Part shown: positions 1 through 64,000 of the stretch, piece by piece | Layout: every line of letters begins with the position of its first letter | Numbering within the stretch: the stretch's first letter is position 1 | Assembly: GCA_965203565.1 (NCBI GenBank) | Contig: OZ241896.1 | Span: 681,707-745,706, forward strand | DNA: 64,000 bases | Direction of reading: 5' to 3' | Source: Vicinamibacterales bacterium | Lineage (GTDB): Bacteria; Acidobacteriota; Vicinamibacteria; Vicinamibacterales; UBA8438 | Translations under genes and position numbers: made by a program | The notes under the pieces: model-generated | The model's input: the letters and a program-made list of their open reading frames with translations, nothing else | The model's database searches: none | Told to the model about the DNA's origin: nothing

Positions 1-7000: not shown

Positions 7001-9904
7001 ACGGTGACGGCGGGCGGGGACAGCGTGACGGACACGGTGGACGTCACGGTGACGCCGCGGGCGCCGGGGACGCCGGTGAACCGGCCGCCGGCGATCACGC
7101 TCTCCGGCGACCGGACGTATCGGCAAGGGGAGCGGGTCTCGCCGTTCATCGTCGCGGCGAGCGACCCGGACGGCGACGCGGTGGAGGTGGAGGTGGTCGG
7201 TCTGCCGCCGGGCCTGCGGCACGGGGGCGGGCTGGTGGAAGGGACGGTGGCGGCCGACGCGGCGGCGCAGGTCCACCGGGTGACGGTGACGGCTTCCGAC
7301 GGCGTGGCGGCTCCGGTGCGGGCGACGTTCACGGTGACGGTGACGGCGCCGGATCGGGAGCCGGACCGGCCGCCGACGGGGGAGGCGCCTCCGGACCTGC
7401 GGCCGTCGTTCGCGGGGGTTCCGCCGGTTTCGCGGCAGTACCGGGTGGGCCGTCCGGCGGCCGGTTCGGCGCTGCCGGCGGCCGCAGGGGGTGACCGGCC
7501 GCTGCGGTACGAGCTGACGCCGGCGCCGCCGGCGGGCCTGCGGTTCGACGGCGGGAGCCGGACGTTGACGGGGACGCCGACGGCCGAGCAGCGGCCGGCG
7601 CCCTGGACGCTGACGGCGACCGACGCGGACGGCGACACGGCGACGCTGGAGGTGACGATGGCGGTGCTCGACCCGCCGGTGGTGACCGGCCTGCGGCTGG
7701 TGTCGCAGCCGGCGGCGGGGGACACGTACGGGTACGGGGAAGCGGTCGCGGCGGAGGTGGCGTTCAGCGAGCCGGTCGAGGTGGCGGGGGCGCCGACGCT
7801 GGGACTGACGGTCGGCTCGGCGGTGCGGACGATGCGTCTGACGGGCGCCGAGGGTCCGCGGCTGCGGTTCGGGTATCGGGTGTCGGAGACCGACCTGGAC
7901 GAGGACGGCGTGAGCGTGTCGGCGGACGCGCTGGCGCTGGGCGGCGGCCGGATCACGGACGCGCTGGGGACGGCGGCCGAGTTGGGGCATGCGGGTCTGG
8001 CGGGCCAGGCGGGGCACCGGGTGGACGGGCGGCCTCGGGCGGTGGGGACGCTGCGCACGGTGACGGTGGTGCTGGGCGGCGCGGCGGCGCGGGTCGAGCT
8101 GTCGGGCGCGTTCCGGGGAGCGGAGACGTATGCGGCGTCGGTGGCGGACGGGTCGCTGGCGGCGGTGGAGGTGGACGGTTCGTCGGCGGTGGTGACCGGG
8201 TTGGCGGAGGGGACGACGACGGTGACGGTGACGGGCCGGAACGCGGGAGGTTCGGCGGAGCAGCGGTTCGGGGTGGTGGTGACGGCGTCGGCGGCGGAGC
8301 AGGCAGTGATGGTGTCGACGCTGGCGGGGGTGGGGCGGAGCCTCCTGGCCGGCGCGTCCGCGACGGTGGGACGCCGTCTGGACGGGAGCGGCGGCGGCGG
8401 GGCGCCCGAGGCGCAGGCGTCGCTGGCGGGCCGGACGCTGCCGCTGGCGGGCGGCCCGGCGGCGGCGGCGGGGCGGACGGCGTGGCTGCGTCCGGAGGCG
8501 GGGATGTGGTCGCCGGCGGCGGCGTCTGCGGCGCCGGCGCTGGACCGGCCGCGGGCGGCGGCGCGGCGGGCGGCGGTGCGGGCGGGACTGACCACGGCGC
8601 AGGGCGGGCGGCTGACGGGCGAGGAGCTGCTGTTCGGCAGCGCGTTCACCTTCTCCGGCGGCGGGACCGGCCAGGCGGCGGCCGAGGCCGGGGCGGGCGC
8701 GGGCGGCGGGCTGCGGTGGACGGCGTGGGGGGCGGGCGACCGGCAGTCGTTCCGGGGAACGGCCGGCTCGGGTGCGACCTACGACGGGCGGCCGGCGACG
8801 GCGGCGGCGGGGGTGGACGTCGAGCGGGGCCGCCTGCTGGCGGGGGTGGCGGTGGCGCGGAGCGTGGCCGATGCAAACTATGCGTTCCGGGACGCGGCGG
8901 AGGGCGTGAGCGGGCAGGGCGCGGTGGCGACGCGGCTGGTGACGGCGCAGCCATATGCGCGGTGGGCGCTGGACGAGCGGACGTCGGTGTGGGGCGTGTT
9001 CGGCGCCGGCTGGGGCCGGGCGGAGGTGGCGCGGTCGGTGACGGCGGCGGCCGAATCGGCCGACCTGGCGGTGCTGATGGGACTCGGCGGCGTGCGGCGG
9101 GAGCTCGGGCCGGCCGGCGGGCTGGAACTGGCGCTGCGGGGCGATGTGGGCGGGGCGTGGCTGGAGACCGGCGGCGCCGGCGGCGGCGGCCTGCTGGCGG
9201 GGCGGCGGGTGGCGGTGCACCAGTCGCGGCTGGGCCTGGAGATCGGACGGACGTTCGGAACGGGGCTGACGGTGCGGCCGTTCGCGGCGGTGAGCGGACG
9301 GTACGACGGCGGGGCGGGGGCGACGGGGACGGGGCTGGAGGTGGCGGGCGGATTGCGGGCGTCGGACGGCGCGGGACGCGTCGAGGTGGAGGCGTCGGGG
9401 CGGGTGCTGGCGCTGCACACGGAGTCGGGATACCGGGAGCGGGGAGTGAGCGTGCGGGCGCGGCTGACGCCGGGAGGCGACCCCGGGCGGGGGCTGTCGG
9501 TCGAGGTGACGCCGCGGTGGGGGGCGCCGCAGATCGGCGCGGAGACGCTGTGGCGGGACCAGGCGCTCGGCGCGGCGGCGGGCGGCGGCCGGCCGGAGAC
9601 CGGCGCGCTCGATGCGCGGGTGGGATACGGACTCGGACTGCTGGCGCCGTTCGCGGAGATGGGATGGGCGGAGGACGCGCAGCGGCAGCGGCTCGGCCTG
9701 CGGGTGGGGCAGTTCGGCGCCGCCGTCGACGTCGAGGTGACCGGCGAACGGTACGCCTTGCTCGGACGCCCGCCCGACCACCGCTTCTCGCTCATCGGCC
9801 GCATCGGGTTCGGCGCGCCTCGGACGGCGCTCCCCCCCGCGCCCTGGATGAATCCGCCGTCCTTGCACTACGCGCAGGCGGACGACGCCGCCGAGACGCC
9901 GTAG
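4037..9904 (+). CDS. giant surface adhesin with Calx-beta, PKD/Ig-like, cadherin-like and Big_2-like repeats and a C-terminal autotransporter-type beta-barrel domain
   Basis: 1955-aa ORF with a GTG start; alternative ATGs at 4046 and 4052. Signal-like LAVGLLIAAVSWTFAADADAQ, then the repeat classes listed as separate features below. Protein-like composition throughout. Confidence 0.85.
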   Translation: MANMLMNPLRPHADPPPPPDLIPADARRRPFRATRLAVGLLIAAVSWTFAADADAQTLPVLSIDSPSVVEGDSGSTNLNFTVTLSASSTSQVTVAYADAGTGTATSGTDYTALTAGMLTFAAGTTSRTITVSVTGDTSHESHETVVITLSNPTNATVSATAGSGTGTIRDDEGLTLSVNSPTVAEGDSGSTNLNFTVSLSAASTQNVNVIFGITGGTATAGTDYTTSLTNNRIRLRFRPGQTSKTITLAVQGDVLDEPDETVLVALSGASFNARITTGTGAGTITDDDTSTVSINSPSVVEGDTGSRNMTYTVSLSTANSRQVEVAWGVNQAWSTATLGTDFRATATVSNSVDLLFAPGETSKTFTVEVLGDTDPEADETVVVLLGIPTNANIEQADRRGTGTITDDDIAFLRTGPASVAEGDSGSTDLNFTVSLAAAHGKTVTVDYADTGRGTATSGTDYTALAAGTLTIAPGDTSGTITVSVTGDEVVERPETVLLTLSNPTNARFLIASMASLTGTIRDDDGFPVANAGSDQTVNEGDTVTLSGSGSDPDGTPVSGYRWTQTAGPAVTLTSATTATTSFTAPTGLAADETLRFSLVVTAGFEGGSDSVDILVNAANPNWTAEAGPNQTVEEDDAVSLSGRTLSGGADLTLQGVMQPGYSWRHTSGGGSTVRLTGAATASPRFTAPNLLADATLTFTLTVTVGNDTMTDTVDVTVQADNDDPAANAGPDQTVYEGSAVTLPGRGSDPEGESLSYSWSQTEGPNVTLTGALSPTARFTAPLVTSDVTLTFTLTVTAGGATATDTVAVTVEPLVLMANAGPDQVVDEGDAVRLDGTGSTAPLGAGPLLYSWSQTGGSPNVTLTGAATATPSFTAPSGLTADVTLTFTLTVTVGGESETDTVEVTVEWIGPVFTPTVLTADAGEDRTVDGGDAVRLDGSGSTAPPGEELRWSWRQTGGGPSVTLTGAATATPSFTAPDVTSNVTLTFTLTVTAGGDSVTDTVDVTVTPRAPGTPVNRPPAITLSGDRTYRQGERVSPFIVAASDPDGDAVEVEVVGLPPGLRHGGGLVEGTVAADAAAQVHRVTVTASDGVAAPVRATFTVTVTAPDREPDRPPTGEAPPDLRPSFAGVPPVSRQYRVGRPAAGSALPAAAGGDRPLRYELTPAPPAGLRFDGGSRTLTGTPTAEQRPAPWTLTATDADGDTATLEVTMAVLDPPVVTGLRLVSQPAAGDTYGYGEAVAAEVAFSEPVEVAGAPTLGLTVGSAVRTMRLTGAEGPRLRFGYRVSETDLDEDGVSVSADALALGGGRITDALGTAAELGHAGLAGQAGHRVDGRPRAVGTLRTVTVVLGGAAARVELSGAFRGAETYAASVADGSLAAVEVDGSSAVVTGLAEGTTTVTVTGRNAGGSAEQRFGVVVTASAAEQAVMVSTLAGVGRSLLAGASATVGRRLDGSGGGGAPEAQASLAGRTLPLAGGPAAAAGRTAWLRPEAGMWSPAAASAAPALDRPRAAARRAAVRAGLTTAQGGRLTGEELLFGSAFTFSGGGTGQAAAEAGAGAGGGLRWTAWGAGDRQSFRGTAGSGATYDGRPATAAAGVDVERGRLLAGVAVARSVADANYAFRDAAEGVSGQGAVATRLVTAQPYARWALDERTSVWGVFGAGWGRAEVARSVTAAAESADLAVLMGLGGVRRELGPAGGLELALRGDVGGAWLETGGAGGGGLLAGRRVAVHQSRLGLEIGRTFGTGLTVRPFAAVSGRYDGGAGATGTGLEVAGGLRASDGAGRVEVEASGRVLALHTESGYRERGVSVRARLTPGGDPGRGLSVEVTPRWGAPQIGAETLWRDQALGAAAGGGRPETGALDARVGYGLGLLAPFAEMGWAEDAQRQRLGLRVGQFGAAVDVEVTGERYALLGRPPDHRFSLIGRIGFGAPRTALPPAPWMNPPSLHYAQADDAAETP
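4078..4092 (+). repeat. C15 homopolymer inside codons 14-19 (DPPPPP) of the adhesin gene
   Basis: Read directly: gaCCCCCCCCCCCCCCCgg. The neighbouring frame (gga ttt gat tcc cgc tga) hits a stop six codons after the tract, so a slip into that frame truncates the protein. Confidence 0.95.
4208..5610 (+). other. five Calx-beta-like repeats of the adhesin
   Basis: Recurring SxxVxEGDSGSTNLNFTVxLSAAS...VxYAxxxGTATxGTDYTA...LTFAxGxTSxTITVxVxGDxxxExxETVxxxLSNPTNA. Confidence 0.7.
5620..7050 (+). other. six PKD/Ig-like repeats of the adhesin
   Basis: Recurring ANAGPDQTVxEGxAVxLxGxGSxxP...YSWSQTxGPxVTLTGAxTATPSFTAPxxxxDVTLTFTLTVTxGG..TDTVxVTV. Confidence 0.7.
8710..9830 (+). other. autotransporter-type beta-barrel (translocator) domain of the adhesin
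   Basis: LRWTAWGAGDRQSFRG... followed by alternating Gly/aromatic beta-strand pattern, ending ...FSLIGRIGF. About 35 extra residues follow the terminal Phe. Confidence 0.55.
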
Positions 9905-9908
9905 CGCG

Positions 9909-10226
9909 TCATGAGCCAGCCGTTTTCACCGCTCTCGAACTGCTCTTGACGAGGGCGTCCATCTCCACGTAGCGCAGCCGATCGCTGCGGGTGCGGGCCA
10001 GCGTGTCGTAGCGCAGCACCAGGACGTCGACCTGCGGCTTCGGCGCAACGCCAGGCGTCTCCAATGCGCCCAGCTTGTCAAGGTGGGAGATCGTGGCCGA
10101 GCGGATGGCGCGCTTCGCAGCGGCCGCGGTGTCGGCGGCGGCGTAGACGCCAGGCAAGCCAGCCACCCACGCGCTGAACGTGCCGTTGCTTTCGCGCTCG
10201 ATGATCACCGGGTAACATGTCGTCAT
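9909..10226 (-). CDS. hicB: HicB-family antitoxin
   Basis: MTTCYPVIIERESNGTFSAWVAGLPGVYAAADTAAAAKRAIRSAT... is a typical HicB N-terminal fold signature. Internal ATG chosen; it overlaps the hicA stop as ATGA. Confidence 0.8.
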   Translation of the reverse strand: MTTCYPVIIERESNGTFSAWVAGLPGVYAAADTAAAAKRAIRSATISHLDKLGALETPGVAPKPQVDVLVLRYDTLARTRSDRLRYVEMDALVKSSSRAVKTAGS

Positions 10227-10408
10227 AATCCCGCCTCCTTCAGGATACGACGAGCAAGTCCAGTGCCGACTTCCTTCTTCGTGTGGACCGACACCGTGAT
10301 GACCTTGCCTGTCTTCAAGTGGACAAGCTGCCGATGGCTTCCCTTGCCGGTTCGTTGTTCGATGAAACCGGCAGCTTTCAGACGGCGAATCAACTCGCCC
10401 CACGTCAC
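10223..10408 (-). CDS. hicA: HicA-family mRNA interferase toxin
   Basis: 61 aa, MTWGELIRRLKAAGFIEQRTGKGSHRQLVHLKTGKVITVSVHTKKEVGTGLARRILKEAGL. GTG start. Confidence 0.85.
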   Translation of the reverse strand: MTWGELIRRLKAAGFIEQRTGKGSHRQLVHLKTGKVITVSVHTKKEVGTGLARRILKEAGL

Positions 10409-10433
10409 TTGATCGATTTATTCCGCGCAAGCG

Positions 10434-11432
10434 CTACCGGCGGGTTCCGGGCATGTCGGTCCGCACCCGGTACAGCGTCTTGCCCGCGGTGACGTACAGC
10501 GTCCGGAGGTCCGGACCGCCGAAGGCGCAGTTGGTGATGGTGTCCTCCGGGATCGGGATCAGCTCCAGGAGCTCGCCGTCGGGCGAGAAGACGTGGACGC
10601 CGCACGGCGTGTCGAGCGTCTCGCTCGTGCCCCGCAGGCGGTGCAGGCCGGCCGCCACGTACAGGTTCCCCTCGCTGTCTATCGTCATCCCGTCGCCGCT
10701 GCGCCCCGGATGGAAGTCGTGGAAGACGCGCATGTTGCTGACCGCGCCGTCCTCGGCCAGGTCGTACGCGCGGATCATCCGCGCGCCGCCCGCGCTCTGG
10801 TCGGCCTCGATGACGTACAGCGTGCGGTCGTCGGGCGAGACGACGACGCCGTTCGGCCGGACCACCTCCGGCTCGGTCAGGATCCGCTCCACCGTCCCGT
10901 CCGGGTCGATACGGTAGACGCCGTGGACGCCGGTGCGGTCCGGGCCGTGCCCCGGCTCGGGCCGGTCGGTGAAGTAGATCCGGCCGCGCCCGTCTATCGT
11001 CAGGTCGTTCGGCCGGTGCAGCCGTTTCCCCTCGTACCGGTCGACCAGCACCTCGACCTCGCCCGTCTCCATCGTCGTCCGGGTGATGCGCGGGTCGGCG
11101 GTGACGCCGTCGCCCCCCTCGCAGGCGAGCAGCCGCCACTGGTCGTCGAAGATCAGTCCGTTCGCCCGGTTGCTCGGCTGCCGGAACGTCGCCACCTCGC
11201 CGTCGGGGAACATCCGGAGGATCCGGTTGTTGGTGATGTCGGTGAAGTAGACCGTGCCGTCCGCATCGACGGTCGGCCCCTCGGTGAACGCGACGGCGGC
11301 GGCCGCCTCCACTTCGCGAGCGGACGCCGCCGGCTCGGGAGCGCCGGAGCACCCGCTCATGCCGGCGCCAAGCGCCGCCATGAGCGCAACGCCGATGGTC
11401 CGGACATCCATGATGGCTCGTGTTCGCGACAA
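10434..11432 (-). CDS. SMP-30/gluconolactonase/LRE-family beta-propeller lipoprotein
   Basis: Lipobox-like LGAGMSGC, then TEGPTVDADGTVYFTDITNNRILRMFPDG and PNGVVVSPDDRTLYV motifs. The start may be the MDVRT Met at 11411. Confidence 0.7.
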   Translation of the reverse strand: MSRTRAIMDVRTIGVALMAALGAGMSGCSGAPEPAASAREVEAAAAVAFTEGPTVDADGTVYFTDITNNRILRMFPDGEVATFRQPSNRANGLIFDDQWRLLACEGGDGVTADPRITRTTMETGEVEVLVDRYEGKRLHRPNDLTIDGRGRIYFTDRPEPGHGPDRTGVHGVYRIDPDGTVERILTEPEVVRPNGVVVSPDDRTLYVIEADQSAGGARMIRAYDLAEDGAVSNMRVFHDFHPGRSGDGMTIDSEGNLYVAAGLHRLRGTSETLDTPCGVHVFSPDGELLELIPIPEDTITNCAFGGPDLRTLYVTAGKTLYRVRTDMPGTRR

Positions 11433-11528
11433 ACCTCACCTCCGCAACGCATGCGCCCGACGCGCGCGACTCGGACTTGACTTGCGCCCATTCTACGCCG
11501 CCGTCCACCGCTGCGTCATCGCGTTCAG

Positions 11529-11686
11529 CAGCCCGTGGTGGAATCCCGCGGGGCGCCGAGAGCGGCGAGGCGCCCGCCTGACAAGGCGTGAGGAGGGCGC
11601 ATATTGGGCATACGCAACCGACGAACAACGCCGTCAGGCGGGATGCATCGCTGCTCGAATGCAGCGGAGACCTCCGCCACGGGCTG
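11529..11686 (+). mobile_element. 158-bp MITE-like element, A-subfamily, copy 1 (TSD TCAG)
   Basis: CAGCCCGTGG...CCACGGGCTG terminal inverted repeats. TCAG is found directly on both sides (11525-11528 and 11687-11690). Internal AGGAGG-N7-TTG reads on the + strand. Confidence 0.8.
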
Positions 11687-11756
11687 TCAGGCGTTGATGC
11701 CGGGAACCTTGCGATCTAGAATGGCGGTCGGAACCCCCGTCCGCGGCGAGGGGCTG

Positions 11757-12236
11757 ATGCTGCGACTGTCGAAGAAGACCGACTACGCCCTGATCGCGCT
11801 CAAGGACTTGGCGTCGAATCGGCGCGGCGCGGCGTCGAGCGCGCGCGAGATCGCGGCGCGGTACAACGTTCCGGTGGAGTTGATGGCCAAGGTCCTGCAG
11901 CGGCTGGCGCGGCATGGGCTGCTCGCATCGCTGCAGGGAACGCGCGGCGGGTACCGTCTGGCCCGCTCCCCGGCGCAGATCTCGGTGGCGGACGTCATCG
12001 AGGCGATAGACGGCCCGGTGGCGGTGACCGCCTGCTCGGACGTGGACGAAAGCTGCTGCCAGTACTCGACGTGCAACGTCCGGAACCCGCTCTGGCGGCT
12101 GCAGGACCGGATCGAGCGGACGCTCGCCGAGTTCACGATTGCGGAGCTGGCGCGCGCCGACGCGCCGGCGCCGCTCCCGCCGGCGGCCCGCGGCGCCTCC
12201 CGGCCTCGCCCGGAGACCGCCGCGGCCCCCGGCTGA
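11757..12236 (+). CDS. Rrf2-family (IscR-like) transcriptional regulator
   Basis: MLRLSKKTDYALIALKDLA... wHTH region, GTRGGYRLARSP, and Cys cluster CSDVDESCCQYSTC. Confidence 0.8.
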   Translation: MLRLSKKTDYALIALKDLASNRRGAASSAREIAARYNVPVELMAKVLQRLARHGLLASLQGTRGGYRLARSPAQISVADVIEAIDGPVAVTACSDVDESCCQYSTCNVRNPLWRLQDRIERTLAEFTIAELARADAPAPLPPAARGASRPRPETAAAPG

Positions 12237-12364
12237 CGCGCCGCGCCGAACCGCGGAGCGGCGCCGCCCGCGTCGGCCGGCTCCGCGAGCTGTCGCCGGC
12301 GCGCCGCGCATCCTGACGCCGCGGCCGGCCGGATAGGGTACACTGGCCCGGCAAGCGCGCACCG

Positions 12365-12688
12365 ATGATCGAGATCACGCCGGCGGCGGCGCGGAGAATC
12401 CGTGAGGCGATGGCCCGGGAAGGCGCCGAGGGCGGTCTCCGCGTCGGCGTCAAGGCGGGCGGCTGCTCGGGCCTGAGCTACGTCTTCAGGTGGGAGGCCG
12501 CTCCGAAGCCCGAGGACGAGACCTTCGAGAGTCCCGACGGTACGCGGATCTTCGTGGACAGGAAAAGCTACCGGTACCTCGACGGCACGGTTCTCGACTG
12601 CGACGCCAACATGCTGGGCCAGTCGCTGATTTTTCGCAACCCGAACGCGAAGAGCGCGTGCGGTTGCGGCCTGTCGTTCCAGGTCTAG
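12365..12688 (+). CDS. HesB/IscA/ErpA-family iron-sulfur cluster insertion protein
   Basis: 107 aa with GGCSGLSY motif and C-terminal CGCGLSF. Confidence 0.85.
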   Translation: MIEITPAAARRIREAMAREGAEGGLRVGVKAGGCSGLSYVFRWEAAPKPEDETFESPDGTRIFVDRKSYRYLDGTVLDCDANMLGQSLIFRNPNAKSACGCGLSFQV

Positions 12689-12730
12689 CCTGTCTGGCCT
12701 GGTCCCCGGCTCCGACCCGCGCGCCGCCGG

Positions 12731-14299
12731 ATGCGGCGTGCGTCTCTACTCTGGCGAACGATGGCGTCTCCCGATCCCGGCTCGCGGTCCAACCGCCCCC
12801 TGGTGATCGTGTCGAACCGGGAGCCGTACCAGCACGTCCGGCTGGAGGACGGAACGGTGGGGTGGTCGCCCACCACGGGCGGAGTGGCCGTGGCCCTCGA
12901 CGCCCTGATGCGCGAGCGGGGCGGCATCTGGATCGCGCACGGGTCGGGCGACGCCGACCGCGACGTGGTCGATGCGCACGACCGGGTGGTGGTCCCGCCC
13001 GACAAGCCGTCGTACCCGCTGCGGCGGATCTGGCTGACGCCGGACGAGCAGCGCCGCTACTACGACGGGTTCGCCAACGAAGGCCTCTGGCCGCTCTGCC
13101 ACGAGGCCCACGTCCGGCCGGTCTTCCGCGCCCGCGACTGGGCCGACTACCGGAAGGTCAACCGGCGGTTCGCGGCCGTGATCGAGGATGAGCTGCCTGA
13201 CGACGCCGCGCCGGTCTTCGTCCAGGACTACCACCTCGCCCTGGTGGCGCCCGTGCTGCGCGCCCGCCGGCCGCGCGTCAAGACCGCGCTCTTCTGGCAC
13301 ATTCCCTGGCCGAGCGCGGACCGGCTCCGGATCTGCCCTTGGCGGAAGGAGCTACTGGCCGGGCTGCTCGCCAACGACCTGCTCGCATTCCAGCTCGGGC
13401 GCGACCGGCGCAACTTCCTCGCCGCCGCGCGCGACGAGCTCGGCGCCGACGTCACGCGCGGCAGCGTGCGGCTGGGAGACCGGGTCACGGCGGTGGCGGC
13501 CGCGCCGATCGGGATCGACTTCGATCGGATCCAGACGATAGCCGGCGACCCCTCGACGGCGGCCGACTCCCGGCGCCTCGCCGGTGAACTCCGGATCGAG
13601 ACGCCGATCGTCGGCGTAGGCGTGGACCGGCTCGACTACACCAAGGGGATTCCCGAGCGGCTGGAGGCGCTCGACCTGCTCCTGACGCGGCGCCCCGATC
13701 TGCAGGGACGGTTGACGTTCGTGCAGATCGGCGTGCCGTCGCGTTCGACGATCGACAGCTACGCGGCGACCGAGGCGGAGATCGATCGGAAGGTCGCGGA
13801 GATCAACCGCCGGCGGCCGGCGGCCGGCGGGCCGGTCCGGTACCGGAAGTCGGCGCTCCGGATCAAGCGTCTGGTCGCGCTGTTCCGTCTGGCCGACTTC
13901 TGCATCGTCAGCTCGCTCCACGACGGGATGAACCTGGTCGCCAAGGAGTTCGTCGCGGCGCGCGACGATTGCGGCGGCGTGCTGGTGCTGAGCGAGATGG
14001 CGGGAGCGGCCCAGGAGCTCCAGGACGCGCTGGCGATCAATCCGTACGACGTCGAAGGGTTCGCGCAGGCGATAGAGCACGCCATCGACATGCCGGCCGA
14101 CGAGCGGCGGCGGCGGATGCGGGCGCTCCGGCGCGTCGTGGCCGGCCGGAACGTCTTCAGCTGGGCGTCCGACATCCTCGAGGAGCTCGACGGCCTCGAC
14201 CCGGCCGCGCTGCCGCCGGCACCCGGCCGGACGACGTTCGACCGCCGCCGCGCCGCCGCCCTCCGCGCGCGCCTCCCTGCCGAAGGCAGGGCGTCCTGA
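12731..14299 (+). CDS. otsA: alpha,alpha-trehalose-phosphate synthase (GT20)
   Basis: VSNREPY, FANEGLWPLCH, VQDYHLALV, FWHIPWPS, GVDRLDYTKGIPERL and SLHDGMNLVAKEF motifs. The start is alternatively at 12761. Confidence 0.8.
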   Translation: MRRASLLWRTMASPDPGSRSNRPLVIVSNREPYQHVRLEDGTVGWSPTTGGVAVALDALMRERGGIWIAHGSGDADRDVVDAHDRVVVPPDKPSYPLRRIWLTPDEQRRYYDGFANEGLWPLCHEAHVRPVFRARDWADYRKVNRRFAAVIEDELPDDAAPVFVQDYHLALVAPVLRARRPRVKTALFWHIPWPSADRLRICPWRKELLAGLLANDLLAFQLGRDRRNFLAAARDELGADVTRGSVRLGDRVTAVAAAPIGIDFDRIQTIAGDPSTAADSRRLAGELRIETPIVGVGVDRLDYTKGIPERLEALDLLLTRRPDLQGRLTFVQIGVPSRSTIDSYAATEAEIDRKVAEINRRRPAAGGPVRYRKSALRIKRLVALFRLADFCIVSSLHDGMNLVAKEFVAARDDCGGVLVLSEMAGAAQELQDALAINPYDVEGFAQAIEHAIDMPADERRRRMRALRRVVAGRNVFSWASDILEELDGLDPAALPPAPGRTTFDRRRAAALRARLPAEGRAS

Positions 14300-14300
14300 C

Positions 14301-14822
14301 GTGCCGGACTCGCCGCCGATGTCACTGATGCCTTTCGTGCGCGGCGCCCTGCGGCACAGCATGCGGGCGTACTACCTGCCGCTGGCGGCCGGACTGGCGC
14401 TGGCGGCGAGCGCCTTCATGCCGTGGATGCTGATGGGCGAGTCGCGCTTCGGCGGCGTGCCGAACGCGGCGGCGCTCTGGGTGCTCGGACTCGGGCTGCT
14501 GGCGGCGGTCCTCGCGGCGCTCAGCGTCGTCACCCGCAAGAACTCGCGGCATCCGTTGCTGCTGGTCGGCCTGGCGGCGTTCGCCGTCCTGCTGGTGGGC
14601 GAGCAGCTCATGGAGCGCTCGGCGACCCAGACGGCATGGGCCCGCGCCCAGGCGCGCGCCATCGTGGTGGGCGCGCCGGCCGTCGAGACGCCGACGCCGG
14701 CGCTGGCGCCGGGGGCCTGGCTCGGTCTGTCCGCGGCCGGCGTGATCACGGCGTTCGGCCTGACCATCGTCGTCCGCCGCGTGGCGAGCCCGTACGCCGA
14801 GCCGGAAGACGACGATGCCTGA
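14301..14822 (+). CDS. hypothetical integral membrane protein (about 4 TM helices)
   Basis: Hydrophobic segments LPLAAGLALAASAF, ALWVLGLGLLAAVLAAL, LLLVGLAAFAVLLV, LGLSAAGVITAFGLTIVV. No recognisable family. Confidence 0.5.
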   Translation: MPDSPPMSLMPFVRGALRHSMRAYYLPLAAGLALAASAFMPWMLMGESRFGGVPNAAALWVLGLGLLAAVLAALSVVTRKNSRHPLLLVGLAAFAVLLVGEQLMERSATQTAWARAQARAIVVGAPAVETPTPALAPGAWLGLSAAGVITAFGLTIVVRRVASPYAEPEDDDA

Positions 14823-15666
14823 CGCCGCTCCGCCGCCGGCCCGGATCACCGTGGCGCACAGCCCGGACTCCGACGACGCCTTCATGTTCTACGGCTTCGC
14901 CTGCGGCGCAGTCGCCTCCGGCCGGTTCGCGATCGAGCAGGTGCTGGCCGACATCGAGACGCTGAACCGGGCCGCGTTCGAGGGGAAGTACGAGGTGACG
15001 GCGGTCTCGTTCCACGCCTACGCGCACCTGCGCGACCGGTACGCCCTGCTCCCGCACGGCGCCAGCATGGGCGACCGGTACGGGCCGATCGTCGTGACCC
15101 GGGCCGACGGCCCGGCGTCGCTCGACGGCGTGACGGTGGCGATTCCGGGCGAGCTGACCACGGCGCATCTCGCGCTGCAACTGTTCCATCCCGGCGTGGC
15201 GTGGCGCGCCATGCCGTTCGACGCGATCCAGCCGGCGGTCGTGGACGGGACGGTGGAGGCGGGGTTGCTGATCCACGAGGGACAGCTCACGTACGGCGAC
15301 GACGGGCTGCGCCTTCTGGTCGACCTCGGCGTCTGGTGGGCCGACCGGACCGGCGGCCTCCCGCTCCCGCTCGGGTGCAACGTGATCCGGCGCGACCTCG
15401 GCCGCGACGCCATGCTCGAGGTGTCGCGGCTGCTCCACGCCAGCATCGCCCACGCCCTCGGCCACCGGGACGACGCGATCGCGTACGCGCTCGACTTCGG
15501 GCGCGGCCTCGACGCGCAGCGCACCGACCGGTTCGTCGGGATGTACGTGAACGAGCTGACGCTCGACTACGGCCCGCGCGGCCGCGCCGCCGCCGAGCGC
15601 CTGTTCGCCGACGCCTGGGACCGGCGCCTGATCCCCCGGCCGGTCCCGGTCGAGTTCGTCGAGTAG
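14815..15666 (+). CDS. MqnA/MqnD-family protein (futalosine-route menaquinone biosynthesis, periplasmic-binding-protein fold)
   Basis: ITVAHSPDSDDAFMFYG ... LLIHEGQLTY ... resembles the COG2107-type family. The subfamily is not resolved. Confidence 0.5.
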   Translation: MPDAAPPPARITVAHSPDSDDAFMFYGFACGAVASGRFAIEQVLADIETLNRAAFEGKYEVTAVSFHAYAHLRDRYALLPHGASMGDRYGPIVVTRADGPASLDGVTVAIPGELTTAHLALQLFHPGVAWRAMPFDAIQPAVVDGTVEAGLLIHEGQLTYGDDGLRLLVDLGVWWADRTGGLPLPLGCNVIRRDLGRDAMLEVSRLLHASIAHALGHRDDAIAYALDFGRGLDAQRTDRFVGMYVNELTLDYGPRGRAAAERLFADAWDRRLIPRPVPVEFVE

Positions 15667-15757
15667 CCGCGGGCCGGCCGGCCCGCCGCCGCGTTCCGGG
15701 TGGATGCAGCGCGCGATTCAGCGACCGTCCCCGCTGCGCCGGCGCCCGTATCCGCGT

Positions 15758-17866
15758 TCAGCGCAGCACGTCGCTCGCTTCGGCTTCCCGGACGTACCGC
15801 TCGGCGTCCTCTTCAAGCAGGAACCGCTCCCGCACGAGGTCGGCCGTCGCTCGCCGGACCGCCTCCACGTACCCGGCGTGGTCGCCGTACCGCTCTTCGA
15901 GCGACGGCCGGGGGTCGCCCGCCGCCTCGCGCTCCGCCCGGGTCCGGGCGAACGGCAGGAACGAGCCGGTCAGGCCGCAGAGGTTCCCCGCGCGCCGGCC
16001 CTCCGCCCGCACGTTCCATCCCAGGTTGGTGCCGAGCGGGACGCGCACCTCCAGCGGCCGGACGCCGGCGTGGTTGAGCCCGTCCGCATCGGCCGAGGGG
16101 ACCAGCACGGCGTAGGCGGGTCCGATGCCGGGCGGCAGCCGCGTCAGGTAGCCGCCGGTCGAGCCGAACCCGGGCCCGAAGTCGAGCAGCGACACCCCGC
16201 TGAGGTCCTGCACCATCCCCGCGCCGGGAATCCGCGGGAACCGCTCCACGTACTCGTCGAGCGGGACCAGCGTGCCGTCCTCCACCCGCGGATACCGGCT
16301 CGGCGGCGGCTCCACGCCGCGGTCAGCCCAGGCGTCGAGCGCCGTCAGCAGGGCGCGGTGCGTCGGGCCGTGGTAGTTCGGGTTGGTCGGATGGGCGCAC
16401 AGGTCGTCCGTTCCGGGCACTTCCGCGGTCGGATCGCCGCCGCTGTGCTGGAAGTTCGAGAACAGGTACAACCGCACGTTGTCCGGCACGAACACCGGCC
16501 GCCCGAGGCCGTCGTGCACGTTCAGCGACGCCTTCATCGTGTAGAACTCGTTCTCGCTGTCGGTCTGGATCACCACCGGATCGGTCGCCGGCCGCTTCAG
16601 GATCCCGTCGCGGATCCCGGAGAGCGGGTCGGTGACCACCGCGTACTGCATCGGCGGGTACGACGTCGACAGGAAGTGGCGCCGGTCGTCCTGCCGCGAG
16701 TAGGTGTTCGGGTCGGCGAACGCCACGTTGGCGAACAGCCGGTGCGACCCGGGGATGTGAACGTTGACGGCGTCGAACACCCGCCGGTGCGCCTCGTCCT
16801 CGTTGAACCCGAGATAGAGGAAGTCGCGCAGGTACATCCCGGTGGAGGAAGAGCCGGAGGCGTACGCGCGCCGGACGGCGACCTCGCCGGTCTCCAGCGC
16901 CAGCGGGTTGGGCGTCCCGTCGTCGTCGCGAGCGGCGTAGCGCAGGAACGACGCCAGGTCGCGGGTGACGGCGTAGCCGAGCCCCATCACCATCGGCTCC
17001 CGGGCCGGGTAGATCAGCTCGTACAGCCGGTCGGCCCGGAACCCCTCGAACAGGCAGACGTCGGTCTCCGACGGCTCCAGGCTGTCCGGTCCCAGCGGGC
17101 AGCGCCCGAACGCCCAGGCGTCGGCCGGGATCGGGACGCCGGGGCCGGTCAGCGTCTCCCGGACGGTGAGCGACGCGGCGGCCGGATCGAGGCCGGCGGC
17201 GGGGTACGGCCGGAACCGCGCGCTGCCCTTGAGCGGCAGGGTGAACGCGCCCTCCGCCGGAATCGACCGATCCGAGAACTCGACCCGGACCGGCGCAGCG
17301 ATCGGGCGCCCGTCGGGGCCGGCCGCCACCGGTAGCTGCGGGAAGAGGAGGCCGTCCCCCGCGGCGACGTCGCCCTGCCAGCCGGCGTCCACCACGGTGT
17401 ACCCGAGCCGCATCAGGAACCCGTCGCCGGCATGCTCGGCCGTGAGCGGGTCGTTGCTCGGCGGGACGTGGTGCCAGCGCAGCCCGCTTTCGAGCTTCCG
17501 CCCCCGGTTGTTGACGCCGTAGAAGACCTTGCCGTTGCCGCGGCGCATCTCCACCGGCTTGAGGATGAAGAACGTCGTGCTGAACTCGACCAGGCCGCGG
17601 GCGTTGCGCGGCGCGCGGTCGAGGTTCACGATGACGGCGTTGAGCGGATCGTCCGGGTCGACCTCCATGTGCGCCATGCCGTCGAGCCGTTCGTACGGGC
17701 CGACCTCCCCGAACTCCATCCCGCCGGCGAAGGCGCGCCGCTGCTCGACGACGAACCGCACCACGCGCGCCTCGGCCAGCGGCGCGCACAGGGCGGCCAG
17801 CAGACACCCCGCGCCAATCGTCTTCACGCGCCCCATCGGCATGCCTCCTCGTTGCGAGTATCGCAC
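15758..17866 (-). CDS. secreted uncharacterised protein, possibly alpha/beta-hydrolase-like
   Basis: 702-aa ORF with a signal peptide (CLLAALCAPLAEA) and protein-like composition. Family assignment rests on memory only (FYGVNNRG segment). Confidence 0.35.
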   Translation of the reverse strand: MRYSQRGGMPMGRVKTIGAGCLLAALCAPLAEARVVRFVVEQRRAFAGGMEFGEVGPYERLDGMAHMEVDPDDPLNAVIVNLDRAPRNARGLVEFSTTFFILKPVEMRRGNGKVFYGVNNRGRKLESGLRWHHVPPSNDPLTAEHAGDGFLMRLGYTVVDAGWQGDVAAGDGLLFPQLPVAAGPDGRPIAAPVRVEFSDRSIPAEGAFTLPLKGSARFRPYPAAGLDPAAASLTVRETLTGPGVPIPADAWAFGRCPLGPDSLEPSETDVCLFEGFRADRLYELIYPAREPMVMGLGYAVTRDLASFLRYAARDDDGTPNPLALETGEVAVRRAYASGSSSTGMYLRDFLYLGFNEDEAHRRVFDAVNVHIPGSHRLFANVAFADPNTYSRQDDRRHFLSTSYPPMQYAVVTDPLSGIRDGILKRPATDPVVIQTDSENEFYTMKASLNVHDGLGRPVFVPDNVRLYLFSNFQHSGGDPTAEVPGTDDLCAHPTNPNYHGPTHRALLTALDAWADRGVEPPPSRYPRVEDGTLVPLDEYVERFPRIPGAGMVQDLSGVSLLDFGPGFGSTGGYLTRLPPGIGPAYAVLVPSADADGLNHAGVRPLEVRVPLGTNLGWNVRAEGRRAGNLCGLTGSFLPFARTRAEREAAGDPRPSLEERYGDHAGYVEAVRRATADLVRERFLLEEDAERYVREAEASDVLR

Positions 17867-17891
17867 GAACTCGTTGGATAATGGATCCGGA

Positions 17892-18638
17892 GTGACCGGA
17901 CGCCGATCGAACGTGACGGGCCGGGCTGGGGCCGGCCTCGATCTCGCCGCCGGACTGCTGGTGCTGACGGCCGCCGCCGCCGCCGCCTGGCGGCGACTCG
18001 ACCTGCCGGCGGCCTATCTGCTCCAGTCCGCGGCGTTGTACGCGCCGCTCGCGGCGTGCGTCGCGCGCGCCGCGCCGGCGGGCCTGCCCGGCCGGGGACT
18101 GGGCGCGGCGAACCGCGTGACGCTGGCGCGCGCGGCGCTGGCGCTCTCCATCGCGCCGCTGGCGCTCCACCTCGACCGTCCGGACGCGGCGGCGTGCTGG
18201 TGGGTCATCGCGGTGGCGACGGCGGCGCTGATCCTGGACGGGGTCGATGGGTGGGTCGCGCGCCGCACCGGCGGCGCGACCGCCTTCGGCGCCCGGTTCG
18301 ACATGGAGCTGGACGCCTTCCTGATGCTGGCGCTCTCCGCCGTGGTCTGGTCGAGCGGCCGGGTCGGCCCGTGGGTGCTGGCGATCGGGGCCATCCGGTA
18401 CCTGTTCGTCGCCGCCGGCTGGCTCCGGCCGGCGTTGCGGGCGGCGCTGCCGGCCAGCTTGCGCCGCAAGGCGATCTGCGTCGTCCAGGGGATCGCGCTG
18501 CTGGTCTGCCTGGGGCCGATCGTGCCCCGGTCCGGCGCCGTAGCCGCCGCCGCCATCGCCCTCGCGCTGCTGGTCTGTTCGTTCGCGGTCGACGTCCGCT
18601 GGCTCGTCCGGCGCGCCGCCGCCGGCGGATTAAGATGA
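17892..18638 (+). CDS. CDP-alcohol phosphatidyltransferase-family membrane protein
   Basis: Exact signature DG(x2)AR(x8)G(x3)D(x3)D in LDGVDGWVARRTGGATAFGARFDMELDAF. GTG start chosen just after the convergent upstream gene. Confidence 0.75.
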   Translation: MTGRRSNVTGRAGAGLDLAAGLLVLTAAAAAAWRRLDLPAAYLLQSAALYAPLAACVARAAPAGLPGRGLGAANRVTLARAALALSIAPLALHLDRPDAAACWWVIAVATAALILDGVDGWVARRTGGATAFGARFDMELDAFLMLALSAVVWSSGRVGPWVLAIGAIRYLFVAAGWLRPALRAALPASLRRKAICVVQGIALLVCLGPIVPRSGAVAAAAIALALLVCSFAVDVRWLVRRAAAGGLR

Positions 18639-19588
18639 TGGACAGGATGCGCACGCTGCGAGGACGGCGCCGGAGCGGAGGCGGACCGATCGCCGTCGCC
18701 GGCTCGCTCGCCGCGGCCGGGCTGATCGCCGCCGTTCCGGCGCACCGGCCGCCCGCGTCCTGGCAGCCCGCGCAGTCGCCGCAGCTTCCGGCGATCGGCA
18801 GCCAGCAGCGCCACGCGCGCGGCCGGAACGTCGTGCCGCTGTACCGGGGCTGGTTCACCGGTGAGGACGGCCGGATCTACGCCGCCTTCGAATATCTGAA
18901 CCTGAACTCCGACGAGACGCTGCACGTCCCGGTCGGCCCCGACAACGCCCTCGCGCCGGGGCCGGCCGACCAGGGGCAGCCGGCCTGGTTCCTGCCGGGG
19001 CATCGGCGCGGCGTCTTCGCGGCGCCGGTCCCGGAAGGGTCCGGGCCGGCGGAGATCACGTGGACGCTCCGCGTCCGCGGCCGGACCATCACCATGCCGT
19101 CGAACCTGGGCCCGCTGTACGAGATCGAGGGGCTCGTGAACCACGGCGGCTCGTTCCCCGGCAACACGCCCCCCGTCGTGCGGCTCGCGCCGGACGGCCC
19201 GCCGGCGCAGGGACCGGCCGGGACGTCGGGCGCAATCGAGGCGCGCGCGGGCGAGGCCGCGCCGCTCGACCTGTGGGTGACGGACGACGGGCTGCCCCCG
19301 CCGCCCGACCGCTCGAAGGTGATCCGGTCGCTGCAGCGCAGCTACCGGCGGGGCGACGCCAGCGCGGAAGGGGTGACGGTGGCGTGGACCCGGTACCGGG
19401 GGACCGGTACGGTAAGCTTCTCCGACCCCGACCCGCCCGTCGAGCAGGGCCGGGCCGGCACGACCGCGACGTTCGACCAGCCGGGCGAGTACGTGCTGCG
19501 GGCGCTGGTCTCCGACGGCTCGGGATTCGACGGCTGCTGCTGGACGAACGTCTACGTCGCGGCCGTCGTGCGGCCCGCGGGCCGGTAG
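18635..19588 (+). CDS. hypothetical secreted protein (C-terminal Ig/PKD-like end)
   Basis: ATG overlaps the preceding stop as ATGA. Signal-like IAVAGSLAAAGLIAAVPA. Ends GEYVLRALVSDGSGFDGCCWTNVYVAAV. Confidence 0.5.
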   Translation: MMDRMRTLRGRRRSGGGPIAVAGSLAAAGLIAAVPAHRPPASWQPAQSPQLPAIGSQQRHARGRNVVPLYRGWFTGEDGRIYAAFEYLNLNSDETLHVPVGPDNALAPGPADQGQPAWFLPGHRRGVFAAPVPEGSGPAEITWTLRVRGRTITMPSNLGPLYEIEGLVNHGGSFPGNTPPVVRLAPDGPPAQGPAGTSGAIEARAGEAAPLDLWVTDDGLPPPPDRSKVIRSLQRSYRRGDASAEGVTVAWTRYRGTGTVSFSDPDPPVEQGRAGTTATFDQPGEYVLRALVSDGSGFDGCCWTNVYVAAVVRPAGR

Positions 19589-19633
19589 CGGCGGACGGAC
19601 GGCGGCGCAGGACGGCGCAGAAAGGACGACGTC

Positions 19634-21052
19634 ATGAAGCAGCGGGACGCGCGCGGCGGCAGGCGGCGGCGGACCGGAGCCTGTCTGCTGACGGCCGGCA
19701 TGACGGCCGGATTCGCGGGCGCCGCTGCGGCTCAGCAACCCGCGGCCCGGCCGGAGGTCACCTTCGCGCGGGACGTCGCGCCGATCTTCCAGCGGAAGTG
19801 CCAGGAGTGCCACCGGCCGGACAGCATGGCGCCGATGTCGCTGCTGACGTACGAGGAGTCCCGCCCCTGGGCGCGCGCCATCCGGGCGCGGGTCGCCGCG
19901 CGGGAGATGCCGCCGTGGTTCCTCGACAGGACGGTGGGGATTCAGCAGTTCATCAACGACGCCTCGCTGAGCGACGCAGAGATTGACGTCGTCGTCCGCT
20001 GGGTCGACGCCGGCGCGCCGGCCGGCGACCCAGCGGACCTGCCGCCGCCGCGCGTCTGGCCCGACGGCGACCGGTTCCGGCTGGAGTCCGCGCTCGGGCC
20101 GCCCGACCTCGTCGTCCGGTCGGTCCCGTTCACCATGCCGGCGGTGGCGCAGGACACGTTCTTCCGCCCGTTCGTCGACGTGCCGCTGACCGAACCGCGC
20201 TGGATCCGGGCCGCCGAGACCAAGCCGTCGGGGCGCGACGGCCGGCGCATCGCGCATCACGCGTCGACCTTCCTCCACCAGCCCGAGACGCCGGAGTTCC
20301 TGGAGGCCGAACGCGCCATGCTCGCAGGCCAGGCGGCGGCCGACGCCGTGCTGCAAGTGGCCCGCGACCGCGCCGGCGGCGACCCGATCGACACGCGCGA
20401 GATGTTCACGGAATGGGCGCAGGGGAAGGGGGGCGAAATCTATCCCGAGGACACCGGCAAGCTGGTGCTGCCGGGCGCGCGGGTGGAGTTCTCCATCCAT
20501 TACCATGCGGTCGGCGAGGAGATCACCGACCGGCTCGAGGTCGGGTGGTGGTTTCATCCGAAGGGGGTCACGCCGAAGTACAGCGCGTCGTTCGTCTCGG
20601 TCGGAAGCGTGAACGTGAAACCGCTGCATATCCCGCCCCACACCGAAACGGTGCACCAGGGCTCCTACACGCTGCCGGCGCCCGCCATCCTGCACAACTT
20701 CCAGCCGCACATGCACTATCGGGGGAAGGCGTTCTCGCTCGAAGCGATCTACCCGGACGGCCGCCGCGAGCTGCTCAACCACGCCGACCGGTTCAGCAAC
20801 GACTGGCACGTCAACTACATCTACCACCCGGACCACGCGCCGGTGCTGCCGGGCGGCGCGGTGCTGCAGATCACGGCGTGGCACGACAACACGGCGGCCA
20901 ACCGGAACAACCCCGACCCCCGCCAGTGGGTCTGGTACGGGCCGCGCACGGTGGACGAGATGGCCCACTCGAACGCGCAGCTGATCTTCATCGGCGACGA
21001 CGACTACGAACGGCTCACCGAGGAGCGCCGCCGCCGAACCAGCCAGGATTGA
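19634..21052 (+). CDS. cytochrome-c domain fused to a copper type-II monooxygenase (PHM/DBH)-like domain
   Basis: N-terminal VAPIFQRKCQECHRPDSMAPMSLLTYEE...MPPW (CxxCH). C-terminal HYHAVGEE and PHMHYRGK His clusters. Confidence 0.5.
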   Translation: MKQRDARGGRRRRTGACLLTAGMTAGFAGAAAAQQPAARPEVTFARDVAPIFQRKCQECHRPDSMAPMSLLTYEESRPWARAIRARVAAREMPPWFLDRTVGIQQFINDASLSDAEIDVVVRWVDAGAPAGDPADLPPPRVWPDGDRFRLESALGPPDLVVRSVPFTMPAVAQDTFFRPFVDVPLTEPRWIRAAETKPSGRDGRRIAHHASTFLHQPETPEFLEAERAMLAGQAAADAVLQVARDRAGGDPIDTREMFTEWAQGKGGEIYPEDTGKLVLPGARVEFSIHYHAVGEEITDRLEVGWWFHPKGVTPKYSASFVSVGSVNVKPLHIPPHTETVHQGSYTLPAPAILHNFQPHMHYRGKAFSLEAIYPDGRRELLNHADRFSNDWHVNYIYHPDHAPVLPGGAVLQITAWHDNTAANRNNPDPRQWVWYGPRTVDEMAHSNAQLIFIGDDDYERLTEERRRRTSQD

Positions 21053-21057
21053 ATGCC

Positions 21058-22287
21058 ATGCGTAACGTCGATGCCCTGTCGCGGCGCGGATTCCTCCTGA
21101 ACGCCGCCGGCGGCGTGAGCCTGCTCGGCGTCATGCGCCTGCTGCGCGAGGCCGGGCTGCTCGCCCAGGGCCGCGGCCGCGCGGGGGCGGATCCCCGGCA
21201 GGTCTTCCAGGCGGCCGTGGACGAAGCGATTCGCGCGGGCGAGGTCGGCATCCAGTTCGCCGTCTATCAGGGCGAGGATCTGGTCGTCGACGTCTGGGGC
21301 GGGGTGGCCGACGAGACCACGGGCCGCATGGTCGACCGGGAGACGCTCTTCAACGTCTTCTCGGTGACCAAGGCGATCACCGCCACGGCGCTGCACGTCC
21401 AGGCCGAACGGGGGCTGGTCTCGTACGACGCGCCGATAGCGCGCTACTGGCCGGAGTTCGCGGCGCACGGCAAGGACAGGGCCACGGTGCGCGACGGCCT
21501 GAGCCACCGCACCGGGATTCCGGCCATGCCGGCGGGAGTCACGCCGGAGCAGATGGCCGACTACGACTGGATGGTGAACGCGCTGGCCGGCATGGAGCCG
21601 GTCTTCGAACCGGGCGCGACCAACGCCTACCACAGCTACACCTGGGGCTGGATCATCTCCGAGATCGTCGAGCGGACGGATCCGCGCCGGCGGCCGTTCC
21701 GCCAGTTCGTGCACGACGAGATCGCCGCGCCGCTCGGCATCGAGGACCTGTGGATGGGGCTGCCGCCGGAGGACGAGCCGCGGGTCGCCAGAATGACGAA
21801 CACCGGGATCTCTATCGCCGATCAGAGCACGGCGCGCGGGCGGTCGATGCCGATACAGGTGGCCGGCACGCAGGACGTGTTCGGACGCTCCATCATCCGG
21901 CGCGCGGTCATCCCGGGAGCCGGAGGGATCTACAACGCCGTCAGCACGGCGCGCTTCTTCGCGCTGCTGGCGAACGAAGGCCGGCTCGACGGCGTGCGCC
22001 TGCTGTCGCCGGAGCGCGTGCGCGGCTGCCTGGAGCCGCGCCCCGACACCGACGAACTCGACGTCGGCCGCGGCACGATCACGCGCGTCTCGAACGGCGG
22101 GTTCTGGCTGGAGGCGCCCGGCGTGGTCGGCGGCGGACGCATCCTGAGCCATCCGGGGCTGGGCGGCTCCATCGGCTGGGCGGACCTCGACAACCGTCTG
22201 GCGGTTGCGGTCTGCCACAACCGGCACGGACTCGCGTACGCCGAGCCGCTCGCCGGCGCCCTGGGCGAAGCGTTCGGCGTGGCGTAG
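21058..22287 (+). CDS. serine hydrolase (class C beta-lactamase/esterase family), Tat-type signal
   Basis: SRRGFLL twin-arginine motif and SVTK (SxxK) nucleophile motif. Confidence 0.75.
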   Translation: MRNVDALSRRGFLLNAAGGVSLLGVMRLLREAGLLAQGRGRAGADPRQVFQAAVDEAIRAGEVGIQFAVYQGEDLVVDVWGGVADETTGRMVDRETLFNVFSVTKAITATALHVQAERGLVSYDAPIARYWPEFAAHGKDRATVRDGLSHRTGIPAMPAGVTPEQMADYDWMVNALAGMEPVFEPGATNAYHSYTWGWIISEIVERTDPRRRPFRQFVHDEIAAPLGIEDLWMGLPPEDEPRVARMTNTGISIADQSTARGRSMPIQVAGTQDVFGRSIIRRAVIPGAGGIYNAVSTARFFALLANEGRLDGVRLLSPERVRGCLEPRPDTDELDVGRGTITRVSNGGFWLEAPGVVGGGRILSHPGLGGSIGWADLDNRLAVAVCHNRHGLAYAEPLAGALGEAFGVA

Positions 22288-22292
22288 TCGCG

Positions 22293-24200
22293 TCAGCCCG
22301 CGGCGGGGGCGCCCGACAGGCGCCGCCATACGGGGACGAGCGCGACGCCGGCGGTCAGCAGCGCGCCGATCCAGACCGCCCGCCAGGGGAGCCAGACCGG
22401 CGGCGGCGCGCCGGTGAGCCACGTGCCCGCCCCCACCAGCAGGCAGAAGACCGACAGGCCGCACGCGGCGGTCGCGCCCGCGCCGCGCGCCAGCCGCCGG
22501 GGGCCGTCGCCGGGCGGATCGCCGGCCGCCGCCGCGATCGGCCCCCAGAACCCGGCCGGCCGCGTCTTCCGGTAGAACGCGGCGAGCCGGCCGTGGTCTT
22601 CCGGCGGCGCGACCCGGACGGCGACCAGCGCGGCGGCGGTCGCCAGCGCCGCCATCAGCAGCAGGCGCGCCGCCTGATCGTCGTCGCCGAGGAGCGTCAT
22701 GAGCACCGGCGCGGCGACGATAGAAACGAGCGCGGCGGCGATCTCCGCCCAGGCGTTCACGCGCCACCAGATCCAGCGCAGCACCAGCACCACGCCCATG
22801 CCGGCGCCCATGAGCAGGCTGGCCCGCCACGCCTGCTCGATCGACGTGAGCCGGGTCATGATCAGCAGCGCGATGATCAGGATGGCGGCGTTGGCGCCCC
22901 GCGCCACCCGGACCAGCGCGCGGCCGCTCGGCTCGACGCCCCGCCACGCCCGGCAGACGAACCGCCGGTAGACGTCGTTGGTCCAGTACGAAGCGCCCCA
23001 GTTCAGGTGGGTGTCGACCGTCGAGGCGACGGCCGCCAGCATGCCGGTCAGCATCAGTCCCTTCAGCCCCGGCGGCAGCAGCTCGGCCATCCCCCGGACG
23101 TACGACGCCTCGCGTTCGGCTTGCAGGAGCGCCGGCGCGAGGTCCGGGTCGGGCGGGAAGAGGACCAGCAGCCCCAGGCCGAGCGGGAGCCACAGCAGAC
23201 TGCGCAGCACCACCTGCGTGTAGGTGAACACCACCGCCGCGGTCCGCGCGTCGGCGTCGCTCCGGCAGGCCATCGTCCGCTGCGCCAGATACCCGCTGCC
23301 GTCCGCGTTGAGCTGGATCAGCCACAGCAGGCCGATCAGGCCGAGCGCGGCCGGCGTGGCGCCGTGCGCCCGGTCCGGGGTGAACGCCAGGATCGCGTCC
23401 GGCCGGATGCCGCCCGGCCCGCCCGCCGCGAACTGCGCTCGGATACGCTCGGCGATCGCGCCCGGCCCGCCCGCCTCGGCCGCGACGATGCCCGCGAAGG
23501 CGGCCGTGCCGGCCAGCATGACGGCGATCTGCACGACGTCGGTGGCGACCACGCCGCGGAGGCCGCCGGTCGCCGAGTACGACGTGACGACGGCCAGCAG
23601 CAGCACGATCGAGATGAAGTTGCTGGCGGTCTTCGTCCAGACGTCCGGGTCGTCGGGCCGGCCGATCGTCAGGGGCGCGCCGACCCAGGCCGCCAGGTCG
23701 ACGACCGGTTCGAACAGTCCCGGCGGCAGCCACTGATCCCACGTCAGGAACGGCTCGGCGATCCGGGCCGCGGCCAGCAGCACCCAGGCCAGCACCGTGC
23801 AGTTGAGGACGGTCCCGAAGTAGATCGCCTTGACGCCGCGCAGCGCCGCCGCCGCGCGCCGCCCGTATCGCAGCTCGGTCAGCTCCGCGTCGGTCAGGAC
23901 GCCCGACCGGCGCCAGCTCGACGACAGGACGAAGCCCATCAGCAGGAACGCCAGCGCATAGATCCAGAGTCGCCACAGCGCGAAGATTCCGGCGGTGGCG
24001 ATCAGGCCGGTGACGAGCAGCGGGGTGTCGGCGGCGAACTGCGTGGCCGCCATGCTCAGGCCGGCCTTCCAGCCGGGCAGGGTGCGGCCGGCCAGGAAGT
24101 ACTCGTCGAGGCTGCGCGCCGCGGCGCGCCGGTTCCGGATCCCGGCCGCCGCCGCGTAGACGACGAAGGCGGCGACTATCGCCAGATCGGTCGGCGTCAT
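22293..24200 (-). CDS. sodium:solute symporter (SSS) family transporter
   Basis: MTPTDLAIVAAFVVYAAAAGIRNRR...DEYFLAGRTLPGWKAGLSMAATQFAADTPL; many TM helices. Alternative ATG at 24218. Confidence 0.75.
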   Translation of the reverse strand: MTPTDLAIVAAFVVYAAAAGIRNRRAAARSLDEYFLAGRTLPGWKAGLSMAATQFAADTPLLVTGLIATAGIFALWRLWIYALAFLLMGFVLSSSWRRSGVLTDAELTELRYGRRAAAALRGVKAIYFGTVLNCTVLAWVLLAAARIAEPFLTWDQWLPPGLFEPVVDLAAWVGAPLTIGRPDDPDVWTKTASNFISIVLLLAVVTSYSATGGLRGVVATDVVQIAVMLAGTAAFAGIVAAEAGGPGAIAERIRAQFAAGGPGGIRPDAILAFTPDRAHGATPAALGLIGLLWLIQLNADGSGYLAQRTMACRSDADARTAAVVFTYTQVVLRSLLWLPLGLGLLVLFPPDPDLAPALLQAEREASYVRGMAELLPPGLKGLMLTGMLAAVASTVDTHLNWGASYWTNDVYRRFVCRAWRGVEPSGRALVRVARGANAAILIIALLIMTRLTSIEQAWRASLLMGAGMGVVLVLRWIWWRVNAWAEIAAALVSIVAAPVLMTLLGDDDQAARLLLMAALATAAALVAVRVAPPEDHGRLAAFYRKTRPAGFWGPIAAAAGDPPGDGPRRLARGAGATAACGLSVFCLLVGAGTWLTGAPPPVWLPWRAVWIGALLTAGVALVPVWRRLSGAPAAG

Positions 24201-24245
24201 TGTCCGATCACGCATCATAACCGGCTGTTCGCGCACAGCAACACG

Positions 24246-24251
24246 TATACT
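24246..24251 (+). promoter_or_regulatory. candidate -10 box TATACT, 6 nt upstream of vapB-like ATG (leaderless geometry)
   Basis: ACGTATACTGTGCGCATG in an otherwise GC-rich divergent intergenic region. Confidence 0.35.
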
Positions 24252-24257
24252 GTGCGC

Positions 24258-24488
24258 ATGAAGAACGTCACTCTCAGCGTCGACGAAGCGGTGCTCCGCA
24301 CGGTGAGGCTGTACGCGGCCGAGCGCGGATCGACGGTCAACGCACTGGTCAGGGAGTTCCTGAACGGACTTGCCGGCAAGGAGGATCGTGCGCGCCGTGC
24401 GCGCCGTCGGATCGTCGAGTTGAGCGCGCGGTCGACGGCCCGGATCGGTTCCCGGACGTGGCCCCGTGAGGATCTGCATGAACGTTGA
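24258..24488 (+). CDS. ribbon-helix-helix-type antitoxin (VapB-like)
   Basis: 76 aa, MKNVTLSVDEAVLRTVRLYAAERGSTVNALVREFLNGL. Overlaps the downstream PIN gene. Confidence 0.65.
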   Translation: MKNVTLSVDEAVLRTVRLYAAERGSTVNALVREFLNGLAGKEDRARRARRRIVELSARSTARIGSRTWPREDLHER

Positions 24489-24900
24489 GGCGCTGCTCGA
24501 CACCAACGTGCTGGTGTACGCAGCCGCCGGCCGGGGGCTGGACGACGTCAAGCGGCGGCGCGCGCTGGCGCTGATCGACGAGGTCGACTTCGGACTCTCG
24601 GCCCAGGTGCTCCAGGAGTTCTACGTCACCGTCGTGCACAAGGTTCAGGTCCCGCTGAGCGTAGCTGATGCGCTCGCCTGGATCGAGCAGTTCGACGCGT
24701 TTCCCTGCCAGGCGCTCGACTCCAGCATCGTCAAGAGCGCCGCCGAGATCAGCCAGCGTCACCGCATCAGCTACTGGGATGGAGCGATCGTCGCCGCCGC
24801 CGAAGCACTGGGCGCCCGCACCCTCTTCACCGAAGACCTGAGCCACGGTCAGCTCTACGACACGGTGCGGGTCGAGAATCCGTTCCGCAGCCTGACTTGA
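24478..24900 (+). CDS. vapC: PIN-domain toxin VapC
   Basis: MNVEALLDTNVLVYAA..., SAQVLQEFY, ISYWDGAIVAAA, FTEDLSHG acidic PIN residues. Confidence 0.8.
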   Translation: MNVEALLDTNVLVYAAAGRGLDDVKRRRALALIDEVDFGLSAQVLQEFYVTVVHKVQVPLSVADALAWIEQFDAFPCQALDSSIVKSAAEISQRHRISYWDGAIVAAAEALGARTLFTEDLSHGQLYDTVRVENPFRSLT

Positions 24901-24998
24901 CAGAACCCCGCGTCGCGCCGGCGGCGGCCGGCTTTGTCCTGGCCGCGGGTCGGCGTATGCTGTGCACCACGGGGTCCGAACGCGGAAGGAGTGGCGGA

Positions 24999-26012
24999 AT
25001 GACGAAAACACTGGCCTTGCTCGGCCTGACCGCCGGGGCCGTCCTGCACGGGAGCGCGGCGGAGGCCGGCGCGCAGGACTGCGCGGCGGCGGACGTGGAG
25101 TTCGTATGCGATCAGGTCGGTCCGGAAGACCTCGCCGCGGCGCCGGGCACGCCGTGGGTCCTGGCCTCGAGCTATCCGGAGGGGAGCGGCGGCCTCCGGG
25201 TGATCGACACGCGCGACCTGACCACCACGGCGCTCCTCCCCGCCGCGGCGCCGCGCGAGCGGTTCGACCGCGCCACTTACGGTTCCTGCCCGGGGCCTGT
25301 CGCGGTGGACAACACGCACGGACTGTACGTCGCGCCGGGGACCGGTCCGGTCCGCACGGTGTACGCCACCCACCACGGCGCCCGCGAGTCGGTGGAGGTG
25401 TTCGAGCTCGACGTCGGGACCGAGCCGCCCGAGCTGACCTGGATCGGGTGCGTCGTGGCGCCCGAGCCGCTGAACCTGAACTCGGTGGTCGCGCTGCCGG
25501 ACGGCGGCTTCGCGGCCACCAGTTTCCGCGACCTCGGCGCGCCGATAGAGCCGATCATGACCGGCGCGTTCTCGGGGGCCATCTGGGAATGGCGTCCGGG
25601 CGCCGGGTGGGAGATGGTCCCCGGCAGCGAGACGTCCGGGCCGAACGGGCTCGAGATCTCGCCCGACGGCCGGTGGTTCTACGTCGGCGGCTGGGGGACG
25701 CAGTCGTTCATCCGGCTGTCCCGGGGGCGGACGCCGATCCAGCGCGCCGAGGTCGCCGCCGAGTTCCGGATCGACAACCTCCGGATGCAGCCGGACGGCT
25801 CGATCCTGGCGACCGGTCAGGGGAGCAAGGGCGCACCGATGACCACCTCGAACGTCGCCCGGGTCGACCCGGAGACGCTGACGCTGGAGGAGATCATCCG
25901 CCGCCCGAACGACGAGACGTTCGCGATGGGGACGACGGCGATAGAGGTCGGCGACGAGATCTGGGTCGGCTCGCTCCAGGGCGATCGGATCGCGCGCTTT
26001 CCGGCCGAGTAG
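24999..26012 (+). CDS. secreted six-bladed beta-propeller protein (SMP-30/arylesterase/strictosidine-synthase-like)
   Basis: Signal [44 protein letters not shown] motif. Confidence 0.45.
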
Positions 26013-26019
26013 GCCAGCC

Positions 26020-28197
26020 ATGCGCGGCATCCTGCGCGGCGGCGTTCGACGTTCGGCGGCCGGCGGCGCGGCGGCGGCGGTCCTGGCGCTCGGCGCAGCG
26101 CCCGCCGCCGGCCAGCAGGCGGGGGAGGGTTTGTACACCGCCGCCCAGGCCGAGGCCGGCCGCGCGGTCTACGAGCGCGAGTGCGCCGTTTGCCATCAGT
26201 CGAACCTGCAGGGCAGCTTCGAAGCGCCGCAGCTTGCGGGCGAAAGCTTCCTGCGGTTCTGGGGCGATTTGACGCCGCGCGACCTGTTCGAGCGGACCCG
26301 CGCCTCGATGCCGCCCGACCGGCGGGGCGCCCTCGGCGACCAGGCGTACCTCGACGTGGTGGCGTACCTCCTCCAGGCGAACGGCGCGCCGGCGGGAAAC
26401 GCCCCGCTGACCGCGGCCGCGGCGGCGCCGATCGGGTCGGCCGCCGCCGGGCCCCCGGCCGACGCGCAAGCCGGGGCCGGCGGCCCGCCCGTTGCGGCGG
26501 CGCCGCCCCCCGCGCCTCCGTCCGGGGAAAGCGGCGTCACCGTGGCCGGCGCGGTGGACCGGTTCCGTCCGGTCACCGACGCGATGCTGCGCGACCCGGA
26601 CCCGGACGACTGGCTGATGATCCGGCGGAACTACGAGGCGTGGAGCTACAGCCCGCTCGACGAGATCGACCGGGACAACGTCGGCGAGCTGGAGATCGCC
26701 TGGATCTGGGCGCTCCCCGAAGGCGGATGGAACGCCCCGTCGCCGATCGCCTACGACGGCGTGATCTACGTCACCGGGATCGGCCCGGTGGTGCAGGCGC
26801 TCGACGCCCGCACCGGCGACCTCGTCTGGGAGTATCGGGTGGGGGTGGCGACGCCCGGCTATTCCGGCTCCAGCCGCAACCTCGCCATCCACGGCGACCA
26901 CCTGCTGCTCGCGACGCCCGACGCCCGGCTGATCGCCCTCGACGCCCGTACCGGCGCGAAGGCGTGGGACACCGTCATCGCCGACCAGGCGGACGGGTTC
27001 CGCAACACGAGCGGGCCGATCGTGGTCCGCGGGACGGTGGTGCAAGGGTTGAGCGGCTGCGACCGGTTCACGCGGGAGAGCTGCTTCATCAGCGGCTACG
27101 ACGCCGAGACGGGGGAGCGGCGCTGGCGGTTCCACACCGTCGCCCGGTCGGACCAGCCCGGCGGCAACACGTGGGCCGGCGTCCCGGATTATCTGCGCGC
27201 CGGCGGCGACACCTGGATCACCGGCAGCTACGACCCCGGCCTCGACCTGGTCTACTTCGGCGTGGCGCAGGCGAAGCCGTGGGCCGCCGTCAGCCGCGGC
27301 ATGACGATGGACGACGCCGGCCTCTACACCAACTCGACCGTCGCCATCCGGCCGGGCGACGGCGAGCTCGCCTGGCATTTCCAGCACGTGCCGGCCGAAA
27401 GCCTCGACCTCGACGAGGTGTACGAGCGGGTGCTGGTCGACGTGGGCGGCCGGAAGGCGGTCTTCAGCGCCGGCAAGCACGGCATCCTCTGGAAGCTCGA
27501 CCGGGAGACCGGCGAGTTCCTCGGCTACAAGGAGACCGTCCACCAGAACGTGTTCGACCGGATCGACCCCGAGACCGGCGCGGTCACTTACCGGCAGGAC
27601 ATCATCGACGCGCGGTTCGAGCAGCTCGTGCCGGCCTGCCCGAGCACCGCCGGCGGCAAGAACTGGCACCCGATGAGCCACCACCCCGGGTCGGGCCTGC
27701 TGATCCTGCCGCTCGCGCAGACCTGCATGGAGATGGCGGTCCGCGAAGTGCCGCTGGAGATCGGGTCGGGCGGCGTCGGCATGCACGCCCGGCCGTTCCA
27801 CGAGATGCCCGGCACGGGCGGCCGGCTCGGCAAGCTGGCGGCGTACGACGCCGAGACGCTGGAGGAGGTCTGGAGCCTGGAGCAGCGGGCGACGTTCCTC
27901 ACCGGCGTCCTCTCGACCGCCGGCGACGTCGCGTTCGTCGGCGACCTCGACCGCCGCTTCCGCGCCTTCGACGTCGAGACCGGCCGGCAGCTCTGGCAGG
28001 CCCGCCTCGGCACCTCGGTCCAGGGTTTCCCTATCACGTTCCGCGCCGGCGGCCGGCAATACGTGGCCGTCTCCACCGGCCTCGGCGGCGGCAGCCCCCG
28101 CCGCGCCCCCGCCGCCCTCGCGCACGACGTGCATCATCCGCAGAGCGGCAACGCGCTGTACGTGTTCAGGCTGCGAGAGGAGTCGGAGACGCGGTAG
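26020..28197 (+). CDS. PQQ-dependent dehydrogenase with N-terminal class-I cytochrome c domain
   Basis: CAVCH heme motif plus downstream MPP. Then [47 protein letters not shown], typical of the methanol/ethanol PQQ propeller family. Confidence 0.85.
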
Positions 28198-28269
28198 ACA
28201 GGACAAGCGCCCGGCAGCCCGGTGTGGAACCCCCGCGGGCCGGCAAGCAGGCTGGTAAAGGAGCACGAG

Positions 28270-29328
28270 ATGCGTCATCGCAGAGCCTTCATGGCGGCGG
28301 CTGCGTTCGCGGCGCTGGCGGCCGGCGCCGGCGCGGCGGGGACGGGAGTCGTCGGGGCGCAGTCGCCGCCGGCCGACGCCGGTGACTTCACGGCGCCGCG
28401 GACGCCCTGGGGGGATCCGGACCTGCAGGGCATCTGGAGCACCGGGTACATCGAAACGCCGATGGAGCGTCCCGACGAATACGGGAGCCGGGAGTTTCTG
28501 AGCGACGAAGAGGCGGCGGCCGAGCGCGCGCGGATGCGCGCGCAGCAGGACCACTCGACGGGAGGCTCGCAGCCGACCACGCCGCGGCCGGGCGACACCG
28601 GCACGTACAACACGGCGTTCAGCGGCCGGGGGCGCGACGTCATCCGCACCCGGAGGAACGCGCTGATCGTCGATCCGCCGGCCGCGAAGATCCCGTGGAG
28701 ACCGGGCGTGCGGGAGCAGGTGGCGGCGGAGATTTCAATGGCCGCCAGCGTGCGGGGCAGGTTCCGGCGCGAGGGGACCGACGGCCCGGAGGACCGTCCG
28801 AACGATCGGTGCCGCGGGATGATCCTGCCCCACCGCTTCGGCACGTGGGAAGCCGGGGGCGGCCACCACCGGATCGTGCAGACCCCGGGAGCGGTGACCC
28901 TGTACTACGAGTACGGCCCGCACGGCGGCGCCTACCGGACCATCCCGCTCGACGGCCGCCCGCACCTGCCGGCCCGGATCCGCCAGTGGCTGGGGGACGC
29001 CCGCGGTCGCTGGGACGGCGACACGCTGGCCGTCGAGACCACGAACTTCACCGACCGGACGAGCTTCGAGGGCGCGCGCGGCGAGCTGCGGCTGACCGAA
29101 CGGTTCACGCGCGTCGGGCCGGACTTCATCCTGTACTACGTGACCGTCGAGGACGACACGGTGTTCACGCGCCCCTGGACGATGGAGATCCCGCTCACGC
29201 TGCAGGACGCGCGCGACAACCTGATCTTCGAGTCGGCGTGCCACGAAGGGAACTATGCCCTGACCGGCGTCCTGGCGGGCGCGCGCGCCGACGAGGCCGC
29301 CCGGCGCGGCGAGCCGGGAACGCGGTAG
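28270..29328 (+). CDS. secreted uncharacterised 'ACHEGNY-domain' protein, paralogue 1
   Basis: Signal peptide. Motifs TPWGDPDLQGIW, IVDPP, DRC, RIVQTPGAVTLYYE, IPLDGRPH, WLGDARGRWDGDTLAVETTNF, ESACHEGNY are shared with 45999-47081 and the C-terminal half of 57688-59442. Confidence 0.7.
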   Translation: MRHRRAFMAAAAFAALAAGAGAAGTGVVGAQSPPADAGDFTAPRTPWGDPDLQGIWSTGYIETPMERPDEYGSREFLSDEEAAAERARMRAQQDHSTGGSQPTTPRPGDTGTYNTAFSGRGRDVIRTRRNALIVDPPAAKIPWRPGVREQVAAEISMAASVRGRFRREGTDGPEDRPNDRCRGMILPHRFGTWEAGGGHHRIVQTPGAVTLYYEYGPHGGAYRTIPLDGRPHLPARIRQWLGDARGRWDGDTLAVETTNFTDRTSFEGARGELRLTERFTRVGPDFILYYVTVEDDTVFTRPWTMEIPLTLQDARDNLIFESACHEGNYALTGVLAGARADEAARRGEPGTR

Positions 29329-29384
29329 CCGGCGACGTACCGCTTGCCGGCGCCGGTCACCGCTCGCCGGGCGGGATGCTCGCT

Positions 29385-29408
29385 GCGGCGGGCTGGCCAG
29401 CCCGCCGC
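29385..29408. terminator. perfect 24-bp palindrome GCGGCGGGCTGG/CCAGCCCGCCGC between convergent operons (candidate bidirectional terminator)
   Basis: Read directly. Located in the 129-bp gap between stop 29328 (+) and stop 29458 (-). No U-tract follows. Confidence 0.4.
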
Positions 29409-29457
29409 AACGCTTCCGGCAGCGTACTCGGAAGATGCGGCCATCGGTTCCGAACCG

Positions 29458-31581
29458 TCACGAATCGGGCGCTTCGAACACCCACAGGGTGGCGCCGCGG
29501 TCGGACGGGTTCCGGATCTCCGGCGCCATGATCGAGTAGGCGCCGGTCAGGTATCCGCCGCCGCCGGTGATGGCGGCGACGTACTGCCGGCCGTTCGCTG
29601 CGAAGGTGATCGGCGGCGCGTTCGGAACGTCGTCCAGCCGGGTGGCCCACAGGCGCTCTCCGGTCGCGGCGTCGTACGCGCTCAGCCGCCGGTCGAGCGC
29701 GCCGGCGAACAGCAGACCTCCGGCGGTGACCAGGGCGCCGGTCGTCTGCGGGGCGCGCTGCCGGGCTATCCAGACCGTCTCCTGCGTCTCCAGGTTGACC
29801 GCCTCCACCCGCCCGTAGTTGCCGTCGCTCTCGGGCCGGGGCCGCACCGTCCAGCGGACGCCGGTCGACAGGCTGCCGCGCTCGTCCTCGGCCACCGGCA
29901 CGAGGTCCATGCACGCCTCCACGATCGGGACGTACACGATCTTCGTCTCCGGGTCGTAGGCGGTCGGCGACCAGCTCCGGCCGCCGCCGACGTGCGGGCA
30001 GACCATCTTCGTCTCGCCGTCGCCGGGGATCAGCCGCGGGTCGACGAACTTCTCGCCGGTCACCGGGTCGATCCCGGTGATCCCGTTCTGGAGCCCGAGG
30101 TCGATGGACGAGACGTACCGGCCGGAGCCGGTCTCGACGATGTCGAAGATCGCCTGCTTGCCGGCGGTCACCACCACGCTGGTCGGGACGCCGCCGACCG
30201 GCAGCTCGACGATCTGCCGCTCGAACGCCCAGTCGAGGTCCCACTGGCCGTTCGCCTGGTGCTGGAAGTGCCAGGCCAGCTCGCCCGTGTCCGGACGGAT
30301 GGCGAGCGTGGTGTCGAGATAGAGCGCGTCGTTCGTGATCCCGTCCCGTCCCACCGGGTCGCGGAGCGGGCCGGTGTCGTACGTGTTGCCCGGTCCGAAG
30401 AACGCGAGGTTGCTCGCCGGGTCGTAGCTGCCGGGAATCCAGACCGAGCCGCCGTTGCGGTCCTCGTCGGCGAGTCCGTTCCAACTGTTCCCGCCGGGGG
30501 CGTCCGGGGGCGGGATGGTGCGGAACCGCCAGCGCTCGTCGCCGGTCTCGAGGTCGAGCCCCACGACGTAGTTGCCGCCCGCGGCGCGGCCGGTCGTCCC
30601 GACCATCACCGTGCCGCCGGCCGCCAGGGCGCCGCCGGTCATCCGCATCCGGCTCTCGGGGTCGGCGACCTGCCGCTCCCACTCGACGTCGCCGGTCCGG
30701 ACGTCGAGGGCGACCACGTGCAGGTCGGAGGTCGGCACGTACAGCCGTTCGCCGTAGATCGCCATGCCCCGCTTGAGGCTCGGCGCGACGTCCCGCGGCA
30801 GGCGGCGCGCGTACTCCCAGAGCAGGTCGCCGGCGGCGGCGTCGAGCGCCTGGACCCTGTCGCCGTAGCCGTGCACGAACAGGACGCCGTCGTGCACGAT
30901 CGGCGTCGACTCGTTCGGGCCGGGCGGCAGCGCCCACGACCAGGCGACGCGCAGGCGGCCGACGTTCGACCGGTCGATCCGGTCGAGCGGGCTGTAGCCG
31001 GACGCGTCGTAGGTGCGCCGCCACAGCAGCCAGTCGCCGTCGCCGGGGCGTTTCAGCATCGCGTCGGTCACCGGGCGGATGGCGTCGAGCGGATTCCGCC
31101 GCGCCGGGACCGGCGGCAGGACGACGCCGGCCGAGAGTCCGCCGCCCTGCGACGTCCAGCCGGGCGACAGCATCGCCAGGGCCGCCGGGTCCGACGGCAG
31201 CTCGGCCGGGCCGGCCTCGACGCCGTTCTCCTGAAGCATGAACGCCGTCAGCGCGACGTACGTCTCGTCGCCGAGCGCGCCCGGCCGGTCCTGCGGCATC
31301 GTCGCCGCGGTTTCGGCAAGCAGCGCTTCGACCGGCCGCACGCGCCACTTTTCCCGAAAGGCGATTCCCCGGAGCGGCGGCGCGAACGGGCCGTCGTCGA
31401 GGTTGTCGCCGTGGCACGAGGCGCAGTGCCGCCGGTAGGCGGCCAGCCCGGCGTCGGCCTGCTCGGCGGTGTAAGTCGCCGGCCCCCGCTCCGGCTGCTG
31501 CTGCGCCGGCGCCGGCAGGGGACTGATCCAGACGAGCAGCGCGATAGGAACGGCCGGGATCGTTCGACGGCTCGGTGTCAT
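29458..31581 (-). CDS. PQQ-dependent dehydrogenase with N-terminal cytochrome c domain (second paralogue)
   Basis: Signal MTPSRRTIPAVPIALLVWISPLPAPAQ, CASCH heme motif, PVTDAMLKRPGDGDWLLWRRTYDASGYSPLDRIDRSNVGRLRVAWSW. Its ATG overlaps the stop of GT-C copy 1 as ATGA. Confidence 0.85.
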   Translation of the reverse strand: MTPSRRTIPAVPIALLVWISPLPAPAQQQPERGPATYTAEQADAGLAAYRRHCASCHGDNLDDGPFAPPLRGIAFREKWRVRPVEALLAETAATMPQDRPGALGDETYVALTAFMLQENGVEAGPAELPSDPAALAMLSPGWTSQGGGLSAGVVLPPVPARRNPLDAIRPVTDAMLKRPGDGDWLLWRRTYDASGYSPLDRIDRSNVGRLRVAWSWALPPGPNESTPIVHDGVLFVHGYGDRVQALDAAAGDLLWEYARRLPRDVAPSLKRGMAIYGERLYVPTSDLHVVALDVRTGDVEWERQVADPESRMRMTGGALAAGGTVMVGTTGRAAGGNYVVGLDLETGDERWRFRTIPPPDAPGGNSWNGLADEDRNGGSVWIPGSYDPASNLAFFGPGNTYDTGPLRDPVGRDGITNDALYLDTTLAIRPDTGELAWHFQHQANGQWDLDWAFERQIVELPVGGVPTSVVVTAGKQAIFDIVETGSGRYVSSIDLGLQNGITGIDPVTGEKFVDPRLIPGDGETKMVCPHVGGGRSWSPTAYDPETKIVYVPIVEACMDLVPVAEDERGSLSTGVRWTVRPRPESDGNYGRVEAVNLETQETVWIARQRAPQTTGALVTAGGLLFAGALDRRLSAYDAATGERLWATRLDDVPNAPPITFAANGRQYVAAITGGGGYLTGAYSIMAPEIRNPSDRGATLWVFEAPDS

Positions 31582-33602
31582 GGACGCCTCGCTTCGGCGC
31601 CGATTGCAGGCGCATTGTCGATCCGGATCGTCTCCTCCCACAGAGCGGTCCAGACGTCGCCGTTCTTCTCGGTCTGTCCGGTCCTGACGTGATCGACGGC
31701 GTACTCCGGCAGCCGAACGGCGGCGAGGCACTTCCCGTCGAACAGCGCCTGGGCGGGCAGGTTGAAATCCCGGTTGTCGAAACCGTCTCGAACGTGGTCG
31801 GCGGGCAGGTCGCCCGCGTCCACCGGAACGACGTGCAGGAAGAACCGTGCGCGCGAATCGGCCCGAACGCACGGCGCCCTGGCGTACGTCAGGGCGCCGC
31901 GGGCGGCGTCGAAGCGCACGTCGTAGTACGCTCGAGCCGCCGCCGCGCCCTGCGTCAACGACCGGTACGTCTCGCGGGAGCGATCCAGGTGGAGATCCAC
32001 GCGGGAGTCGTCCAGGAGCGCCGGGTCGAGGCCGTGCAAACTGGCGATCGTGTTGCCGTACACCTTCCTGATCCAGACTCTCGGAGCATGCGTTTCGGGC
32101 GGATTGATCTCCCTCTCGTGGCCGAAGACGAAATCGGAGCGGCCGCGGCACGCTTGCCGATCGGGGTCGGTGAATCTGAACCTGAGCCTCTTTCTTTGCG
32201 CTTCGGAGAGCAGGTGATGATTATTGTGCGATCCTCCCCCCAGGCACAAGCTGGTCGATGGGTGGATTCGCGCCAGATGATGCAGCCCGCCGAGGCGCGC
32301 CGTCTGCCAGTAATCCATCTCGTACTGCGTCCGGAGACGCTCCGGCGTCGTCCTGTCGACGAGGAAATTGAAGTAGACGTTCTGAAGCGGATGGATGCGG
32401 GCCATGACGATCAGGATGCCCGCCGCCGCAACGCCCGCCGCCGCATACGCCCCCCGGCGCGCCCGGGCGGCGTCGCGCGGCGCCAGCAGGCGCAGCCCGG
32501 ACGCCGCCAGCAGCGCGAGCGGCGCGTGCAGGAAATACAGGTGCCGCCACCCGTTGAAGGCGTGCGCGCCCAGCGCCGCCGCGGCGAACGGCGGCGCCGT
32601 CAGACAGGCGGTCAGCAGAAGTTCGAACCGCAGCGGCGTGTTGCGCAGCGCCCGGCCGGGACGCGCGGCGACGCGCCACGCAGCGCCGACGATCCCGACG
32701 CCGCCCAGCAGCAGCGTGAACGGCGGCGTCGTGACCGCCATCCACGTCGGAACGTAACGCCACGGCAGATCGCCCGCGCGAACCAGTCGTCCCTGGAAAA
32801 GTTCCCAGCGATTGGGCGGATGTTCGGAGAGCACCCGGAGCGGCTCGGCGAACTCACGCGGGTCGCTCCACAGGTACGGACTGATCGCGTACAGCGTCGC
32901 GGCCCACGCCGCCCCGAACGCCGCGGTCGTCTTCAGAACGCGCCGCCGGCCGCTCCACTGCGCCGCGCAGAGCAGGTCGCACGCCCGCATGCCCAGCACG
33001 GCGGCGAAGAGCATCACGCCCATGATGCGCAGGTTCGTCAGCACCGCCGTTCCCATCCCCAGGATCACGAACACGCGGACCGTGTTCTTCTCGAACGCCC
33101 GGTGGACCAGATACAGCGCGATCATGAACATCGACAGGAAGGGAACGTCCTTGCTGTTGAAGAACGCGTGGGCGTACAGGCGGGGATGGAGCAGGAACAG
33201 CAGCATGGCAAGGAGAGCGAGCGGCCCGTCGCCGAACAGCCGGCGGGCGAGCAGGAAGCAGGCGAAGCCGCCGCACAGCCAGAACAGGTGGGTGGCGCAG
33301 TAACGCAGCAGATACGCCGTGCGGCGGCTGTCGTCGAGGCCGAGCGCCCGCTCGGCGAGGAGCAGCGGCAGCTCGAACGCCACGCCGTAATACTGGTCGT
33401 AGGCCCTGAGACGATGGCCGCCGCCGACGGACAGTGCGCCGTCGTCGCCCAAGGCGTACTCCAGGTTCGCCGCGGCGATTGACCGCTGTTGTTGCGTGTC
33501 CTCCGAGATGCCGTAGTCGCCCACGACGGCGGCGCCCGCGGCGGCGAAGAGGACGAGGATCGCGACGGCCCAGGTCCGACAGGAAATGCGGGAAATCGTC
33601 AT
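31578..33602 (-). CDS. polytopic GT-C (ArnT/PMT-like) membrane protein with soluble C-terminal domain, array copy 1
   Basis: MTISRISCRTWAVAILVLFAAAG..., YYGVAFELPLLLAER, LFLLHPRLYAHAFFNSKDVPFL, and C-terminal FFLHVVPVDAGDLP...RLPEYAVDHVRTGQ. ATGA overlaps at both ends. Confidence 0.6.
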   Translation of the reverse strand: MTISRISCRTWAVAILVLFAAAGAAVVGDYGISEDTQQQRSIAAANLEYALGDDGALSVGGGHRLRAYDQYYGVAFELPLLLAERALGLDDSRRTAYLLRYCATHLFWLCGGFACFLLARRLFGDGPLALLAMLLFLLHPRLYAHAFFNSKDVPFLSMFMIALYLVHRAFEKNTVRVFVILGMGTAVLTNLRIMGVMLFAAVLGMRACDLLCAAQWSGRRRVLKTTAAFGAAWAATLYAISPYLWSDPREFAEPLRVLSEHPPNRWELFQGRLVRAGDLPWRYVPTWMAVTTPPFTLLLGGVGIVGAAWRVAARPGRALRNTPLRFELLLTACLTAPPFAAAALGAHAFNGWRHLYFLHAPLALLAASGLRLLAPRDAARARRGAYAAAGVAAAGILIVMARIHPLQNVYFNFLVDRTTPERLRTQYEMDYWQTARLGGLHHLARIHPSTSLCLGGGSHNNHHLLSEAQRKRLRFRFTDPDRQACRGRSDFVFGHEREINPPETHAPRVWIRKVYGNTIASLHGLDPALLDDSRVDLHLDRSRETYRSLTQGAAAARAYYDVRFDAARGALTYARAPCVRADSRARFFLHVVPVDAGDLPADHVRDGFDNRDFNLPAQALFDGKCLAAVRLPEYAVDHVRTGQTEKNGDVWTALWEETIRIDNAPAIGAEARRP

Positions 33603-35575
33603 GGCCGCAACGGACGCATCCGGATCGTCTCCTCCCACAGGGCGGTCCAGACGCCGTCCTTTCTCTCGGTCTGTCCGGTCCTGACGTGATCGACGGCGTA
33701 CTCCGGCAACCGAACGGTGATGAGGCACTTCCCGTCGAACAGCGCCTGATCGGGCAGGTTGAAGTCCAGGTTGTCGTACCCGTCTCGAACGCGGTCGCCG
33801 GGGAGGTCGTCCGCGTCCACGGGAACGACGTGCAGAAAGAAACGCGCGGCCATGTCGGTCCGGACGCACGGCGCCCTGGCGTACGTCAGGGCGCCGCGGG
33901 CGGCGTCGAGGTATACGTCGTAGCGCATGCGAGCAGCCGGCGCGCCCTGCGTCAACGACCGGTGCGTCTCGCGGAAGCGATCCAGGTGGAGACCTACGCG
34001 GGAGTCGTCCAGGAGCGTCGGGTTGAGGCCGTACATCCTGACAATCGTGTTGCCGTACACCTTTCTGACCCGGACTTCCGGGACATGCGCCTCCAGCTTG
34101 CGCGCATGCCGCGGAGGAGCGCCGACGACGAAGTCGGCGTGACGGCCGCGGCACGCTCGTCCGGAGCGGATTCTCTTTTTCTGCATTTCGGAAAGAAGCC
34201 CCTGATTACGCCTTCCTCCGGTCACGCACAAATTGGTCGACGGGTAGGTCTGCGCCAGATGACGCAGCGCGCCGAGGCTCGTCGTATCCCAGTAATTCAT
34301 GTCGTACTGCGTCCGAAGACGCTCCGGCGTCGTCCTGTCGACGAGGAAATTGAAGTAGACGTTCTGATACGGATGAATGCGGGCCATGGCGATCAGGATG
34401 CCCGCCGCCGCGACGCCCGCCGCCGCATACGTCCCTCGGCGCGCCCAGGCGGGGTCGCCCGCCGCCAGCAGGCGCAGCCCGGACGCCGCCAGCAGGCAGA
34501 GCGGCGCGTACAGGAAATACAGGTGCCGCCACCCGTGGTAGACGTGCGCGCCCAGCGCCGCCACGGCGAGCGGCGGCGCCGCCAGACAGGCGGCCGTCAG
34601 GCATTCCAGCCGCAGCGTCGTGTTGCGCAGCGCCAGACCGGGACGCGCGGCGCCGCGCCACGCAACGCCGACGACTCCGACGCCGGCCAGCAGCAGCGTG
34701 AACGGCGGCGTCGTGATGGCGACCCACGTCGGAACGTAGCGCCACGGCAGATCGTCCGAATGAATCATCCTGCCCTGAAAGAGTGGCCGGAGAATGGACG
34801 GATGTTCGGAGAGGACCCGGAGCGCCTCGGCGAACTCACGCGGATCGCTCCACAGGTACGGACTGATCGCGTACAGCGTCGCCGCGCCCGCCGCAACGAA
34901 CGCCGCGGTCGTCTTCAGAATGCGCCTGCGCCCGCTCCACTGCGCAGCATGAAGCAGGTCCAGCGCCCGCATGCCCAGCACGGCGGCGACGAGCATCACG
35001 CCCATGATGCGGAGGTTCGTCAGCACCGCCGTTCCCGCCCCCAGGATCACGAACGCGCGGACCGTGTCCTTCTCGAACGCCCGGTGGACCAGGTGCAGCG
35101 CGATCATGAACATCGACAGGAAGGTGACGTCCTTGCTGTTGAAGAACGCGTGGGCGTACAGGCGGGGATGGAGCAGGAACAGCAGCATCGCCAGGAGAGC
35201 GAGCGGCCCGCTTCCGAACAGCCGGCGGGCGAGCAGGAAGCAGGCGAAGCCGCCGCACAGCCAGAACAGGTGGGTGGCGCCGTGGCGGAACAGATGCGCC
35301 GTGCGGCTGTCGTCGAGGCCGAGCGTCCGCTCGGCGAGCAGCAGCGGCAGCTCGAACGCCATGCCGTAGTACCGGTCGTGGGCCCGGGGAAGATTGTGGG
35401 CGGACAGTGCGTCGTCGCGGCCCAGGATGTACTCCAGGTTCGCCGCGGCGATTCGCCGCTGGCGGTCCGCGTCCACCGAGACGCCGTAGTCGCCCACGAC
35501 GGCGGCGCCCGCGGCGGCGAAGAGGACGAGGATCGCGACGGCCCAGGTCCGGCAGGAGATGCGGGAAATCGTCAT
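33599..35575 (-). CDS. GT-C-like membrane protein, array copy 2
   Basis: Paralogue of copy 1 with the same conserved blocks. ATGA overlaps with copies 1 and 3. Confidence 0.6.
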   Translation of the reverse strand: MTISRISCRTWAVAILVLFAAAGAAVVGDYGVSVDADRQRRIAAANLEYILGRDDALSAHNLPRAHDRYYGMAFELPLLLAERTLGLDDSRTAHLFRHGATHLFWLCGGFACFLLARRLFGSGPLALLAMLLFLLHPRLYAHAFFNSKDVTFLSMFMIALHLVHRAFEKDTVRAFVILGAGTAVLTNLRIMGVMLVAAVLGMRALDLLHAAQWSGRRRILKTTAAFVAAGAATLYAISPYLWSDPREFAEALRVLSEHPSILRPLFQGRMIHSDDLPWRYVPTWVAITTPPFTLLLAGVGVVGVAWRGAARPGLALRNTTLRLECLTAACLAAPPLAVAALGAHVYHGWRHLYFLYAPLCLLAASGLRLLAAGDPAWARRGTYAAAGVAAAGILIAMARIHPYQNVYFNFLVDRTTPERLRTQYDMNYWDTTSLGALRHLAQTYPSTNLCVTGGRRNQGLLSEMQKKRIRSGRACRGRHADFVVGAPPRHARKLEAHVPEVRVRKVYGNTIVRMYGLNPTLLDDSRVGLHLDRFRETHRSLTQGAPAARMRYDVYLDAARGALTYARAPCVRTDMAARFFLHVVPVDADDLPGDRVRDGYDNLDFNLPDQALFDGKCLITVRLPEYAVDHVRTGQTERKDGVWTALWEETIRMRPLRP

Positions 35576-37602
35576 GGCCGCAACGGACGCATCCGGATCG
35601 TCTCCTCCCACAGAGCGGTCCAGACGCCGTCCTTTCTCTCGGTCTGTCCGGTCCTGACGTGATCGACGGCGTACTCCGGCAACCGAACGGTGATGAGGCA
35701 CTTCCCGTCGAACAGCGCCTGATCGGGCAGGTTGAAGTCCAGGTTGTCGTACCCGTCTCGAACGTGGTCACCGGGGAGGTCGTCCGCGTCCACGGGAACG
35801 ACGTGCAGAAAGAAACGCGCGGCCATGTCGGTCCGGACGCACGGCGCCCTGGCGTACGTCAGGGCGCCGCGGGCGGCGTCGAGGTATACGTCGTAGCGCA
35901 TGCGAGCAGCCGGCGCGCCCTGCGTCAACGACCGGTGCGTCTCGCGGAAGCGATCCAGGTGGAGACCCGCGCGGGAGTCGCCCAGGAGCGTCGGGTTGAG
36001 GCCGTACATCCTGACGATCGTGTTGCCGTACACCTTTCTGACCCGGACTTCCGGGACATACGCCTCCAGCTTGCGCGCATGCCGCGAATGAGCGACGACG
36101 ACGAAGTCGGCGTGACAGCCGTGCGCTCGTCCGGAGCGGATTCTCTTTTTCTGCATTTCGGAAAGAAGCCGCCGATTACGCCTTCCTCCGGTCACGCACA
36201 AGTTGGTCGACGGCCAGGTCTGCGCCAGATGACGCAGCGCGCCGAGGCTCGCCGTCTCCCAGTAATTCATGTCGTACTGCGTCCGGAGACGCTCCGGCGT
36301 CGTCCTGTCGACGAGGAAATTGAAGTAGACGTTCTGAAGCGGATGAATGCGGGCCATGGCGATCAGGATGCCCGCCGCCGCGACGCCCGCCGCCGCATAC
36401 GTCCCTCGGCGCGCCCAGGCGGCGTCGCCCGCCGCCAGCAGGCGCAGCCCGGACGCCGCCAGCAGGGAGAACGGCGCGTGCAGGAAATACAGGTGCCGCC
36501 ACTCGTCGTAGGTGTGCGCGCCCAGCGCCGCCACGGCGAGCGGCGGCGCCGTCAGACAGGCGGTCAGCAGAAGTCCGAACCGCAGCGGCGTGTTGCGAAG
36601 CGCCCGGCCGGGACGCGCGGCGGCGCGCCACGCAACGCCGACGATCCCGACGCCGCCCAGCAGCAACGTGAACGGCGGCGTCGTGATGGCGACCCACGTC
36701 GGAACGTAGCGCCACGGCAGATCGTCCGAATGAATCATCCTGCCCTGAAAGAGTTGCCGGATATGAAGCGGATGTTCGGAGAGGACCCGGAGCGCCTCGG
36801 CGAACTCCCGCGGATCGCTCCACAGGTACGGACTGATCGCGTACAGCGTCGCGGCGCCCGCCGCCGCGAATGCGCCGGCCGTCTTCAGAACGCGCCGGCG
36901 TTCGCTCCGCTCCGCGGCATGGAGCAGGTCCAACGCCCGCATGCCCAGCACGGCGGCGAAGAGCATCACGCCCATGATGCGCAGGTTCGTCAGCACCGCC
37001 GCCGCCGCTCCCAGGACCACGAACGCGCGGACCGTGTCCTTCTCGAACGCCCGGTGGGCCAGGTGCAGCGCGATCATGAACATCGCCAGGAAGGGGACGT
37101 CCTTGCTGTTGAAGAACGCGTGGGCGTACAGGCGGGGGTGGAGCAGGAACAGCAGCATCGCCAGGAGAGCGAGCGGTCCGCTGTCGAACAGCCGGCGGGC
37201 GAGCAGGAAACAGGCGAAGCCGCCGCACAGCCAGAACAGGTGGGTGGCGCCGTGGCGGAACAGATGCGCCGTGCGGCTGTCGTCGAGGCCGAGCGTCCGC
37301 TCGGCGAGCAGCAGCGGCAGCTCGAACGCCATGCCGTAGTACCGGTCGTGGGCCCAGGGAAAAAGATTGTGGGCGGACAGTGCGTCGTCGTCGCCCAGGG
37401 CGTACTCCAGGTTCGCCGCGGCGATTCGCCGCTGTGGGTCCGCGTCCTCCGAGATGCCGTAGTCGCCCACGACGGCGGCGCCCGCGGCGGCGAAGAGGAC
37501 CAGGATCGCGACGGCCCAGCAGCCCGTGGCAAAATCCCCGCTGCATTCGACGGGCGCTGCATCCCGGCTGAACTGCGTTGTTCGTCGGTCGAATATGGCC
37601 AA
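35572..37602 (-). CDS. GT-C-like membrane protein, array copy 3, N-terminus supplied by the MITE (TTG start)
   Basis: Starts MAIFDRRTTQFSRDAAPVECSGDFATGC (element-encoded), then WAVAILVLFAAAG (normal residue 12 onward). AGGAGG lies 7 nt upstream of the TTG. Confidence 0.5.
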   Translation of the reverse strand: MAIFDRRTTQFSRDAAPVECSGDFATGCWAVAILVLFAAAGAAVVGDYGISEDADPQRRIAAANLEYALGDDDALSAHNLFPWAHDRYYGMAFELPLLLAERTLGLDDSRTAHLFRHGATHLFWLCGGFACFLLARRLFDSGPLALLAMLLFLLHPRLYAHAFFNSKDVPFLAMFMIALHLAHRAFEKDTVRAFVVLGAAAAVLTNLRIMGVMLFAAVLGMRALDLLHAAERSERRRVLKTAGAFAAAGAATLYAISPYLWSDPREFAEALRVLSEHPLHIRQLFQGRMIHSDDLPWRYVPTWVAITTPPFTLLLGGVGIVGVAWRAAARPGRALRNTPLRFGLLLTACLTAPPLAVAALGAHTYDEWRHLYFLHAPFSLLAASGLRLLAAGDAAWARRGTYAAAGVAAAGILIAMARIHPLQNVYFNFLVDRTTPERLRTQYDMNYWETASLGALRHLAQTWPSTNLCVTGGRRNRRLLSEMQKKRIRSGRAHGCHADFVVVAHSRHARKLEAYVPEVRVRKVYGNTIVRMYGLNPTLLGDSRAGLHLDRFRETHRSLTQGAPAARMRYDVYLDAARGALTYARAPCVRTDMAARFFLHVVPVDADDLPGDHVRDGYDNLDFNLPDQALFDGKCLITVRLPEYAVDHVRTGQTERKDGVWTALWEETIRMRPLRP

Positions 37603-37677
37603 TATGCTCCCTCCTCACGCCTTGTCAGCCGGGCGCCCCGCCCGTCTCGGTGCGACGCGGGGTTTTACCACGGGCTG
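37520..37677 (-). mobile_element. 158-bp MITE-like element, B-subfamily, inserted after codon 11 of GT-C copy 3 (TSD CCAG/CCAA)
   Basis: TIRs CAGCCCGTGG/CCACGGGCTG. Flanks ggcCCAG|...|CCAAgtcc. Uninterrupted paralogues read ...CGGACCTGGGCC... across the site. Confidence 0.8.
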
Positions 37678-37710
37678 CCAAGTCCGGCAGGACATGCGGG
37701 AAATCGTCAT
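37615..37710 (-). other. orphaned original start of copy 3: 31-codon ORF (MTISRMSCRTW + 20 element-encoded codons)
   Basis: ATG 37710 overlaps the copy-4 stop as ATGA. Its stop TGA sits inside the element's GTGAGGAGGG, 12 nt upstream of TTG 37602. Confidence 0.5.
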
Positions 37711-39737
37711 GGCCGCAACGGACGCATCCGGATCGTCTCCTCCCACAGAGCGGTCCAGACGCCGCCCTTTCTCTCGGTCTGTCCGGTCCTGACGTGGTCG
37801 ACGGCGTACTCCGGCAACCGCATCGTCACGAGGCACTTCCCGTCGAACAGCGCCTGATCGGGCAGGTCGAAATCCAGGTGGTCGAAACCGTAACGCACCT
37901 GGTCGCCGGGCAGGTCGTCCGCGTCCACCGGAACGACGTGCAGGAAGAAACGCGCGGCCATGTCGGTCCGGACGCACGGCGCCTTGGCGTACGTGAGGGC
38001 GCCGCGGGCGGCGTCGAGGTATACGTCGTAGCGCATGCGAGCAGCCGGCGCGCCCTGCGTCAACGACCGGTACGTCTCGCGGAAGCGATCCAGGTGGAGA
38101 TCCGCGCGGGAGTCGCCCAGGAGCGCCGGGTTGACGCCGTACACGCTGGAGATCGTGTTGCCGTACACCTTTCTGACCCGGACTTCCGGAACATGCGCCT
38201 CCGGCTTGCGCGCATGCAGCGGATGAGCGACGACGACGAAGTCGGCGTGACGGCCGCGGCACGCTCGTACGGAGCGGATTCTCTTTTTCTGCATTTCGGA
38301 AAGAAGCCGCCGATTACGCCTTCCTCCGGTCACGCACAAGTTGGTCGACGGGTAGGTCTGCGCCAGATGACGCAGCGCGCCGAAGCCCGTCGTATCCCAG
38401 TAGCTCATGTCGTACTGCGTCCGAAGACGCTCCGGCGTCGTCCTGTCGACGAGGAAATTGAAGTAGGCGTTCTGAAGCGGATGAATGCGGGCCATGGCGA
38501 TCAGGATGCCCGCCGCCGCGACGCCCGCCGCCGCATACGTCCCTCGGCGCATCCAGGCGGGGTCGCGCGCCGCCAGCAGGCGCAGCCCGGACGCCGCCAG
38601 CAGGCAGAGCGGCGCATGCAGGAAATACAGGTGCCGCCACCCGTGGTAGACGTGCGCGCCCAGCGCCGCCACGGCGAGCGGCGGCGCCGCCAGACAGGCG
38701 GCCGTCAGGCATTCCAGCCGCAGCGTCGTGTTGCGCAGCGCCAGACCGGGACGCGCGGCGACGCGCCACGCAACGCCGACGACTCCGACGCCGGCCAGCA
38801 GCAGCGTGAACGGCGGCGTCGTGATGGCGACCCACGTCGGAACGTAGCGCCACGGCAGATAGTCCGGACGAATCATCCTGCCCTGAAAGAGTTGCCGAAG
38901 AGTAGTCGGATGTTCGGAGAGGTCCCGGAGCGCTCCGGCGAACTCGCGCGGGTCGCTCCACAGGTACGGACTGATCGCGTACAGCGTCGCGGCGCCTGTC
39001 GCAGCGAACGCGCCGGCCGTCGCCAGAACGCGCCGGCGTTCGCTCCGCTGCGCCGCGCAGAGCAGGTCGCACGCCCGCATGCCCAGCACGGCGGCGAAGA
39101 ACATCACGCCCATGATGCGGAGGTTCGTCAGCACCGCCGCCGCCCCCCCCAGGATCACGAACGCGCGGACCGTGTCCTTCTCGAACGCCCGGTGGACCAG
39201 GTGCAGCGCGATCATGAACATCGACAGGAAGGTAACGTCCTTGCTGTTGAAGAACGCGTGGGCGTACAGGCGGGGATGGAGCAGGAACAGCAGCATCGCC
39301 AGGAGAGCGAGGGGCCCGCTGTCGAACAGCCGGCGGGCGAGCAGGAAGCAGGCGAAGCCGCCGCACAGCCAGAACAGGTGGGTGGCGCCGTGGCGGAACA
39401 GATGCGCCGTGCGGCTGTCGTCGAGGCCGAGCGTCCGCTCGGCGAGCAGCAGCGGCAGCTCGAACGCCATGCCGTAGTACCGGTCGTGGGCCCGGGGAAG
39501 ATTGTGGGCGGACAGTGCGTCGTCGCGGCCCAGGACGTACTCCAGGTTCGCCGCGGCGATTCGCCGCTGTGGGTCCGCGTCCACCGAGACGCCGTAGTCG
39601 CCCACGACGGCGGCGCCCGCGGCGGCGAAGAGGACGAGAATCGCGACGGCCCAGCAGCCCGTGGCAAAATCCCCGCTGCATTCGACGGGCGCTGCATCCC
39701 GGCTGAACTGCGTTGTTCGTCGGTCGAATATGGCCAA
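37707..39737 (-). CDS. GT-C-like membrane protein, array copy 4, N-terminus supplied by the MITE (TTG start)
   Basis: Same architecture as copy 3. Confidence 0.5.
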   Translation of the reverse strand: MAIFDRRTTQFSRDAAPVECSGDFATGCWAVAILVLFAAAGAAVVGDYGVSVDADPQRRIAAANLEYVLGRDDALSAHNLPRAHDRYYGMAFELPLLLAERTLGLDDSRTAHLFRHGATHLFWLCGGFACFLLARRLFDSGPLALLAMLLFLLHPRLYAHAFFNSKDVTFLSMFMIALHLVHRAFEKDTVRAFVILGGAAAVLTNLRIMGVMFFAAVLGMRACDLLCAAQRSERRRVLATAGAFAATGAATLYAISPYLWSDPREFAGALRDLSEHPTTLRQLFQGRMIRPDYLPWRYVPTWVAITTPPFTLLLAGVGVVGVAWRVAARPGLALRNTTLRLECLTAACLAAPPLAVAALGAHVYHGWRHLYFLHAPLCLLAASGLRLLAARDPAWMRRGTYAAAGVAAAGILIAMARIHPLQNAYFNFLVDRTTPERLRTQYDMSYWDTTGFGALRHLAQTYPSTNLCVTGGRRNRRLLSEMQKKRIRSVRACRGRHADFVVVAHPLHARKPEAHVPEVRVRKVYGNTISSVYGVNPALLGDSRADLHLDRFRETYRSLTQGAPAARMRYDVYLDAARGALTYAKAPCVRTDMAARFFLHVVPVDADDLPGDQVRYGFDHLDFDLPDQALFDGKCLVTMRLPEYAVDHVRTGQTERKGGVWTALWEETIRMRPLRP

Positions 39738-39812
39738 TATGCTCCCTCCTCACGCCTTGTCAGCCGGGCGCCCCGCCCGTCTCGGTGCGACGCGGGGTTT
39801 CACCACGGGCTG
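39655..39812 (-). mobile_element. 158-bp MITE-like element, B-subfamily, inserted after codon 11 of GT-C copy 4 (TSD CCAG)
   Basis: Flanks ggcCCAG|CAGCCCGTGG...CCACGGGCTG|CCAGgtcc. Confidence 0.8.
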
Positions 39813-39845
39813 CCAGGTCCGACAGGACATGCGGGAAATCGTCAT
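39750..39845 (-). other. orphaned original start of copy 4: 31-codon ORF reading into the MITE
   Basis: Identical arrangement to 37615-37710. ATG 39845 overlaps the copy-5 stop. Confidence 0.5.
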
Positions 39846-41791
39846 GGCCGCAACGGACGCATCCGGATCGTCTCCTCCCACAGAGCGGTCCAGACGCCGT
39901 CCTTCCTCTCGGTCTGTCCGGTCCTGACGTGGTCGACGGCGTACTCCGGCAACCGAACGGTGATGAGGCACTTCCCGTCGAACAGCGCGTGATCGGGCAG
40001 GTTGAAGTCCAGGTTGTCGTACCCGTCTCGACCGCGGTCGCCGGGGAGGTCGTCCGCGTCCACGGGAACGACGTGCAGGAAGAAACGTGCGGCCAAGTCG
40101 GCCGTAGCGCACGGCGCCCTGGCGTACGTGAGGGCGCCGCGGGCGGCGTCGAGGTATACGTCGTAGCGCATGCGAACCGCTGGCGCGCCCTGCGTCAACG
40201 ACCGGTGCGTCTCGCGGAAACGGTCCACGTGAAAATCGTCCAGCAGCGCCAGGTTGAGACCGTACAAACTGGCGATCGTGTTGCCGTACGCCTTTCTGGT
40301 CCAGACGGCCGGAGCATGCGTTTCGGACGAACCCCTCCGGGCGGTGGCGCCTGCGAAGACGAAATCGGAGCGGCCGCGGCGTCTGAATCTGATCCTCTTT
40401 CTCTGCGCTTCGGAGAGAAGGTGATGGTCACGCGCTCTCCCCGTCACGCACAAACGGGTCGACGGCCAGGTTCGCGCCAGGTGATGCAGCCCGCCGAAGC
40501 GCGTCATCTCCCAGAGATTCATCTCGTACTGCGTCCGGAGATGCTCCGGCGTCGTCCTGTCGACGAGGAAATTGAAGTAGACGTTCTGAAGCGGATGGAT
40601 GCGCGCCATGGCGATCAGGATGCCCGCCGCCGCGACGCCCGCCGCCGCATACGCTCCTCGGCGCGCCCAGGCCGCGTCGCGCGCCGCCAGCAGGCGCAGC
40701 CCGGACGCCGCCAGCAGCGCGAGCGGCGCATGCAGGAAATACAGGTGCCGCCACCCGTCGTAGGTGTGCGCGCCCAGCGCCACGGCGAGCGGCGGCGCCG
40801 TCAGACAGGCGGCCGCCAGGCATTCGAGCCGCAGCGGCGTGTTGCGAAGCGCCCGGCCGGGACGTGCGGCCGCGCGCCACGCAACGCCGACGACCCCGAC
40901 GCCGCCCAGCAGCAGCGTGAACGGCGGCGTCGTGACCGCCATCCACGTCGGAACGTAGCGCCACGGCAGATCGTCCGAATGAATCATCCTGCCCTGAAAG
41001 ACTTGCCAGGAATGATGCGGATGTTCGGAGAGGACCCGGAGCGCCTCGGCGAACTCACGCGGGTCGCTCCACAGGTACGGACTGATCGCGTACAGCGTCG
41101 CAGCGCATGCCGCCCCGAACGCCGCTGTCGTCTTCAGAACGCGCCGGCGCTCGCTCCACTGCGCAGCGCAGAGCAGGTCGCACGCCCGCATGCCCAGCAC
41201 GGCGGCGAAGAGCATCAGGCCCATGATGCGGAGGTTCGTCAGCACCGCCGCTCCCGCCCCCAGGACCGCGAACGCGCGAACCGTGTCCTTCTCGAACGCC
41301 CGGTGGACCAGGCACAGCGCGATCATGAACATCGCCAGGAAGGGGACGTCCATGCCGTTGAAGAACGCGTGCGCGTACAGGCGGGGGTGGAGCAGGAACA
41401 GCAGCATCGCGGCGAGCGCCGGCGGACCGCTGTCGAACAGCCGGCGGGCGAGCAGGAAGCAGGCGAAGCCGCCGCACAGCCAGAACAGGTGGGTGGCGCA
41501 GTGACGCAGCAGATACGCCGTGCGGCTGTCGTCGAGGCCGAGCGCCCGCTCGGCGAGCAGCAGCGGCGCCTCGAACGCCACGCCGTAGTACCGGTGGTGG
41601 TCCGGCAGGCCGCGAAACGACAACGCGTCGTCGTCGCCCAGGACGTATTCCAGGTTCGCCGCAGCGGTTTTCCGATGTCTTGCCGTGTCCGGCGAAGCGC
41701 CGTAGTCACCCACGACAACGCCGCCCGCGGCGGCGAAGAGGACGAGGATCGCGACGGCCCACGTCCGGCAGGAGATGCGGGAAATCGTCAT
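39842..41791 (-). CDS. GT-C-like membrane protein, array copy 5
   Basis: MTISRISCRTWAVAILVLFAAAGGVVVGDYG... Conserved blocks present. ATGA overlap with copy 6. Confidence 0.6.
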   Translation of the reverse strand: MTISRISCRTWAVAILVLFAAAGGVVVGDYGASPDTARHRKTAAANLEYVLGDDDALSFRGLPDHHRYYGVAFEAPLLLAERALGLDDSRTAYLLRHCATHLFWLCGGFACFLLARRLFDSGPPALAAMLLFLLHPRLYAHAFFNGMDVPFLAMFMIALCLVHRAFEKDTVRAFAVLGAGAAVLTNLRIMGLMLFAAVLGMRACDLLCAAQWSERRRVLKTTAAFGAACAATLYAISPYLWSDPREFAEALRVLSEHPHHSWQVFQGRMIHSDDLPWRYVPTWMAVTTPPFTLLLGGVGVVGVAWRAAARPGRALRNTPLRLECLAAACLTAPPLAVALGAHTYDGWRHLYFLHAPLALLAASGLRLLAARDAAWARRGAYAAAGVAAAGILIAMARIHPLQNVYFNFLVDRTTPEHLRTQYEMNLWEMTRFGGLHHLARTWPSTRLCVTGRARDHHLLSEAQRKRIRFRRRGRSDFVFAGATARRGSSETHAPAVWTRKAYGNTIASLYGLNLALLDDFHVDRFRETHRSLTQGAPAVRMRYDVYLDAARGALTYARAPCATADLAARFFLHVVPVDADDLPGDRGRDGYDNLDFNLPDHALFDGKCLITVRLPEYAVDHVRTGQTERKDGVWTALWEETIRMRPLRP

Positions 41792-43791
41792 GGCCGCAAG
41801 GGACTTATCCGGATCGTCTCCTCCCACAGAGCGGTCCAGACGTCGCCCTTCTTCTCGGTCTGTCCGGTCCTGACGTGATCGACGGCGTACTCCGGCAATC
41901 GGACGGCGACGAGGCATTTCCCGTCGAACCGCGCCTGCCGGGGCAGGTTGAAGTCCAGGTTGTCGAAACCGTGCCGAACCTGGTCGTCGGGCAGGTCGCC
42001 CGCGTCCACCGGAACGACGTGCAGGAAGAAACGCGCGCGCGAATCGGCCCAAACGCACGGCGCCCTGGCGTACGTCAGGGCGCCGCGGGCGGCGTCGAAG
42101 TACACGTCGTAGCGCGCGCGCGCCGACGGCGCGCCCTGCGTCAACGACCGGTACTTTTCGCGGGAGCGGTCCACGTGAAAATCGTCGAGCAGCGCCGGGT
42201 TGAGGCCGTACAACGTTGTAGAGATCGTGTTGCCGTACGCCTTCCTGGCCCAGACGACCGGAGCATGCGTCTCGGGCGGATCGTTCCCGGTGATTGTTGA
42301 CCAAGGCTCGGCGCCGAAGACGAAATCCACGCGGCCGCGGCACGCTTGCCGCTGGAAATCGGTCAATCTGGCCATGATTCTGTTTCTTTGCGCTTCGGGA
42401 AGCAGCAGTCGATGCCTCGGCTGGGTTCTGGTCATGCACAAATGGGGCGCTGGGTATTTCTGCGTCAGGTGGCGCAGCCCGCCGAGGTACGTAATCTCCA
42501 GGTAGTACATTTGGTACTGCGTTCGAAGACGCTCCGGCGTCGTCCTGTCGACGAGGAAATTGAAGTAGACGTGCTGAAGCGGATGAATGCGGGCCATGGC
42601 GATCAGAATGCCCGCCGCCGCGACGCCCGCCGCCGCATACGCCCCCCGGCGCACCCGGGCGGCGTCGCGCGCCGCCGGCAGGCGCAGCCCGGACGCCGCC
42701 AGCAGCGCGAGCGGCGCGTGCAGGAAATACAGGTGCCGCCACCCGTCGTAGGTGTGCGCGCCCAGCGCCGCCACGGCGAGCGGCGGCGCCGTCAGACAGA
42801 CGGCCGTCAGGCATTCCAGCCGCAGCGGCGTGTTGCGAAGCGCCTGTTCAGGACGCGCGGCCGCGCGCCACGCAACGCCGACGACCCCGACGCAACCCAG
42901 CAGCAGCGTGAACGGCGGCGTCGTGATCGCCATCCACGTCGGAACGTAACGCCACGGCAGATCGTCCGGCCAAACCGTTCGTCCCTGAAAGAGTTGCGGG
43001 ACATGGTTCGGGTGTTCGGAGAAGACCCGGAGCGCCTCGGCGAACTCACGCGGGTCGCTCCACAGGTACGGACTGACCGCGTACAGCGTCGCGGCCCACG
43101 CCGCCGCGAACGCCCCGGTCGTCTTCAGAACGCGCCTGCGCCCGCTCCGCTGCGCGGCATGGAGCAGGTCCAGCGCCCGCATGCCCAGCACGGCGGCGAC
43201 GAGCATCAGACCCATGACGCGGAGGTTCGTCAGCACCGCCGCCGCCGCTCCCAGGACCAAGAACGCGCGGACCGTGTCCTTCTCGAACGCCCGGTGGATC
43301 AGATACAGCGCGATCATGAACATCGACAGGAAGGGAACGTCCTTGCTGTTGAAGAACGCATGGGCGTACAGGCGGGGATGGAGCAGGAACAGCAGCATCG
43401 CCAGGAGAGCGATCGGCCCGCTGTCGAACAGCCGGCGGGCGAGCAGGAAGCAGGCGAAGCCGCCGCACAGCCAGAACAGGTGGGTGGCGCCGTGGCGCAG
43501 CAGGTACGCCGTGCGGCTGTCGTCGCGGCCGAGCGCCCGCTCGGCGAGGAGCAGCGGCAGCTCGAACGCCACGCCGTAATACCGGTCGGAAGCGAAGAGA
43601 TGATAGTCGCCGCCGACGGACAGTGCGTCGTCGTCGCCCAGGACGTACGCCAGGTTCGCCGCGGCGATCAGCTGCTGCTTGGGCTCGTCCACCGTGACGC
43701 CGTAGTCGTCCACGACGGCGGCGCCCGCGGCGGCGAAGAGGACGAGGATCGCGACGGCCCACGTCCAGCAGGAAATGCGGGAAATCGTCAT
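41788..43791 (-). CDS. GT-C-like membrane protein, array copy 6
   Basis: MTISRISCWTWAVAILV... Longer linker before the C-terminal domain. ATGA overlap with copy 7. Confidence 0.6.
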   Translation of the reverse strand: MTISRISCWTWAVAILVLFAAAGAAVVDDYGVTVDEPKQQLIAAANLAYVLGDDDALSVGGDYHLFASDRYYGVAFELPLLLAERALGRDDSRTAYLLRHGATHLFWLCGGFACFLLARRLFDSGPIALLAMLLFLLHPRLYAHAFFNSKDVPFLSMFMIALYLIHRAFEKDTVRAFLVLGAAAAVLTNLRVMGLMLVAAVLGMRALDLLHAAQRSGRRRVLKTTGAFAAAWAATLYAVSPYLWSDPREFAEALRVFSEHPNHVPQLFQGRTVWPDDLPWRYVPTWMAITTPPFTLLLGCVGVVGVAWRAAARPEQALRNTPLRLECLTAVCLTAPPLAVAALGAHTYDGWRHLYFLHAPLALLAASGLRLPAARDAARVRRGAYAAAGVAAAGILIAMARIHPLQHVYFNFLVDRTTPERLRTQYQMYYLEITYLGGLRHLTQKYPAPHLCMTRTQPRHRLLLPEAQRNRIMARLTDFQRQACRGRVDFVFGAEPWSTITGNDPPETHAPVVWARKAYGNTISTTLYGLNPALLDDFHVDRSREKYRSLTQGAPSARARYDVYFDAARGALTYARAPCVWADSRARFFLHVVPVDAGDLPDDQVRHGFDNLDFNLPRQARFDGKCLVAVRLPEYAVDHVRTGQTEKKGDVWTALWEETIRISPLRP

Positions 43792-45815
43792 GGCCGTATC
43801 CGGATCGTCTCCTCCCACAGGGCGGTCCAGACGTCGTCCTTCCTCTCGGTCTGCCCGGTCCTGACGTGATCGACGGCGTACTCCGGCAACCGGACGGCGA
43901 CGAGGCACTTCCCATCGAACTGCGCCTGAACGGGCAGGTTGAAGTCCCGGTTGTCGAAACCGTGCCGAACCTGGTCGTCGGGCAGGTCGCCCGCGTCCAC
44001 CGGAACGACGTGCAGGAAGAAACGCGCGCGCGAATCGGCCCGAACGCACGGCGCCCTGGCGTACGTCAGGGCGCCGCGGGCGGCGTCGAAGTACACGTCG
44101 TAGCGCGCGCGCGCCGACGGCGCGCCCTGCGTCAACGACCGGTACTTTTCGCGGGAGCGGTCCACGTGAAAATCGTCGAGCAGCGCCGAGTTGAGGCCGT
44201 ACAACGTTGTGGAGATCGTGTTGCCGTACGCCTTCCTGGCCCAGACGGCCGGAGCATGCGTCTCGGGCGGATCTTTCTCGGTGATTGTTGACCAAGAATG
44301 GGCGTCGAAAGCGAAATCCAAGCGGCCGCGGCACGCTTGCCGGTAGAAAGCGGTGGATCTGAGCTTGATTCTGTTTCTCTGCGCTTCGGGAAGCAGCAGT
44401 CGATGGCGCGACTGGGTTCTGGTCATGCACAAATGGGGCGGCGGGTAAGTCTGCGTCAGGTGACGCAGCCCGCCGAGGTTCGCCGTCTCCCAGTAGTCCA
44501 TCTCGTACTGCGTCCGGAGATGCTCCGGCGTCGTCCTGTCGATGAGGAAGTTGAAGTAGACGTTCTGATGCGGATGAATGCGCGCCATGGCGATCAGGAT
44601 GCCCGCCGCCGCGACGCCCGCCGCCGCATACGCCCCCCGGCGCACCCGGGTCGCGTCGCGCGCCGCCGGCAGGCGCAGCCCGGACGCCGCCAGCAGCGCG
44701 AGCGGCGCGTGCAGGAAATACAGGTGCCGCCACCCGTCGTAGGTGTTCGCGCCCAGCGCCGCCACGGCGAGCGGCGGCGCCGTCAGGCACGCGGTCAGCA
44801 GAAGTTCGAACCGCAGCGGCGTGTTGCGAAACGCTTGGCCGGGCCGCGCGGCCGCGCGCCACGCAGCGCCGACGACCCCGACGCCGCCCAGCAGCAGCGT
44901 GAACGGCGGCGTCGTGATGGCGACCCACGTCGGAACGTAGCGCCACGGCAGATCGTCCGGATGAACCAGTCGTCCCTGGAAAAGTTGGTATCTGCCATGC
45001 GGATGTTCGGAGAGCCCCCGGAGCGCTTCGGCGAACTCCCGCGGGTCGCTCCACAGGTACGGACTGACCGCGTACAGCGTCGCGGCCCACGCCGCCGCGA
45101 ACGCCGCGGCCGTCTTCAGAACGCGCCTGCGCCCGCTCCGCTGCGCAGCATGGAGCAGGTCCAGCGCCCGCATGCCCAGCACGGCGGCGACGAGCATCAG
45201 ACCCATGACGCGGAGGTTCGTCAGCACCGCCGCCGCCGCTCCCAGGACCAAGAACGCGCGGACCGTGTCCTTCTCGAACGCCCGGTGGACCAGGTGCAGC
45301 GCGATCATGAACGTCGCCAGGAAGGGAACGTCCTTGCTGTTGAAGAACGCGTGGGCGTACAGGCGGGGGTGGAGCAGGAACAGCAGCATCGCCAGGAGAG
45401 CGAGCGGTCCGCTGCCGAACAGCCGGCGGGCGAGCAGGAAGCAGGCGAAGCCGCCGCACAGCCAGAACAGGTGGGTGGCGCCGTGGCGGAACAGATGCGC
45501 CGTGCGGCTGTCGTCGAGGCCGAGCGTCCGCTCGGCGAGCAGCAGCGGCGCCTCGAACGCCACGCCGTAGTACCGATTGTGGGCCTCGGTGAGATTGCGG
45601 GCGGACAGTGCGTCGTCGTCGCCCAGGGCGTACTCCAGGTTCGCCGCGGCGATGCGCCGCTGTGGGTTCGCGTCCTCCGAGACGCCGTAGTCGCCCACGA
45701 CGGCGGCGCCCGCGGCGGCGAAGAGGACGAGGATCGCGACGGCCCAGGTCCGGCAGGAAACGCGGGATCGTCCGCCCTCGATCCGGGTTGAACTCGATCC
45801 GGGTTGAACCGCCAT
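43788..45815 (-). CDS. GT-C-like membrane protein, array copy 7 (first gene of the array, remodelled N-terminus)
   Basis: MAVQPGSSSTRIEGGRSRVSCRTWAVAILV... The canonical ATGACGATT is mutated to GGACGATCC. The new upstream ATG is in frame only because of a 16-nt tandem duplication. Confidence 0.55.
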   Translation of the reverse strand: MAVQPGSSSTRIEGGRSRVSCRTWAVAILVLFAAAGAAVVGDYGVSEDANPQRRIAAANLEYALGDDDALSARNLTEAHNRYYGVAFEAPLLLAERTLGLDDSRTAHLFRHGATHLFWLCGGFACFLLARRLFGSGPLALLAMLLFLLHPRLYAHAFFNSKDVPFLATFMIALHLVHRAFEKDTVRAFLVLGAAAAVLTNLRVMGLMLVAAVLGMRALDLLHAAQRSGRRRVLKTAAAFAAAWAATLYAVSPYLWSDPREFAEALRGLSEHPHGRYQLFQGRLVHPDDLPWRYVPTWVAITTPPFTLLLGGVGVVGAAWRAAARPGQAFRNTPLRFELLLTACLTAPPLAVAALGANTYDGWRHLYFLHAPLALLAASGLRLPAARDATRVRRGAYAAAGVAAAGILIAMARIHPHQNVYFNFLIDRTTPEHLRTQYEMDYWETANLGGLRHLTQTYPPPHLCMTRTQSRHRLLLPEAQRNRIKLRSTAFYRQACRGRLDFAFDAHSWSTITEKDPPETHAPAVWARKAYGNTISTTLYGLNSALLDDFHVDRSREKYRSLTQGAPSARARYDVYFDAARGALTYARAPCVRADSRARFFLHVVPVDAGDLPDDQVRHGFDNRDFNLPVQAQFDGKCLVAVRLPEYAVDHVRTGQTERKDDVWTALWEETIRIRP
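45777..45808. repeat. perfect 2 x 16-nt tandem duplication (CTCGATCCGGGTTGAA) within codons 3-13 of copy 7
   Basis: Read directly. 16 is not a multiple of 3. With one unit, ATG 45815 would be out of frame. Confidence 0.9.
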
Positions 45816-45824
45816 CGTTCGCCC

Positions 45825-45830
45825 ATGATA
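45825..45830 (-). promoter_or_regulatory. candidate -10 box TATCAT, 9 nt upstream of the copy-7 ATG (array promoter candidate)
   Basis: Minus-strand GGTTATCATGGGCGAACGATG. The 14-mer GTTATCATGGGCGA is identical to 63779-63792. Confidence 0.35.
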
Positions 45831-45923
45831 ACCGCGCCGGTATACGATGTACGCGGAAGGCTTGCCGATGATCGGACTGCGATGCGGGAGGTTGGTCGCC
45901 GTCGGCGCGGCGCGCGGGCCGCG

Positions 45924-46081
45924 CAGCCCGTGGCAAAATCCCCGCTGCATTCGACGGGCGCTGCATCCCGGCTGAACTGCGTTGTTCGTCGGTCGAATAT
46001 GGCCAATATGCTCCCTCCTCACGCCTTGTCAGCCGGGCGCCCCGCCCGTCTCGGCGCCCCGCGGGGTTTCACCACGGGCTG
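45924..46081 (-). mobile_element. 158-bp MITE-like element, B-subfamily (TSD CGCG)
   Basis: Flanks ggcCGCG|CAGCCCGTGG...CCACGGGCTG|CGCGgcg. Lies between divergent copy 7 and the ACHEGNY paralogue 2. Confidence 0.8.
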
Positions 46082-47081
46082 CGCGGCGCTGGCGGGCGTC
46101 GTGCTGCTCGCCGCCGCGGCGCCGCCGGCTCGAGGCGCCGGTCAGCCGCCGGCCGGCCAGGGGAGCGGGCAACCGGCCTCGGACACGGGCTGGACGCCGC
46201 CCCGCGCTCCCGACGGCCGGCCGGACGTTCAGGGCGTCTGGGTGAACTTCGACCGGACGCCGCTGGAGAGGCCGATAGAGACGGACGCCGGCCGTCTGGC
46301 GGCGCTCGAACGCTGGTTCCCGGGTCTGGAGGTCACGCCGCAGGGGATCAGGGGGATCCGCGGGCCGAATCCGGGCGGACTGGCGAAGCTGCTCGGCGAG
46401 GGGGACGGGGAAGGGCACTCGTCGAAGCGCAGCGCGCTGCGCCGGTCGATGGTGGTCGATCCTCCCAGCGGGCGCGTGCCGATCCGGCCCGACGCCGAAC
46501 GCCGGAAAGACCGCAACCTGCGCCGCCTGACCGACTCGTACGCCTATCACACGCCGTGGGAGCGGTGCATCACGCGCGGCGTGCCGGGCGGGATGTTCCC
46601 GGCGGGGTACAACAACGCGTACCGCATCCTCCAGACGCCGGACCATGTCGCCATCCTGTACGAGATGATCCACGAGCCGCGCATCGTCCCGCTTGACGGC
46701 CGGCCGCACGTGGACGGCGCCGTCCGGTTGTGGAACGGCGACTCCCGCGGGCGCTGGGAGGGCGACGCGCTGGTGGTCGAGGTCGCCAACTACCGGTCCG
46801 AGCAGGTCGGGACGATCGCCACCGGCATCTCGACCACCGCCACGTTGAAGGCGGTCCCGCAGAGCGCCGGCATGCGCGTGGTGGAGCGGTTCACCCTGAT
46901 CGGTCCCGGACGGATGCGCTACGACGTCACCATCGAGGATCCGGAGGTGTACGACGGTCCCTGGACCGTGTCGATGCCGCTCCATAGAGACGACGAGTAC
47001 GACCTGTACGAGTATGCGTGCCACGAGGGGAACTACGGCCTGCCGAACAGCCTGAGCGGCGCGCGGGCGGCGGACCGCTGA
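45999..47081 (+). CDS. secreted 'ACHEGNY-domain' protein, paralogue 2; start codon and signal n-region lie inside the MITE
   Basis: MANMLPPHALSAGRPARLGAPRGFTTGC (element) followed in frame by AALAGVVLLAAAAPPARG. Motifs DVQGVW, VVDPPSGRVP, ERCITRGVP, RILQTPDHVAILYE, VPLDGRPH, WNGDSRGRWEGDALVVEVANY, YEYACHEGNY. Confidence 0.6.
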   Translation: MANMLPPHALSAGRPARLGAPRGFTTGCAALAGVVLLAAAAPPARGAGQPPAGQGSGQPASDTGWTPPRAPDGRPDVQGVWVNFDRTPLERPIETDAGRLAALERWFPGLEVTPQGIRGIRGPNPGGLAKLLGEGDGEGHSSKRSALRRSMVVDPPSGRVPIRPDAERRKDRNLRRLTDSYAYHTPWERCITRGVPGGMFPAGYNNAYRILQTPDHVAILYEMIHEPRIVPLDGRPHVDGAVRLWNGDSRGRWEGDALVVEVANYRSEQVGTIATGISTTATLKAVPQSAGMRVVERFTLIGPGRMRYDVTIEDPEVYDGPWTVSMPLHRDDEYDLYEYACHEGNYGLPNSLSGARAADR

Positions 47082-47153
47082 TCAAGCTTCGGCGCGCCGA
47101 GCCCGGCGCCGCCGTCGTCGTGACGGCCGCGCGCGTCGGCTCACCTGACGGCC

Positions 47154-50100
47154 ATGCCTGTCCGCGTCCGCATCGTCCGCGCTTCCGGCGCGGTGGAGAT
47201 TCCCGTCGAGGGTTCGTCGCTGCGGATCGTCCGCCCGCTGAACCAGCGGTCGCGCGCGAGTTTCCGGGTGCAGGCTCCGGCGCTGTCGGAGCGCGTGCTC
47301 TATCCGCTCCAGCCGCCGCTCCCGTCCGGCCGCAGCCCGGACTCCGGGGGCGTCCAGCGCGGCGATCGGACCGGCGTCGGCGGTCTGAACGTCACCGGAC
47401 TGCGGACCGGCCCGGACGCGCGCTCGCTGCAGTTCGTGGCGGTCGACGCGCAGGGCGCGCCGCAGCCGGCGTCGGCGCACCGGCTGGTCGCAGGCGACCT
47501 CTTGTTGTTCGGCTCCACCATCTGGAGAGCCCGCGTCGTGCACAACGAGCCGCTGGTGGTCACGGCGGTCAGCATGGCGGCCATCGGCGAGCAGGAGTGC
47601 GGCTTGGTGACGGTGGACTACCCGCCCTCCAGCCCGCTCCCGCGCGACTACGCCGCCGTCGCCATCGCGAACGGCTGGCGTCTGGCGACCGGCGGCGACG
47701 TGGTGAGCACCGGGCGGACGCGCCTTCCTGCGGCGCCCGGGGGCCTGCGGGCGACGCCGGCGGACGGTCAGGTGACGCTGGCGTGGGACGATCCGCCGTT
47801 CCCGTTCGACCGGGTGGAGTACCGGCATCGGGTCGGCACGCAGGCGTGGATCGTGCGGCAGGCCGACGCCGGCGGCAAGGGCGGCAGCGGCAGTGACGGC
47901 TGGATTCGCTTCCCGGCCGGCGCGACCGACAGCGGCGCGGCGTCGGGACTGACGAACGGGACGGATTATGAGTTCGAGGTCCGGTTCGTCAACGCGGTCG
48001 GGGTGGGCGACGCGGCGGCGGCGGCGGCGACGCCGCGGGCGGCGTTGGAATGGGCGGCGGCCGTCCGGGATCAGTATCTGTTCGTCGGCACGGAGTACGC
48101 CATCGACCTGCCGGCGCTGTCCGGCGGCGTCGAGCCGCTGACGGTGACGAGCGCCGGGGTCCCGGCGGGGATGCGGGTGGAGTGGCGTTCGGCGCGCGGC
48201 CGGTTCGTGCTGGCGGGGACGCCGACGACGGTGCGGGGCCTGGCGGGCCTGGCCGTCACGGCCCGCGACAACGCGCTCCCGGCGTCGGCGGCGGCCGTCA
48301 CGATCGTGAACGTGGCCGTGTTCGCGGCCGGGACGGACGTGTCGCCGGTGTTCCCGCGCGCGCAGGGCGAGTTCGCGTTCGTGGCGGGTCGGGCGATCGA
48401 CCGGGCGCTCGCCCAGGTCCCGGCCGCGGGCAGCGGGAACGCGCCGATCACGTATGCCGTCGCTGCGGCGCCGGCGCTTCCCGGCGGGGTGCTGTTCGAC
48501 CCGGTGACGCGGCAGTTCCACGGCGCGCCGCGGGCGGCGCAGAGCGCGCCGACCGATCACGTCGTCACGGCGACCGACGCGGACGGCGACACGGCGACGT
48601 TCACGGCGCGGCTGCGGGTGGCGGCGGCGTCGTCCGCGACGGTCGTCTGGGGCGCGGTCCCGGACCAGATCGTGGACGTGGGCCGGGCGTTCTCGATCCA
48701 GCTGCCGGCGGCGTCCGGGAGTCCGGCGGCGTATCGGTTCCGCGGCGTCACGTCCGGGGGGGCGACGTCGGGGTCTCCGCCGGCGATTGCGGGTCTGCGC
48801 TACGACGACGCGACGCGTACGATCAGCGGGACGATCGCGGCGCCGGTGGCGTCGACGGAGATCGGGCTCGAGGCGCAGCGCGCGCCGCGGAGTCCGTGGC
48901 GGGGTACGACGTTCCGGTTCTCTGCGGTGCAGGTGTCGTCGGCGCCGTCGGCGCCGGCGAGCGTGTCGGCGGCGGGCGGGGTGCGGCAGGTGACGGTGAG
49001 CTTCACGGCGCCGCTGGCGGAGGAGACGGTGACCGGGGTGGCCTACCGGGTGCGGGTGGGGGGAACGGGCGTGTTCGGGGCGTGGCGGTCGGTCGCGCCG
49101 GTCCCGGCGTCGAACCGCCTGGTGATCGGCGGTCTGGGGGTGGATCTGTCGGTGGAGGTCGAGACGGCGTTCGTGAACGCGGTCGGGCGGGGCGTGTCGG
49201 CGTCGGCGGCGTCGGTCCGCACGGAGGGGGTCCCCGGCGGCGTCACGCCGTCGGCGGTCTACACCGGTCTGGCGCATCCGGCCGCGTCGGTGCGGGTTCG
49301 GTGGAGCGCGGCGTCCGGGACGGTGACGGGGTACGAGGCGGCGATCAAGCCGCGGTCGGCGGCGTCGTGGGGGGCGTGGACGGCGGTGGGCGGGGGCGCG
49401 TCGGCGCGCGAGACGACGTTCACGGGTCTGACGTCGGGGACGCGGTACGAGGCGCGGGTGCGGGCGGTGAACGGGGCCGGGTTCGGCCCGTGGCGTCGGC
49501 TGGGCGTGCAGACGGCGTTCGCGGCGGCGACCGGCGTCGAGGCGACGCCCCACGGCGCCCTGTGGACGGTGACGTGGACGCTGCCGTCGAGCGGGGCGGC
49601 GGCGGTGGCCGACCGTGCGGCGATCAGCGGCGTCCGGGTGTGGGTGGAGCGTTCGTCGCGGCATCGGCCGTTCACGCCGCAGCCGTCGCCGCCGTCGGGG
49701 TTCGTCTCCGGGTCTGCGCCGACGCGCGTGGCGAACGTCGCCGCCGGCGCGCAGGGGCGGCAGTGGTACCGGGCGCGGGTGACGGTGGAGAGCGGCGGCT
49801 CGCGGTCGCCGTTCGCCTACTCGACGCCGACGCAGATCGTGGGCAGCCGGCGGCAGCAGGCGCCGCCGCCGACCAGGCATGCCTACGCCGGGCCTGAACC
49901 GCAGCAGCAGCAGACAGGCCTTCCCGCGCCCAGGCCGGTGCGCGTGAAGTGGATTGCCTACAACCGCGCTCGGGTGACGTGGGCAGGCGTAACCGGCGCG
50001 ACGGGATACCGCTTGAGTGTCCGGGCGTCTCCTAACGTAGATGGCTCATCGTCTACTTTCTTCGGAGCGTCGGACGTGGGAGACGTGCGGGAAGGCCAGA

Positions 50101-53097
50101 TAACTTTCGATCCTTTGATGGCGGCCGGGAAGTACCTGCGCGCGAAAGTCCGCGCGCTGCCGGTTCCATCGGCTCCGGGCAGGACCGGTTGGACCGACCC
50201 CTATCCACAGGAGGCCTGGGATCCCGCCAGCCCTGTCGAGATCCGCACGGCGCGCGAGCACGGGTTGACGGACGCCGACGTGCTCGCCGGCAACCGGGTG
50301 GTGTTCGAGAACCTCGCCGGCACGCGCGATCTCGATTCCGGAAGGCCGACGCAGTACCCGATCACGCGGATAGTCTCGCCCACGGTGTTCCACGTCGCCA
50401 GCGCCGAGGCCATCCCGGTCGAGGAGTACGGGCCGGGAAATCCACGCTGGCGCAAGCTGCTCCGCTCGCCGGGAGTCACGCCGCCGCCCGAGTTCGTCCC
50501 GGCGGCAGGCGAACAGATCGTCATCGACGACCCGGACGACCGGGCGGCCAGCCCGAGAATGGTGGAGGCAAGAACGAGGCAAGCCGTGCAGCTCGTTCGA
50601 CTGGGACAGGACGTCTTCGCCTGGTTCGGGACGGGGATGGACGCGCCGCACGGCATCGGCGCCGGCGACTGGATCAGCGTGGAGGGCATGGCGATCGCCG
50701 GCTACGACGACGCCGACCGGCGCGCCGTCGTCGGCGTGCCGGCGGGGCTGGCGAACCTGTCGCAGGTCACCGGGCCTGTGACGGCCGGCTGGCGCGACAG
50801 CGCCGACCCGTCCGACCGGATCGACCACGCCGACGTGTTCGACGCGGCGGCGCTGCTGCCGGCGACCGACCTTCAGGCGATCCTCGCCATCGAGCAGGTC
50901 CCGGCGGGGTCGATCGACGCCGCCACGCGCTTCCGGTGCAAGGCCCCCCCGAGAGCGCTGAAGGTCGCCGGCGGCATCCGGGTGAACAGCTGCCTGCGGC
51001 TGGAGAACGTCACCGGGACGCCGACCCGAACGCAGCGCAACGTCTGGCGCGTGACGGAGGTCGGCGATCCCTTGGAGCTTCGGCTTCCGGAGGACGACGC
51101 TGACGTTCCGATCGCCCTCACCTCGCCCGTGCGCTTGCGCATCCGGGGGGTGGACGCCGGAACCAATGCCGCGCCTCTCAGGAACATCACCTTCCATCGC
51201 TACTCCAGGACCAACCCGGTCTACTGGTACCTGGCGCTGGACGGAAGCCAAGTCCACTTCGCGACGTACGCCCTCAGAAACTGGTTGGTGGACCTTTCGA
51301 CCGCCGTTCCATCCCACATACGCTTGAAGATAAACACGCACGCAATACAACGGGCGGAATACGACAGGCTGATATTCGTGGGAATCCACATCGATTCCGA
51401 TGGCGACGTCGACTACACCCGAACGCTCTGGTTCAAGGATGCGGAGTTTTCCAGGACGTCGAATCCGGGCAGGAACCAGACGAACATAGCCTGGGCGGGC
51501 CTGGACAACACCCAGGCCAGAGCGCACAACGCGCTCGGCGGGTCCTGGAGCTTTCTGATCGTTGACTCGACCTTCCCGGACCTTGACGTTTCGGACCTCA
51601 CGTGGAAAGGGAACACGTTCGACGTGCGGAACGTCACCAGCGATCTCCAGACGCTCGCCCTCGTCCGGACGGCCGCCAGCCGGTGGGCGCCGCTGGCGCG
51701 CGCCGCCGCGGACGCCGATCAGACGCAGAGCGTGCGCGGCGTCGAGTCTGTCGCCGTCAGCGGGGGCGTGGCGACGGTGACGGTGGAGACGGGTGCGGGA
51801 CTGCCGGCGGCGGGGGCGATCGTCCGGTTCGACGACCTCGACCTCCGGACGGCGGACGGCGGCTACGCTCCGGTCACCGACGAGTTCGCCGTCGTCGGCG
51901 TCACGGCGGCGTCGCGGCAATTCACCATCCGGGTGGCCGCAGGCCGCGCGTTCCGCGTCGATCCGGGCCGCTCGCCGTTCGACTTCACCTTCACGCCGTC
52001 GGCGCGTGGGCCGACCCGGTTCCAGCGCATCGGCGGCCACCCGCCGTCCGCCACGGGCTACAGCTACCAGGGACGCCGGACCGCCCGCATCGTCGAGTTC
52101 GCGGACGGGATGCAGATCCTCGACACGGACGGGACGACGCGCTACGTCTCGAACGTCACGCTGAGCCACGACGACGGGGCGCAGATCGGGTTCGGCGTCT
52201 CGTCCACCGTGACGCCGACCGACACGCCGGTGCGCCTGGGCGCCACGGCCGAGGCCCACTATCGGATCTACGTCCGCGTAACCTTGCAGGACGGCGCGCG
52301 GCACGTCGTGTGGGCCGACCTGGCCGACGACGACTGGACCGCCACCGCCGGCGCAGACGATGCGGCGACCTACCGGATGAGCACGCAGAACGAACCGTCC
52401 GGCAACTGGTTCACTTCGGCCGCCGCGGGCGCCGCGGGGTTCGACGTCTACGTCGTGGACAAGCGGCCGCAGTTCGGGTTCGACCAGGCGTCGCGGACGA
52501 TCGGGCATCACACGCGCTGGCGGCGGGTCACCTACAGTGCGGCGACCCCGCCCGCCTCGGACCGGGGGAACCGGGTGACGGCGGCCGCCTACGCCGCCTC
52601 GGCGCAGACGCTCACGCTGACGGCCGAGGCGACGACCGGCGTGTCGGCGGGCGAGCAGATCCAGGTGGTGGGGCTGACGAACGTCCCGGACTGGTGGCTG
52701 CTGACGGTCACGGCCGTGACGGCGACGCAGCTCACGTGCGCGGCGCACCTGCGCGCGGCGCCGGCGCTGGGGGCGGTCACGGGCGACCCGGACTACCCGT
52801 ACTGGCGGAAGGCGGCGCTGCGAACGACGCCGGTGTACGTCTCGAAGAACGCGCGCGAGCGGCTGTTCGCGGGGGTCGCCTGCGGCGCGCAGCTACGGCA
52901 CGCGGGGCGGTCGCCGGCGGCGGGGATGCTGGAGTGGACGGTCCGCTGCGCCGGCTACGCGCAGCGGCTGGAGGATGCGGTGGTGCGCGGCGCGTTCGCC
53001 GTGTCGAGCGACGACCGGCTCGGGCCGGCGATCTCGGCGCTGCTGACCGGTCACGCCTCCGGGAGCGGTCCGGCTCGACACGCTGAGCTGGACGACG
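47154..53097 (+). CDS. giant FN3/cadherin-like-Ig repeat protein, frame-0 part (about 1980 codons); coding signal leaves this frame near 53046-53100
   Basis: Several FN3-like units (e.g. GGLRATPADGQVTLAWDDPP...TDYEFEVRFVNAVG; GYEAAIKPRS...GTRYEARVRAVNGAGFGPW). He_PIG/cadherin-like units (ITYAVAAAPALPGGVLFDP...TATDADGDTATFTARL). A long unique region follows. The frame has no stop until 55112 but turns into Arg/Gly junk after ...GPAISALLTG. Confidence 0.6.
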
Positions 53098-54474
53098 GTG
53101 CAGGCGGCGCTCGACCGGCTGCTGGAGCAGGTGCGGGGGGCATGGGCGGTGGACGGCTTCGGACGCCTGCGGGTCACGCTGCCGTCGTCTGCGCCGCCGG
53201 TCCACGCGTTGGCGCTCGACCAGCGGGTGAACGTCCGCCGCGCGGCGTTCGCCATCGATCCGAGCGGGGCGCGTGCGCAGACGGCGGTGGTCGGCGCGCC
53301 GCAGGACGCGGGGGTCGCGGTCGAGACGTTCACGGGAGACGGGAAGGCGACCCGGTTCGCGCTGACGCGCCGGATGGCGCCGGAGCGTTTCGCCTTCGCC
53401 GCGCTGTCCTTCCGGGCGTCGTCGTCCGGGACGTTCGCGTCGATGCCGCTCGACTCCAGCACGGCGCAGTGGAAGGTCGACTACGCCGCCGGGGCCGTCG
53501 TCAGCGGCGCCGACCCGCCGGCGCCGCTGCCGGCGGGCGCGCAGCTGCGGATCGCCTACGCCTGCGCCGAGCCGCCCCTGGCGGAGTCCGCTCCGGCGGC
53601 CGGGACGGGGCGCGCGGTGGTGGAGGGCGATCCGGAGGTCGTCACGCAGACGCAGGCGCGGCGCCGGGCGCAGGTGGTGAACGCGCTGCACGCCGCGGCG
53701 GTGCATCGCGGGACGTGCGAGCTGGTCCCGCGGCGGGCCGACGGGACGCGCCCGTCCATTCCCCCGGAAGGGTCGTACTGCACGACGCGGCTGCAGGCGT
53801 TCGGCTACTACGACGCGTACGCCCTGGTCGAGCGCGTGTCGATCCGGGACGACGCCGGTGTGATCGTCACGACGCTGGACGTGGCGGTCTCCTCCGATCC
53901 GGCGGCGCTGCACCATGCGGATCGGCGCCGCGCCGCGTGGGCGCGGCTGCTCGGCCGGGCGCTGCCGGCGGCGCAGCGGCTGCGCCTGCTCGACCGTCGG
54001 GTCCCGGAGGCGGTCGTCCTGCGGCAGGGGCTCGGCCTGCCGGCGTCGCTCGGCGGTCAGGAGGGCGCCCACCACACGCGGACGAGCCACGGCGTGGCGA
54101 ACGGCGCGCGGATCATGGGGAGCGGGATCGTCCGGGTCGACGGCGCGCGGATTCTCCCGGGGTCGCTGCGCTGGTACGCCACGGCGCGGGTGCACGGATC
54201 GACGACGCGGGCGAGCCTGTTCCTGTGGGACCGCGGCTACGCGGACGAGACCGGGACGGTCGTCGGGCGGAAGGTGGGCGGGGAGTACGCCGTCAGCGGG
54301 GCGGACGCCGGGCGCGGCGCGCGCCTGGCGGTCCAGGGCGGCGTCACGCCGAGGATCGGTCTGGTGGAGTACGAGCTGCGGTGCGCGGTCACGGCGGGGG
54401 CGGCGAGCGGGTTCGACGACAGCGTGGAGGTCTGGGCTGCGGCGCTGGACGTGGACGTGGAGGGGGAGGGATGA
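53098..54474 (+). CDS. 458-codon ORF in the +1 frame: probable C-terminal continuation of the 47154 gene, or a separate downstream gene
   Basis: Protein-like composition. The frame is open from 53046 (PVTPPGAVRLDTLSWTTVQAALDRLLEQ...), directly after the point where frame 0 degenerates. Confidence 0.55.
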   Translation: MQAALDRLLEQVRGAWAVDGFGRLRVTLPSSAPPVHALALDQRVNVRRAAFAIDPSGARAQTAVVGAPQDAGVAVETFTGDGKATRFALTRRMAPERFAFAALSFRASSSGTFASMPLDSSTAQWKVDYAAGAVVSGADPPAPLPAGAQLRIAYACAEPPLAESAPAAGTGRAVVEGDPEVVTQTQARRRAQVVNALHAAAVHRGTCELVPRRADGTRPSIPPEGSYCTTRLQAFGYYDAYALVERVSIRDDAGVIVTTLDVAVSSDPAALHHADRRRAAWARLLGRALPAAQRLRLLDRRVPEAVVLRQGLGLPASLGGQEGAHHTRTSHGVANGARIMGSGIVRVDGARILPGSLRWYATARVHGSTTRASLFLWDRGYADETGTVVGRKVGGEYAVSGADAGRGARLAVQGGVTPRIGLVEYELRCAVTAGAASGFDDSVEVWAAALDVDVEGEG

Positions 54475-55112
54475 TGCGAACGCTGCACGTGGCGATGCTG
54501 TGCGGGGCGCTGCTGATCGGCGCGTCGCTGACGGGTCCGGCGACCGGCGCGCAGCCGGGGTTCGGAGTGGTTCCCGCCGGCGGAATCTACTTCATGACGG
54601 ACGAGTGCCCGCCGGGGACGCGCAATTACACCGAGGCGGACGGCCGCATGCTTCTGGCGCACTCGCAGGCGACGACCGGCACGACGAGCGGATCGCCCTA
54701 CTCCGCGACGGGCGGCGCTCGCTATGGAGGGGTTTCGCACAGCCACTCGCTGTCCCCCCCAAGCGCCAGCTACACGCCCCCGACGGCCATGTACGACAGC
54801 CCGACCGTGAACGTCACATGGCCTACTGTGCACCATAGACACAATCACGAATTCGTCGACCGGTACGTGGAGCCCGGAGGAGCGCCTGCCGTATATTCCA
54901 GAAGTTCGGGGGACGGCGTGAGAACCAACCACGTCAGGACAAACGGCGCTTCCAGGGATCCCAGCCTGACCGGTGGCGAAGTCACGCTGTCGGGAGGCGG
55001 AGTGACTCTATCCGGGGGAAGAGTCAGCCTGTCGGGTGGAAGCGTGGGCAGCGGAGGCGGAGGGTCCACTCCCGCGCCTTTCATCCGGCTGCGCGCCTGT
55101 CTCGTGGAGTAG
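54471..55112 (+). CDS. small secreted protein with His-rich centre and GGxVTLSGG repeats
   Basis: ATG overlaps the upstream stop as ATGA. Signal MMRTLHVAMLCGALLIGASLTGPATGAQ. CPPGTRNYTEADGRMLL, SHSHS, HHRHNHEF, TGGEVTLSGGGVTLSGGRVSLSGGSVGSGGGG. Confidence 0.55.
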   Translation: MMRTLHVAMLCGALLIGASLTGPATGAQPGFGVVPAGGIYFMTDECPPGTRNYTEADGRMLLAHSQATTGTTSGSPYSATGGARYGGVSHSHSLSPPSASYTPPTAMYDSPTVNVTWPTVHHRHNHEFVDRYVEPGGAPAVYSRSSGDGVRTNHVRTNGASRDPSLTGGEVTLSGGGVTLSGGRVSLSGGSVGSGGGGSTPAPFIRLRACLVE

Positions 55113-55165
55113 TCGGCGCCGGTGCGGCGCGGCTTTTGCTGCGGGCTGCTGCTAACATGGACCAG

Positions 55166-55323
55166 CAGCCCGTGGTGGAGCCTCGCGTCGCGCCGAGAGC
55201 GGTGAGGCGCCCGCCTGACAAGGCGTGAGGAGGGCGCATATTGGGCATACGCAACCGACGAACAACGCCGTCAGGCGGGATGCATCGCCGCTCGAATGCA
55301 GCGGGGACCTCCGCCGCGGGCTG
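55166..55323 (+). mobile_element. 158-bp MITE-like element, A-subfamily, copy 2 (TSD CCAG)
   Basis: Flanks ggaCCAG|CAGCCCGTGG...CCGCGGGCTG|CCAGgtg (one TIR mismatch). Immediately 5' of the surA-like gene. Confidence 0.8.
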
Positions 55324-55327
55324 CCAG

Positions 55328-56428
55328 GTGAACGACTGGCGATCGCCCGCCCGGACCGGGCGGGCGATCGTCCTCGCGGCGCTGGCGCTGGCCGGTGCGG
55401 GCGAGGCCGCGGCCCAGCCGCCCGGCGTCCCGCCGGGCGCTCCCCCCGCCAGGGTGATCGAGCGGATCCTGGTCAAGGTGAACGGGGAGATCATCACCCA
55501 GTCCGACCTGGAGGACCGCCAGATCGCAGCCATCCGGGCGCGAGGCGTGCAGCCGGCCACGAACGCCGAGCTGTTCCAGCTCATCGGGGAGGTGACGCCG
55601 GAGGTGATCGCGAACCTGGTCGACGAGCTGCTGCTGATCCAGCGGGGCAAGGAGCTCGGCTACCAGTTGTCCGACCAGCAGTTCGAGGACTTCGTCGACA
55701 ACGTCAAGGAGGAGAACGGGATCGAGTCGGACGAGGAGTTCGCCGAGATGCTGGAGCGGCAGGAGGGGATGTCGCTCGACGACTTCCGGCGGCTCGTCGA
55801 GCGGCAGATGCTGGCCAGCCAGGTGCAGCAGGTCGAGATCCTCAGCCGCGTCGCGATCACCGACGTCGAGGCCCGGGAGTACTACGACGCGCACCTCGAC
55901 GAGTTCACCGAACCGGCGACCGCCACGCTGCGCGAGATCATCATCGCCGTGCCCGAGGGGGCGGACGCCGCCGGCCTGGCCGATCAGCGGGCGCGCGACG
56001 AGGCCGAAGCGGTGCTGCGCCGCGTCACGGAGGGCGAGAAGTTCAGCGCGGTGGCGGTCGAGGCGTCGGACGCGCCGACGGCGGCGAACGGCGGTCTGAT
56101 CGGCCCGTTCCGGCTCTCCGAGATCTCCGAGTCGATCCGGGAGCTGATCGCGACGCTGGAGGTCGGCGGCCTGAGCGACCTGCGGCGCACCCCGCAGGGC
56201 TACCAGATCCTCAAGCTCGAAGCGCTGACCGAAAACGTCGCGCAGCCGTTCGACGAGGTGCGCGACCGGATTTCGGAGAACGTCTTCAACGATCGCCGGC
56301 TGGAGGAGTACGGGAAGTACCTCGACCAGCTGCGCGAGGAGGCGATCATCGACTGGCGCAGCGAGGACCTGCGCCAGGCGTACGAGCAGTTCCGCGCCCG
56401 GTCGCCGGCGCCCGCCCCGCCGCGATGA
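55328..56428 (+). CDS. surA: SurA-like periplasmic chaperone / parvulin-type peptidyl-prolyl isomerase
   Basis: Signal RAIVLAALALAGAGEAAAQ. RILVKVNGEIITQSDLEDR (SurA N-domain) and parvulin-like ATLREIII...GGLIGPF...GYQILKLE. GTG 55328 chosen; in-frame TTG 55241 and ATG 55280 lie inside the MITE. Confidence 0.7.
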   Translation: MNDWRSPARTGRAIVLAALALAGAGEAAAQPPGVPPGAPPARVIERILVKVNGEIITQSDLEDRQIAAIRARGVQPATNAELFQLIGEVTPEVIANLVDELLLIQRGKELGYQLSDQQFEDFVDNVKEENGIESDEEFAEMLERQEGMSLDDFRRLVERQMLASQVQQVEILSRVAITDVEAREYYDAHLDEFTEPATATLREIIIAVPEGADAAGLADQRARDEAEAVLRRVTEGEKFSAVAVEASDAPTAANGGLIGPFRLSEISESIRELIATLEVGGLSDLRRTPQGYQILKLEALTENVAQPFDEVRDRISENVFNDRRLEEYGKYLDQLREEAIIDWRSEDLRQAYEQFRARSPAPAPPR

Positions 56429-57576
56429 GCCGCCCGGAGATGCAGCGCCCGGCCATGCGCGCCGTCGGCGGGACGACCGTCGGCGGCGTTCCGCTCGACC
56501 CGCCGTTCGCCCTCGCGCCGATGGCGGGGATGACCGACACCGCCTTCCGCCGGCTGGTGAAGCGGCGCGGCGGGTGCGGACTGGTCGTCACCGAGATGGT
56601 CAGCTCCGAGGGGCTCGTGCGCGGCATCGACCGGACGCTCGAGTACGCGGAGTACACCGAAGAGGAGCGGCCGGTCTCGATCCAGATCTTCGGCGGCCGG
56701 CCCGAGACGATGGCGGCGGCGGCGCAGATCGTCGAAGGGATGGGCGCGGACCTCGTCGACGTGAACATGGGATGCCCGGTCCCGAAGATCGCGAAACACA
56801 ACGCCGGGTGCAGTCTGATGCGGGAGCCGGAGCACGCCGCGCGCATCGTCCGGTCGATGAGCCGGGCGGTGCGGATTCCGGTCACCGTCAAGATGCGCGC
56901 CGGGTGGGACGAACGCGAGGTGAACGCCCCCGACGTGGCGCGGCGGATGGAGGACGCGGGCGCGGCGGCGGTCGCCGTGCACGGCCGGACCGCCGCGCAG
57001 TCGTACCGCGGCGTCTCCGACTGGGAGCTGATCGAGACGGTGGCGGCGCAGGCGTCGATCCCGGTCTTCGGCAGCGGCGACTGCGTGACCGCCCGGCAGG
57101 TGGTCGACCGCACCGCCGGGACCGGGGTGGCCGGCGTGCTGGTCGGCCGGGGCGCGCTGCGGAACCCGTGGATCTTCCAGCAGGCGGCGGCTCTGTCGGC
57201 CGGCCGCCCGGCGCCGGAGGTGGCGGACGCCGACCGCGGCCGGTTCCTGCTCGACTACATCGACATGCTGTTGCGCGAGGGGGTGGACGAGTCGGACGGG
57301 TTCCGTCACGCGGCGCCCGGCCAGCCCCCGGCCCAGCCGCCGCGCCCCGCGCGGGGGCGCGCCCGGTGGGTCGTCAACAAGCTGCGGGCGCTCGGCTCGT
57401 GGTACACGAAAGGACTCCACGGCGGCTCGAACCTGCGCGCCGCCATCAACTCCGCCGAGTCGATAGACGAACTGCGCGACGTCATTCAGGCGTTCTTCTT
57501 CGCGCCCGCGCGGGCGTCGCCCGTCGAGCGGGCGCCCGGCAGCAAGACGGCCGCAGGGTGGTCGTCTGCGGTATAA
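56425..57576 (+). CDS. dus: tRNA-dihydrouridine synthase
   Basis: LAPMAGMTDTAFRRL, IQIFGG, DVNMGCPVPKI, VTVKMRAGW, AVAVHGRT motifs. ATGA overlap with the surA stop. Confidence 0.85.
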   Translation: MSRPEMQRPAMRAVGGTTVGGVPLDPPFALAPMAGMTDTAFRRLVKRRGGCGLVVTEMVSSEGLVRGIDRTLEYAEYTEEERPVSIQIFGGRPETMAAAAQIVEGMGADLVDVNMGCPVPKIAKHNAGCSLMREPEHAARIVRSMSRAVRIPVTVKMRAGWDEREVNAPDVARRMEDAGAAAVAVHGRTAAQSYRGVSDWELIETVAAQASIPVFGSGDCVTARQVVDRTAGTGVAGVLVGRGALRNPWIFQQAAALSAGRPAPEVADADRGRFLLDYIDMLLREGVDESDGFRHAAPGQPPAQPPRPARGRARWVVNKLRALGSWYTKGLHGGSNLRAAINSAESIDELRDVIQAFFFAPARASPVERAPGSKTAAGWSSAV

Positions 57577-57687
57577 CATGGACCGTTCAACCGGCGCCGA
57601 ACCCGGCCGTCCGCCGATGGCGGCGAGGCTTTCGCCGCGCGCGGACTGCCGGGGCGCCGTCGGGCGCCGGCTGCGGGAGGACGCCCA

Positions 57688-59442
57688 ATGCGCCGCCATT
57701 TCCTGGCCTGCTGCCTGATCGCCGCCGCCGCCGCGCCGCTCGCCGCCCAGCGGGAAGGGTGGACGCGGCCGTTCCCCGGACACCGCGTCATCGGCAACCT
57801 GTACGCCGTCGGGACGTACGACCTCGGCGTCTTCCTCGTCACGTCGGACGACGGGCACTTCCTGATCAACACCGGGCTGGAGGACTCGACGCCGCTGATC
57901 CGCGCGAACGTGGAGTCGCTCGGGTTCCGGCTCGAGGACGTCAAGGTGCTCCTGACGATGCAGGCGCACTGGGACCATACCGCCGCCCTGGCCGAGATCA
58001 AGGCTATCGCCGGCGCAGAGATGTGGGCGACCGCCGGCGACGCGCCGGTGCTGGAGGACGGCGGGTTCAGCGACCCGCACTTCGGCGGACGCGTGTCGTT
58101 TCCGCCGGTCGCCGTCGACCGGGTCGTCGCGGACGGCGAGGCGCTGGCGCTCGGCGCTGCGCGGCTGACGGTGCTGGAGAGCCCGGGACACACCGCGGGC
58201 AGCGCGAGCTACGTCATGACCGTCCGCGAGGGCGGGCGCGACTACGACGTCGTGATCGCGAACATGGGGACGATCAACGAAGGGAAGCGCCTCGTGGTCG
58301 ATCCCACCTACCCCGGCGTCGCCGACGACTTCGCCGAGACGTTCCGCAGGCAGAAGGCGCTGGACGTCGACGTCTGGGTCGCGGCGCACGGCGGGCAGTA
58401 CGGCCTGCACGACAAGTACGAGCCGGGCCAGGCGTACGACCCGGAGACGTTCGTCGACCCCGAAGGGTTTCTCGCCGCGGTGGAGCGGCTCGAAAAGCGG
58501 TACCGGGAGCAGCTCGCGGCGGAGCGGGCCTCGGCGTTCCGGACCCCGTGGGGCGACCCGGACCTGCAGGGGATCTGGGACACCGACGCGCTGCGGAGCG
58601 TCCCGCTGGAGCGCGACCCCGCGTTCGGCGGCCGGGCCGTGCTGACCGGCGAGGAGCTGGCCGAGCGGGCCGCCGTCGAGACGGCGAAGGCGCGGGACGA
58701 CAAGGCGATACGTCCGGAGGGACCGCGGGACGCGCTGCGGACGCCCGCCCACTGGGACGAGTGGTCGGACCGGCCCTCGCCGCGCACCTCGCTGATCGTG
58801 GACCCGCCCGACGGGCGGATCCCGCCGCTGACCCTCGGCGCCCGGCAGCGCCCCGACGATCCGTCGGCCACCATCGGCTTCGCGGGCGGCAGCTTCGGCG
58901 ACGGCCCGTTCAACGGCCCGGAAGACTACAACCCGATCGACCGCTGCATCACGCGGGGACTGCCGAACACCTGGTTCCCCAGCCTGTACAACAACGGGTT
59001 CCAGATCGTGCAGAACCCGGATTACGTCGCCGTCCTGTACGAGCGGCTGCACGAGCACCGGATCATCCCGCTCGACGGCCGCGCGCCGCTCGACCCGGGC
59101 ATCCGCACCTGGTTCGGCGACTCGCGGGGCCGCTGGGAGGGGGACGCGCTGGTGGTCGAGGTGACGAACTTCAGCGACCGGACGAACTACCGGGGCGCCG
59201 GCGCCACGCTGCGGCTGGTCGAGCGGTACCGCCGGGTGGACGCCGAGACGGTGCAGGTGGAGATCACGGTCGACGACCCGGCGACCTGGACCGAGCCGTG
59301 GACGGCGGTGGTGGAAGGGAGGCGCGACTCCGCCTACTGGCAGATCTTCGAGTACGCCTGCCACGAGGGAAACTACAACATGACGTTCATGCTGGAGGCG
59401 GCGCGGGCGGCCGACCGGGCTGCGGCGGGCGCCGCGCGCTGA
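57688..59442 (+). CDS. fusion protein: subclass-B3-like metallo-beta-lactamase domain + 'ACHEGNY' domain (paralogue 3)
   Basis: Signal peptide. TMQAHWDH (QxHxDH variant of HxHxDH), SPGHTAGS, VAAHGG. From about residue 270: TPWGDPDLQGIW, IVDPPDGRIP, DRCITRGLP, QIVQNPDYVAVLYE, IPLDGRAP, WFGDSRGRWEGDALVVEVTNF, FEYACHEGNY. Confidence 0.7.
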   Translation: MRRHFLACCLIAAAAAPLAAQREGWTRPFPGHRVIGNLYAVGTYDLGVFLVTSDDGHFLINTGLEDSTPLIRANVESLGFRLEDVKVLLTMQAHWDHTAALAEIKAIAGAEMWATAGDAPVLEDGGFSDPHFGGRVSFPPVAVDRVVADGEALALGAARLTVLESPGHTAGSASYVMTVREGGRDYDVVIANMGTINEGKRLVVDPTYPGVADDFAETFRRQKALDVDVWVAAHGGQYGLHDKYEPGQAYDPETFVDPEGFLAAVERLEKRYREQLAAERASAFRTPWGDPDLQGIWDTDALRSVPLERDPAFGGRAVLTGEELAERAAVETAKARDDKAIRPEGPRDALRTPAHWDEWSDRPSPRTSLIVDPPDGRIPPLTLGARQRPDDPSATIGFAGGSFGDGPFNGPEDYNPIDRCITRGLPNTWFPSLYNNGFQIVQNPDYVAVLYERLHEHRIIPLDGRAPLDPGIRTWFGDSRGRWEGDALVVEVTNFSDRTNYRGAGATLRLVERYRRVDAETVQVEITVDDPATWTEPWTAVVEGRRDSAYWQIFEYACHEGNYNMTFMLEAARAADRAAAGAAR

Positions 59443-59484
59443 CCGCGCCGGGAGCGTGCGGATTCCAGAGTCGGGCTGTCAGGC

Positions 59485-59910
59485 ATGACGGTCGGCTGGC
59501 TGCTGCTCGGGGCGCTGCTCGGCGGGCTGTCCATCGGTTTCGCCCGCCGCCTGCGCCGGCGCGACCAGATCCGCCTCTTCGCGGTCTGGCTGCTGCTCGC
59601 CGGCGTGATCTACGCGGCCTGCGCGGCGCTCCAGGGGGCGGGAACGCGCTGGCTCGCGATAGAAGGCGCGGGCCTCGCGCTGTTCGCGCTGCTCGCCTGG
59701 TACGGCCTCCGGCGGCCCGCCGTCCTGGCGCTCGGCTGGCTGCTGCACGTGGCCTGGGACGCCGGACTGCACCTTGCGATAGAGCAGCCGGTGATCGGAC
59801 CGTGGCTGCCGCTGCTCTGCATCCCGTTCGACCTGATGGTGGCCGCCTGGCTGGCCGTTGCGCCTTCATCGTCCGGATCCCGTAGCGCGAGACGCCGGCG
59901 TCCCGAGTGA
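59485..59910 (+). CDS. hypothetical small membrane protein (4 TM helices)
   Basis: 141 aa with hydrophobic helices separated by RR-rich loops. No family recognised. Confidence 0.45.
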   Translation: MTVGWLLLGALLGGLSIGFARRLRRRDQIRLFAVWLLLAGVIYAACAALQGAGTRWLAIEGAGLALFALLAWYGLRRPAVLALGWLLHVAWDAGLHLAIEQPVIGPWLPLLCIPFDLMVAAWLAVAPSSSGSRSARRRRPE

Positions 59911-59928
59911 CCAGGGCGAGCCCTTCGG

Positions 59929-60003
59929 TCTGCGCCCTCCTCACGCCTTGTCAGGCGGGCGCCTCACCGCTCTCGGTGCGACGCGGGATTCCACCACGGG
60001 GCT
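59929..60003 (-). mobile_element. truncated (about half) A-subfamily MITE copy
   Basis: TGCGCCCTCCTCACGCCTTGTCAGGCGGGCGCCTCACCGCTCTCGGTGCGACGCGGGATTCCACCACGGGGCTGG matches the element from the anti-SD centre to one TIR, with a 1-nt insertion in the TIR. The TTG-ORF half is missing. Confidence 0.65.
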
Positions 60004-60012
60004 GGTACGCGC

Positions 60013-61860
60013 TCAACGCTGCTGGTCCGGCAGGGCGAAGACGAACAGCCGGTTCCCCGCGCTGGAGCGGACCTCCGGCGTCAGGCGGGCGAGCGCGGAG
60101 GCGGCGCTGGCCGTGCCGGTGCTGACCGCGACGTACTGCCGGCCGTCGACCGCGTACGTGATCGGGAAGCCGGTCACCGCCGAGCCGAGGTTGATCTCCC
60201 ACAGCGCCTCGCCCGTCTCCTGATCGAACGCCCGGAACCGCCCGTTCACGTCCCCCCCGAACAGCAGCCCGCCGCCGGTCGCGACGAGCGACATGGTGGC
60301 GGAGCGCTGCTGATGCCTCCACAGCGTGACGCCCGTCTCCGCGGAGATCGCCTGCACCGTGCCGGCCTGGTCGACGCCGGGGGCCAGCTGATTCCGGACG
60401 GCGATCTTGTAGTGACTCTCCTCCTCCGGCGTGGTCAGCATCCGGGCGCAGACGTTGTTCAGCGGGAAGTACATCGCGTTGGTCAGCGGGCTGTACGCCC
60501 CCGCCTGCCAGTCCTTGCCGCCGAACCAGCTCGGGCAGGCCAGCACCTCCTGTCCCGCGGCGCTGAAGACCAGCTCGGCGTTCTCCGACACGGCGCCGGT
60601 CGCGCCGTCGATGGAGCTGATGACGTTCTGGGCCACGGTGGGGGTGGCCCAGAGGAACTCGCCGGTGGCGCGGTCGAGCGTGTAGACCACGCCGGTCTTG
60701 CCCGGAATGCCGGTGACCACCTGCCGCGTCTCGCCCGGCCGGACGCCCGGATTGATCCAGGCGACCTCGCCGAGGTCCGGCGTCACCGCAGTGTCGACCA
60801 GCAGCCGCTCGAACGGGTGGTCGAGGTCCCAGTGGTCGTTGAGGTGCTGGTAGTGCCACCGGATCTCGCCGGTGTCGGCGTCGAGCGCCAGCGTCGAGTT
60901 GTGGTACAGGTGCGCGTTGTCCGCGCCGCCGAGCAGGTACTTCGGCGCGGGGGAGGTGACCGACGTCCCGACGTAGACGAGGTTCAGCGCCGGGTCGTAG
61001 CTCGGGACCATCCAGGCGCCGACGTGCCCCCGCTTCTCGTACGGCACGCCGCCCCACGTCTCGTCGCCCGGCTCGCCCGGCGCGGGGATCGTCCGCGTGC
61101 GCCAGACCTCCGCCCCGGTCCGGGCGTCGTGCGCGGTGATCACGCACGCCTCGGGTCCGGCCCACGGCCGGCAGGTGCGCCCCGACACTGCCTTTCCGCC
61201 GGCGATGATCGGGCCGGACGAATGCCGGGCGGGGAGCTCCCGGTAGTTCAGGATCTCGGTCTCCCACGCCAGCCGGCCGGTCGCCGCGTCAAGGCGTGAC
61301 AGTCTTTTCCGGGTATGGCTGAAGATCGGTGTCTCCCACGCCAGCCGGCCGGTCGCCGCGTCGAGGGCGTAGACGTGGCCGTCGTTCCCGGTGTCGATGA
61401 TCAGGCCGCCGTAGATTGCGAAGTTCCGGTTCACGGTGACGGGGACGCGGATCTGCTCGTTCACGTCGCGCGGGATCGGGCGGCGGTACTCCCACCGGAG
61501 GTCGCCGGCGGCTGCGTCGATCGCCTGCGTGACGTCGTTCGGGTTCGGCATGTACATCACGCCGTCGTAGACGAGCGGCGTCCCCTGCTGGCTGCCCGGG
61601 CCGAGGCCGCGCGACCAGACCATCCGGAGGCCGCCGACGTTGCCGCGGTCGATCTGGTCGAGCGGGCTGTACCCCCAGCCGTCGGGCGTCCGGCGCCACG
61701 TGAGCCAGTCGCCGGGCGCCGGGTCCTGGAGCATCGCGTCGGTGACCGGCGTGAAGCCGGACGCGGCGGGCGCCTGCGCGGCCGCGGGACCCGCGGCGAG
61801 CGCCAGCAGCGCGCATGCGATCGGCAGGACGTGCCGGGAAGCGAGCGCCCGCCGGTTCAT
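60013..61860 (-). CDS. PQQ-dependent dehydrogenase (no cytochrome domain), tandem copy A, with 24-codon in-frame insertion
   Basis: MNRRALASRHVLPIACALLALAAGPAAAQ signal. PVTDAMLQDPAPGDWLTWRRTPDGWGYSPLDQIDRGNVG. Near-identical to copy B except for the insertion and the 3' end. Confidence 0.8.
   Translation of the reverse strand: MNRRALASRHVLPIACALLALAAGPAAAQAPAASGFTPVTDAMLQDPAPGDWLTWRRTPDGWGYSPLDQIDRGNVGGLRMVWSRGLGPGSQQGTPLVYDGVMYMPNPNDVTQAIDAAAGDLRWEYRRPIPRDVNEQIRVPVTVNRNFAIYGGLIIDTGNDGHVYALDAATGRLAWETPIFSHTRKRLSRLDAATGRLAWETEILNYRELPARHSSGPIIAGGKAVSGRTCRPWAGPEACVITAHDARTGAEVWRTRTIPAPGEPGDETWGGVPYEKRGHVGAWMVPSYDPALNLVYVGTSVTSPAPKYLLGGADNAHLYHNSTLALDADTGEIRWHYQHLNDHWDLDHPFERLLVDTAVTPDLGEVAWINPGVRPGETRQVVTGIPGKTGVVYTLDRATGEFLWATPTVAQNVISSIDGATGAVSENAELVFSAAGQEVLACPSWFGGKDWQAGAYSPLTNAMYFPLNNVCARMLTTPEEESHYKIAVRNQLAPGVDQAGTVQAISAETGVTLWRHQQRSATMSLVATGGGLLFGGDVNGRFRAFDQETGEALWEINLGSAVTGFPITYAVDGRQYVAVSTGTASAASALARLTPEVRSSAGNRLFVFALPDQQR
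61260..61362. repeat. 31-nt perfect direct repeat (61260-61290 and 61332-61362, 72-nt offset) bracketing a lower-GC 41-nt filler inside PQQ copy A
   Basis: TCTCCCACGCCAGCCGGCCGGTCGCCGCGTC occurs twice. Copy B has it once (about 63133-63163). Confidence 0.9.
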
Positions 61861-61895
61861 GCCAGGGCTCCTTGCGGGCGGCGTCCGGACGCCAG

Positions 61896-63662
61896 CTAGC
61901 CCGGCAGGGCGAAGACGAACAGCCGGTTCCCCGCGCTGGAGCGGACCTCCGGCGTCAGGCGGGCGAGCGCGGAGGCGGTGCTGGCCGTGCCGGTGCTGAC
62001 CGCGACGTACTGCCGGCCGTCGACCGCATACGTGATCGGGAAGCCGGTCACCGCCGAGCCGAGGTTGATCTCCCACAGCGCCTCGCCCGTCTCCTGGTCG
62101 AACGCCCGGAACCGCCCGTTCACGTCCCCCCCGAACAGCAGCCCGCCGCCGGTCGCGACGAGCGACATGGTGGCGGAGCGCTGCTGATGCCTCCACAGCG
62201 TGACGCCCGTCTCCGCGGAGATCGCCTGCACCGTGCCGGCCTGGTCGACGCCGGGAGCCAGCTGGTTCCGGGTGGCGATCTGGTAGTGGCTCTCCGCCTC
62301 CGGCGTGGTGAGCATCCGGGCGCAGACGTTGTTCAGCGGGAAGTACATCGCGTTGGTCAGCGGGCTGTACGCCCCCGCCTGCCAGTCCTTGCCGCCGAAC
62401 CAGCTCGGGCAGGCCAGCACCTCCTGTCCCGCGGCGCTGAAGACCAGCTCGGCGTTCTCCGACACGGCGCCGGTTGCGCCGTCGATGGAGCTGATGACGT
62501 TCTGGGCCACGGTGGGGGTGGCCCAGAGGAACTCGCCGGTGGCGCGGTCGAGCGTGTAGACCACGCCGGTCTTGCCCGGAATGCCGGTGACCACCTGCCG
62601 CGTCTCGCCCGGCCGGACGCCCGGATTGATCCAGGCGACCTCGCCGAGGTCCGGCGTCACCGCAGTGTCGACCAGCAGCCGCTCGAACGGGTGGTCGAGG
62701 TCCCAGTGGTCGTTGAGGTGCTGGTAGTGCCACCGGATCTCGCCGGTGTCGGCGTCGAGCGCCAGCGTCGAGTTGTGGTACAGGTGCGCGTTGTCCGCGC
62801 CGCCGAGCAGGTACTTCGGCGCGGGGGAGGTGACCGACGTCCCGACGTAGACGAGGTTCAGCGCCGGGTCGTAGCTCGGGGCCATCCAGGCGCCGACGTG
62901 CCCCCGCTTCTCGTACGGCACGCCGCCCCACGTCTCGTCGCCCGGCTCGCCCGGCGCCGGCACCAGGCGCCGGCGCCACAGCTCCGCGCCGGTCGCCGGG
63001 TCGTGCGCCGTGATCACGCACGCCTCGGGTCCGGCCCACGGCCGGCAGCTGCGCCCCGACACCACCTTTCCGCCGGCGATGATCGGGCCGGACGAATGCC
63101 GGGCGGGGAGCTCCCGGTAGTTCAGAATCTCGGTCTCCCACGCCAGCCGGCCGGTCGCCGCGTCGAGGGCGTAGGCGTAGCCGTCGTTCCCGGTGTCGAT
63201 GATCAGGCCGCCGTAGATCGCAAAGTTCCGGTTCACGGTGGCGAGACCGCGGATGTACTCGTTCACGTCGTCCGGGATCGGGCGGCGGTACTCCCACCGG
63301 AGGTCGCCGGCGGCTGCGTCGATCGCCTGCGTGACGTCGTTCGGGTTCGGCATGTACATCACGCCGTCGTAGACGAGCGGCGTCCCCTGCTGGCTGCCCG
63401 GGCCGAGGCCGCGCGACCAGACCATCCGAAGGTCGCCGACGTTGCCGCGATCGATCTGGTCGAGCGGGCTGTACCCCCAGCCGTCGGGCGTCCGTCGCCA
63501 CGTGAGCCAGTCGCCGGGCGCCGGGTCCTGGAGCATCGCGTCGGTGACCGGCGTGAAGCCGGACGCGGCGGGCGCCTGCGCGGCCGCGGGACCCGCGGCG
63601 AGCGCCAGCAGCGCGCATGCGATCGGCAGAACGTGTCGGGAAGCGAGCGCCCGCCGGTTCAT
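61896..63662 (-). CDS. PQQ-dependent dehydrogenase, tandem copy B
   Basis: 588 aa, with the same signal peptide and propeller motifs as copy A. Confidence 0.85.
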   Translation of the reverse strand: MNRRALASRHVLPIACALLALAAGPAAAQAPAASGFTPVTDAMLQDPAPGDWLTWRRTPDGWGYSPLDQIDRGNVGDLRMVWSRGLGPGSQQGTPLVYDGVMYMPNPNDVTQAIDAAAGDLRWEYRRPIPDDVNEYIRGLATVNRNFAIYGGLIIDTGNDGYAYALDAATGRLAWETEILNYRELPARHSSGPIIAGGKVVSGRSCRPWAGPEACVITAHDPATGAELWRRRLVPAPGEPGDETWGGVPYEKRGHVGAWMAPSYDPALNLVYVGTSVTSPAPKYLLGGADNAHLYHNSTLALDADTGEIRWHYQHLNDHWDLDHPFERLLVDTAVTPDLGEVAWINPGVRPGETRQVVTGIPGKTGVVYTLDRATGEFLWATPTVAQNVISSIDGATGAVSENAELVFSAAGQEVLACPSWFGGKDWQAGAYSPLTNAMYFPLNNVCARMLTTPEAESHYQIATRNQLAPGVDQAGTVQAISAETGVTLWRHQQRSATMSLVATGGGLLFGGDVNGRFRAFDQETGEALWEINLGSAVTGFPITYAVDGRQYVAVSTGTASTASALARLTPEVRSSAGNRLFVFALPG

Positions 63663-63721
63663 GTCAGGGCTCCTTTCGGAATCACTGTATCCGCGCCCGC
63701 CGTGCGGCGGGCCGGGTGCTC

Positions 63722-63781
63722 GGCATGCGGCGGCATGCGGCGGCATGCGTTGGCATACGTTGGCATACGTTGGCATACGTT
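63722..63781. repeat. 6 x 10-bp tandem repeat (GGCATGCGGC x2, GGCATGCGTT, GGCATACGTT x3) in a divergent promoter region
   Basis: Read directly. Unit junctions create TTGGCA (-35-like) hexamers every 10 bp. The last unit abuts TATCAT. Confidence 0.9.
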
Positions 63782-63786
63782 ATCAT
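63781..63786 (+). promoter_or_regulatory. candidate -10 box TATCAT for the + strand gene starting at 63816
   Basis: CGTTATCATGGGCGACC. TTGGCA lies 15 nt upstream. Confidence 0.3.
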
Positions 63787-63815
63787 GGGCGACCGCCCCG
63801 CGCGGGCTGAACGCG

Positions 63816-64000
63816 ATGCCGCCTGAAGCGACCGCCGCCGTCACGCCGCGGGACGTCTTCCTGTCGCCCGATCTGACGCAGGAGGCCGCCGCGGCCTTCC
63901 TGGCCGGGTACGGCCTGCGCGACGGCGCCGCCGCCGACCAGGAGCTCCAGCAGCTTGCCGACGACCTGCCCGGCCGGCAGGCGCTCGGCGATCTGGCCGG
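63816..64000 (+). CDS. 5' fragment of an unidentified gene (runs off the window)
   Basis: ATG followed by an open frame: MPPEATAAVTPRDVFLSPDLTQEAAAAFLAGYGLRDGAAADQELQQLADDLPGRQALGDLA. It vaguely resembles the N-terminus of GlnE-type adenylyltransferases, but this cannot be supported. Confidence 0.35.
   Translation, partial: MPPEATAAVTPRDVFLSPDLTQEAAAAFLAGYGLRDGAAADQELQQLADDLPGRQALGDLA

Follow-up and report, generated by a model that had tools for sequence, protein, structure and literature searches.

The 158-bp sequence at positions 11529-11686 of a 64,000-nucleotide stretch of Vicinamibacterales DNA (contig OZ241896.1; the whole stretch is referred to here as the window) recurs within that stretch, and raises the question of what kind of element it is and how its copies were spread. 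We propose that it is, in all likelihood, a non-autonomous DNA transposon (MITE) moved by a DDE transposase provided in trans, the most likely supplier being a ~1.5-kb IS5/IS1182-like family of insertion sequences (ISs). The observations that carry this reading are terminal inverted repeats (TIRs), target-site duplications (TSDs), empty sites, a spread over many species, an IS with matching termini, and the co-occurrence of that IS with the MITE. The copies make up a genuine MITE family, not described before, in the Vicinamibacterales, which are abundant and mostly uncultured soil Acidobacteria whose mobile DNA is essentially undescribed. In the literature searched, MITEs of this order are not the subject of any paper, and the TIR string was confined to unrelated eukaryotic papers.

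Copies of the Element in the Window

The five full copies and one half copy claimed in an earlier note on this DNA are all recovered when one copy is compared with the window by BLAST, which gives full-length matches at 100, 99.4, 97.5, 83.6, and 83.0% identity and places the half copy at 59931-60004 (Table 1). Each full copy is exactly 158 bp long. The same note had described 10-bp TIRs with a single variant end, and this is what is found, as the exact 10-mer CAGCCCGTGG or its complement is confined, in the 64-kb window, to the element ends. The termini CAGCCCGTGG...CCACGGGCTG form perfect TIRs in four of the five copies, and the sole end with one mismatch lies at 55314-55323. The likeness between the two ends reaches ~22 nt and imperfect pairing continues down both arms. 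The 4-nt direct repeats beside the copies are also as first described, four of the five being exact and one having a single mismatch. We define the forward strand of the element as the one that reads ...CTGACAAGGCGTGAGGAGGGCGCATATTGG..., and the copies at 11529 and 55166 are then opposite in orientation to those at 37520, 39655, and 45924; the same division separates two subfamilies, B and A, respectively, that are ~83% alike. The half copy has an extra G in its TIR and is truncated at the point that corresponds to the hairpin apex. The G+C content of the window is 68-79%.

Table 1. Coordinates of the MITE copies, of the empty sites in the GT-C array, and of examples of a second repeat (positions are those of the window unless a locus is named).
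Feature	Position	Strand	TSD or sequence	Setting and internal motifs
MITE copy, subfamily B	11529-11686	+	TCAG at 11525-11528 and 11687-11690	Intergenic, flanked by divergent genes of the SGL family (minus strand, start ~11432) and for an Rrf2 regulator (plus strand); promoter-like TTGATG-17-TAGAAT (11694-11722) follows 4-8 bp downstream; internal CTGACA-16-CATATT 11578-11605, GGAGG 11592-11596, TTG 11604-11606
MITE copy, subfamily A	37520-37677	-	CCAG/CCAA (+ strand)	GT-C (PMT_2) paralogue G3, codon 11; internal TTG 37602-37600 in frame with remaining 676-codon ORF 35572-37602, minus strand
MITE copy, subfamily A	39655-39812	-	CCAG/CCAG	Paralogue G4, same codon as the G3 insertion; in-frame TTG 39737-39735 begins ORF 37707-39737
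MITE copy, subfamily A	45924-46081	-	CGCG/CGCG	97.5% identical to the 37520 copy; ~190 bp upstream of G7, with which the tandem GT-C array begins
MITE copy, subfamily B	55166-55323	+	CCAG/CCAG; right TIR CCGCGGGCTG	Follows the stop (55112) of the gene for a 2652-aa fn3 protein; inside the 5' end of the SurA-like gene that comes next, or directly ahead of it; TTG 55241 in frame with the SurA-like gene
MITE half copy	59931-60004	-		Element positions ~1-74: left TIR, left arm, core to GGAGGGCGC
Empty site (example), paralogue G2	35532-35557	-	TCCTGCCGGAC CTGG GCCGTCGCGAT	
Equivalent empty sites	33559-33584, 41748-41773, 43748-43773, 45733-45758	-		
~85-bp repeat	L057:2369-2453			
~85-bp repeat	L033:4377-4461			
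~85-bp repeat	L074:2441-2664			Tandem
~85-bp repeat	L084:4193-4276			Nested in a MITE; many other loci also carry the repeat

Insertion into the GT-C Array

Two of the copies interrupt members of an array of seven PMT_2/GT-C glycosyltransferase paralogues arranged in tandem (31578-46022, minus strand), in which the start codon of each gene overlaps the stop codon of the preceding one (ATGA). Neighbors in the array have a mosaic identity of 85-98%, which suggests that duplication and gene conversion are ongoing.

The empty sites that had been reported in the uninterrupted paralogues are located in all five of these genes (Table 1), each of which shows ...TGYYGGAC[C/G]TGGGCCGTCGCGAT. When the gene junctions are aligned, the uninterrupted genes read ...TGCCGGAC CTGG GCCGTCGC... 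and the interrupted genes G3 and G4 read ...GGAC [T/C]TGG [158 bp] CTGG GCC..., and the tandem genes recur every 1973 bp where the element is absent and every 2135 bp where it is present, the extra 162 bp being 158 plus 4. The copies in G3 and G4 differ by only 1 nt even though their flanks are only 92-96% alike, which speaks for gene conversion, or for more than one insertion at this site, over simple co-duplication.

In both genes the element follows codon 10-11 and the original reading frame meets a TGA within it. The TTG of the element (37602 and 39737) is in frame with the remainder of the gene, such that the residues MTISRISCRT would give way to a basic tail of 27 residues that precedes the first hydrophobic segment. 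The two insertions deprive these genes of their first 10 codons, which are probably replaced by way of the TTG of the MITE. A record look-up with the 676-aa MITE-initiated GT-C protein gave no match and is silent either way on the true start codon.

Distribution in the Vicinamibacterales and Target Preference

A genome scan with the invariant 19-mer core of the element found at least 84 loci, nearly all of them in MAGs labelled Vicinamibacterales or Vicinamibacteria, and these represent at least 18 species-level genomes. Among the matches listed, one locus is in a MAG labelled Bryobacterales and is a real copy. A Streptomyces match to the 19-mer was rejected as a chance one, as BLAST with the element finds nothing at that locus.

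The earlier note had proposed that the flanking tetramers be compared at other genomic copies, and the TSDs hold there. Among the matches listed, 78 copies have both TIRs, and the 4-bp TSD is exact in 33 of the 78 and has one mismatch in a further 15, as compared to a chance rate of 0.008 (0.8%) for an exact 4-bp match. The reconstructed target consensus is c/CTAG/g, and CTAG itself accounts for 8 of the 33 exact TSDs, yet its frequency in these genomes is only 0.05 times the uniform expectation. CTAG-like tetramers are thus the preferred target. Orthologous sites that lack the element are found in other species, with the site of locus L059 empty in L072, that of L066 empty in L033, and that of L007 empty in L069. 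A strain contig (L085) that is 99.5% identical to window 10430-24979 also has the copy upstream of the Rrf2 gene. The interpretation of the element as a MITE, as first put forward for this window, is consequently sound, as it is small, contains no gene, has TIRs and 4-bp TSDs, and is present in many copies for which both paralogous and orthologous empty sites are seen.

Several variants of the element are of interest in their own right. In addition to 158 bp there are size classes of 176, 197, 208-217, and 241-262 bp, in which the extra sequence consists of small hairpins or a nested ~85-bp repeat. The copies at L022:3357-3532 and L035:1729-1886 occupy an orthologous site in two species and have in common the imperfect TSD GTGA/TTGA; ~150 nt of them are identical, their flanks are 93% alike, and a replaced segment of 18 bp defines the 176-bp class. 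This pattern suggests gene conversion (concerted evolution) among copies. At L068:4421-6640 a copy with the TSD CTAT is interrupted after nucleotide 12 by a group II intron of ~2.0 kb (4433-6435, GTGCG...CTAC), for which Rfam reports group-II-D1D4-4 at 4459-4603 and Intron_gpII at 6283-6434, and whose reverse-transcriptase ORF (YADD motif) is frameshifted. This locus was considered as a 2.2-kb parent IS and was rejected, as it is a MITE split by the intron.

Hairpin Structure and Effects on Neighboring Genes

When folded, the element forms a single long hairpin over its whole length (-97 kcal/mol, z about -8). Across 30 copies of 158 bp that come from different species, column identity averages 94%, and in their consensus hairpin of 51 pairs 98.2% of the cells are paired. 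Compensatory changes are found in 9 of the 51 pairs, which is above all 500 shuffles and the slid controls, and the forward (GGAGG) strand folds more stably than its complement in 29 of the 30 copies, a difference due to three conserved G.U pairs. The apex of the hairpin holds a sigma-70-like CTGACA-16-CATATT and, at nt 64-78, GGAGG-N7-TTG.

Such features could mean that the main role of the element is that of a structured RNA or a cis-regulatory module, for example a stabilizing or terminating hairpin or a promoter/RBS cassette, that is kept by selection and for which mobility is secondary. The paired columns and compensatory changes, the better folding of one strand, and the internal promoter-like site are what one would expect of it, as are the ~150 nt that remain identical at the orthologous site in L022 and L035 with flanks at 93%. 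We nevertheless regard it as unlikely. The copies have a common master ancestry, and shuffle controls therefore overstate the covariation, while templated repair of a quasi-palindrome or gene conversion yields the same pattern without selection. Moreover, there are other MITE families (see below) with the same TIR and unrelated interiors, and the element lacks the T-run of a terminator. An Rfam search had been proposed to exclude a known REP or ncRNA family, and no family matches. Rfam 15 gives no match at the gathering threshold in the window, and around the element the best E-values are 5-6, with 13 bits against a threshold of 50. The PLSDB plasmids contain no match to the element.

The positions of the copies relative to genes bear on the same question. 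Insertions in the window have reshaped the 5' ends or promoters of the Rrf2 regulator, the SurA-like chaperone, and the tandem GT-C array, and the three full copies outside G3 and G4 are also in 5' or promoter regions. The window copies are all in frame with the downstream ORF, whereas elsewhere only 3 of 12 comparable copies are, as expected by chance, and the TTG frame is stopped at once by a CTAG target. A general role as an in-frame donor of start codons was accordingly rejected. Among the matches listed, and with crude GC3-based gene calls, the element and the gene downstream of it point the same way in 38 cases versus 23, and for the gene upstream the figures are 32 versus 18; this bias favors a regulatory function but is weak (p about 0.07), and a general regulatory role is not supported. 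A more specific version is that the palindrome has been co-opted as a portable expression module, in which a transcribed, strand-specific hairpin, a promoter-like site, and a strong GGAGG-N7-TTG start would restart translation of the GT-C pair and possibly of the SurA-like gene, with the structure under selection across Vicinamibacterales species. To this we would assign only a small probability.

The Candidate Autonomous Partner

We return to the element as a MITE, for which a source of transposase is needed. TIR searches within the at least 84 genome loci revealed no parent IS, and only noise and TIR-only mini-hairpins. Metagenomes, and also viral contigs, were then scanned with the pattern CAGCCCGTGGYGRAANCCC, which matches at 120 metagenome loci and 2 viral-contig loci, with CTAG immediately before the match in 56 of the 122. 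The two viral-contig matches have no similarity to the MITE or to an IS. Eleven of the scanned loci hold elements of 1449-1507 bp that end in the inverted 10-mer, six of them with exact TSDs (CTAG in five and CTAA in one); these ISs were retrieved by the TIR pattern and their TIR match is by construction, such that the ISs of the L067 and P0008 type described below are the only independent evidence of a match. Overall, the full-length ISs are 1449-1533 bp in length with the termini CAGCC[C/T]GTGG[C/T][A/G]AAAGTC and the TSDs CTAG, CTAA, TTAG, ATAG, and TTAA.

Each full-length IS has a single ORF of 454-477 aa with the domains DUF772 and DDE_Tnp_1/DDE_Tnp_1_6, and the Pfam models DUF772, DDE_Tnp_1, and DDE_Tnp_1_6 all score above gathering in the IS transposases. 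The top NCBIfam model is IS1182 (NF033551), at 159-184 bits (E 4e-54) and so below its equivalog cut-off of 270, and the IS5 model (IS5_4, NF033581) gives 72-105 bits against a cut-off of 140. Since these scores are below both cut-offs, the predicted assignment of the transposase as IS5/IS1182-like is an approximate one.

With the IS proteins as queries, tblastn found a homologue of 64% identity in a Vicinamibacterales chromosome (locus L067), where the IS at 4715-6195 is 1481 bp long and has the ends CAGCCTGTGGCAAAAGTC and CAGCCCGTGGAAGAAGTC. At L067:4549-6199 it lies head to tail with a MITE copy as TTAA[MITE 4553-4710]TTAA[IS 4715-6195]TTAA, an arrangement that shows that the regenerated target site was re-used. 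A protein search found at least 8000 relatives of the transposase, in clusters of up to 553 members. Ten genomic copies of one cluster (P0008) have identical TIRs, with exact 4-bp TSDs (TTAG, ATAG, CTAA, and TTTG) in 8 of the 10, and the clusters P0020, P0040, and P0076 act in the same way. In the L067 IS and the ten P0008 copies, all from Vicinamibacterales, 16-17 of the first 18 nt match the MITE, and there are 4-bp TSDs at the same type of target; in the L218 IS the left TIR agrees with the right TIR of the MITE at 17 of 18 positions. One P0008 copy is on a contig that equals in length (1,807,786 bp), and is presumably identical with, that of the MITE locus L002. Multiple copies of the IS family occur in Vicinamibacterales genomes in which the MITE is also present.

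As had been noted, the window itself contains no transposase, at least of the partner family, of which tblastn finds no homologue in the 64 kb; Pfam scans of the large ORFs in the window identify ordinary chromosomal genes. The longer, transposase-bearing element with the same TIRs that the earlier note suggested looking for is thus to be found elsewhere, as the ~1.5-kb ISs. As to its guess of an IS5/IS701-type family, the IS5 part agrees with the best models (IS1182 and IS5), and the IS701 part fails on both the TIR consensus and the type of transposase. IS701 elements generate TSDs of exactly 4 bp, are 1400-1550 bp in length, and have the TIR consensus ---YACT-Y--YR (PMC2266710), so that in TSD and length they resemble the ISs found here and an IS701-family transposase might be thought to mobilize the MITE. 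This is very unlikely, as the ISs that have the termini of the MITE encode DUF772 + DDE_Tnp_1 proteins, the IS701 consensus does not fit CAGCCCGTGGTG (PMC2266710), and no IS701-type element with CAGCCCGTGG termini was seen in the Vicinamibacterales.

We infer that the candidate IS transposase is most likely what mobilizes the MITE. The mechanism that we propose is that the outer ~18 bp of this near-perfect 158-bp palindrome would serve as TIRs that are recognized by a DDE transposase supplied in trans, that insertion would proceed by a staggered 4-bp cut with a preference for CTAG-like tetramers, and that the supplier would be the ~1.5-kb IS5/IS1182-like family, with its same termini, TSD length, and target preference.

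Possible Descent of the MITE from the IS Family

The similarity between the MITE and the ISs ends after ~18 nt. Local alignments of the apical region of the MITE with the interiors of 15 sampled ISs give scores at or below the shuffle mean, and hence the MITE is not a simple deletion derivative of any sampled IS. An interior homology suggested by MAFFT (TTGGGCATAYGCAACCGAC vs. ATGGGCAAxCGCAA..ACCGxC of the ISs) was rejected, as it was not above chance in these alignments and shuffles. There are parallels of position and frame. The transposase start is 58-89 nt from the left end in the ISs, and the TTG of the MITE is at nt 76; in five ISs the ORF crosses the right TIR (...ACG GGC TG/C TAG) as far as a TAG stop within the target, and the TTG frame of the MITE, an ORF of 28 codons, likewise crosses the right TIR to the TAG of a CTAG target. 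From position and frame only, we infer that the internal GGAGG-N7-TTG may be the relic of a transposase translation start. These parallels would fit a descent of the MITE from an unsampled member of the family, but do not prove it.

The ISs at L088, L092, L121, L163, and L167 have a transposase ORF that lacks a stop codon of its own and reads through the right TIR to the TAG of the target/TSD. Such read-through into the target may explain many of the 520-760 aa "fusions" among homologues in databases.

Further short elements of 158-194 bp with CAGCCCGTGG termini have CTAG or TTAA TSDs. In metagenomes, those at L119 (179 bp), L143 (158 bp), L146 (170 bp), L147, and L182 (168 bp) have interiors unrelated to that of the MITE, as do ~12 loci of a "CCCTCACGAC" type (e.g., L091, L129, L135, L140, L191, and L198). 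These are other MITE families, which the same IS family presumably serves in other taxa. With the same TIR and unrelated interiors, the interiors appear to be interchangeable, and the termini are the common feature.

Comparison With Known Systems

The element resembles the MITEs of prokaryotic DDE-type ISs, such as Correia/NEMIS, RUP, MITEAba12, and the QMITEs (PMC10969869), in that it is within 100-300 bp, has no gene, and is present in many copies with TIRs and a TSD of fixed length. Like them, it forms a hairpin, is mostly intergenic with an occasional insertion at the 5' end of a gene, and has TIRs in common with a full-length IS (PMC10969869). It differs from them in being in another host phylum, the 2024 review making no mention of Acidobacteria (PMC10969869), in having no Rfam or PLSDB match and a 4-bp TSD at CTAG-like sites, and in that its complementarity extends over nearly the full length (51 pairs) rather than over the TIRs alone. 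The Rickettsia palindromic elements (PMC10969869) are also palindromic repeats of ~150 bp inside coding regions, and the Vicinamibacterales insert with its TSD is 162 bp, a multiple of three. Here, however, the upstream frame meets a TGA such that there is no read-through translation, rescue of the gene would require re-initiation at the GGAGG-N7-TTG of the element, and in-frame cases are not enriched outside the window.

The partner IS is like the IS5 and IS1182 families in its one DUF772 + DDE_Tnp_1 transposase, a length of ~1.5 kb, and short TIRs. The IS5 group typically has a 4-bp TSD and targets of the YTAR/CTAG type. The partner differs from these families in that its transposase falls below both NCBIfam cut-offs (184 vs. 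270 and 105 vs. 140 bits), in that its termini start with CAG where Ga/g is usual in IS5, and in that several of the ISs have an ORF that crosses the right TIR and is closed by the TAG that the target supplies. Finally, it is hardly credible that a RAYT (Y1) transposase spread the element as a REP/REPIN-like palindrome, or that the copies come from segmental duplication and gene conversion only. The element is palindromic as a whole, and the GT-C copies, 1 nt apart in flanks that are 4-8% apart, do fit gene conversion or tandem duplication in the case of that one pair. Against these readings stand varied 4-bp TSDs at unrelated loci that are not part of the fixed element sequence, clean empty sites, and termini that match those of a DDE IS; REPINs make no TSD.

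Significance and Other Repeats

The gain from this analysis is one of annotation, and the general understanding of MITEs is unchanged. The high-copy MITE, its likely IS partner, and a second repeat of ~85 bp account for repeats that lack annotation, fragment assemblies, and lead gene callers astray, with errors that include spurious ORFs that start within the element and transposase ORFs that are fused to adjacent sequence, and all three can serve as markers of strain-level variation.

The ~85-bp repeat of Vicinamibacterales genomes is unrelated to the MITE and has the form CCAGGAGTCTGCGCCGTAGAACGGTGCAGACTCCTGG...GGGCGGCAATCGGAGCCGCAGGCGACGATTTCCGGGC, with two hairpins and no obvious TIR. CTAG or CCAG often marks its limits, it lies beside or inside the 158-bp MITE, sometimes in tandem, and the window has no copy of it. 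Two further features were seen in the window. A segment of 428 bp and lower G+C content (10002-10429), judged by eye to encode a HicA/HicB-like toxin-antitoxin pair in minus-strand orientation, is cleanly missing from the 99.5%-identical strain contig L085 and hence represents an indel polymorphism between strains. In addition, a 251-bp segment is present twice, at 60064-60314 and 61938-62188, with 98.8% identity, in the region of PQQ-dehydrogenase-like ORFs on the minus strand.

Follow-up and report, generated by a model that had tools for sequence, protein, structure and literature searches.

The mycobacterial EmbC-EmbA-EmbB proteins exemplify GT-C paralogues that are encoded in tandem and in one orientation and that have a periplasmic C-terminal domain. 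They diverged anciently, hold fixed and distinct roles and carry carbohydrate-binding C-terminal modules; neither mosaic gene conversion nor strain-level change in copy number is known to occur among them. Gene conversion is instead familiar from surface-variation families such as Neisseria pilE/pilS, Borrelia vls and Anaplasma msp2, in which a structural antigen is varied by means of one expression site and silent cassettes. In this study, we analysed a 64,000-nucleotide stretch of the genome of an uncultured Vicinamibacterales bacterium (the window) that holds seven tandem GT-C-like genes ending at a PQQ dehydrogenase gene, and compared it with a sister assembly, L005. The most unusual features of the array are pervasive gene conversion, strain-level hypervariability and hypervariable patches on the periplasmic side. 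We judge it rather likely that the array serves as a recombining repertoire of transferases that use polyprenyl-phosphate-sugars and differ in acceptor specificity, and that its junction with the PQQ gene is positional.

The seven-copy array and its junctions

The seven head-to-tail minus-strand paralogues of the initial annotation are confirmed at its coordinates, each with a length divisible by three, no internal stop and 649-676 codons for amino acids; pairwise identity among copies A-G is 76-91% (amino acid) and 85-94% (nucleotide). The conserved blocks that it quoted are present, with minor departures from strict conservation (LTNLRVMG in two copies, DVTFL in two and NGMDV in one). The features of the locus are as follows.

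45804..47081, plus strand: divergent gene, secreted protein with an uncharacterised ~300-aa domain; no Pfam match
45924..46081, minus strand: 158-bp MITE upstream of copy A; terminal inverted repeats and target duplication CGCG
43788..45815, minus strand: GT-C paralogue A, first gene of the array, 675 aa; intact ORF; PMT_2 37.4 bits against a cut-off of 26.1
41788..43791, minus strand: GT-C paralogue B, 667 aa; intact ORF; ATGA overlap with A; 87% amino-acid identity to A
39842..41791, minus strand: GT-C paralogue C, 649 aa; intact ORF; ATGA overlap with B; PMT_2 33.4 bits
39750..39845, minus strand: ORF remnant of 31 codons, the former 5' end of D severed by the MITE; translation MTISRMSCRTWQPVVKPRVAPRRAGRPADKA and a stop
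39655..39812, minus strand: 158-bp MITE in the 5' end of D; terminal inverted repeats and 4-bp target duplication CTGG
37707..39737, minus strand: GT-C paralogue D, 676 aa; intact ORF from a TTG inside the MITE
37520..37677, minus strand: 158-bp MITE in the 5' end of E; same element and site as in D; target duplication TTGG/CTGG
35572..37602, minus strand: GT-C paralogue E, 676 aa; ORF from a TTG inside the MITE
33599..35575, minus strand: GT-C paralogue F, the modelled copy, 658 aa; ATGA overlap with E; PMT_2 36.7 bits
31578..33602, minus strand: GT-C paralogue G, last GT-C gene, 674 aa; ATGA overlap with F
29458..31581, minus strand: cytochrome-c and PQQ beta-propeller dehydrogenase, 707 aa; Pfam PQQ 2.6e-59, Cytochrome_CBB3 9e-9

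An ATGA overlap had been proposed for all seven junctions. The tetranucleotide does occur at each of them, but only five are true 4-nt overlaps (43788, 41788, 35572, 33599 and 31578). At 39842-45 and 37707-10 the ATG opens only the 31-codon remnant, and that of 39750..39845 forms ATGA with the stop codon of C. In copies D and E, which share 89-91% amino-acid identity (as does D with F), the MITE sits after codon 11, and the genes instead begin 105 nt downstream, at TTG 39737 and TTG 37602, with GGAGG lying 7 nt upstream of the TTG in D. The MITE would uncouple D and E, which would use the MITE-borne GGAGG-N7-TTG, and A-B-C and E-F-G-dehydrogenase would be translationally coupled through their 4-nt overlaps; since these have no nearby Shine-Dalgarno sequence, termination-reinitiation is implied. 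The proposal of one coupled eight-gene operon is not supported, as a MITE with a hairpin of -97 kcal/mol breaks two junctions. Copy A carries a 16-nt exact tandem duplication at 45777-45809 and lacks the canonical ATGACG start, and its start is therefore taken to be the upstream in-frame ATG.

The 10-bp terminal inverted repeats of the MITE in D are perfect (CAGCCCGTGG/CCACGGGCTG), and the element in E is predicted to fold as RNA into a hairpin of -96.7 kcal/mol (z = -8.3). The third element lies within the 5' end of the divergent gene and contains one of only three sigma-70-like matches in 29000-46500. That gene probably begins within this MITE, at ATG 45999 or 46008, where it reads MANMLPPHALSAGRPARLGAPRGFTTGC followed by a hydrophobic signal-peptide core; it adjoins the array in L005 too (98.5% nucleotide identity). 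Correia elements, ERIC and Rickettsia palindromic elements are examples of bacterial MITEs. The 158-bp element shares with such MITEs terminal inverted repeats that are perfect, target-site duplications, dispersal in many copies, a long RNA hairpin and a habit of inserting into reading frames and the 5' ends of genes; it differs in its 4-bp target duplication and in a striking bias of orientation, toward the downstream gene in ten of ten cases. Its sequence is unrelated to any Rfam family.

Fold, predicted active site and hypervariable patches

That the array encodes polytopic membrane proteins of the GT-C/PMT_2 type with a soluble C-terminal domain is supported by profile search, an AF2 model and Foldseek. 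All copies tested score 33-37 bits against PF13231, above its cut-off of 26.1. The model of copy F (pLDDT 88.6, pTM 0.87) has 11 TM helices and a periplasmic domain at residues 401-658, and each of its best 26 Foldseek matches in the PDB is a GT-C enzyme, led by STT3 (2.5e-5) and ArnT 5f15 (7e-5) and followed by ALG9, EmbA/B/C, DPY19 and Pmt4. The predicted topology places the N-terminus inside and the C-terminus outside, with a periplasmic C-terminal domain of ~260 aa that contains an invariant Cys pair and gave no significant structural match. Sequence-level ties to characterised GT-Cs are weak; a sequence search of the PDB found no match, nor did an NCBIfam search.

Among close relatives, 85 of 86 carry Asp29, which lies at the border of TM1 and loop 1, and so do 63 of 64 distant ones. 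Y30, H102, R189, R350 and H401 are invariant, and R138, K148 and D149 nearly so, in both the close and the distant alignments, and all nine residues are predicted to lie on the periplasmic side. Seven short hypervariable patches likewise all map to the C-terminal domain or to loops with a predicted periplasmic location. Two come directly after Asp29 in the first such loop, one is in the TM7-TM8 loop, and the other four occupy the N-terminal half of the C-terminal domain. Among 86 sequences, each patch has 43-62 distinct variants, compared with 9-14 for core motifs. To judge from topology and by analogy, the patches may cluster around Asp29. The TM core has a pS of 0.10-0.12 and a pN/pS of 0.6; in the patches, pS is 0.34-0.37 and pN/pS is about 1.0 rather than above it, a figure that relaxed constraint gives equally and that does not demonstrate positive selection.

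In the mechanism that we propose, every copy would be an active transferase, supplied with sugar by a polyprenyl-phosphate-sugar donor on the periplasmic leaflet, with Asp29 as the putative catalytic base and R138, K148, R189 and R350 holding the lipid phosphate. The sugar acceptor would lie in the envelope, either a polysaccharide or LPS-type glycan or a secreted protein, and its specificity may be set by the hypervariable periplasmic patches. The arrays would then constitute a recombining, strain-specific repertoire of envelope-decorating enzymes.

Sequence exchange, genomic context and competing explanations

The array copies are mosaics produced by gene conversion. Nearest-neighbour identity among them switches every 100-150 nt, 47% of informative site pairs fail the four-gamete test, and the PHI statistic (z = -12.7) was not equalled by any of 2000 permutations. 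The two genomes diverge far more in the array than around it: the flanks of the window and of L005 share 98.5-99.2% identity, yet the best GT-C counterparts share only 84-89% protein identity (89% for copy G and its positional counterpart, L005 copy 6), and dN is 0.06-0.09 in the array versus 0.003-0.007 in the flanks. Copy number at the syntenic array also differs, with seven in the window and five plus a fragment in L005. Together, these data show that the copies evolve through gene conversion and unequal crossing-over, by which the membrane core is homogenised.

The initial annotation knew of no other seven-fold coupled array joined to a PQQ enzyme. Arrays of this size are not unique, as one array in L005 has at least 10 copies and the window's own genome has at least nine further paralogues, or at least 16 in all. 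The five arrays of L005 together comprise at least 22 full-length copies. Those other than the syntenic one come after an SSF transporter, rplQ, an HtrA-like protease gene or GT4 genes, and GT4/GT2 genes also precede arrays of the family. Two-copy arrays are located in GT4/GT2/epimerase clusters, and a single-copy relative (70% identical) is flanked by sulfotransferase, rhamnosyltransferase-like and GT2 genes. We found no polyprenyl-phosphate-sugar synthase gene in or beside the seven-copy array.

The last gene was correctly identified as a cytochrome-c/PQQ dehydrogenase, having a signal peptide, a cytochrome c domain and a PQQ beta-propeller; its best PDB relative is ADH-IIG (2e-82), and it is 98.96% identical in nucleotides to its L005 orthologue. 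Like the type II quinohaemoprotein alcohol dehydrogenases (ADH-IIB/IIG), it combines an eight-bladed PQQ propeller with a covalently linked c-type haem domain, but it bears the cytochrome c domain at the N-terminus, where the solved enzymes have it at the C-terminus, and its score against the NCBIfam methanol/ethanol family model (347 bits) falls below the 480-bit cut-off. The functional tie to this enzyme suggested at first is not upheld: other arrays of the family adjoin unrelated genes, and the link therefore looks positional, an accident of one array with no pathway connection. It is quite improbable that the seven GT-Cs and the dehydrogenase form one coupled operon and function together, for example with the dehydrogenase as a possible target of glycosylation by the GT-Cs, or as an enzyme that might oxidise the glycan they build. 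All eight genes are co-oriented, terminator-like sites between them do not exceed chance expectation, and the ATGA overlap of G with the dehydrogenase is kept in L005; against these points, the MITE hairpin with in-frame stops interrupts two junctions, and four other arrays in L005 have no PQQ gene after them. Moreover, PQQ-type dehydrogenases are multi-copy, with three in the window and a fourth beside the syntenic L005 array, making chance adjacency easy.

A more serious, if still unlikely, explanation is dosage or redundancy, whereby all copies perform the same reaction within a stabilised amplification and neutral drift is partly erased by conversion. Whole-gene dN/dS is 0.56-0.82, high even for the membrane core, which fits redundancy, as do the weak constraint suggested by patch pN/pS, the identical catalytic residues of all copies and the evident concerted evolution. 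Drift of this kind sits poorly with variation that is strongly clustered in periplasmic patches while TM helices are kept, and with a synonymous divergence three-fold higher in patches than in the core, which indicates that the patches are old lineages not overwritten by conversion. In addition, all 28 full-length copies of the two genomes lack internal stops and are open over about 2 kb each, and the copies, being 6-15% diverged, do not resemble recent amplifications. The same nucleotide divergence counts against an assembly artefact, as do a longest exact run of 213 nt between any two copies and a syntenic array of like layout in the independent assembly L005. Although repeats with a 2-kb period are difficult to assemble and the native start is lost in D and E, all copies form complete ORFs whose codon pattern is high in GC3, and their active-site residues are conserved; an artefactual array or decaying set of pseudogenes is close to refuted. 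A recombining repertoire of transferases remains the reading that we prefer.

Comparison with described GT-C enzymes and variation systems

The array proteins exceed the profile cut-off of the PMT_2-type transferases (PF13231, clan GT-C) and share with C. metallidurans ArnT (PDB 5f15) a polytopic inner-membrane GT-C fold (Foldseek probability 1.0), a conserved acidic residue where the first periplasmic loop begins, basic residues at the periplasmic leaflet and a periplasmic C-terminal domain. They differ from it in sequence (only 14% identity) and in having 11 predicted TM helices rather than 13. ArnT is normally encoded by a single copy in the arn operon, beside donor-synthesis genes, whereas here there are 16 or more copies and no donor genes are nearby. 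PMT/GT39, TMTC and TMEM260 proteins belong to the same clan, and Pmt4 matches the copy F structure with a TM-score of 0.49 on the target. Their PF02366 profile matches the array proteins weakly (11-16 bits against a cut-off of 22.7), such that membership was rejected, and the array proteins lack MIR or TPR domains. Protein acceptors are possible for the array enzymes. The acidic motif of loop 1 is essential in PMTs, according to Lommel et al. (2011) as cited in PMC7801869.

Emb proteins match copy F structurally at E = 3e-3 to 1e-1 and share its tandem arrangement, but they number three and are about 1,050-1,100 aa long, whereas arrays of this family hold 7 to at least 10 shorter copies, 76-91% identical, among which recombination continues. 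With the surface-variation families, the array shares segmental mosaicism among paralogues, short hypervariable patches set in a conserved framework, and a repertoire that is specific to the strain. Unlike pilE/pilS, vls and msp2, it shows no asymmetry between expression site and donors, and each copy is a complete, apparently expressible enzyme gene. That these copies exchange pieces while their outward-facing loops stay different suggests a means of varying the decoration of the cell envelope.

Fold and family of the array proteins

The seven minus-strand open reading frames that make up the array, designated A to G in order of transcription, lie where the initial annotation had placed them; each is in frame without an internal stop, and they encode proteins of 649-676 aa.

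43788-45815, minus strand: GT-C paralogue A, first gene of the array
31578-33602, minus strand: GT-C paralogue G, last GT-C gene of the array

Protein identity among copies A-G is 76-91% and DNA identity 85-94%, and the sequence blocks first described as conserved are present throughout, with minor exceptions. The 5' end of copy A carries an exact 16-nt tandem duplication (45777-45809; CTCGATCCGGGTTGAA x2.1), and the canonical ATGACG start of the other copies is lost there.

A resemblance to GT-C glycosyltransferases, proposed at first from the membrane core of these proteins, is borne out by profile and structure. Four copies match PF13231 (PMT_2) at 33.4-37.4 bits against a cut-off of 26.1, over profile positions 32-159 of 160, and the same family appears in the precomputed annotation of nearly all homologues. 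An AlphaFold2 model of copy F, whose residue numbering is used here, was built from a 64-sequence alignment and is confident (pLDDT 88.6, pTM 0.87); its best 26 matches in a Foldseek search of the PDB, the top one with probability 1.0, are all GT-C enzymes (STT3, ArnT, ALG9, EmbA/B/C, DPY19 and Pmt4). Global TM-scores against solved GT-C structures are only 0.3-0.5, because the C-terminal domains differ. Membership in GT39 or GT83 specifically is unsupported: PF02366, the PMT family proper (GT39), scores 11.2-16.3 bits, under its cut-off of 22.7, no MIR domain was found, an NCBIfam search that included the ArnT (GT83) models returned no family at E <= 0.01, and a profile search of PDB sequences returned nothing relevant. 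The likeness to ArnT is structural only.

The model has 11 TM helices with Arg-rich loops on one side and, on the other, two long loops (30-90 and 238-290) and a 260-aa C-terminal domain. The positive-inside rule and an invariant Cys570-Cys617 pair place these loops and the C-terminal domain in the periplasm, and the Cys pair fits an oxidising compartment. The host is a diderm, with SurA encoded in the window and a TolC-type OEP gene in L010, one of the GT-C loci of the sister assembly. Directly after TM1 stands a D29-Y30-G31...D35 motif, in which Asp29 is found in 85 of the 86 close relatives and 63 of the 64 distant ones, and D35 in 76 of the 86. Asp29 stands where GT-C enzymes have their catalytic acid, and its role is probably catalytic. 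No substitution is seen at Y30, H102, R189, R350 or H401, and R138, K148 and D149 are almost invariant; R138, K148, R189 and R350 lie on the predicted periplasmic side. Judged from sequence, the sugar donor is presumably polyprenyl-phosphate-linked and used on the membrane's outer face. Taken together, the PMT_2 match, the fold, the Foldseek matches and the conservation of Asp29 and the other residues make it very probable that the seven copies are GT-C enzymes.

The C-terminal domain is modelled well by itself (pLDDT 89.3). Foldseek gave it no significant match, only generic Ig/FN3/CBM56-like beta-sandwiches at E ~0.01, and it is therefore left without a fold assignment. Its last ~110 residues (33602-33950, minus strand, in copy F) form a repeat module, a beta-sandwich with the invariant Cys pair and a TGQ motif, which has neither a Pfam model nor a significant structural match in the PDB. 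A HMMER search with the module found 1,784 representative proteins at E <= 0.001, many of which (for example P0143, a homologue outside the window) carry 2 to 10 copies after the GT-C core; the window's subfamily has one.

Related arrays and the neighbouring dehydrogenase

The array had been presented as a unique sevenfold operon, a description contradicted by an array of at least ten copies in a sister assembly, ERZ25068358 (ENA), and by at least nine more paralogues in the host's own genome. Nine further paralogue clusters are on record for the window's own 3.95-Mb contig, which brings the count to at least 16 copies, about 0.8% of that contig; for a genome of roughly 4 Mb, the size suggested by the contig, this is about 1% of the DNA. 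The sister assembly, whose large contigs were assumed to represent one genome, matches the window flanks at 98.5-99.2% identity and has five arrays:

L005, counterpart of the window array: five GT-C copies plus a fragment, followed by the same dehydrogenase
L007: two full and two truncated GT-C copies, after an SSF transporter
L010: two GT-C copies within a GT4/GT2 cluster
L011, 4022-21974: at least ten GT-C copies, after an HtrA-like gene
L012, 7437-14010: three GT-C copies, directly after rpoA-rplQ

The count for L011 is a lower bound, as that array extends past the fetched locus. In L012 the copies begin 34 nt past rplQ, at the end of the ribosomal-protein/rpoA operon. Junctions in the sister-assembly arrays are mostly 4-nt overlaps or 2-nt gaps. 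Relatives of low copy number are found in glycan clusters: a single-copy relative at 70% identity lies among sulfotransferase, rhamnosyltransferase-like and GT2 genes, and the two-copy GT4/GT2/epimerase cluster recurs in a second sample. A relative at 61% identity follows an SSF gene, the two being separated by a 515-aa gene of unassigned function, and relatives at 45-49% identity are single or paired. All come from ENA and JGI metagenomes; scanning named genomes with the family's most conserved peptides gave only four spurious 24-residue matches, in Solobacterium. PADLOC found no defence-system match for the GT-C genes and their neighbours.

The gene downstream of copy G encodes a cytochrome-c/PQQ dehydrogenase whose PQQ beta-propeller is accompanied by a signal peptide and, at residues 41-115, a c-type cytochrome domain. 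Among solved structures it is closest to the quinohaemoprotein ADH-IIG (2e-82), and it scores 347 on the NCBIfam model TIGR03075 (methanol/ethanol family), whose cut-off is 480. Its cytochrome c domain is N-terminal, whereas that of type II quinohaemoprotein ADH is C-terminal. The window holds three PQQ-propeller paralogues, and a secreted domain of ~300 aa also occurs in it three times, as paralogues of 35-37% identity:

29458-31581, minus strand: PQQ-propeller dehydrogenase paralogue, after copy G
26020-28197, plus strand: PQQ-propeller dehydrogenase paralogue
61896-63779, minus strand: PQQ-propeller dehydrogenase paralogue
45804-47081, plus strand: ~300-aa secreted domain, in the divergent gene beside copy A
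28222-29328, plus strand: ~300-aa secreted domain
57577-59442, plus strand: ~300-aa secreted domain, in the C-terminal half

Two of the three PQQ paralogues have the N-terminal cytochrome c domain, and all those tested fall under the NCBIfam cut-offs, the 'acido-empty-quinoprotein' model included. The secreted domain, whose motifs include RTPWGDPDLQGIW and ACHEGNY, had no match in Pfam or NCBIfam; one paralogue is fused to a metallo-beta-lactamase domain and two adjoin cytochrome-c/PQQ dehydrogenase genes. Between the dehydrogenase and a convergent 351-aa gene, L005 has ~1.2 kb more (18940-20250), containing a copy of the 158-bp element described below, a GDSL lipase gene and a 118-aa ORF, where the window has a 129-nt spacer (29329-29457).

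Window G+C is ~72%, and across 32000-46000, the array region, it is 68-69% against 72-77% on both flanks, and the AT skew there is positive. The cause may lie in the composition of membrane proteins or in a separate history. Three giant secreted repeat proteins are also encoded in the window:

398-3802, minus strand: RTX protein, 22 nonapeptide-repeat matches
4037-9904, plus strand: PKD/Calx-beta protein, 1,955 aa
47154-55112, plus strand: FN3/He_PIG protein, 2,652 aa

Synteny with the sister assembly ends at the FN3/He_PIG protein, which puts the array at the edge of a variable region.

A mobile element at the gene junctions

Translational coupling of all eight genes, the dehydrogenase included, had been proposed from an ATGA at every junction. 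The tetranucleotide is indeed present at all seven, yet the stop truly overlaps the next start at only five (A/B, B/C, E/F, F/G and G/dehydrogenase). At the other two junctions, behind C and D, the ATG starts a remnant of 31 codons (MTISRMSCRTWQPVVKPRVAPRRAGRPADKA, then a stop), and a short, non-coding 158-bp element separates the genes, with 105 nt from the stop to a TTG restart. Perfect 10-bp terminal inverted repeats (CAGCCCGTGG/CCACGGGCTG), 4-bp target duplications particular to each insertion (CGCG, CTGG, TCAG, TCGA and, twice, CCAG) and several dispersed copies identify the element as a MITE, of which we counted five copies in the window and at least five in related loci:

39655-39812, minus strand: MITE after codon 11 of D
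37520-37677, minus strand: MITE after codon 11 of E
45924-46081, minus strand: MITE upstream of A
11529-11686, plus strand: MITE upstream of an Rrf2 gene
55166-55323, plus strand: MITE, further window copy
L005, 1312-1471, 5648-5805 and ~18984-19145: MITE copies
L010, 20887-21044: MITE copy
L012, 17717-17874: MITE copy

Translation of D and E begins anew at a TTG within the MITE, 7 nt past a GGAGG, so that 28 new residues precede TM1 in place of ten native ones. An RNA copy of the element gives a hairpin of -96.7 kcal/mol (z = -8.3) that would bury the GGAGG ribosome-binding site of both genes. The only sigma-70-like matches in the array region lie inside its three MITEs and are consensus matches only; since the -10 hexamer overlaps the TTG of D and E, the promoter-like site and the start are mutually exclusive. 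With C/D and D/E broken by the element, D and E restarting within it and the predicted hairpin over the ribosome-binding site, the single coupled eight-gene operon falls into no fewer than three coupled blocks: A-B-C, D, and E-F-G-dehydrogenase.

All ten MITE copies (nine independent insertions) direct the strand bearing CTGACA-N16-CATATT and GGAGGG at the next downstream gene, and each lies either just ahead of the start of this gene or within its 5' end, which suggests either a mobile promoter/5'-UTR cassette or a strongly oriented choice of target. Rfam and tRNA scans of the window found nothing, which sets the MITE apart from known RNA families. Remnants of a single MITE end occur in the 5' ends of other GT-C copies (P0055, from the same genome outside the window; L011 4098-4107; L012 10030-10039), the N-terminus CRTWQPVAVLVLF being one example. 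These point to repeated insertion or conversion at the CTGG site of codons 10-11, with in-frame scars left behind by partial excision. The MITE upstream of A falls within the 5' end of the divergent gene, whose reading frame runs through it without a stop (45999-46081, plus strand); the insertion appears to supply that gene with a new start codon (ATG) and an N-region of positive charge (MANMLPPHALSAGRPARLGAPRGFTTGC) before the old signal-peptide core. In the sister assembly the element lies ~50 nt away in the same gene, after the hydrophobic core.

Gene conversion, hypervariable patches and their meaning

Gene conversion is pervasive among the copies. In sliding windows, the nearest relative of each copy switches every 100-150 nt and often comes from another position or array, at 97-100% identity; 47% of informative site pairs fail the four-gamete test, and compatibility is much higher between adjacent sites than after shuffling (PHI z = -12.7, 0/2000 permutations). 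Between the window and L005, the dehydrogenase has diverged by dS 0.020 and dN 0.007 and the divergent neighbour by dS 0.053 and dN 0.003, whereas positional GT-C counterparts show dS 0.07-0.17 and dN 0.06-0.09, with protein identity of only 84-89% and seven copies against five plus a fragment. A tandem-repeat scan found no homopolymer or short-repeat tracts of the phase-variation type.

Variation in the proteins is concentrated in seven patches (F residues 33-40, 60-66, 259-264, 427-433, 451-460, 468-474 and 482-495), each with 43-62 distinct variants among 86 family members, as against 9-14 for core motifs; an eighth variable stretch is the extreme C-terminus. Each of the seven maps to a predicted periplasmic loop or to the first half of the C-terminal domain. 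The patches have pS of 0.34-0.37 and pN/pS of ~1.0, the TM core 0.10-0.12 and ~0.6: the core is undergoing homogenisation, and distinct, old alleles survive in the patches. Flanks are ~99% identical in the two strains, the arrays differ sharply, and variation is confined to the periplasmic face.

The reading we favour, and hold to be somewhat probable as a whole, is that each copy would move a sugar from a polyprenyl-phosphate-sugar onto an envelope acceptor, that the patches would tune acceptor choice, and that the arrays would constitute a recombining, strain-specific repertoire. The patches lie in regions through which GT-C enzymes are known to bind acceptors, namely loop 1, the long loop that precedes TM8, and the C-terminal domain. 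The specificity repertoire taken separately has slightly less than an even chance. The main rival, plain redundancy with neutral drift, is unlikely: pN/pS never rises above 1, as it would have it, but the variation is sharply clustered in space and the patches are older. A functional pathway joining the GT-C proteins to the PQQ dehydrogenase, the pairing that had given the finding the look of a new pathway, is quite improbable; other arrays and relatives of the family stand beside unrelated genes, so the dehydrogenase is not a regular partner and the link is probably incidental. That the array is an artefact or a row of pseudogenes can be given hardly any weight, since no two copies share an exact stretch longer than 213 bases and a syntenic array stands in an independent assembly; all 28 full-length copies examined in the window and sister-assembly set are open.

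Going further, the arrays may serve to generate diversity in envelope glycosylation by recombination, a proposal that is rather unlikely to hold. Under it, 16 to 25 complete GT-C genes would exchange segments by gene conversion and unequal crossing-over, so that a conserved catalytic scaffold is combined anew with hypervariable periplasmic patches that determine specificity. Each strain would thereby have its own mosaic transferase set and hence its own surface glycan pattern, with phages or predators as a conceivable source of selection. Should acceptor specificity be set by the patches, the family would offer a natural library on how GT-C enzymes pick acceptors, a new route to bacterial surface diversity and a ready chimera set for engineering.

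GT-C enzymes act on lipid A, cell-wall polymers and secreted proteins, and their genes generally occur once or as a small number of old paralogues whose roles are fixed. The fold, the family and tandem GT-C paralogues (EmbCAB) are already known, and our search of the literature turned up no account of such arrays or of the samples. What is new is the scale (16 to 25 copies, with arrays reaching 7 to at least 10 genes), copies that are nearly identical and still undergo gene conversion, turnover at strain level, and a framework-plus-hypervariable-patch architecture in an enzyme. We know of no described case of such a diversity generator for glycosyltransferases; if that reading is true, the arrays would be an enzyme-level analogue of antigenic-variation cassettes.

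Follow-up and report, generated by a model that had tools for sequence, protein, structure and literature searches.

A hairpin MITE inside two tandem glycosyltransferase genes of a Vicinamibacterales bacterium carries an accidental start site that the genes may use

Among known repeats, the REP2 repeats of Neisseria and the IR repeats of Borrelia plasmids come closest to a donor of translation starts (Delihas 2011, PMC3184786). Persistence within coding regions is known from the Rickettsia palindromic elements (RPE), palindromic repeats of about 150 bp that lie in frame within genes that stay functional (PMC10969869). Correia elements, ERIC, and the Coxiella QMITEs resemble the element studied here in size (about 100 to 160 bp), inverted repeats, cotranscription, and long hairpins; they affect promoters or mRNA and now and then extend ORFs, and where coding regions are concerned, what has been documented for them is C-terminal extension or internal fusion. 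Neither “ribosome binding” nor “start codon” occurs in the text of a 2024 review of MITEs. Here, we describe a MITE that interrupts two glycosyltransferase genes in the window (the whole 64,000-nt stretch that was analyzed) and that places an SD sequence and a TTG codon in the frame of its hosts.

The host genes belong to a tandem array of seven intact PMT_2 paralogs, A to G (31578..45800, minus strand), with an ATGA stop/start overlap at every junction; the 3.95-Mb contig carries at least 14 paralogs. The products of B, C, F, and G begin MTISRIS...W, with CWTW in B and CRTW in C, F, and G, and the head copy A has a distinct N terminus (...GGRSRVSCRTW). In D and E, the protein is split after codon 11 (MTISRMSCRTW / WAVAILV) by a copy of the element (positions of the D and E layout are read on the minus strand). 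The copy in D (39655..39812, minus strand; 158 bp; inverted repeats CAGCCCGTGG / CCACGGGCTG; nhmmer E = 1.9e-44) is flanked by CTGG at 39816-39813 and 39654-39651. The copy in E (37520..37677, minus strand; 99.4% identical to that in D) is flanked by TTGG at 37681-37678 and CTGG at 37519-37516, the left duplication differing from that of D by one synonymous change. Copies B, C, F, and G retain the uninterrupted empty site (...CGGACCTGGGCCGTCGCG...), which aligns with D and E across a gap of 162 nt. The element entered an array gene once, at a CTGG between codons 11 and 12.

The original ATG of D (39845-39843) still shares an ATGA with the stop of gene C (gcggccATGAcg) and opens an orphaned bridging ORF of 31 codons (39750..39845, minus strand), which reads MTISRMSCRTWQPVVKPRVAPRRAGRPADKA up to a TGA at 39752-39750 and which is the tail of an ORF at 39750..40112. 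This TGA lies exactly 12 nt before a TTG at 39737-39735, which follows AGGAGG (39750-39745) and a 7-nt spacer; the whole SD-start unit (39735..39750, minus strand) sits at the hairpin apex and is weakly paired. The layout of E is identical and shifted 2,135 nt lower: its 31-codon bridging ORF (37615..37710, minus strand) runs from an ATG at 37710, overlapping the stop of gene D, to a TGA at 37617-37615, and its SD and start (37600..37615, minus strand) comprise AGGAGG at 37615-37610, a 7-nt spacer, and TTG at 37602-37600. Read from the TTG, gene D (37707..39737, minus strand) would encode a PMT_2 (GT-C glycosyltransferase) protein of 676 codons whose residues 1 to 28 are element encoded; the ORF opens with MAIFDRRTTQFSRDAAPVECSGDFATGC and rejoins the host protein at W12 (WAVAILV...). 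Gene E (35572..37602, minus strand) likewise has 676 codons, and its database gene call (P0001) begins MAIFDRR. The predicted N-terminal peptide encoded by the element from the TTG at 39737/37602 is AIFDRRTTQFSR. Since the 158-bp element plus 4 bp makes 162 nt, or 54 codons, a single frame runs from the orphan ATG through the TGA and the TTG into the remainder of the gene. The sole stop in that frame through the element is the TGA, within GCGTGAGGAGGG, and in D and E the stretch between this stop and the first transmembrane helix contains a single in-frame ATG, GTG, or TTG codon, namely, this TTG. The repeat itself is certainly beyond chance, with its six copies in the window and at least 94 elsewhere. 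Landing in frame is a one-in-three event once orientation is given, and an open stretch of 27 codons has, on a rough estimate, a chance of about 0.6 at this G+C content and is unremarkable.

The preliminary description had read D and E as MITE insertions after codon 11 that carry AGGAGG-N7-TTG in the host frame, with an orphan ATG that keeps its ATGA overlap and reads 31 codons to a stop 12 nt before the TTG, and this layout holds in both genes. The identification as a MITE also stands on its inverted repeats, its target duplication, the six copies in the window, and at least 94 elsewhere. The element is a genuine, non-autonomous MITE: its 158 bp hold no transposase gene and only incidental open frames, its terminal inverted repeats (CAGCCCGTGGTG.../...CCACGGGCTG) bound a near-perfect hairpin that spans the whole element, and its family is spread through the Vicinamibacterales (Acidobacteriota). 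A scan of species-representative genomes, with a search pattern that excluded the SD and TTG, gave the at least 94 matches, nearly all of them in Vicinamibacterales or Vicinamibacteria. There are 102 distinct full-length copies. A perfect 4-bp target duplication is present in 66 copies; it is CTAG in 27 and mostly a one-step variant of CTAG in the others (such as CCAG, CTGG, TCAG, or TTAG). The preferred target is therefore CTAG, and the CTGG of D and E is off consensus. A 4-bp duplication of a CTAG-like (YTAR) target is in keeping with the IS5 family, and from target and duplication size we presume an IS5-family origin. No convincing candidate for an autonomous parent IS was found in 8-kb windows around the MITEs, where the pairs of terminal repeats 0.3 to 4 kb apart include adjacent MITEs. 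The family, previously undescribed, is structurally conserved in the Vicinamibacterales.

The hairpin (−96 kcal/mol, z = −8.2) has a consensus of 49 base pairs, in which compensatory changes are numerous. G-U pairs outnumber A-C mismatches (325 versus 32), and for 84 of 88 copies the fold of the sense strand is better than that of the antisense strand, a pattern indicative of an RNA under selection. In the fold predicted in mRNA context, the UUG occupies the apical loop, and AGGAGG lies in a weakly paired region, with three of its six bases paired, in isolated pairs. No intrinsic terminator was found within the element. A rival view is that the core acts as an outward promoter or as a structured RNA, rather than as a ribosome-binding site, with its effect on D and E being transcriptional or exerted through mRNA processing. 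The pairing statistics would suit the structured-RNA version. The promoter version draws on a sigma-70-like match of 9/12 (−35 CTGACA, 16 nt, −10 CATATT) at 39763-39736 and 37628-37601, where shuffled sequences give 0.1 per region. We consider this view very unlikely. A transcript that starts about 7 nt past CATATT would lack the TTG and, in D and E, would offer no in-frame start ahead of the first transmembrane helix; the hexamers change along with the hairpin, as do the SD and TTG; and a promoter would in any case be compatible with TTG initiation on operon transcripts that read through. Upstream of the TTG, where a REP2-type repeat would have its own promoter, there is none, the sole promoter-like match being this one, which would start transcription downstream of the TTG.

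We then asked how far the SD/TGA/TTG module belongs to the family. Its conservation in other copies, which the preliminary description had made a test of its reading, proved to be divided: TGA, AGGAGG, and TTG are invariant across all five full copies in the window, but among 88 unique copies family-wide, 62 have the TTG and 43 the TGA, and just 20 combine all three parts. The key bases covary with their hairpin partners, namely, the first T of TTG (UA 70 / CG 15), the T of TGA (UA 39 / CG 35), and the second G (third base) of AGGAGG (GC 45 / CG 35 / AU 8), which makes the module a by-product of the conserved hairpin and not a selected initiation cassette. An open outward frame, proposed as a property of the element, does not hold up as such, since at the canonical CTAG target the TTG frame ends at the TAG of the duplication and the open frame is thus limited to noncanonical targets. 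The encoded peptide is frame-shifted between the two subtypes, and no peptide is conserved. These results show that the module is an accident of one subfamily's hairpin sequence and no adaptation of the element. It is accordingly improbable that the SD-TTG evolved as a mobile translation-initiation cassette, selected for intragenic survival or for activation of downstream genes, even though the module is invariant in the window, a GAGG-type purine run is common family-wide (GAGG core plus start in 44 of 88 copies), 162 bp is divisible by three, and four of the five full window copies are located within the first 3 to 14 codons of genes. Most family members are intergenic or at stop codons; in-frame insertions include D, E, two further window copies (55166..55323 and 45924..46081), and the loci L079 and L105.

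A metagenome scan with the SD/TTG core returned nine matches, nearly all at contig ends and useless for context statistics. In composition-based frames over 105 copies, the TTG was in phase with the downstream gene about 9 times versus about 6 out of phase, counts too noisy and too small to use. The 33-residue TTG-frame peptide matched, in a representative library, unrelated Cys-rich repeat proteins and small ORFs in which it is internal or C-terminal, and the library is uninformative on N-terminal captures because 50% clustering hides them.

The other window copies show what the element does in different hosts. A copy of the other subtype (55166..55323, plus strand) is an independent insertion after codon 3 (ATG GAC CAG / GTG) of a SurA-like gene, in the same orientation and phase as those in D and E. 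From the orphan ATG at 55147, 23 codons lead up to the element's TGA. The gene, which ends at 56428, shares its frame both with the TTG at 55241, within AGGAGG-N7-TTG, and with an internal ATG; the predicted element-borne peptide is HRRSNAAGTSAAGCQVNDWR. The nearest element-free ortholog begins MDRVKG (MDQ/VND in the window gene), and alleles bearing the element in other assemblies are intact at 98 to 99% identity. A copy 98% identical to those in D and E (45924..46081, minus strand) lies antisense within the signal-peptide coding region of a plus-strand gene (ATG 45882, MREVGRRRRGARAA/.../ALAGVVLL), whose frame is open across the entire element and gives a 54-residue in-frame insert. An intergenic copy (11529..11686, plus strand) lies 70 nt before the start codon (ATG) of a gene for an Rrf2-type regulator. 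Its TTG frame is by chance open into the regulator gene, and a homolog search with its peptide gave no word matches. The sixth, a half copy (59926..60000, minus strand), covers model positions 4 to 78 and breaks off at the apex.

Related genomes carry the element at the very codon interrupted in D and E. Two syntenic loci from two closely related strains (L104 and L107; dS of flanking genes, 0.014 to 0.03) have a 5′-truncated copy of the other subtype at the same insertion site, with the in-frame start module GGAGGGCGC-ATG-TTG. The original ATG and 11 codons are gone, and GCGTGAGGAGGGCGC-ATG-TTG is the only start from the TGA to the first transmembrane helix; the gene, first in its array, is nonetheless intact and conserved (676/683 residues). 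A further locus (L105) holds a full antisense copy with the frame open throughout. The same codon has been targeted at least three times independently, and the outcomes there are a full sense copy, a truncated sense copy that provides the sole start, a full antisense copy with its frame read through, and a remnant of 35 bp that has been joined again to the original ATG; a 3-nt scar in the allele P0034, read from protein sequence only, is a possible addition. A counterexample to tolerated insertion comes from hypF at L081, where the element follows codon 12 with TGA, SD, and TTG in frame, the same configuration as in D and E, and the gene is decayed, being internally deleted and frameshifted.

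The antisense window copy bears on a further alternative, in which the original ATG of D and E still functions and the single in-frame UGA is read through at a low level or suppressed, to yield a 54-residue insertion after residue 11. That copy shows that an N-terminal 54-residue read-through insert can persist, the insert in D and E adds exactly 54 codons, one of them a stop, and no stop codon is leakier than UGA. Even so, we judge this alternative highly improbable: no recoding signal is evident, Rfam gives no known RNA family across the window, the yield would be a few percent of normal, and the truncated L104 allele retains its gene without the original ATG.

What the comparison with related genomes suggests instead is that an element-borne start is really used; since the start at L104/L107 is the sole option for an intact gene and the SurA-like gene is an independent replicate, such a start is credible. 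By the same reasoning from sequence, we infer that D and E would be translated from the TTG. Ribosomes ending the upstream paralog would restart at the overlapping ATGA and open the 5′ arm of the hairpin in the course of translating the 31-codon bridge; they would then terminate at the TGA on AGGAGG and reinitiate 12 nt downstream at the apex TTG, or, alternatively, 30S subunits may bind directly at the apex. The product would exchange an 11-residue cytoplasmic N terminus for 28 element-encoded residues before an intact first transmembrane helix. The case would be one of survivorship, the insertion at this position, orientation, and phase being tolerated because a usable start happens to exist. 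We lean toward this reading, in which a MITE with an accidental SD/TGA/TTG start usable for D and E spread to two paralogs by array dynamics.

The genes themselves look maintained, with 676 intact codons each. Their 126 differences include no nonsense change, versus 2.4% of possible substitutions that would be nonsense, and their two indels are 3 nt each. The element probably reached two paralogs through homology-driven array dynamics, that is, duplication, unequal crossing-over, or gene conversion. It had been argued earlier that the insertion must predate the duplication, and this is not forced: the element-free F is as close to D and E (94.5% and 94.9% identity) as D is to E (93.5%), and D, E, and F are conversion mosaics. 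A simple tree to date insertion against duplication was discarded for that reason; insertion first is one of several possible histories. The dN/dS ratio is 0.55 to 0.83 for all array pairs (0.77 for D-E), so that selection on D and E specifically is not demonstrable, and we rejected the ratio as a test of function, conversion and diversification swamping the signal. Array orthologs in near-identical strains diverge far more than neighboring genes.

These data leave some room for the view that D and E are silenced, young pseudogenes with an unproductive TTG, whose intact look reflects a recent event and repair by gene conversion with five intact neighbors; conversion of this kind could preserve an intact appearance in dead copies. 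As a start codon, TTG is weak, and an ORF that begins there must cross the 3′ arm of a very stable (−96 kcal/mol) hairpin. A long double-stranded stem, as in Neisseria Correia elements, is a likely RNase III substrate, and cleavage there would separate the start from its gene. The D-E ratio is not distinguishable from 1, conversion tracts are obvious, redundancy among the paralogs is high, and hypF decayed. We nevertheless find silencing unlikely, though by no means negligible, given two sets of 676 codons without nonsense or frameshift and with indels in multiples of three, an element-free F with the same dN/dS, which makes the high ratio a family property, and genes without another possible start that are intact across strains (L104/L107 and the SurA-like gene).

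If the element-borne start is used, the locus is a clear natural example of a coding-region transposon insertion rescued by signals carried accidentally, and MITEs can remodel N termini and translation-initiation regions, beyond promoters. We consider it a long shot that the family is a structured-RNA MITE with RNA-level selection on the sense strand and serves as a portable 5′ cassette, repeatedly targeting one codon immediately ahead of the first transmembrane helix in a fast-diversifying glycosyltransferase array. Were that so, insertion, inversion, truncation, and near-precise loss would rewire which paralogs are translated and with which N terminus, a transposon-driven switch of expression or variation for cell-surface glycosylation in an abundant soil phylum. 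The family belongs to the Vicinamibacterales, a dominant yet almost uncultured soil lineage, and it carries a practical warning about starts called inside this repeat by gene callers.

Set against the known systems, the element shares with REP2 and the Borrelia IR repeats an RBS and initiation codon fused to a downstream ORF, here by sequence only (D, E, the SurA-like gene, and L104/L107). REP2, however, is without terminal inverted repeats and, from its place upstream of genes, supplies a ready-made 5′ region, promoter included, whereas this element has terminal inverted repeats and target duplications, sits inside a coding region, and combines an accidental start with a bridging ORF to upstream translation. 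Like RPE, it adds a whole number of codons (162 bp, 54 codons), and its antisense copies at 45924..46081 and L105 are open throughout; RPE, in contrast, are read straight through and have a conserved peptide, which this element lacks, and the D/E subtype in sense orientation stops the frame and must restart. Correia elements target TA, and this element targets CTAG with a 4-bp duplication. Finally, the ATGA overlap of termination-reinitiation coupling occurs at all seven array junctions, and the proposed relay, with its stop 12 nt before an SD-linked start, would use the same mechanism twice. Unlike usual ATGA coupling, the second junction of this putative relay was made by a transposon and did not evolve in place.

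The minus strand of the window, whose G+C content is 72%, carries seven intact tandem paralogs (A to G, 31578-45800, ~650 to 676 codons each) that Pfam assigns to PMT_2, the GT-C membrane glycosyltransferases, and the 3.95-Mb contig that holds the array has at least 14 paralogs. Stop and start overlap as ATGA at every array junction. MTISRIS...W opens the products of B, C, F, and G (with CWTW in B and CRTW in C, F, and G) and leads into the first transmembrane helix, AVAILV...; the head copy A has an N terminus of its own (...GGRSRVSCRTW). In D and E, codon 11, TGG, is separated from codon 12, GCC, by a 158-bp sequence (39812-39655 and 37677-37520, respectively) flanked by a 4-bp duplication. 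The preliminary description of these genes, as copies 4 and 3, proved accurate in every detail: the orphaned ATG (39845 and 37710) opens a 31-codon ORF, and an AGGAGG motif, a 7-nt spacer, and a TTG are followed by 28 element-encoded residues in frame to W12. The TGA that ends the orphan ORF overlaps the AGGAGG by one base, its final A being the first A of that motif. Element and duplication together measure 162 nt (54 codons), which places the orphan ATG, the TGA, the TTG, and the gene in a single frame; past the TGA, the TTG is the sole canonical start before the transmembrane helix.

The inserted sequence is a MITE, present in the window as five full copies and one half copy; the latter (59926-60000, minus strand) ends exactly at the hairpin apex, just downstream of a gene ending at 59910. 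A pattern built from the left end and a 3' motif only, so that the Shine-Dalgarno (SD) sequence and TTG were not conditioned on, matched at least 94 stretches in a scan covering one genome per species. Nearly all were in Vicinamibacterales/Vicinamibacteria MAGs, so the window probably derives from a Vicinamibacterales genome. A profile search of the listed loci gave at least 110 full-length matches, representing at least 102 distinct copies, with a modal length of 158 bp. Among the matches listed, 66 copies had a perfect 4-bp duplication, which was CTAG in 27 and in the others mostly one transition away from CTAG. A CTAG-like 4-bp duplication is the pattern of IS5-type elements, a putative assignment for this family. 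No parent IS was found in the fetched MITE loci, nothing in Rfam resembled the element, and a literature search found no published description of it; the family appears to be undescribed. Many members (L001, L006, L008, L017, L018, L027, L036, L061, and other matched loci) are inserted precisely at the TAG that ends a gene, their target being CTAG; the stop is kept by the left copy of the duplication, and in L001 the ATG of the following gene is 13 nt past the right copy.

The element folds as a single long hairpin (-96 kcal/mol, z = -8.2). We aligned 88 unique copies among the matches listed (loci L001 to L094 and the window), and the family consensus structure had 49 pairs with abundant compensatory changes. 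The expectation that other copies would conserve the SD/TTG module did not hold as stated: among the matches listed, the TTG was at the homologous position in 62 of the 88 unique copies, the TGA in 43 of 88, and the complete TGA, AGGAGG, and TTG in 20 of 88 (15 of them outside the window), and three key bases follow the hairpin pairing. The T of the TGA pairs with column 97 (U-A 39, C-G 35), the third base of AGGAGG, its second G, with column 94 (G-C 45, C-G 35, A-U 8), and the first T of the TTG with column 82 (U-A 70, C-G 15). The module is kept in this genome's copies but not selected as a module; it is a trait of one subfamily only and accompanies the hairpin, which is the conserved thing. 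Furthermore, the TTG-frame peptide is shifted in frame between the two subtypes found in the window. Where the target is the canonical CTAG, the TTG frame is a closed 28-codon mini-ORF ending on the TAG of the duplication; it opens outward solely where the target is off consensus (CTGG, CCAG, and TCAG, for example), exactly the kind used by the window copies.

Wobble pairs in the hairpin were strand asymmetric across the 88 unique copies (325 G-U/U-G cells versus 32 A-C/C-A cells), and the sense RNA was stabler than the antisense RNA in 84 of 88, by a mean of 8.8 kcal/mol. Together, these observations suggest selection on the transcribed RNA and not on the DNA ends alone. The element also contains a sigma-70-like promoter match (CTGACA, 16 nt, CATATT; 39763-39736 and 37628-37601, minus strand), whose -10 hexamer overlaps the TTG, so that a transcript started there would lack the TTG start codon.

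The canonical array copies have no SD in reach of their ATG, the nearest GGAGGAG being 26 nt upstream, and presumably rely on ATGA termination-reinitiation. In D and E, hand-over from the upstream gene would still arrive at the orphan ATG; a ribosome on the 31-codon bridge would unwind the 5' arm and stop at the UGA overlapping the AGGAGG, 12 nt ahead of the UUG. Translation could then resume by re-initiation at the UUG or by direct 30S binding to the ~50-nt weakly paired apex. The predicted fold places the UUG in the apical loop, its last two bases having an unpaired probability of 0.99 to 1.0. Both routes are mechanistically ordinary, and we infer their steps beyond the geometry of the sequence.

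D and E differ at 126 positions, none a nonsense change (2.4% of possible substitutions are nonsense), and by just two indels of 3 nt each. Because dN/dS is high in every array pair (0.55 to 0.83) and in the orthologs of L104 and L107 (0.77), it says nothing on the function of D and E. The dS values of the flanking uvrC, efp, and protease genes (0.014 to 0.03) mark L104 and L107 as near-identical strains, and their array orthologs have a dS of 0.11; the array family is fast diversifying and conversion prone. In both strains, a 5'-truncated copy of the other subtype precedes the first array gene, which lacks the original ATG along with its 11 codons; the element's TGA bounds the ORF upstream, and the sole starts ahead of the helix are the element's ATG-TTG, immediately after GGAGGGCGC. 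Both strains, and a 12-member protein cluster, retain this gene intact.

A further case is the window copy at 55166-55323 (plus strand), of the other subtype, inserted after codon 3 of a SurA-like chaperone gene (55147-56428) in the orientation and phase seen in D and E. Its orphan ATG runs 23 codons to the TGA, and its TTG is in frame with the gene. The nearest element-free ortholog, P0124, begins MDRVKG, in support of the view that the orphaned ATG (MDQ|VND) was the gene's ancestral start. Element-bearing alleles in other assemblies are 98 to 99% identical. Relative to P0124, the signal-peptide region is strongly divergent and the mature parts are 99% identical.

Besides the high dN/dS, two points count against a working start. 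A MITE with an in-frame TGA, SD, and TTG follows codon 12 of hypF in L081 (525-1469), and this gene is internally deleted: its middle is missing, and an out-of-frame junction links its acylphosphatase domain with the C-terminal 170 residues. The downstream hypD and hypE look intact. The ORF would also have to cross the 3' arm of a very stable predicted stem. With comparative support from L104/L107 and the SurA-like gene, the element is a plausible supplier of a new start, and we consider translation of D and E from the TTG slightly more probable than its absence.

Annotated N termini near the MITE are unreliable, since database gene calls place starts within the repeat (for example, MQRGFCHGL in P0027, array copy A; MHRRSNAAG in P0121 to P0123, SurA-like). 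The window copy at 45924-46081 (minus strand), of the D/E subtype, sits in a secreted-protein gene (ATG 45882, plus strand; MREVGRRRRGARAA|ALAGVVLLAAAAPP), in antisense orientation and past roughly its codon 14. That gene's frame is open through the whole element, giving a 54-residue in-frame insert with an internal ATG (MANMLPP) in the signal-peptide n-region.

Because D and E share the site, the subtype, and 99.4% element identity, one insertion event is the simplest reading. The preliminary description argued from the shared site and duplication that the insertion predates the D/E duplication, a dating that is weakened. Element-free F is 94.5% identical to D and 94.9% to E, with D and E 93.5% identical to each other; all three are near identical from about 100 nt before the junction to about 500 nt beyond it; and informative sites change partner blockwise (one 150-nt bin has 18 E-specific sites, and a different bin has 16 D-specific sites). 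This pattern is compatible with a duplication that followed the insertion, with transfer through conversion or unequal crossing-over, and with conversion having removed the element from F.

In other assemblies, most homologs of D begin MTISRISCRTW or MRSVSRISCRTW, and several have element-derived N termini at the identical junction. At this site, L105 has a complete element in antisense orientation, L106 (6001-6045) has a 35-bp antisense end keeping the frame of the original ATGA-coupled ATG, to which it is joined (MTLGAPRGFHHGLL), and L108 (1094-1160) has another remnant, behind a GTG start. The protein sequence of P0034, a paralog encoded on the same contig as the window, runs MTISRISCRTW-QPV-AVLV, possibly with a 3-nt scar of the kind expected from a microhomology deletion leaving CAGCC. 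The remnants in L106 and L108 are decay products of the element at this codon, and the P0034 scar would be a third. Since the D/E element is 98% identical to the copy at 45924-46081 and only 80 to 87% identical to those of L104 and L105, at least three independent insertions hit this one codon.

The mechanism, in which use of the start is a proposal from sequence, is attractive and can be tested. The terms "ribosome binding" and "start codon" are both absent from a 2024 review of prokaryotic MITE functions (PMC10969869). Hairpin MITEs change ORF ends in Coxiella, palindromic inserts lie in frame in Rickettsia (PMC10969869), and Neisseria REP2 and Borrelia IR repeats give an RBS and ATG to downstream ORFs (Delihas 2011, PMC3184786), whereas here a TIR/TSD element inside a gene would replace the N terminus and the initiation region. 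By analogy with these precedents, such a replacement would not be a new category; the case is made more distinctive by the relay ORF and by the fossil series that different outcomes have left at a single codon.
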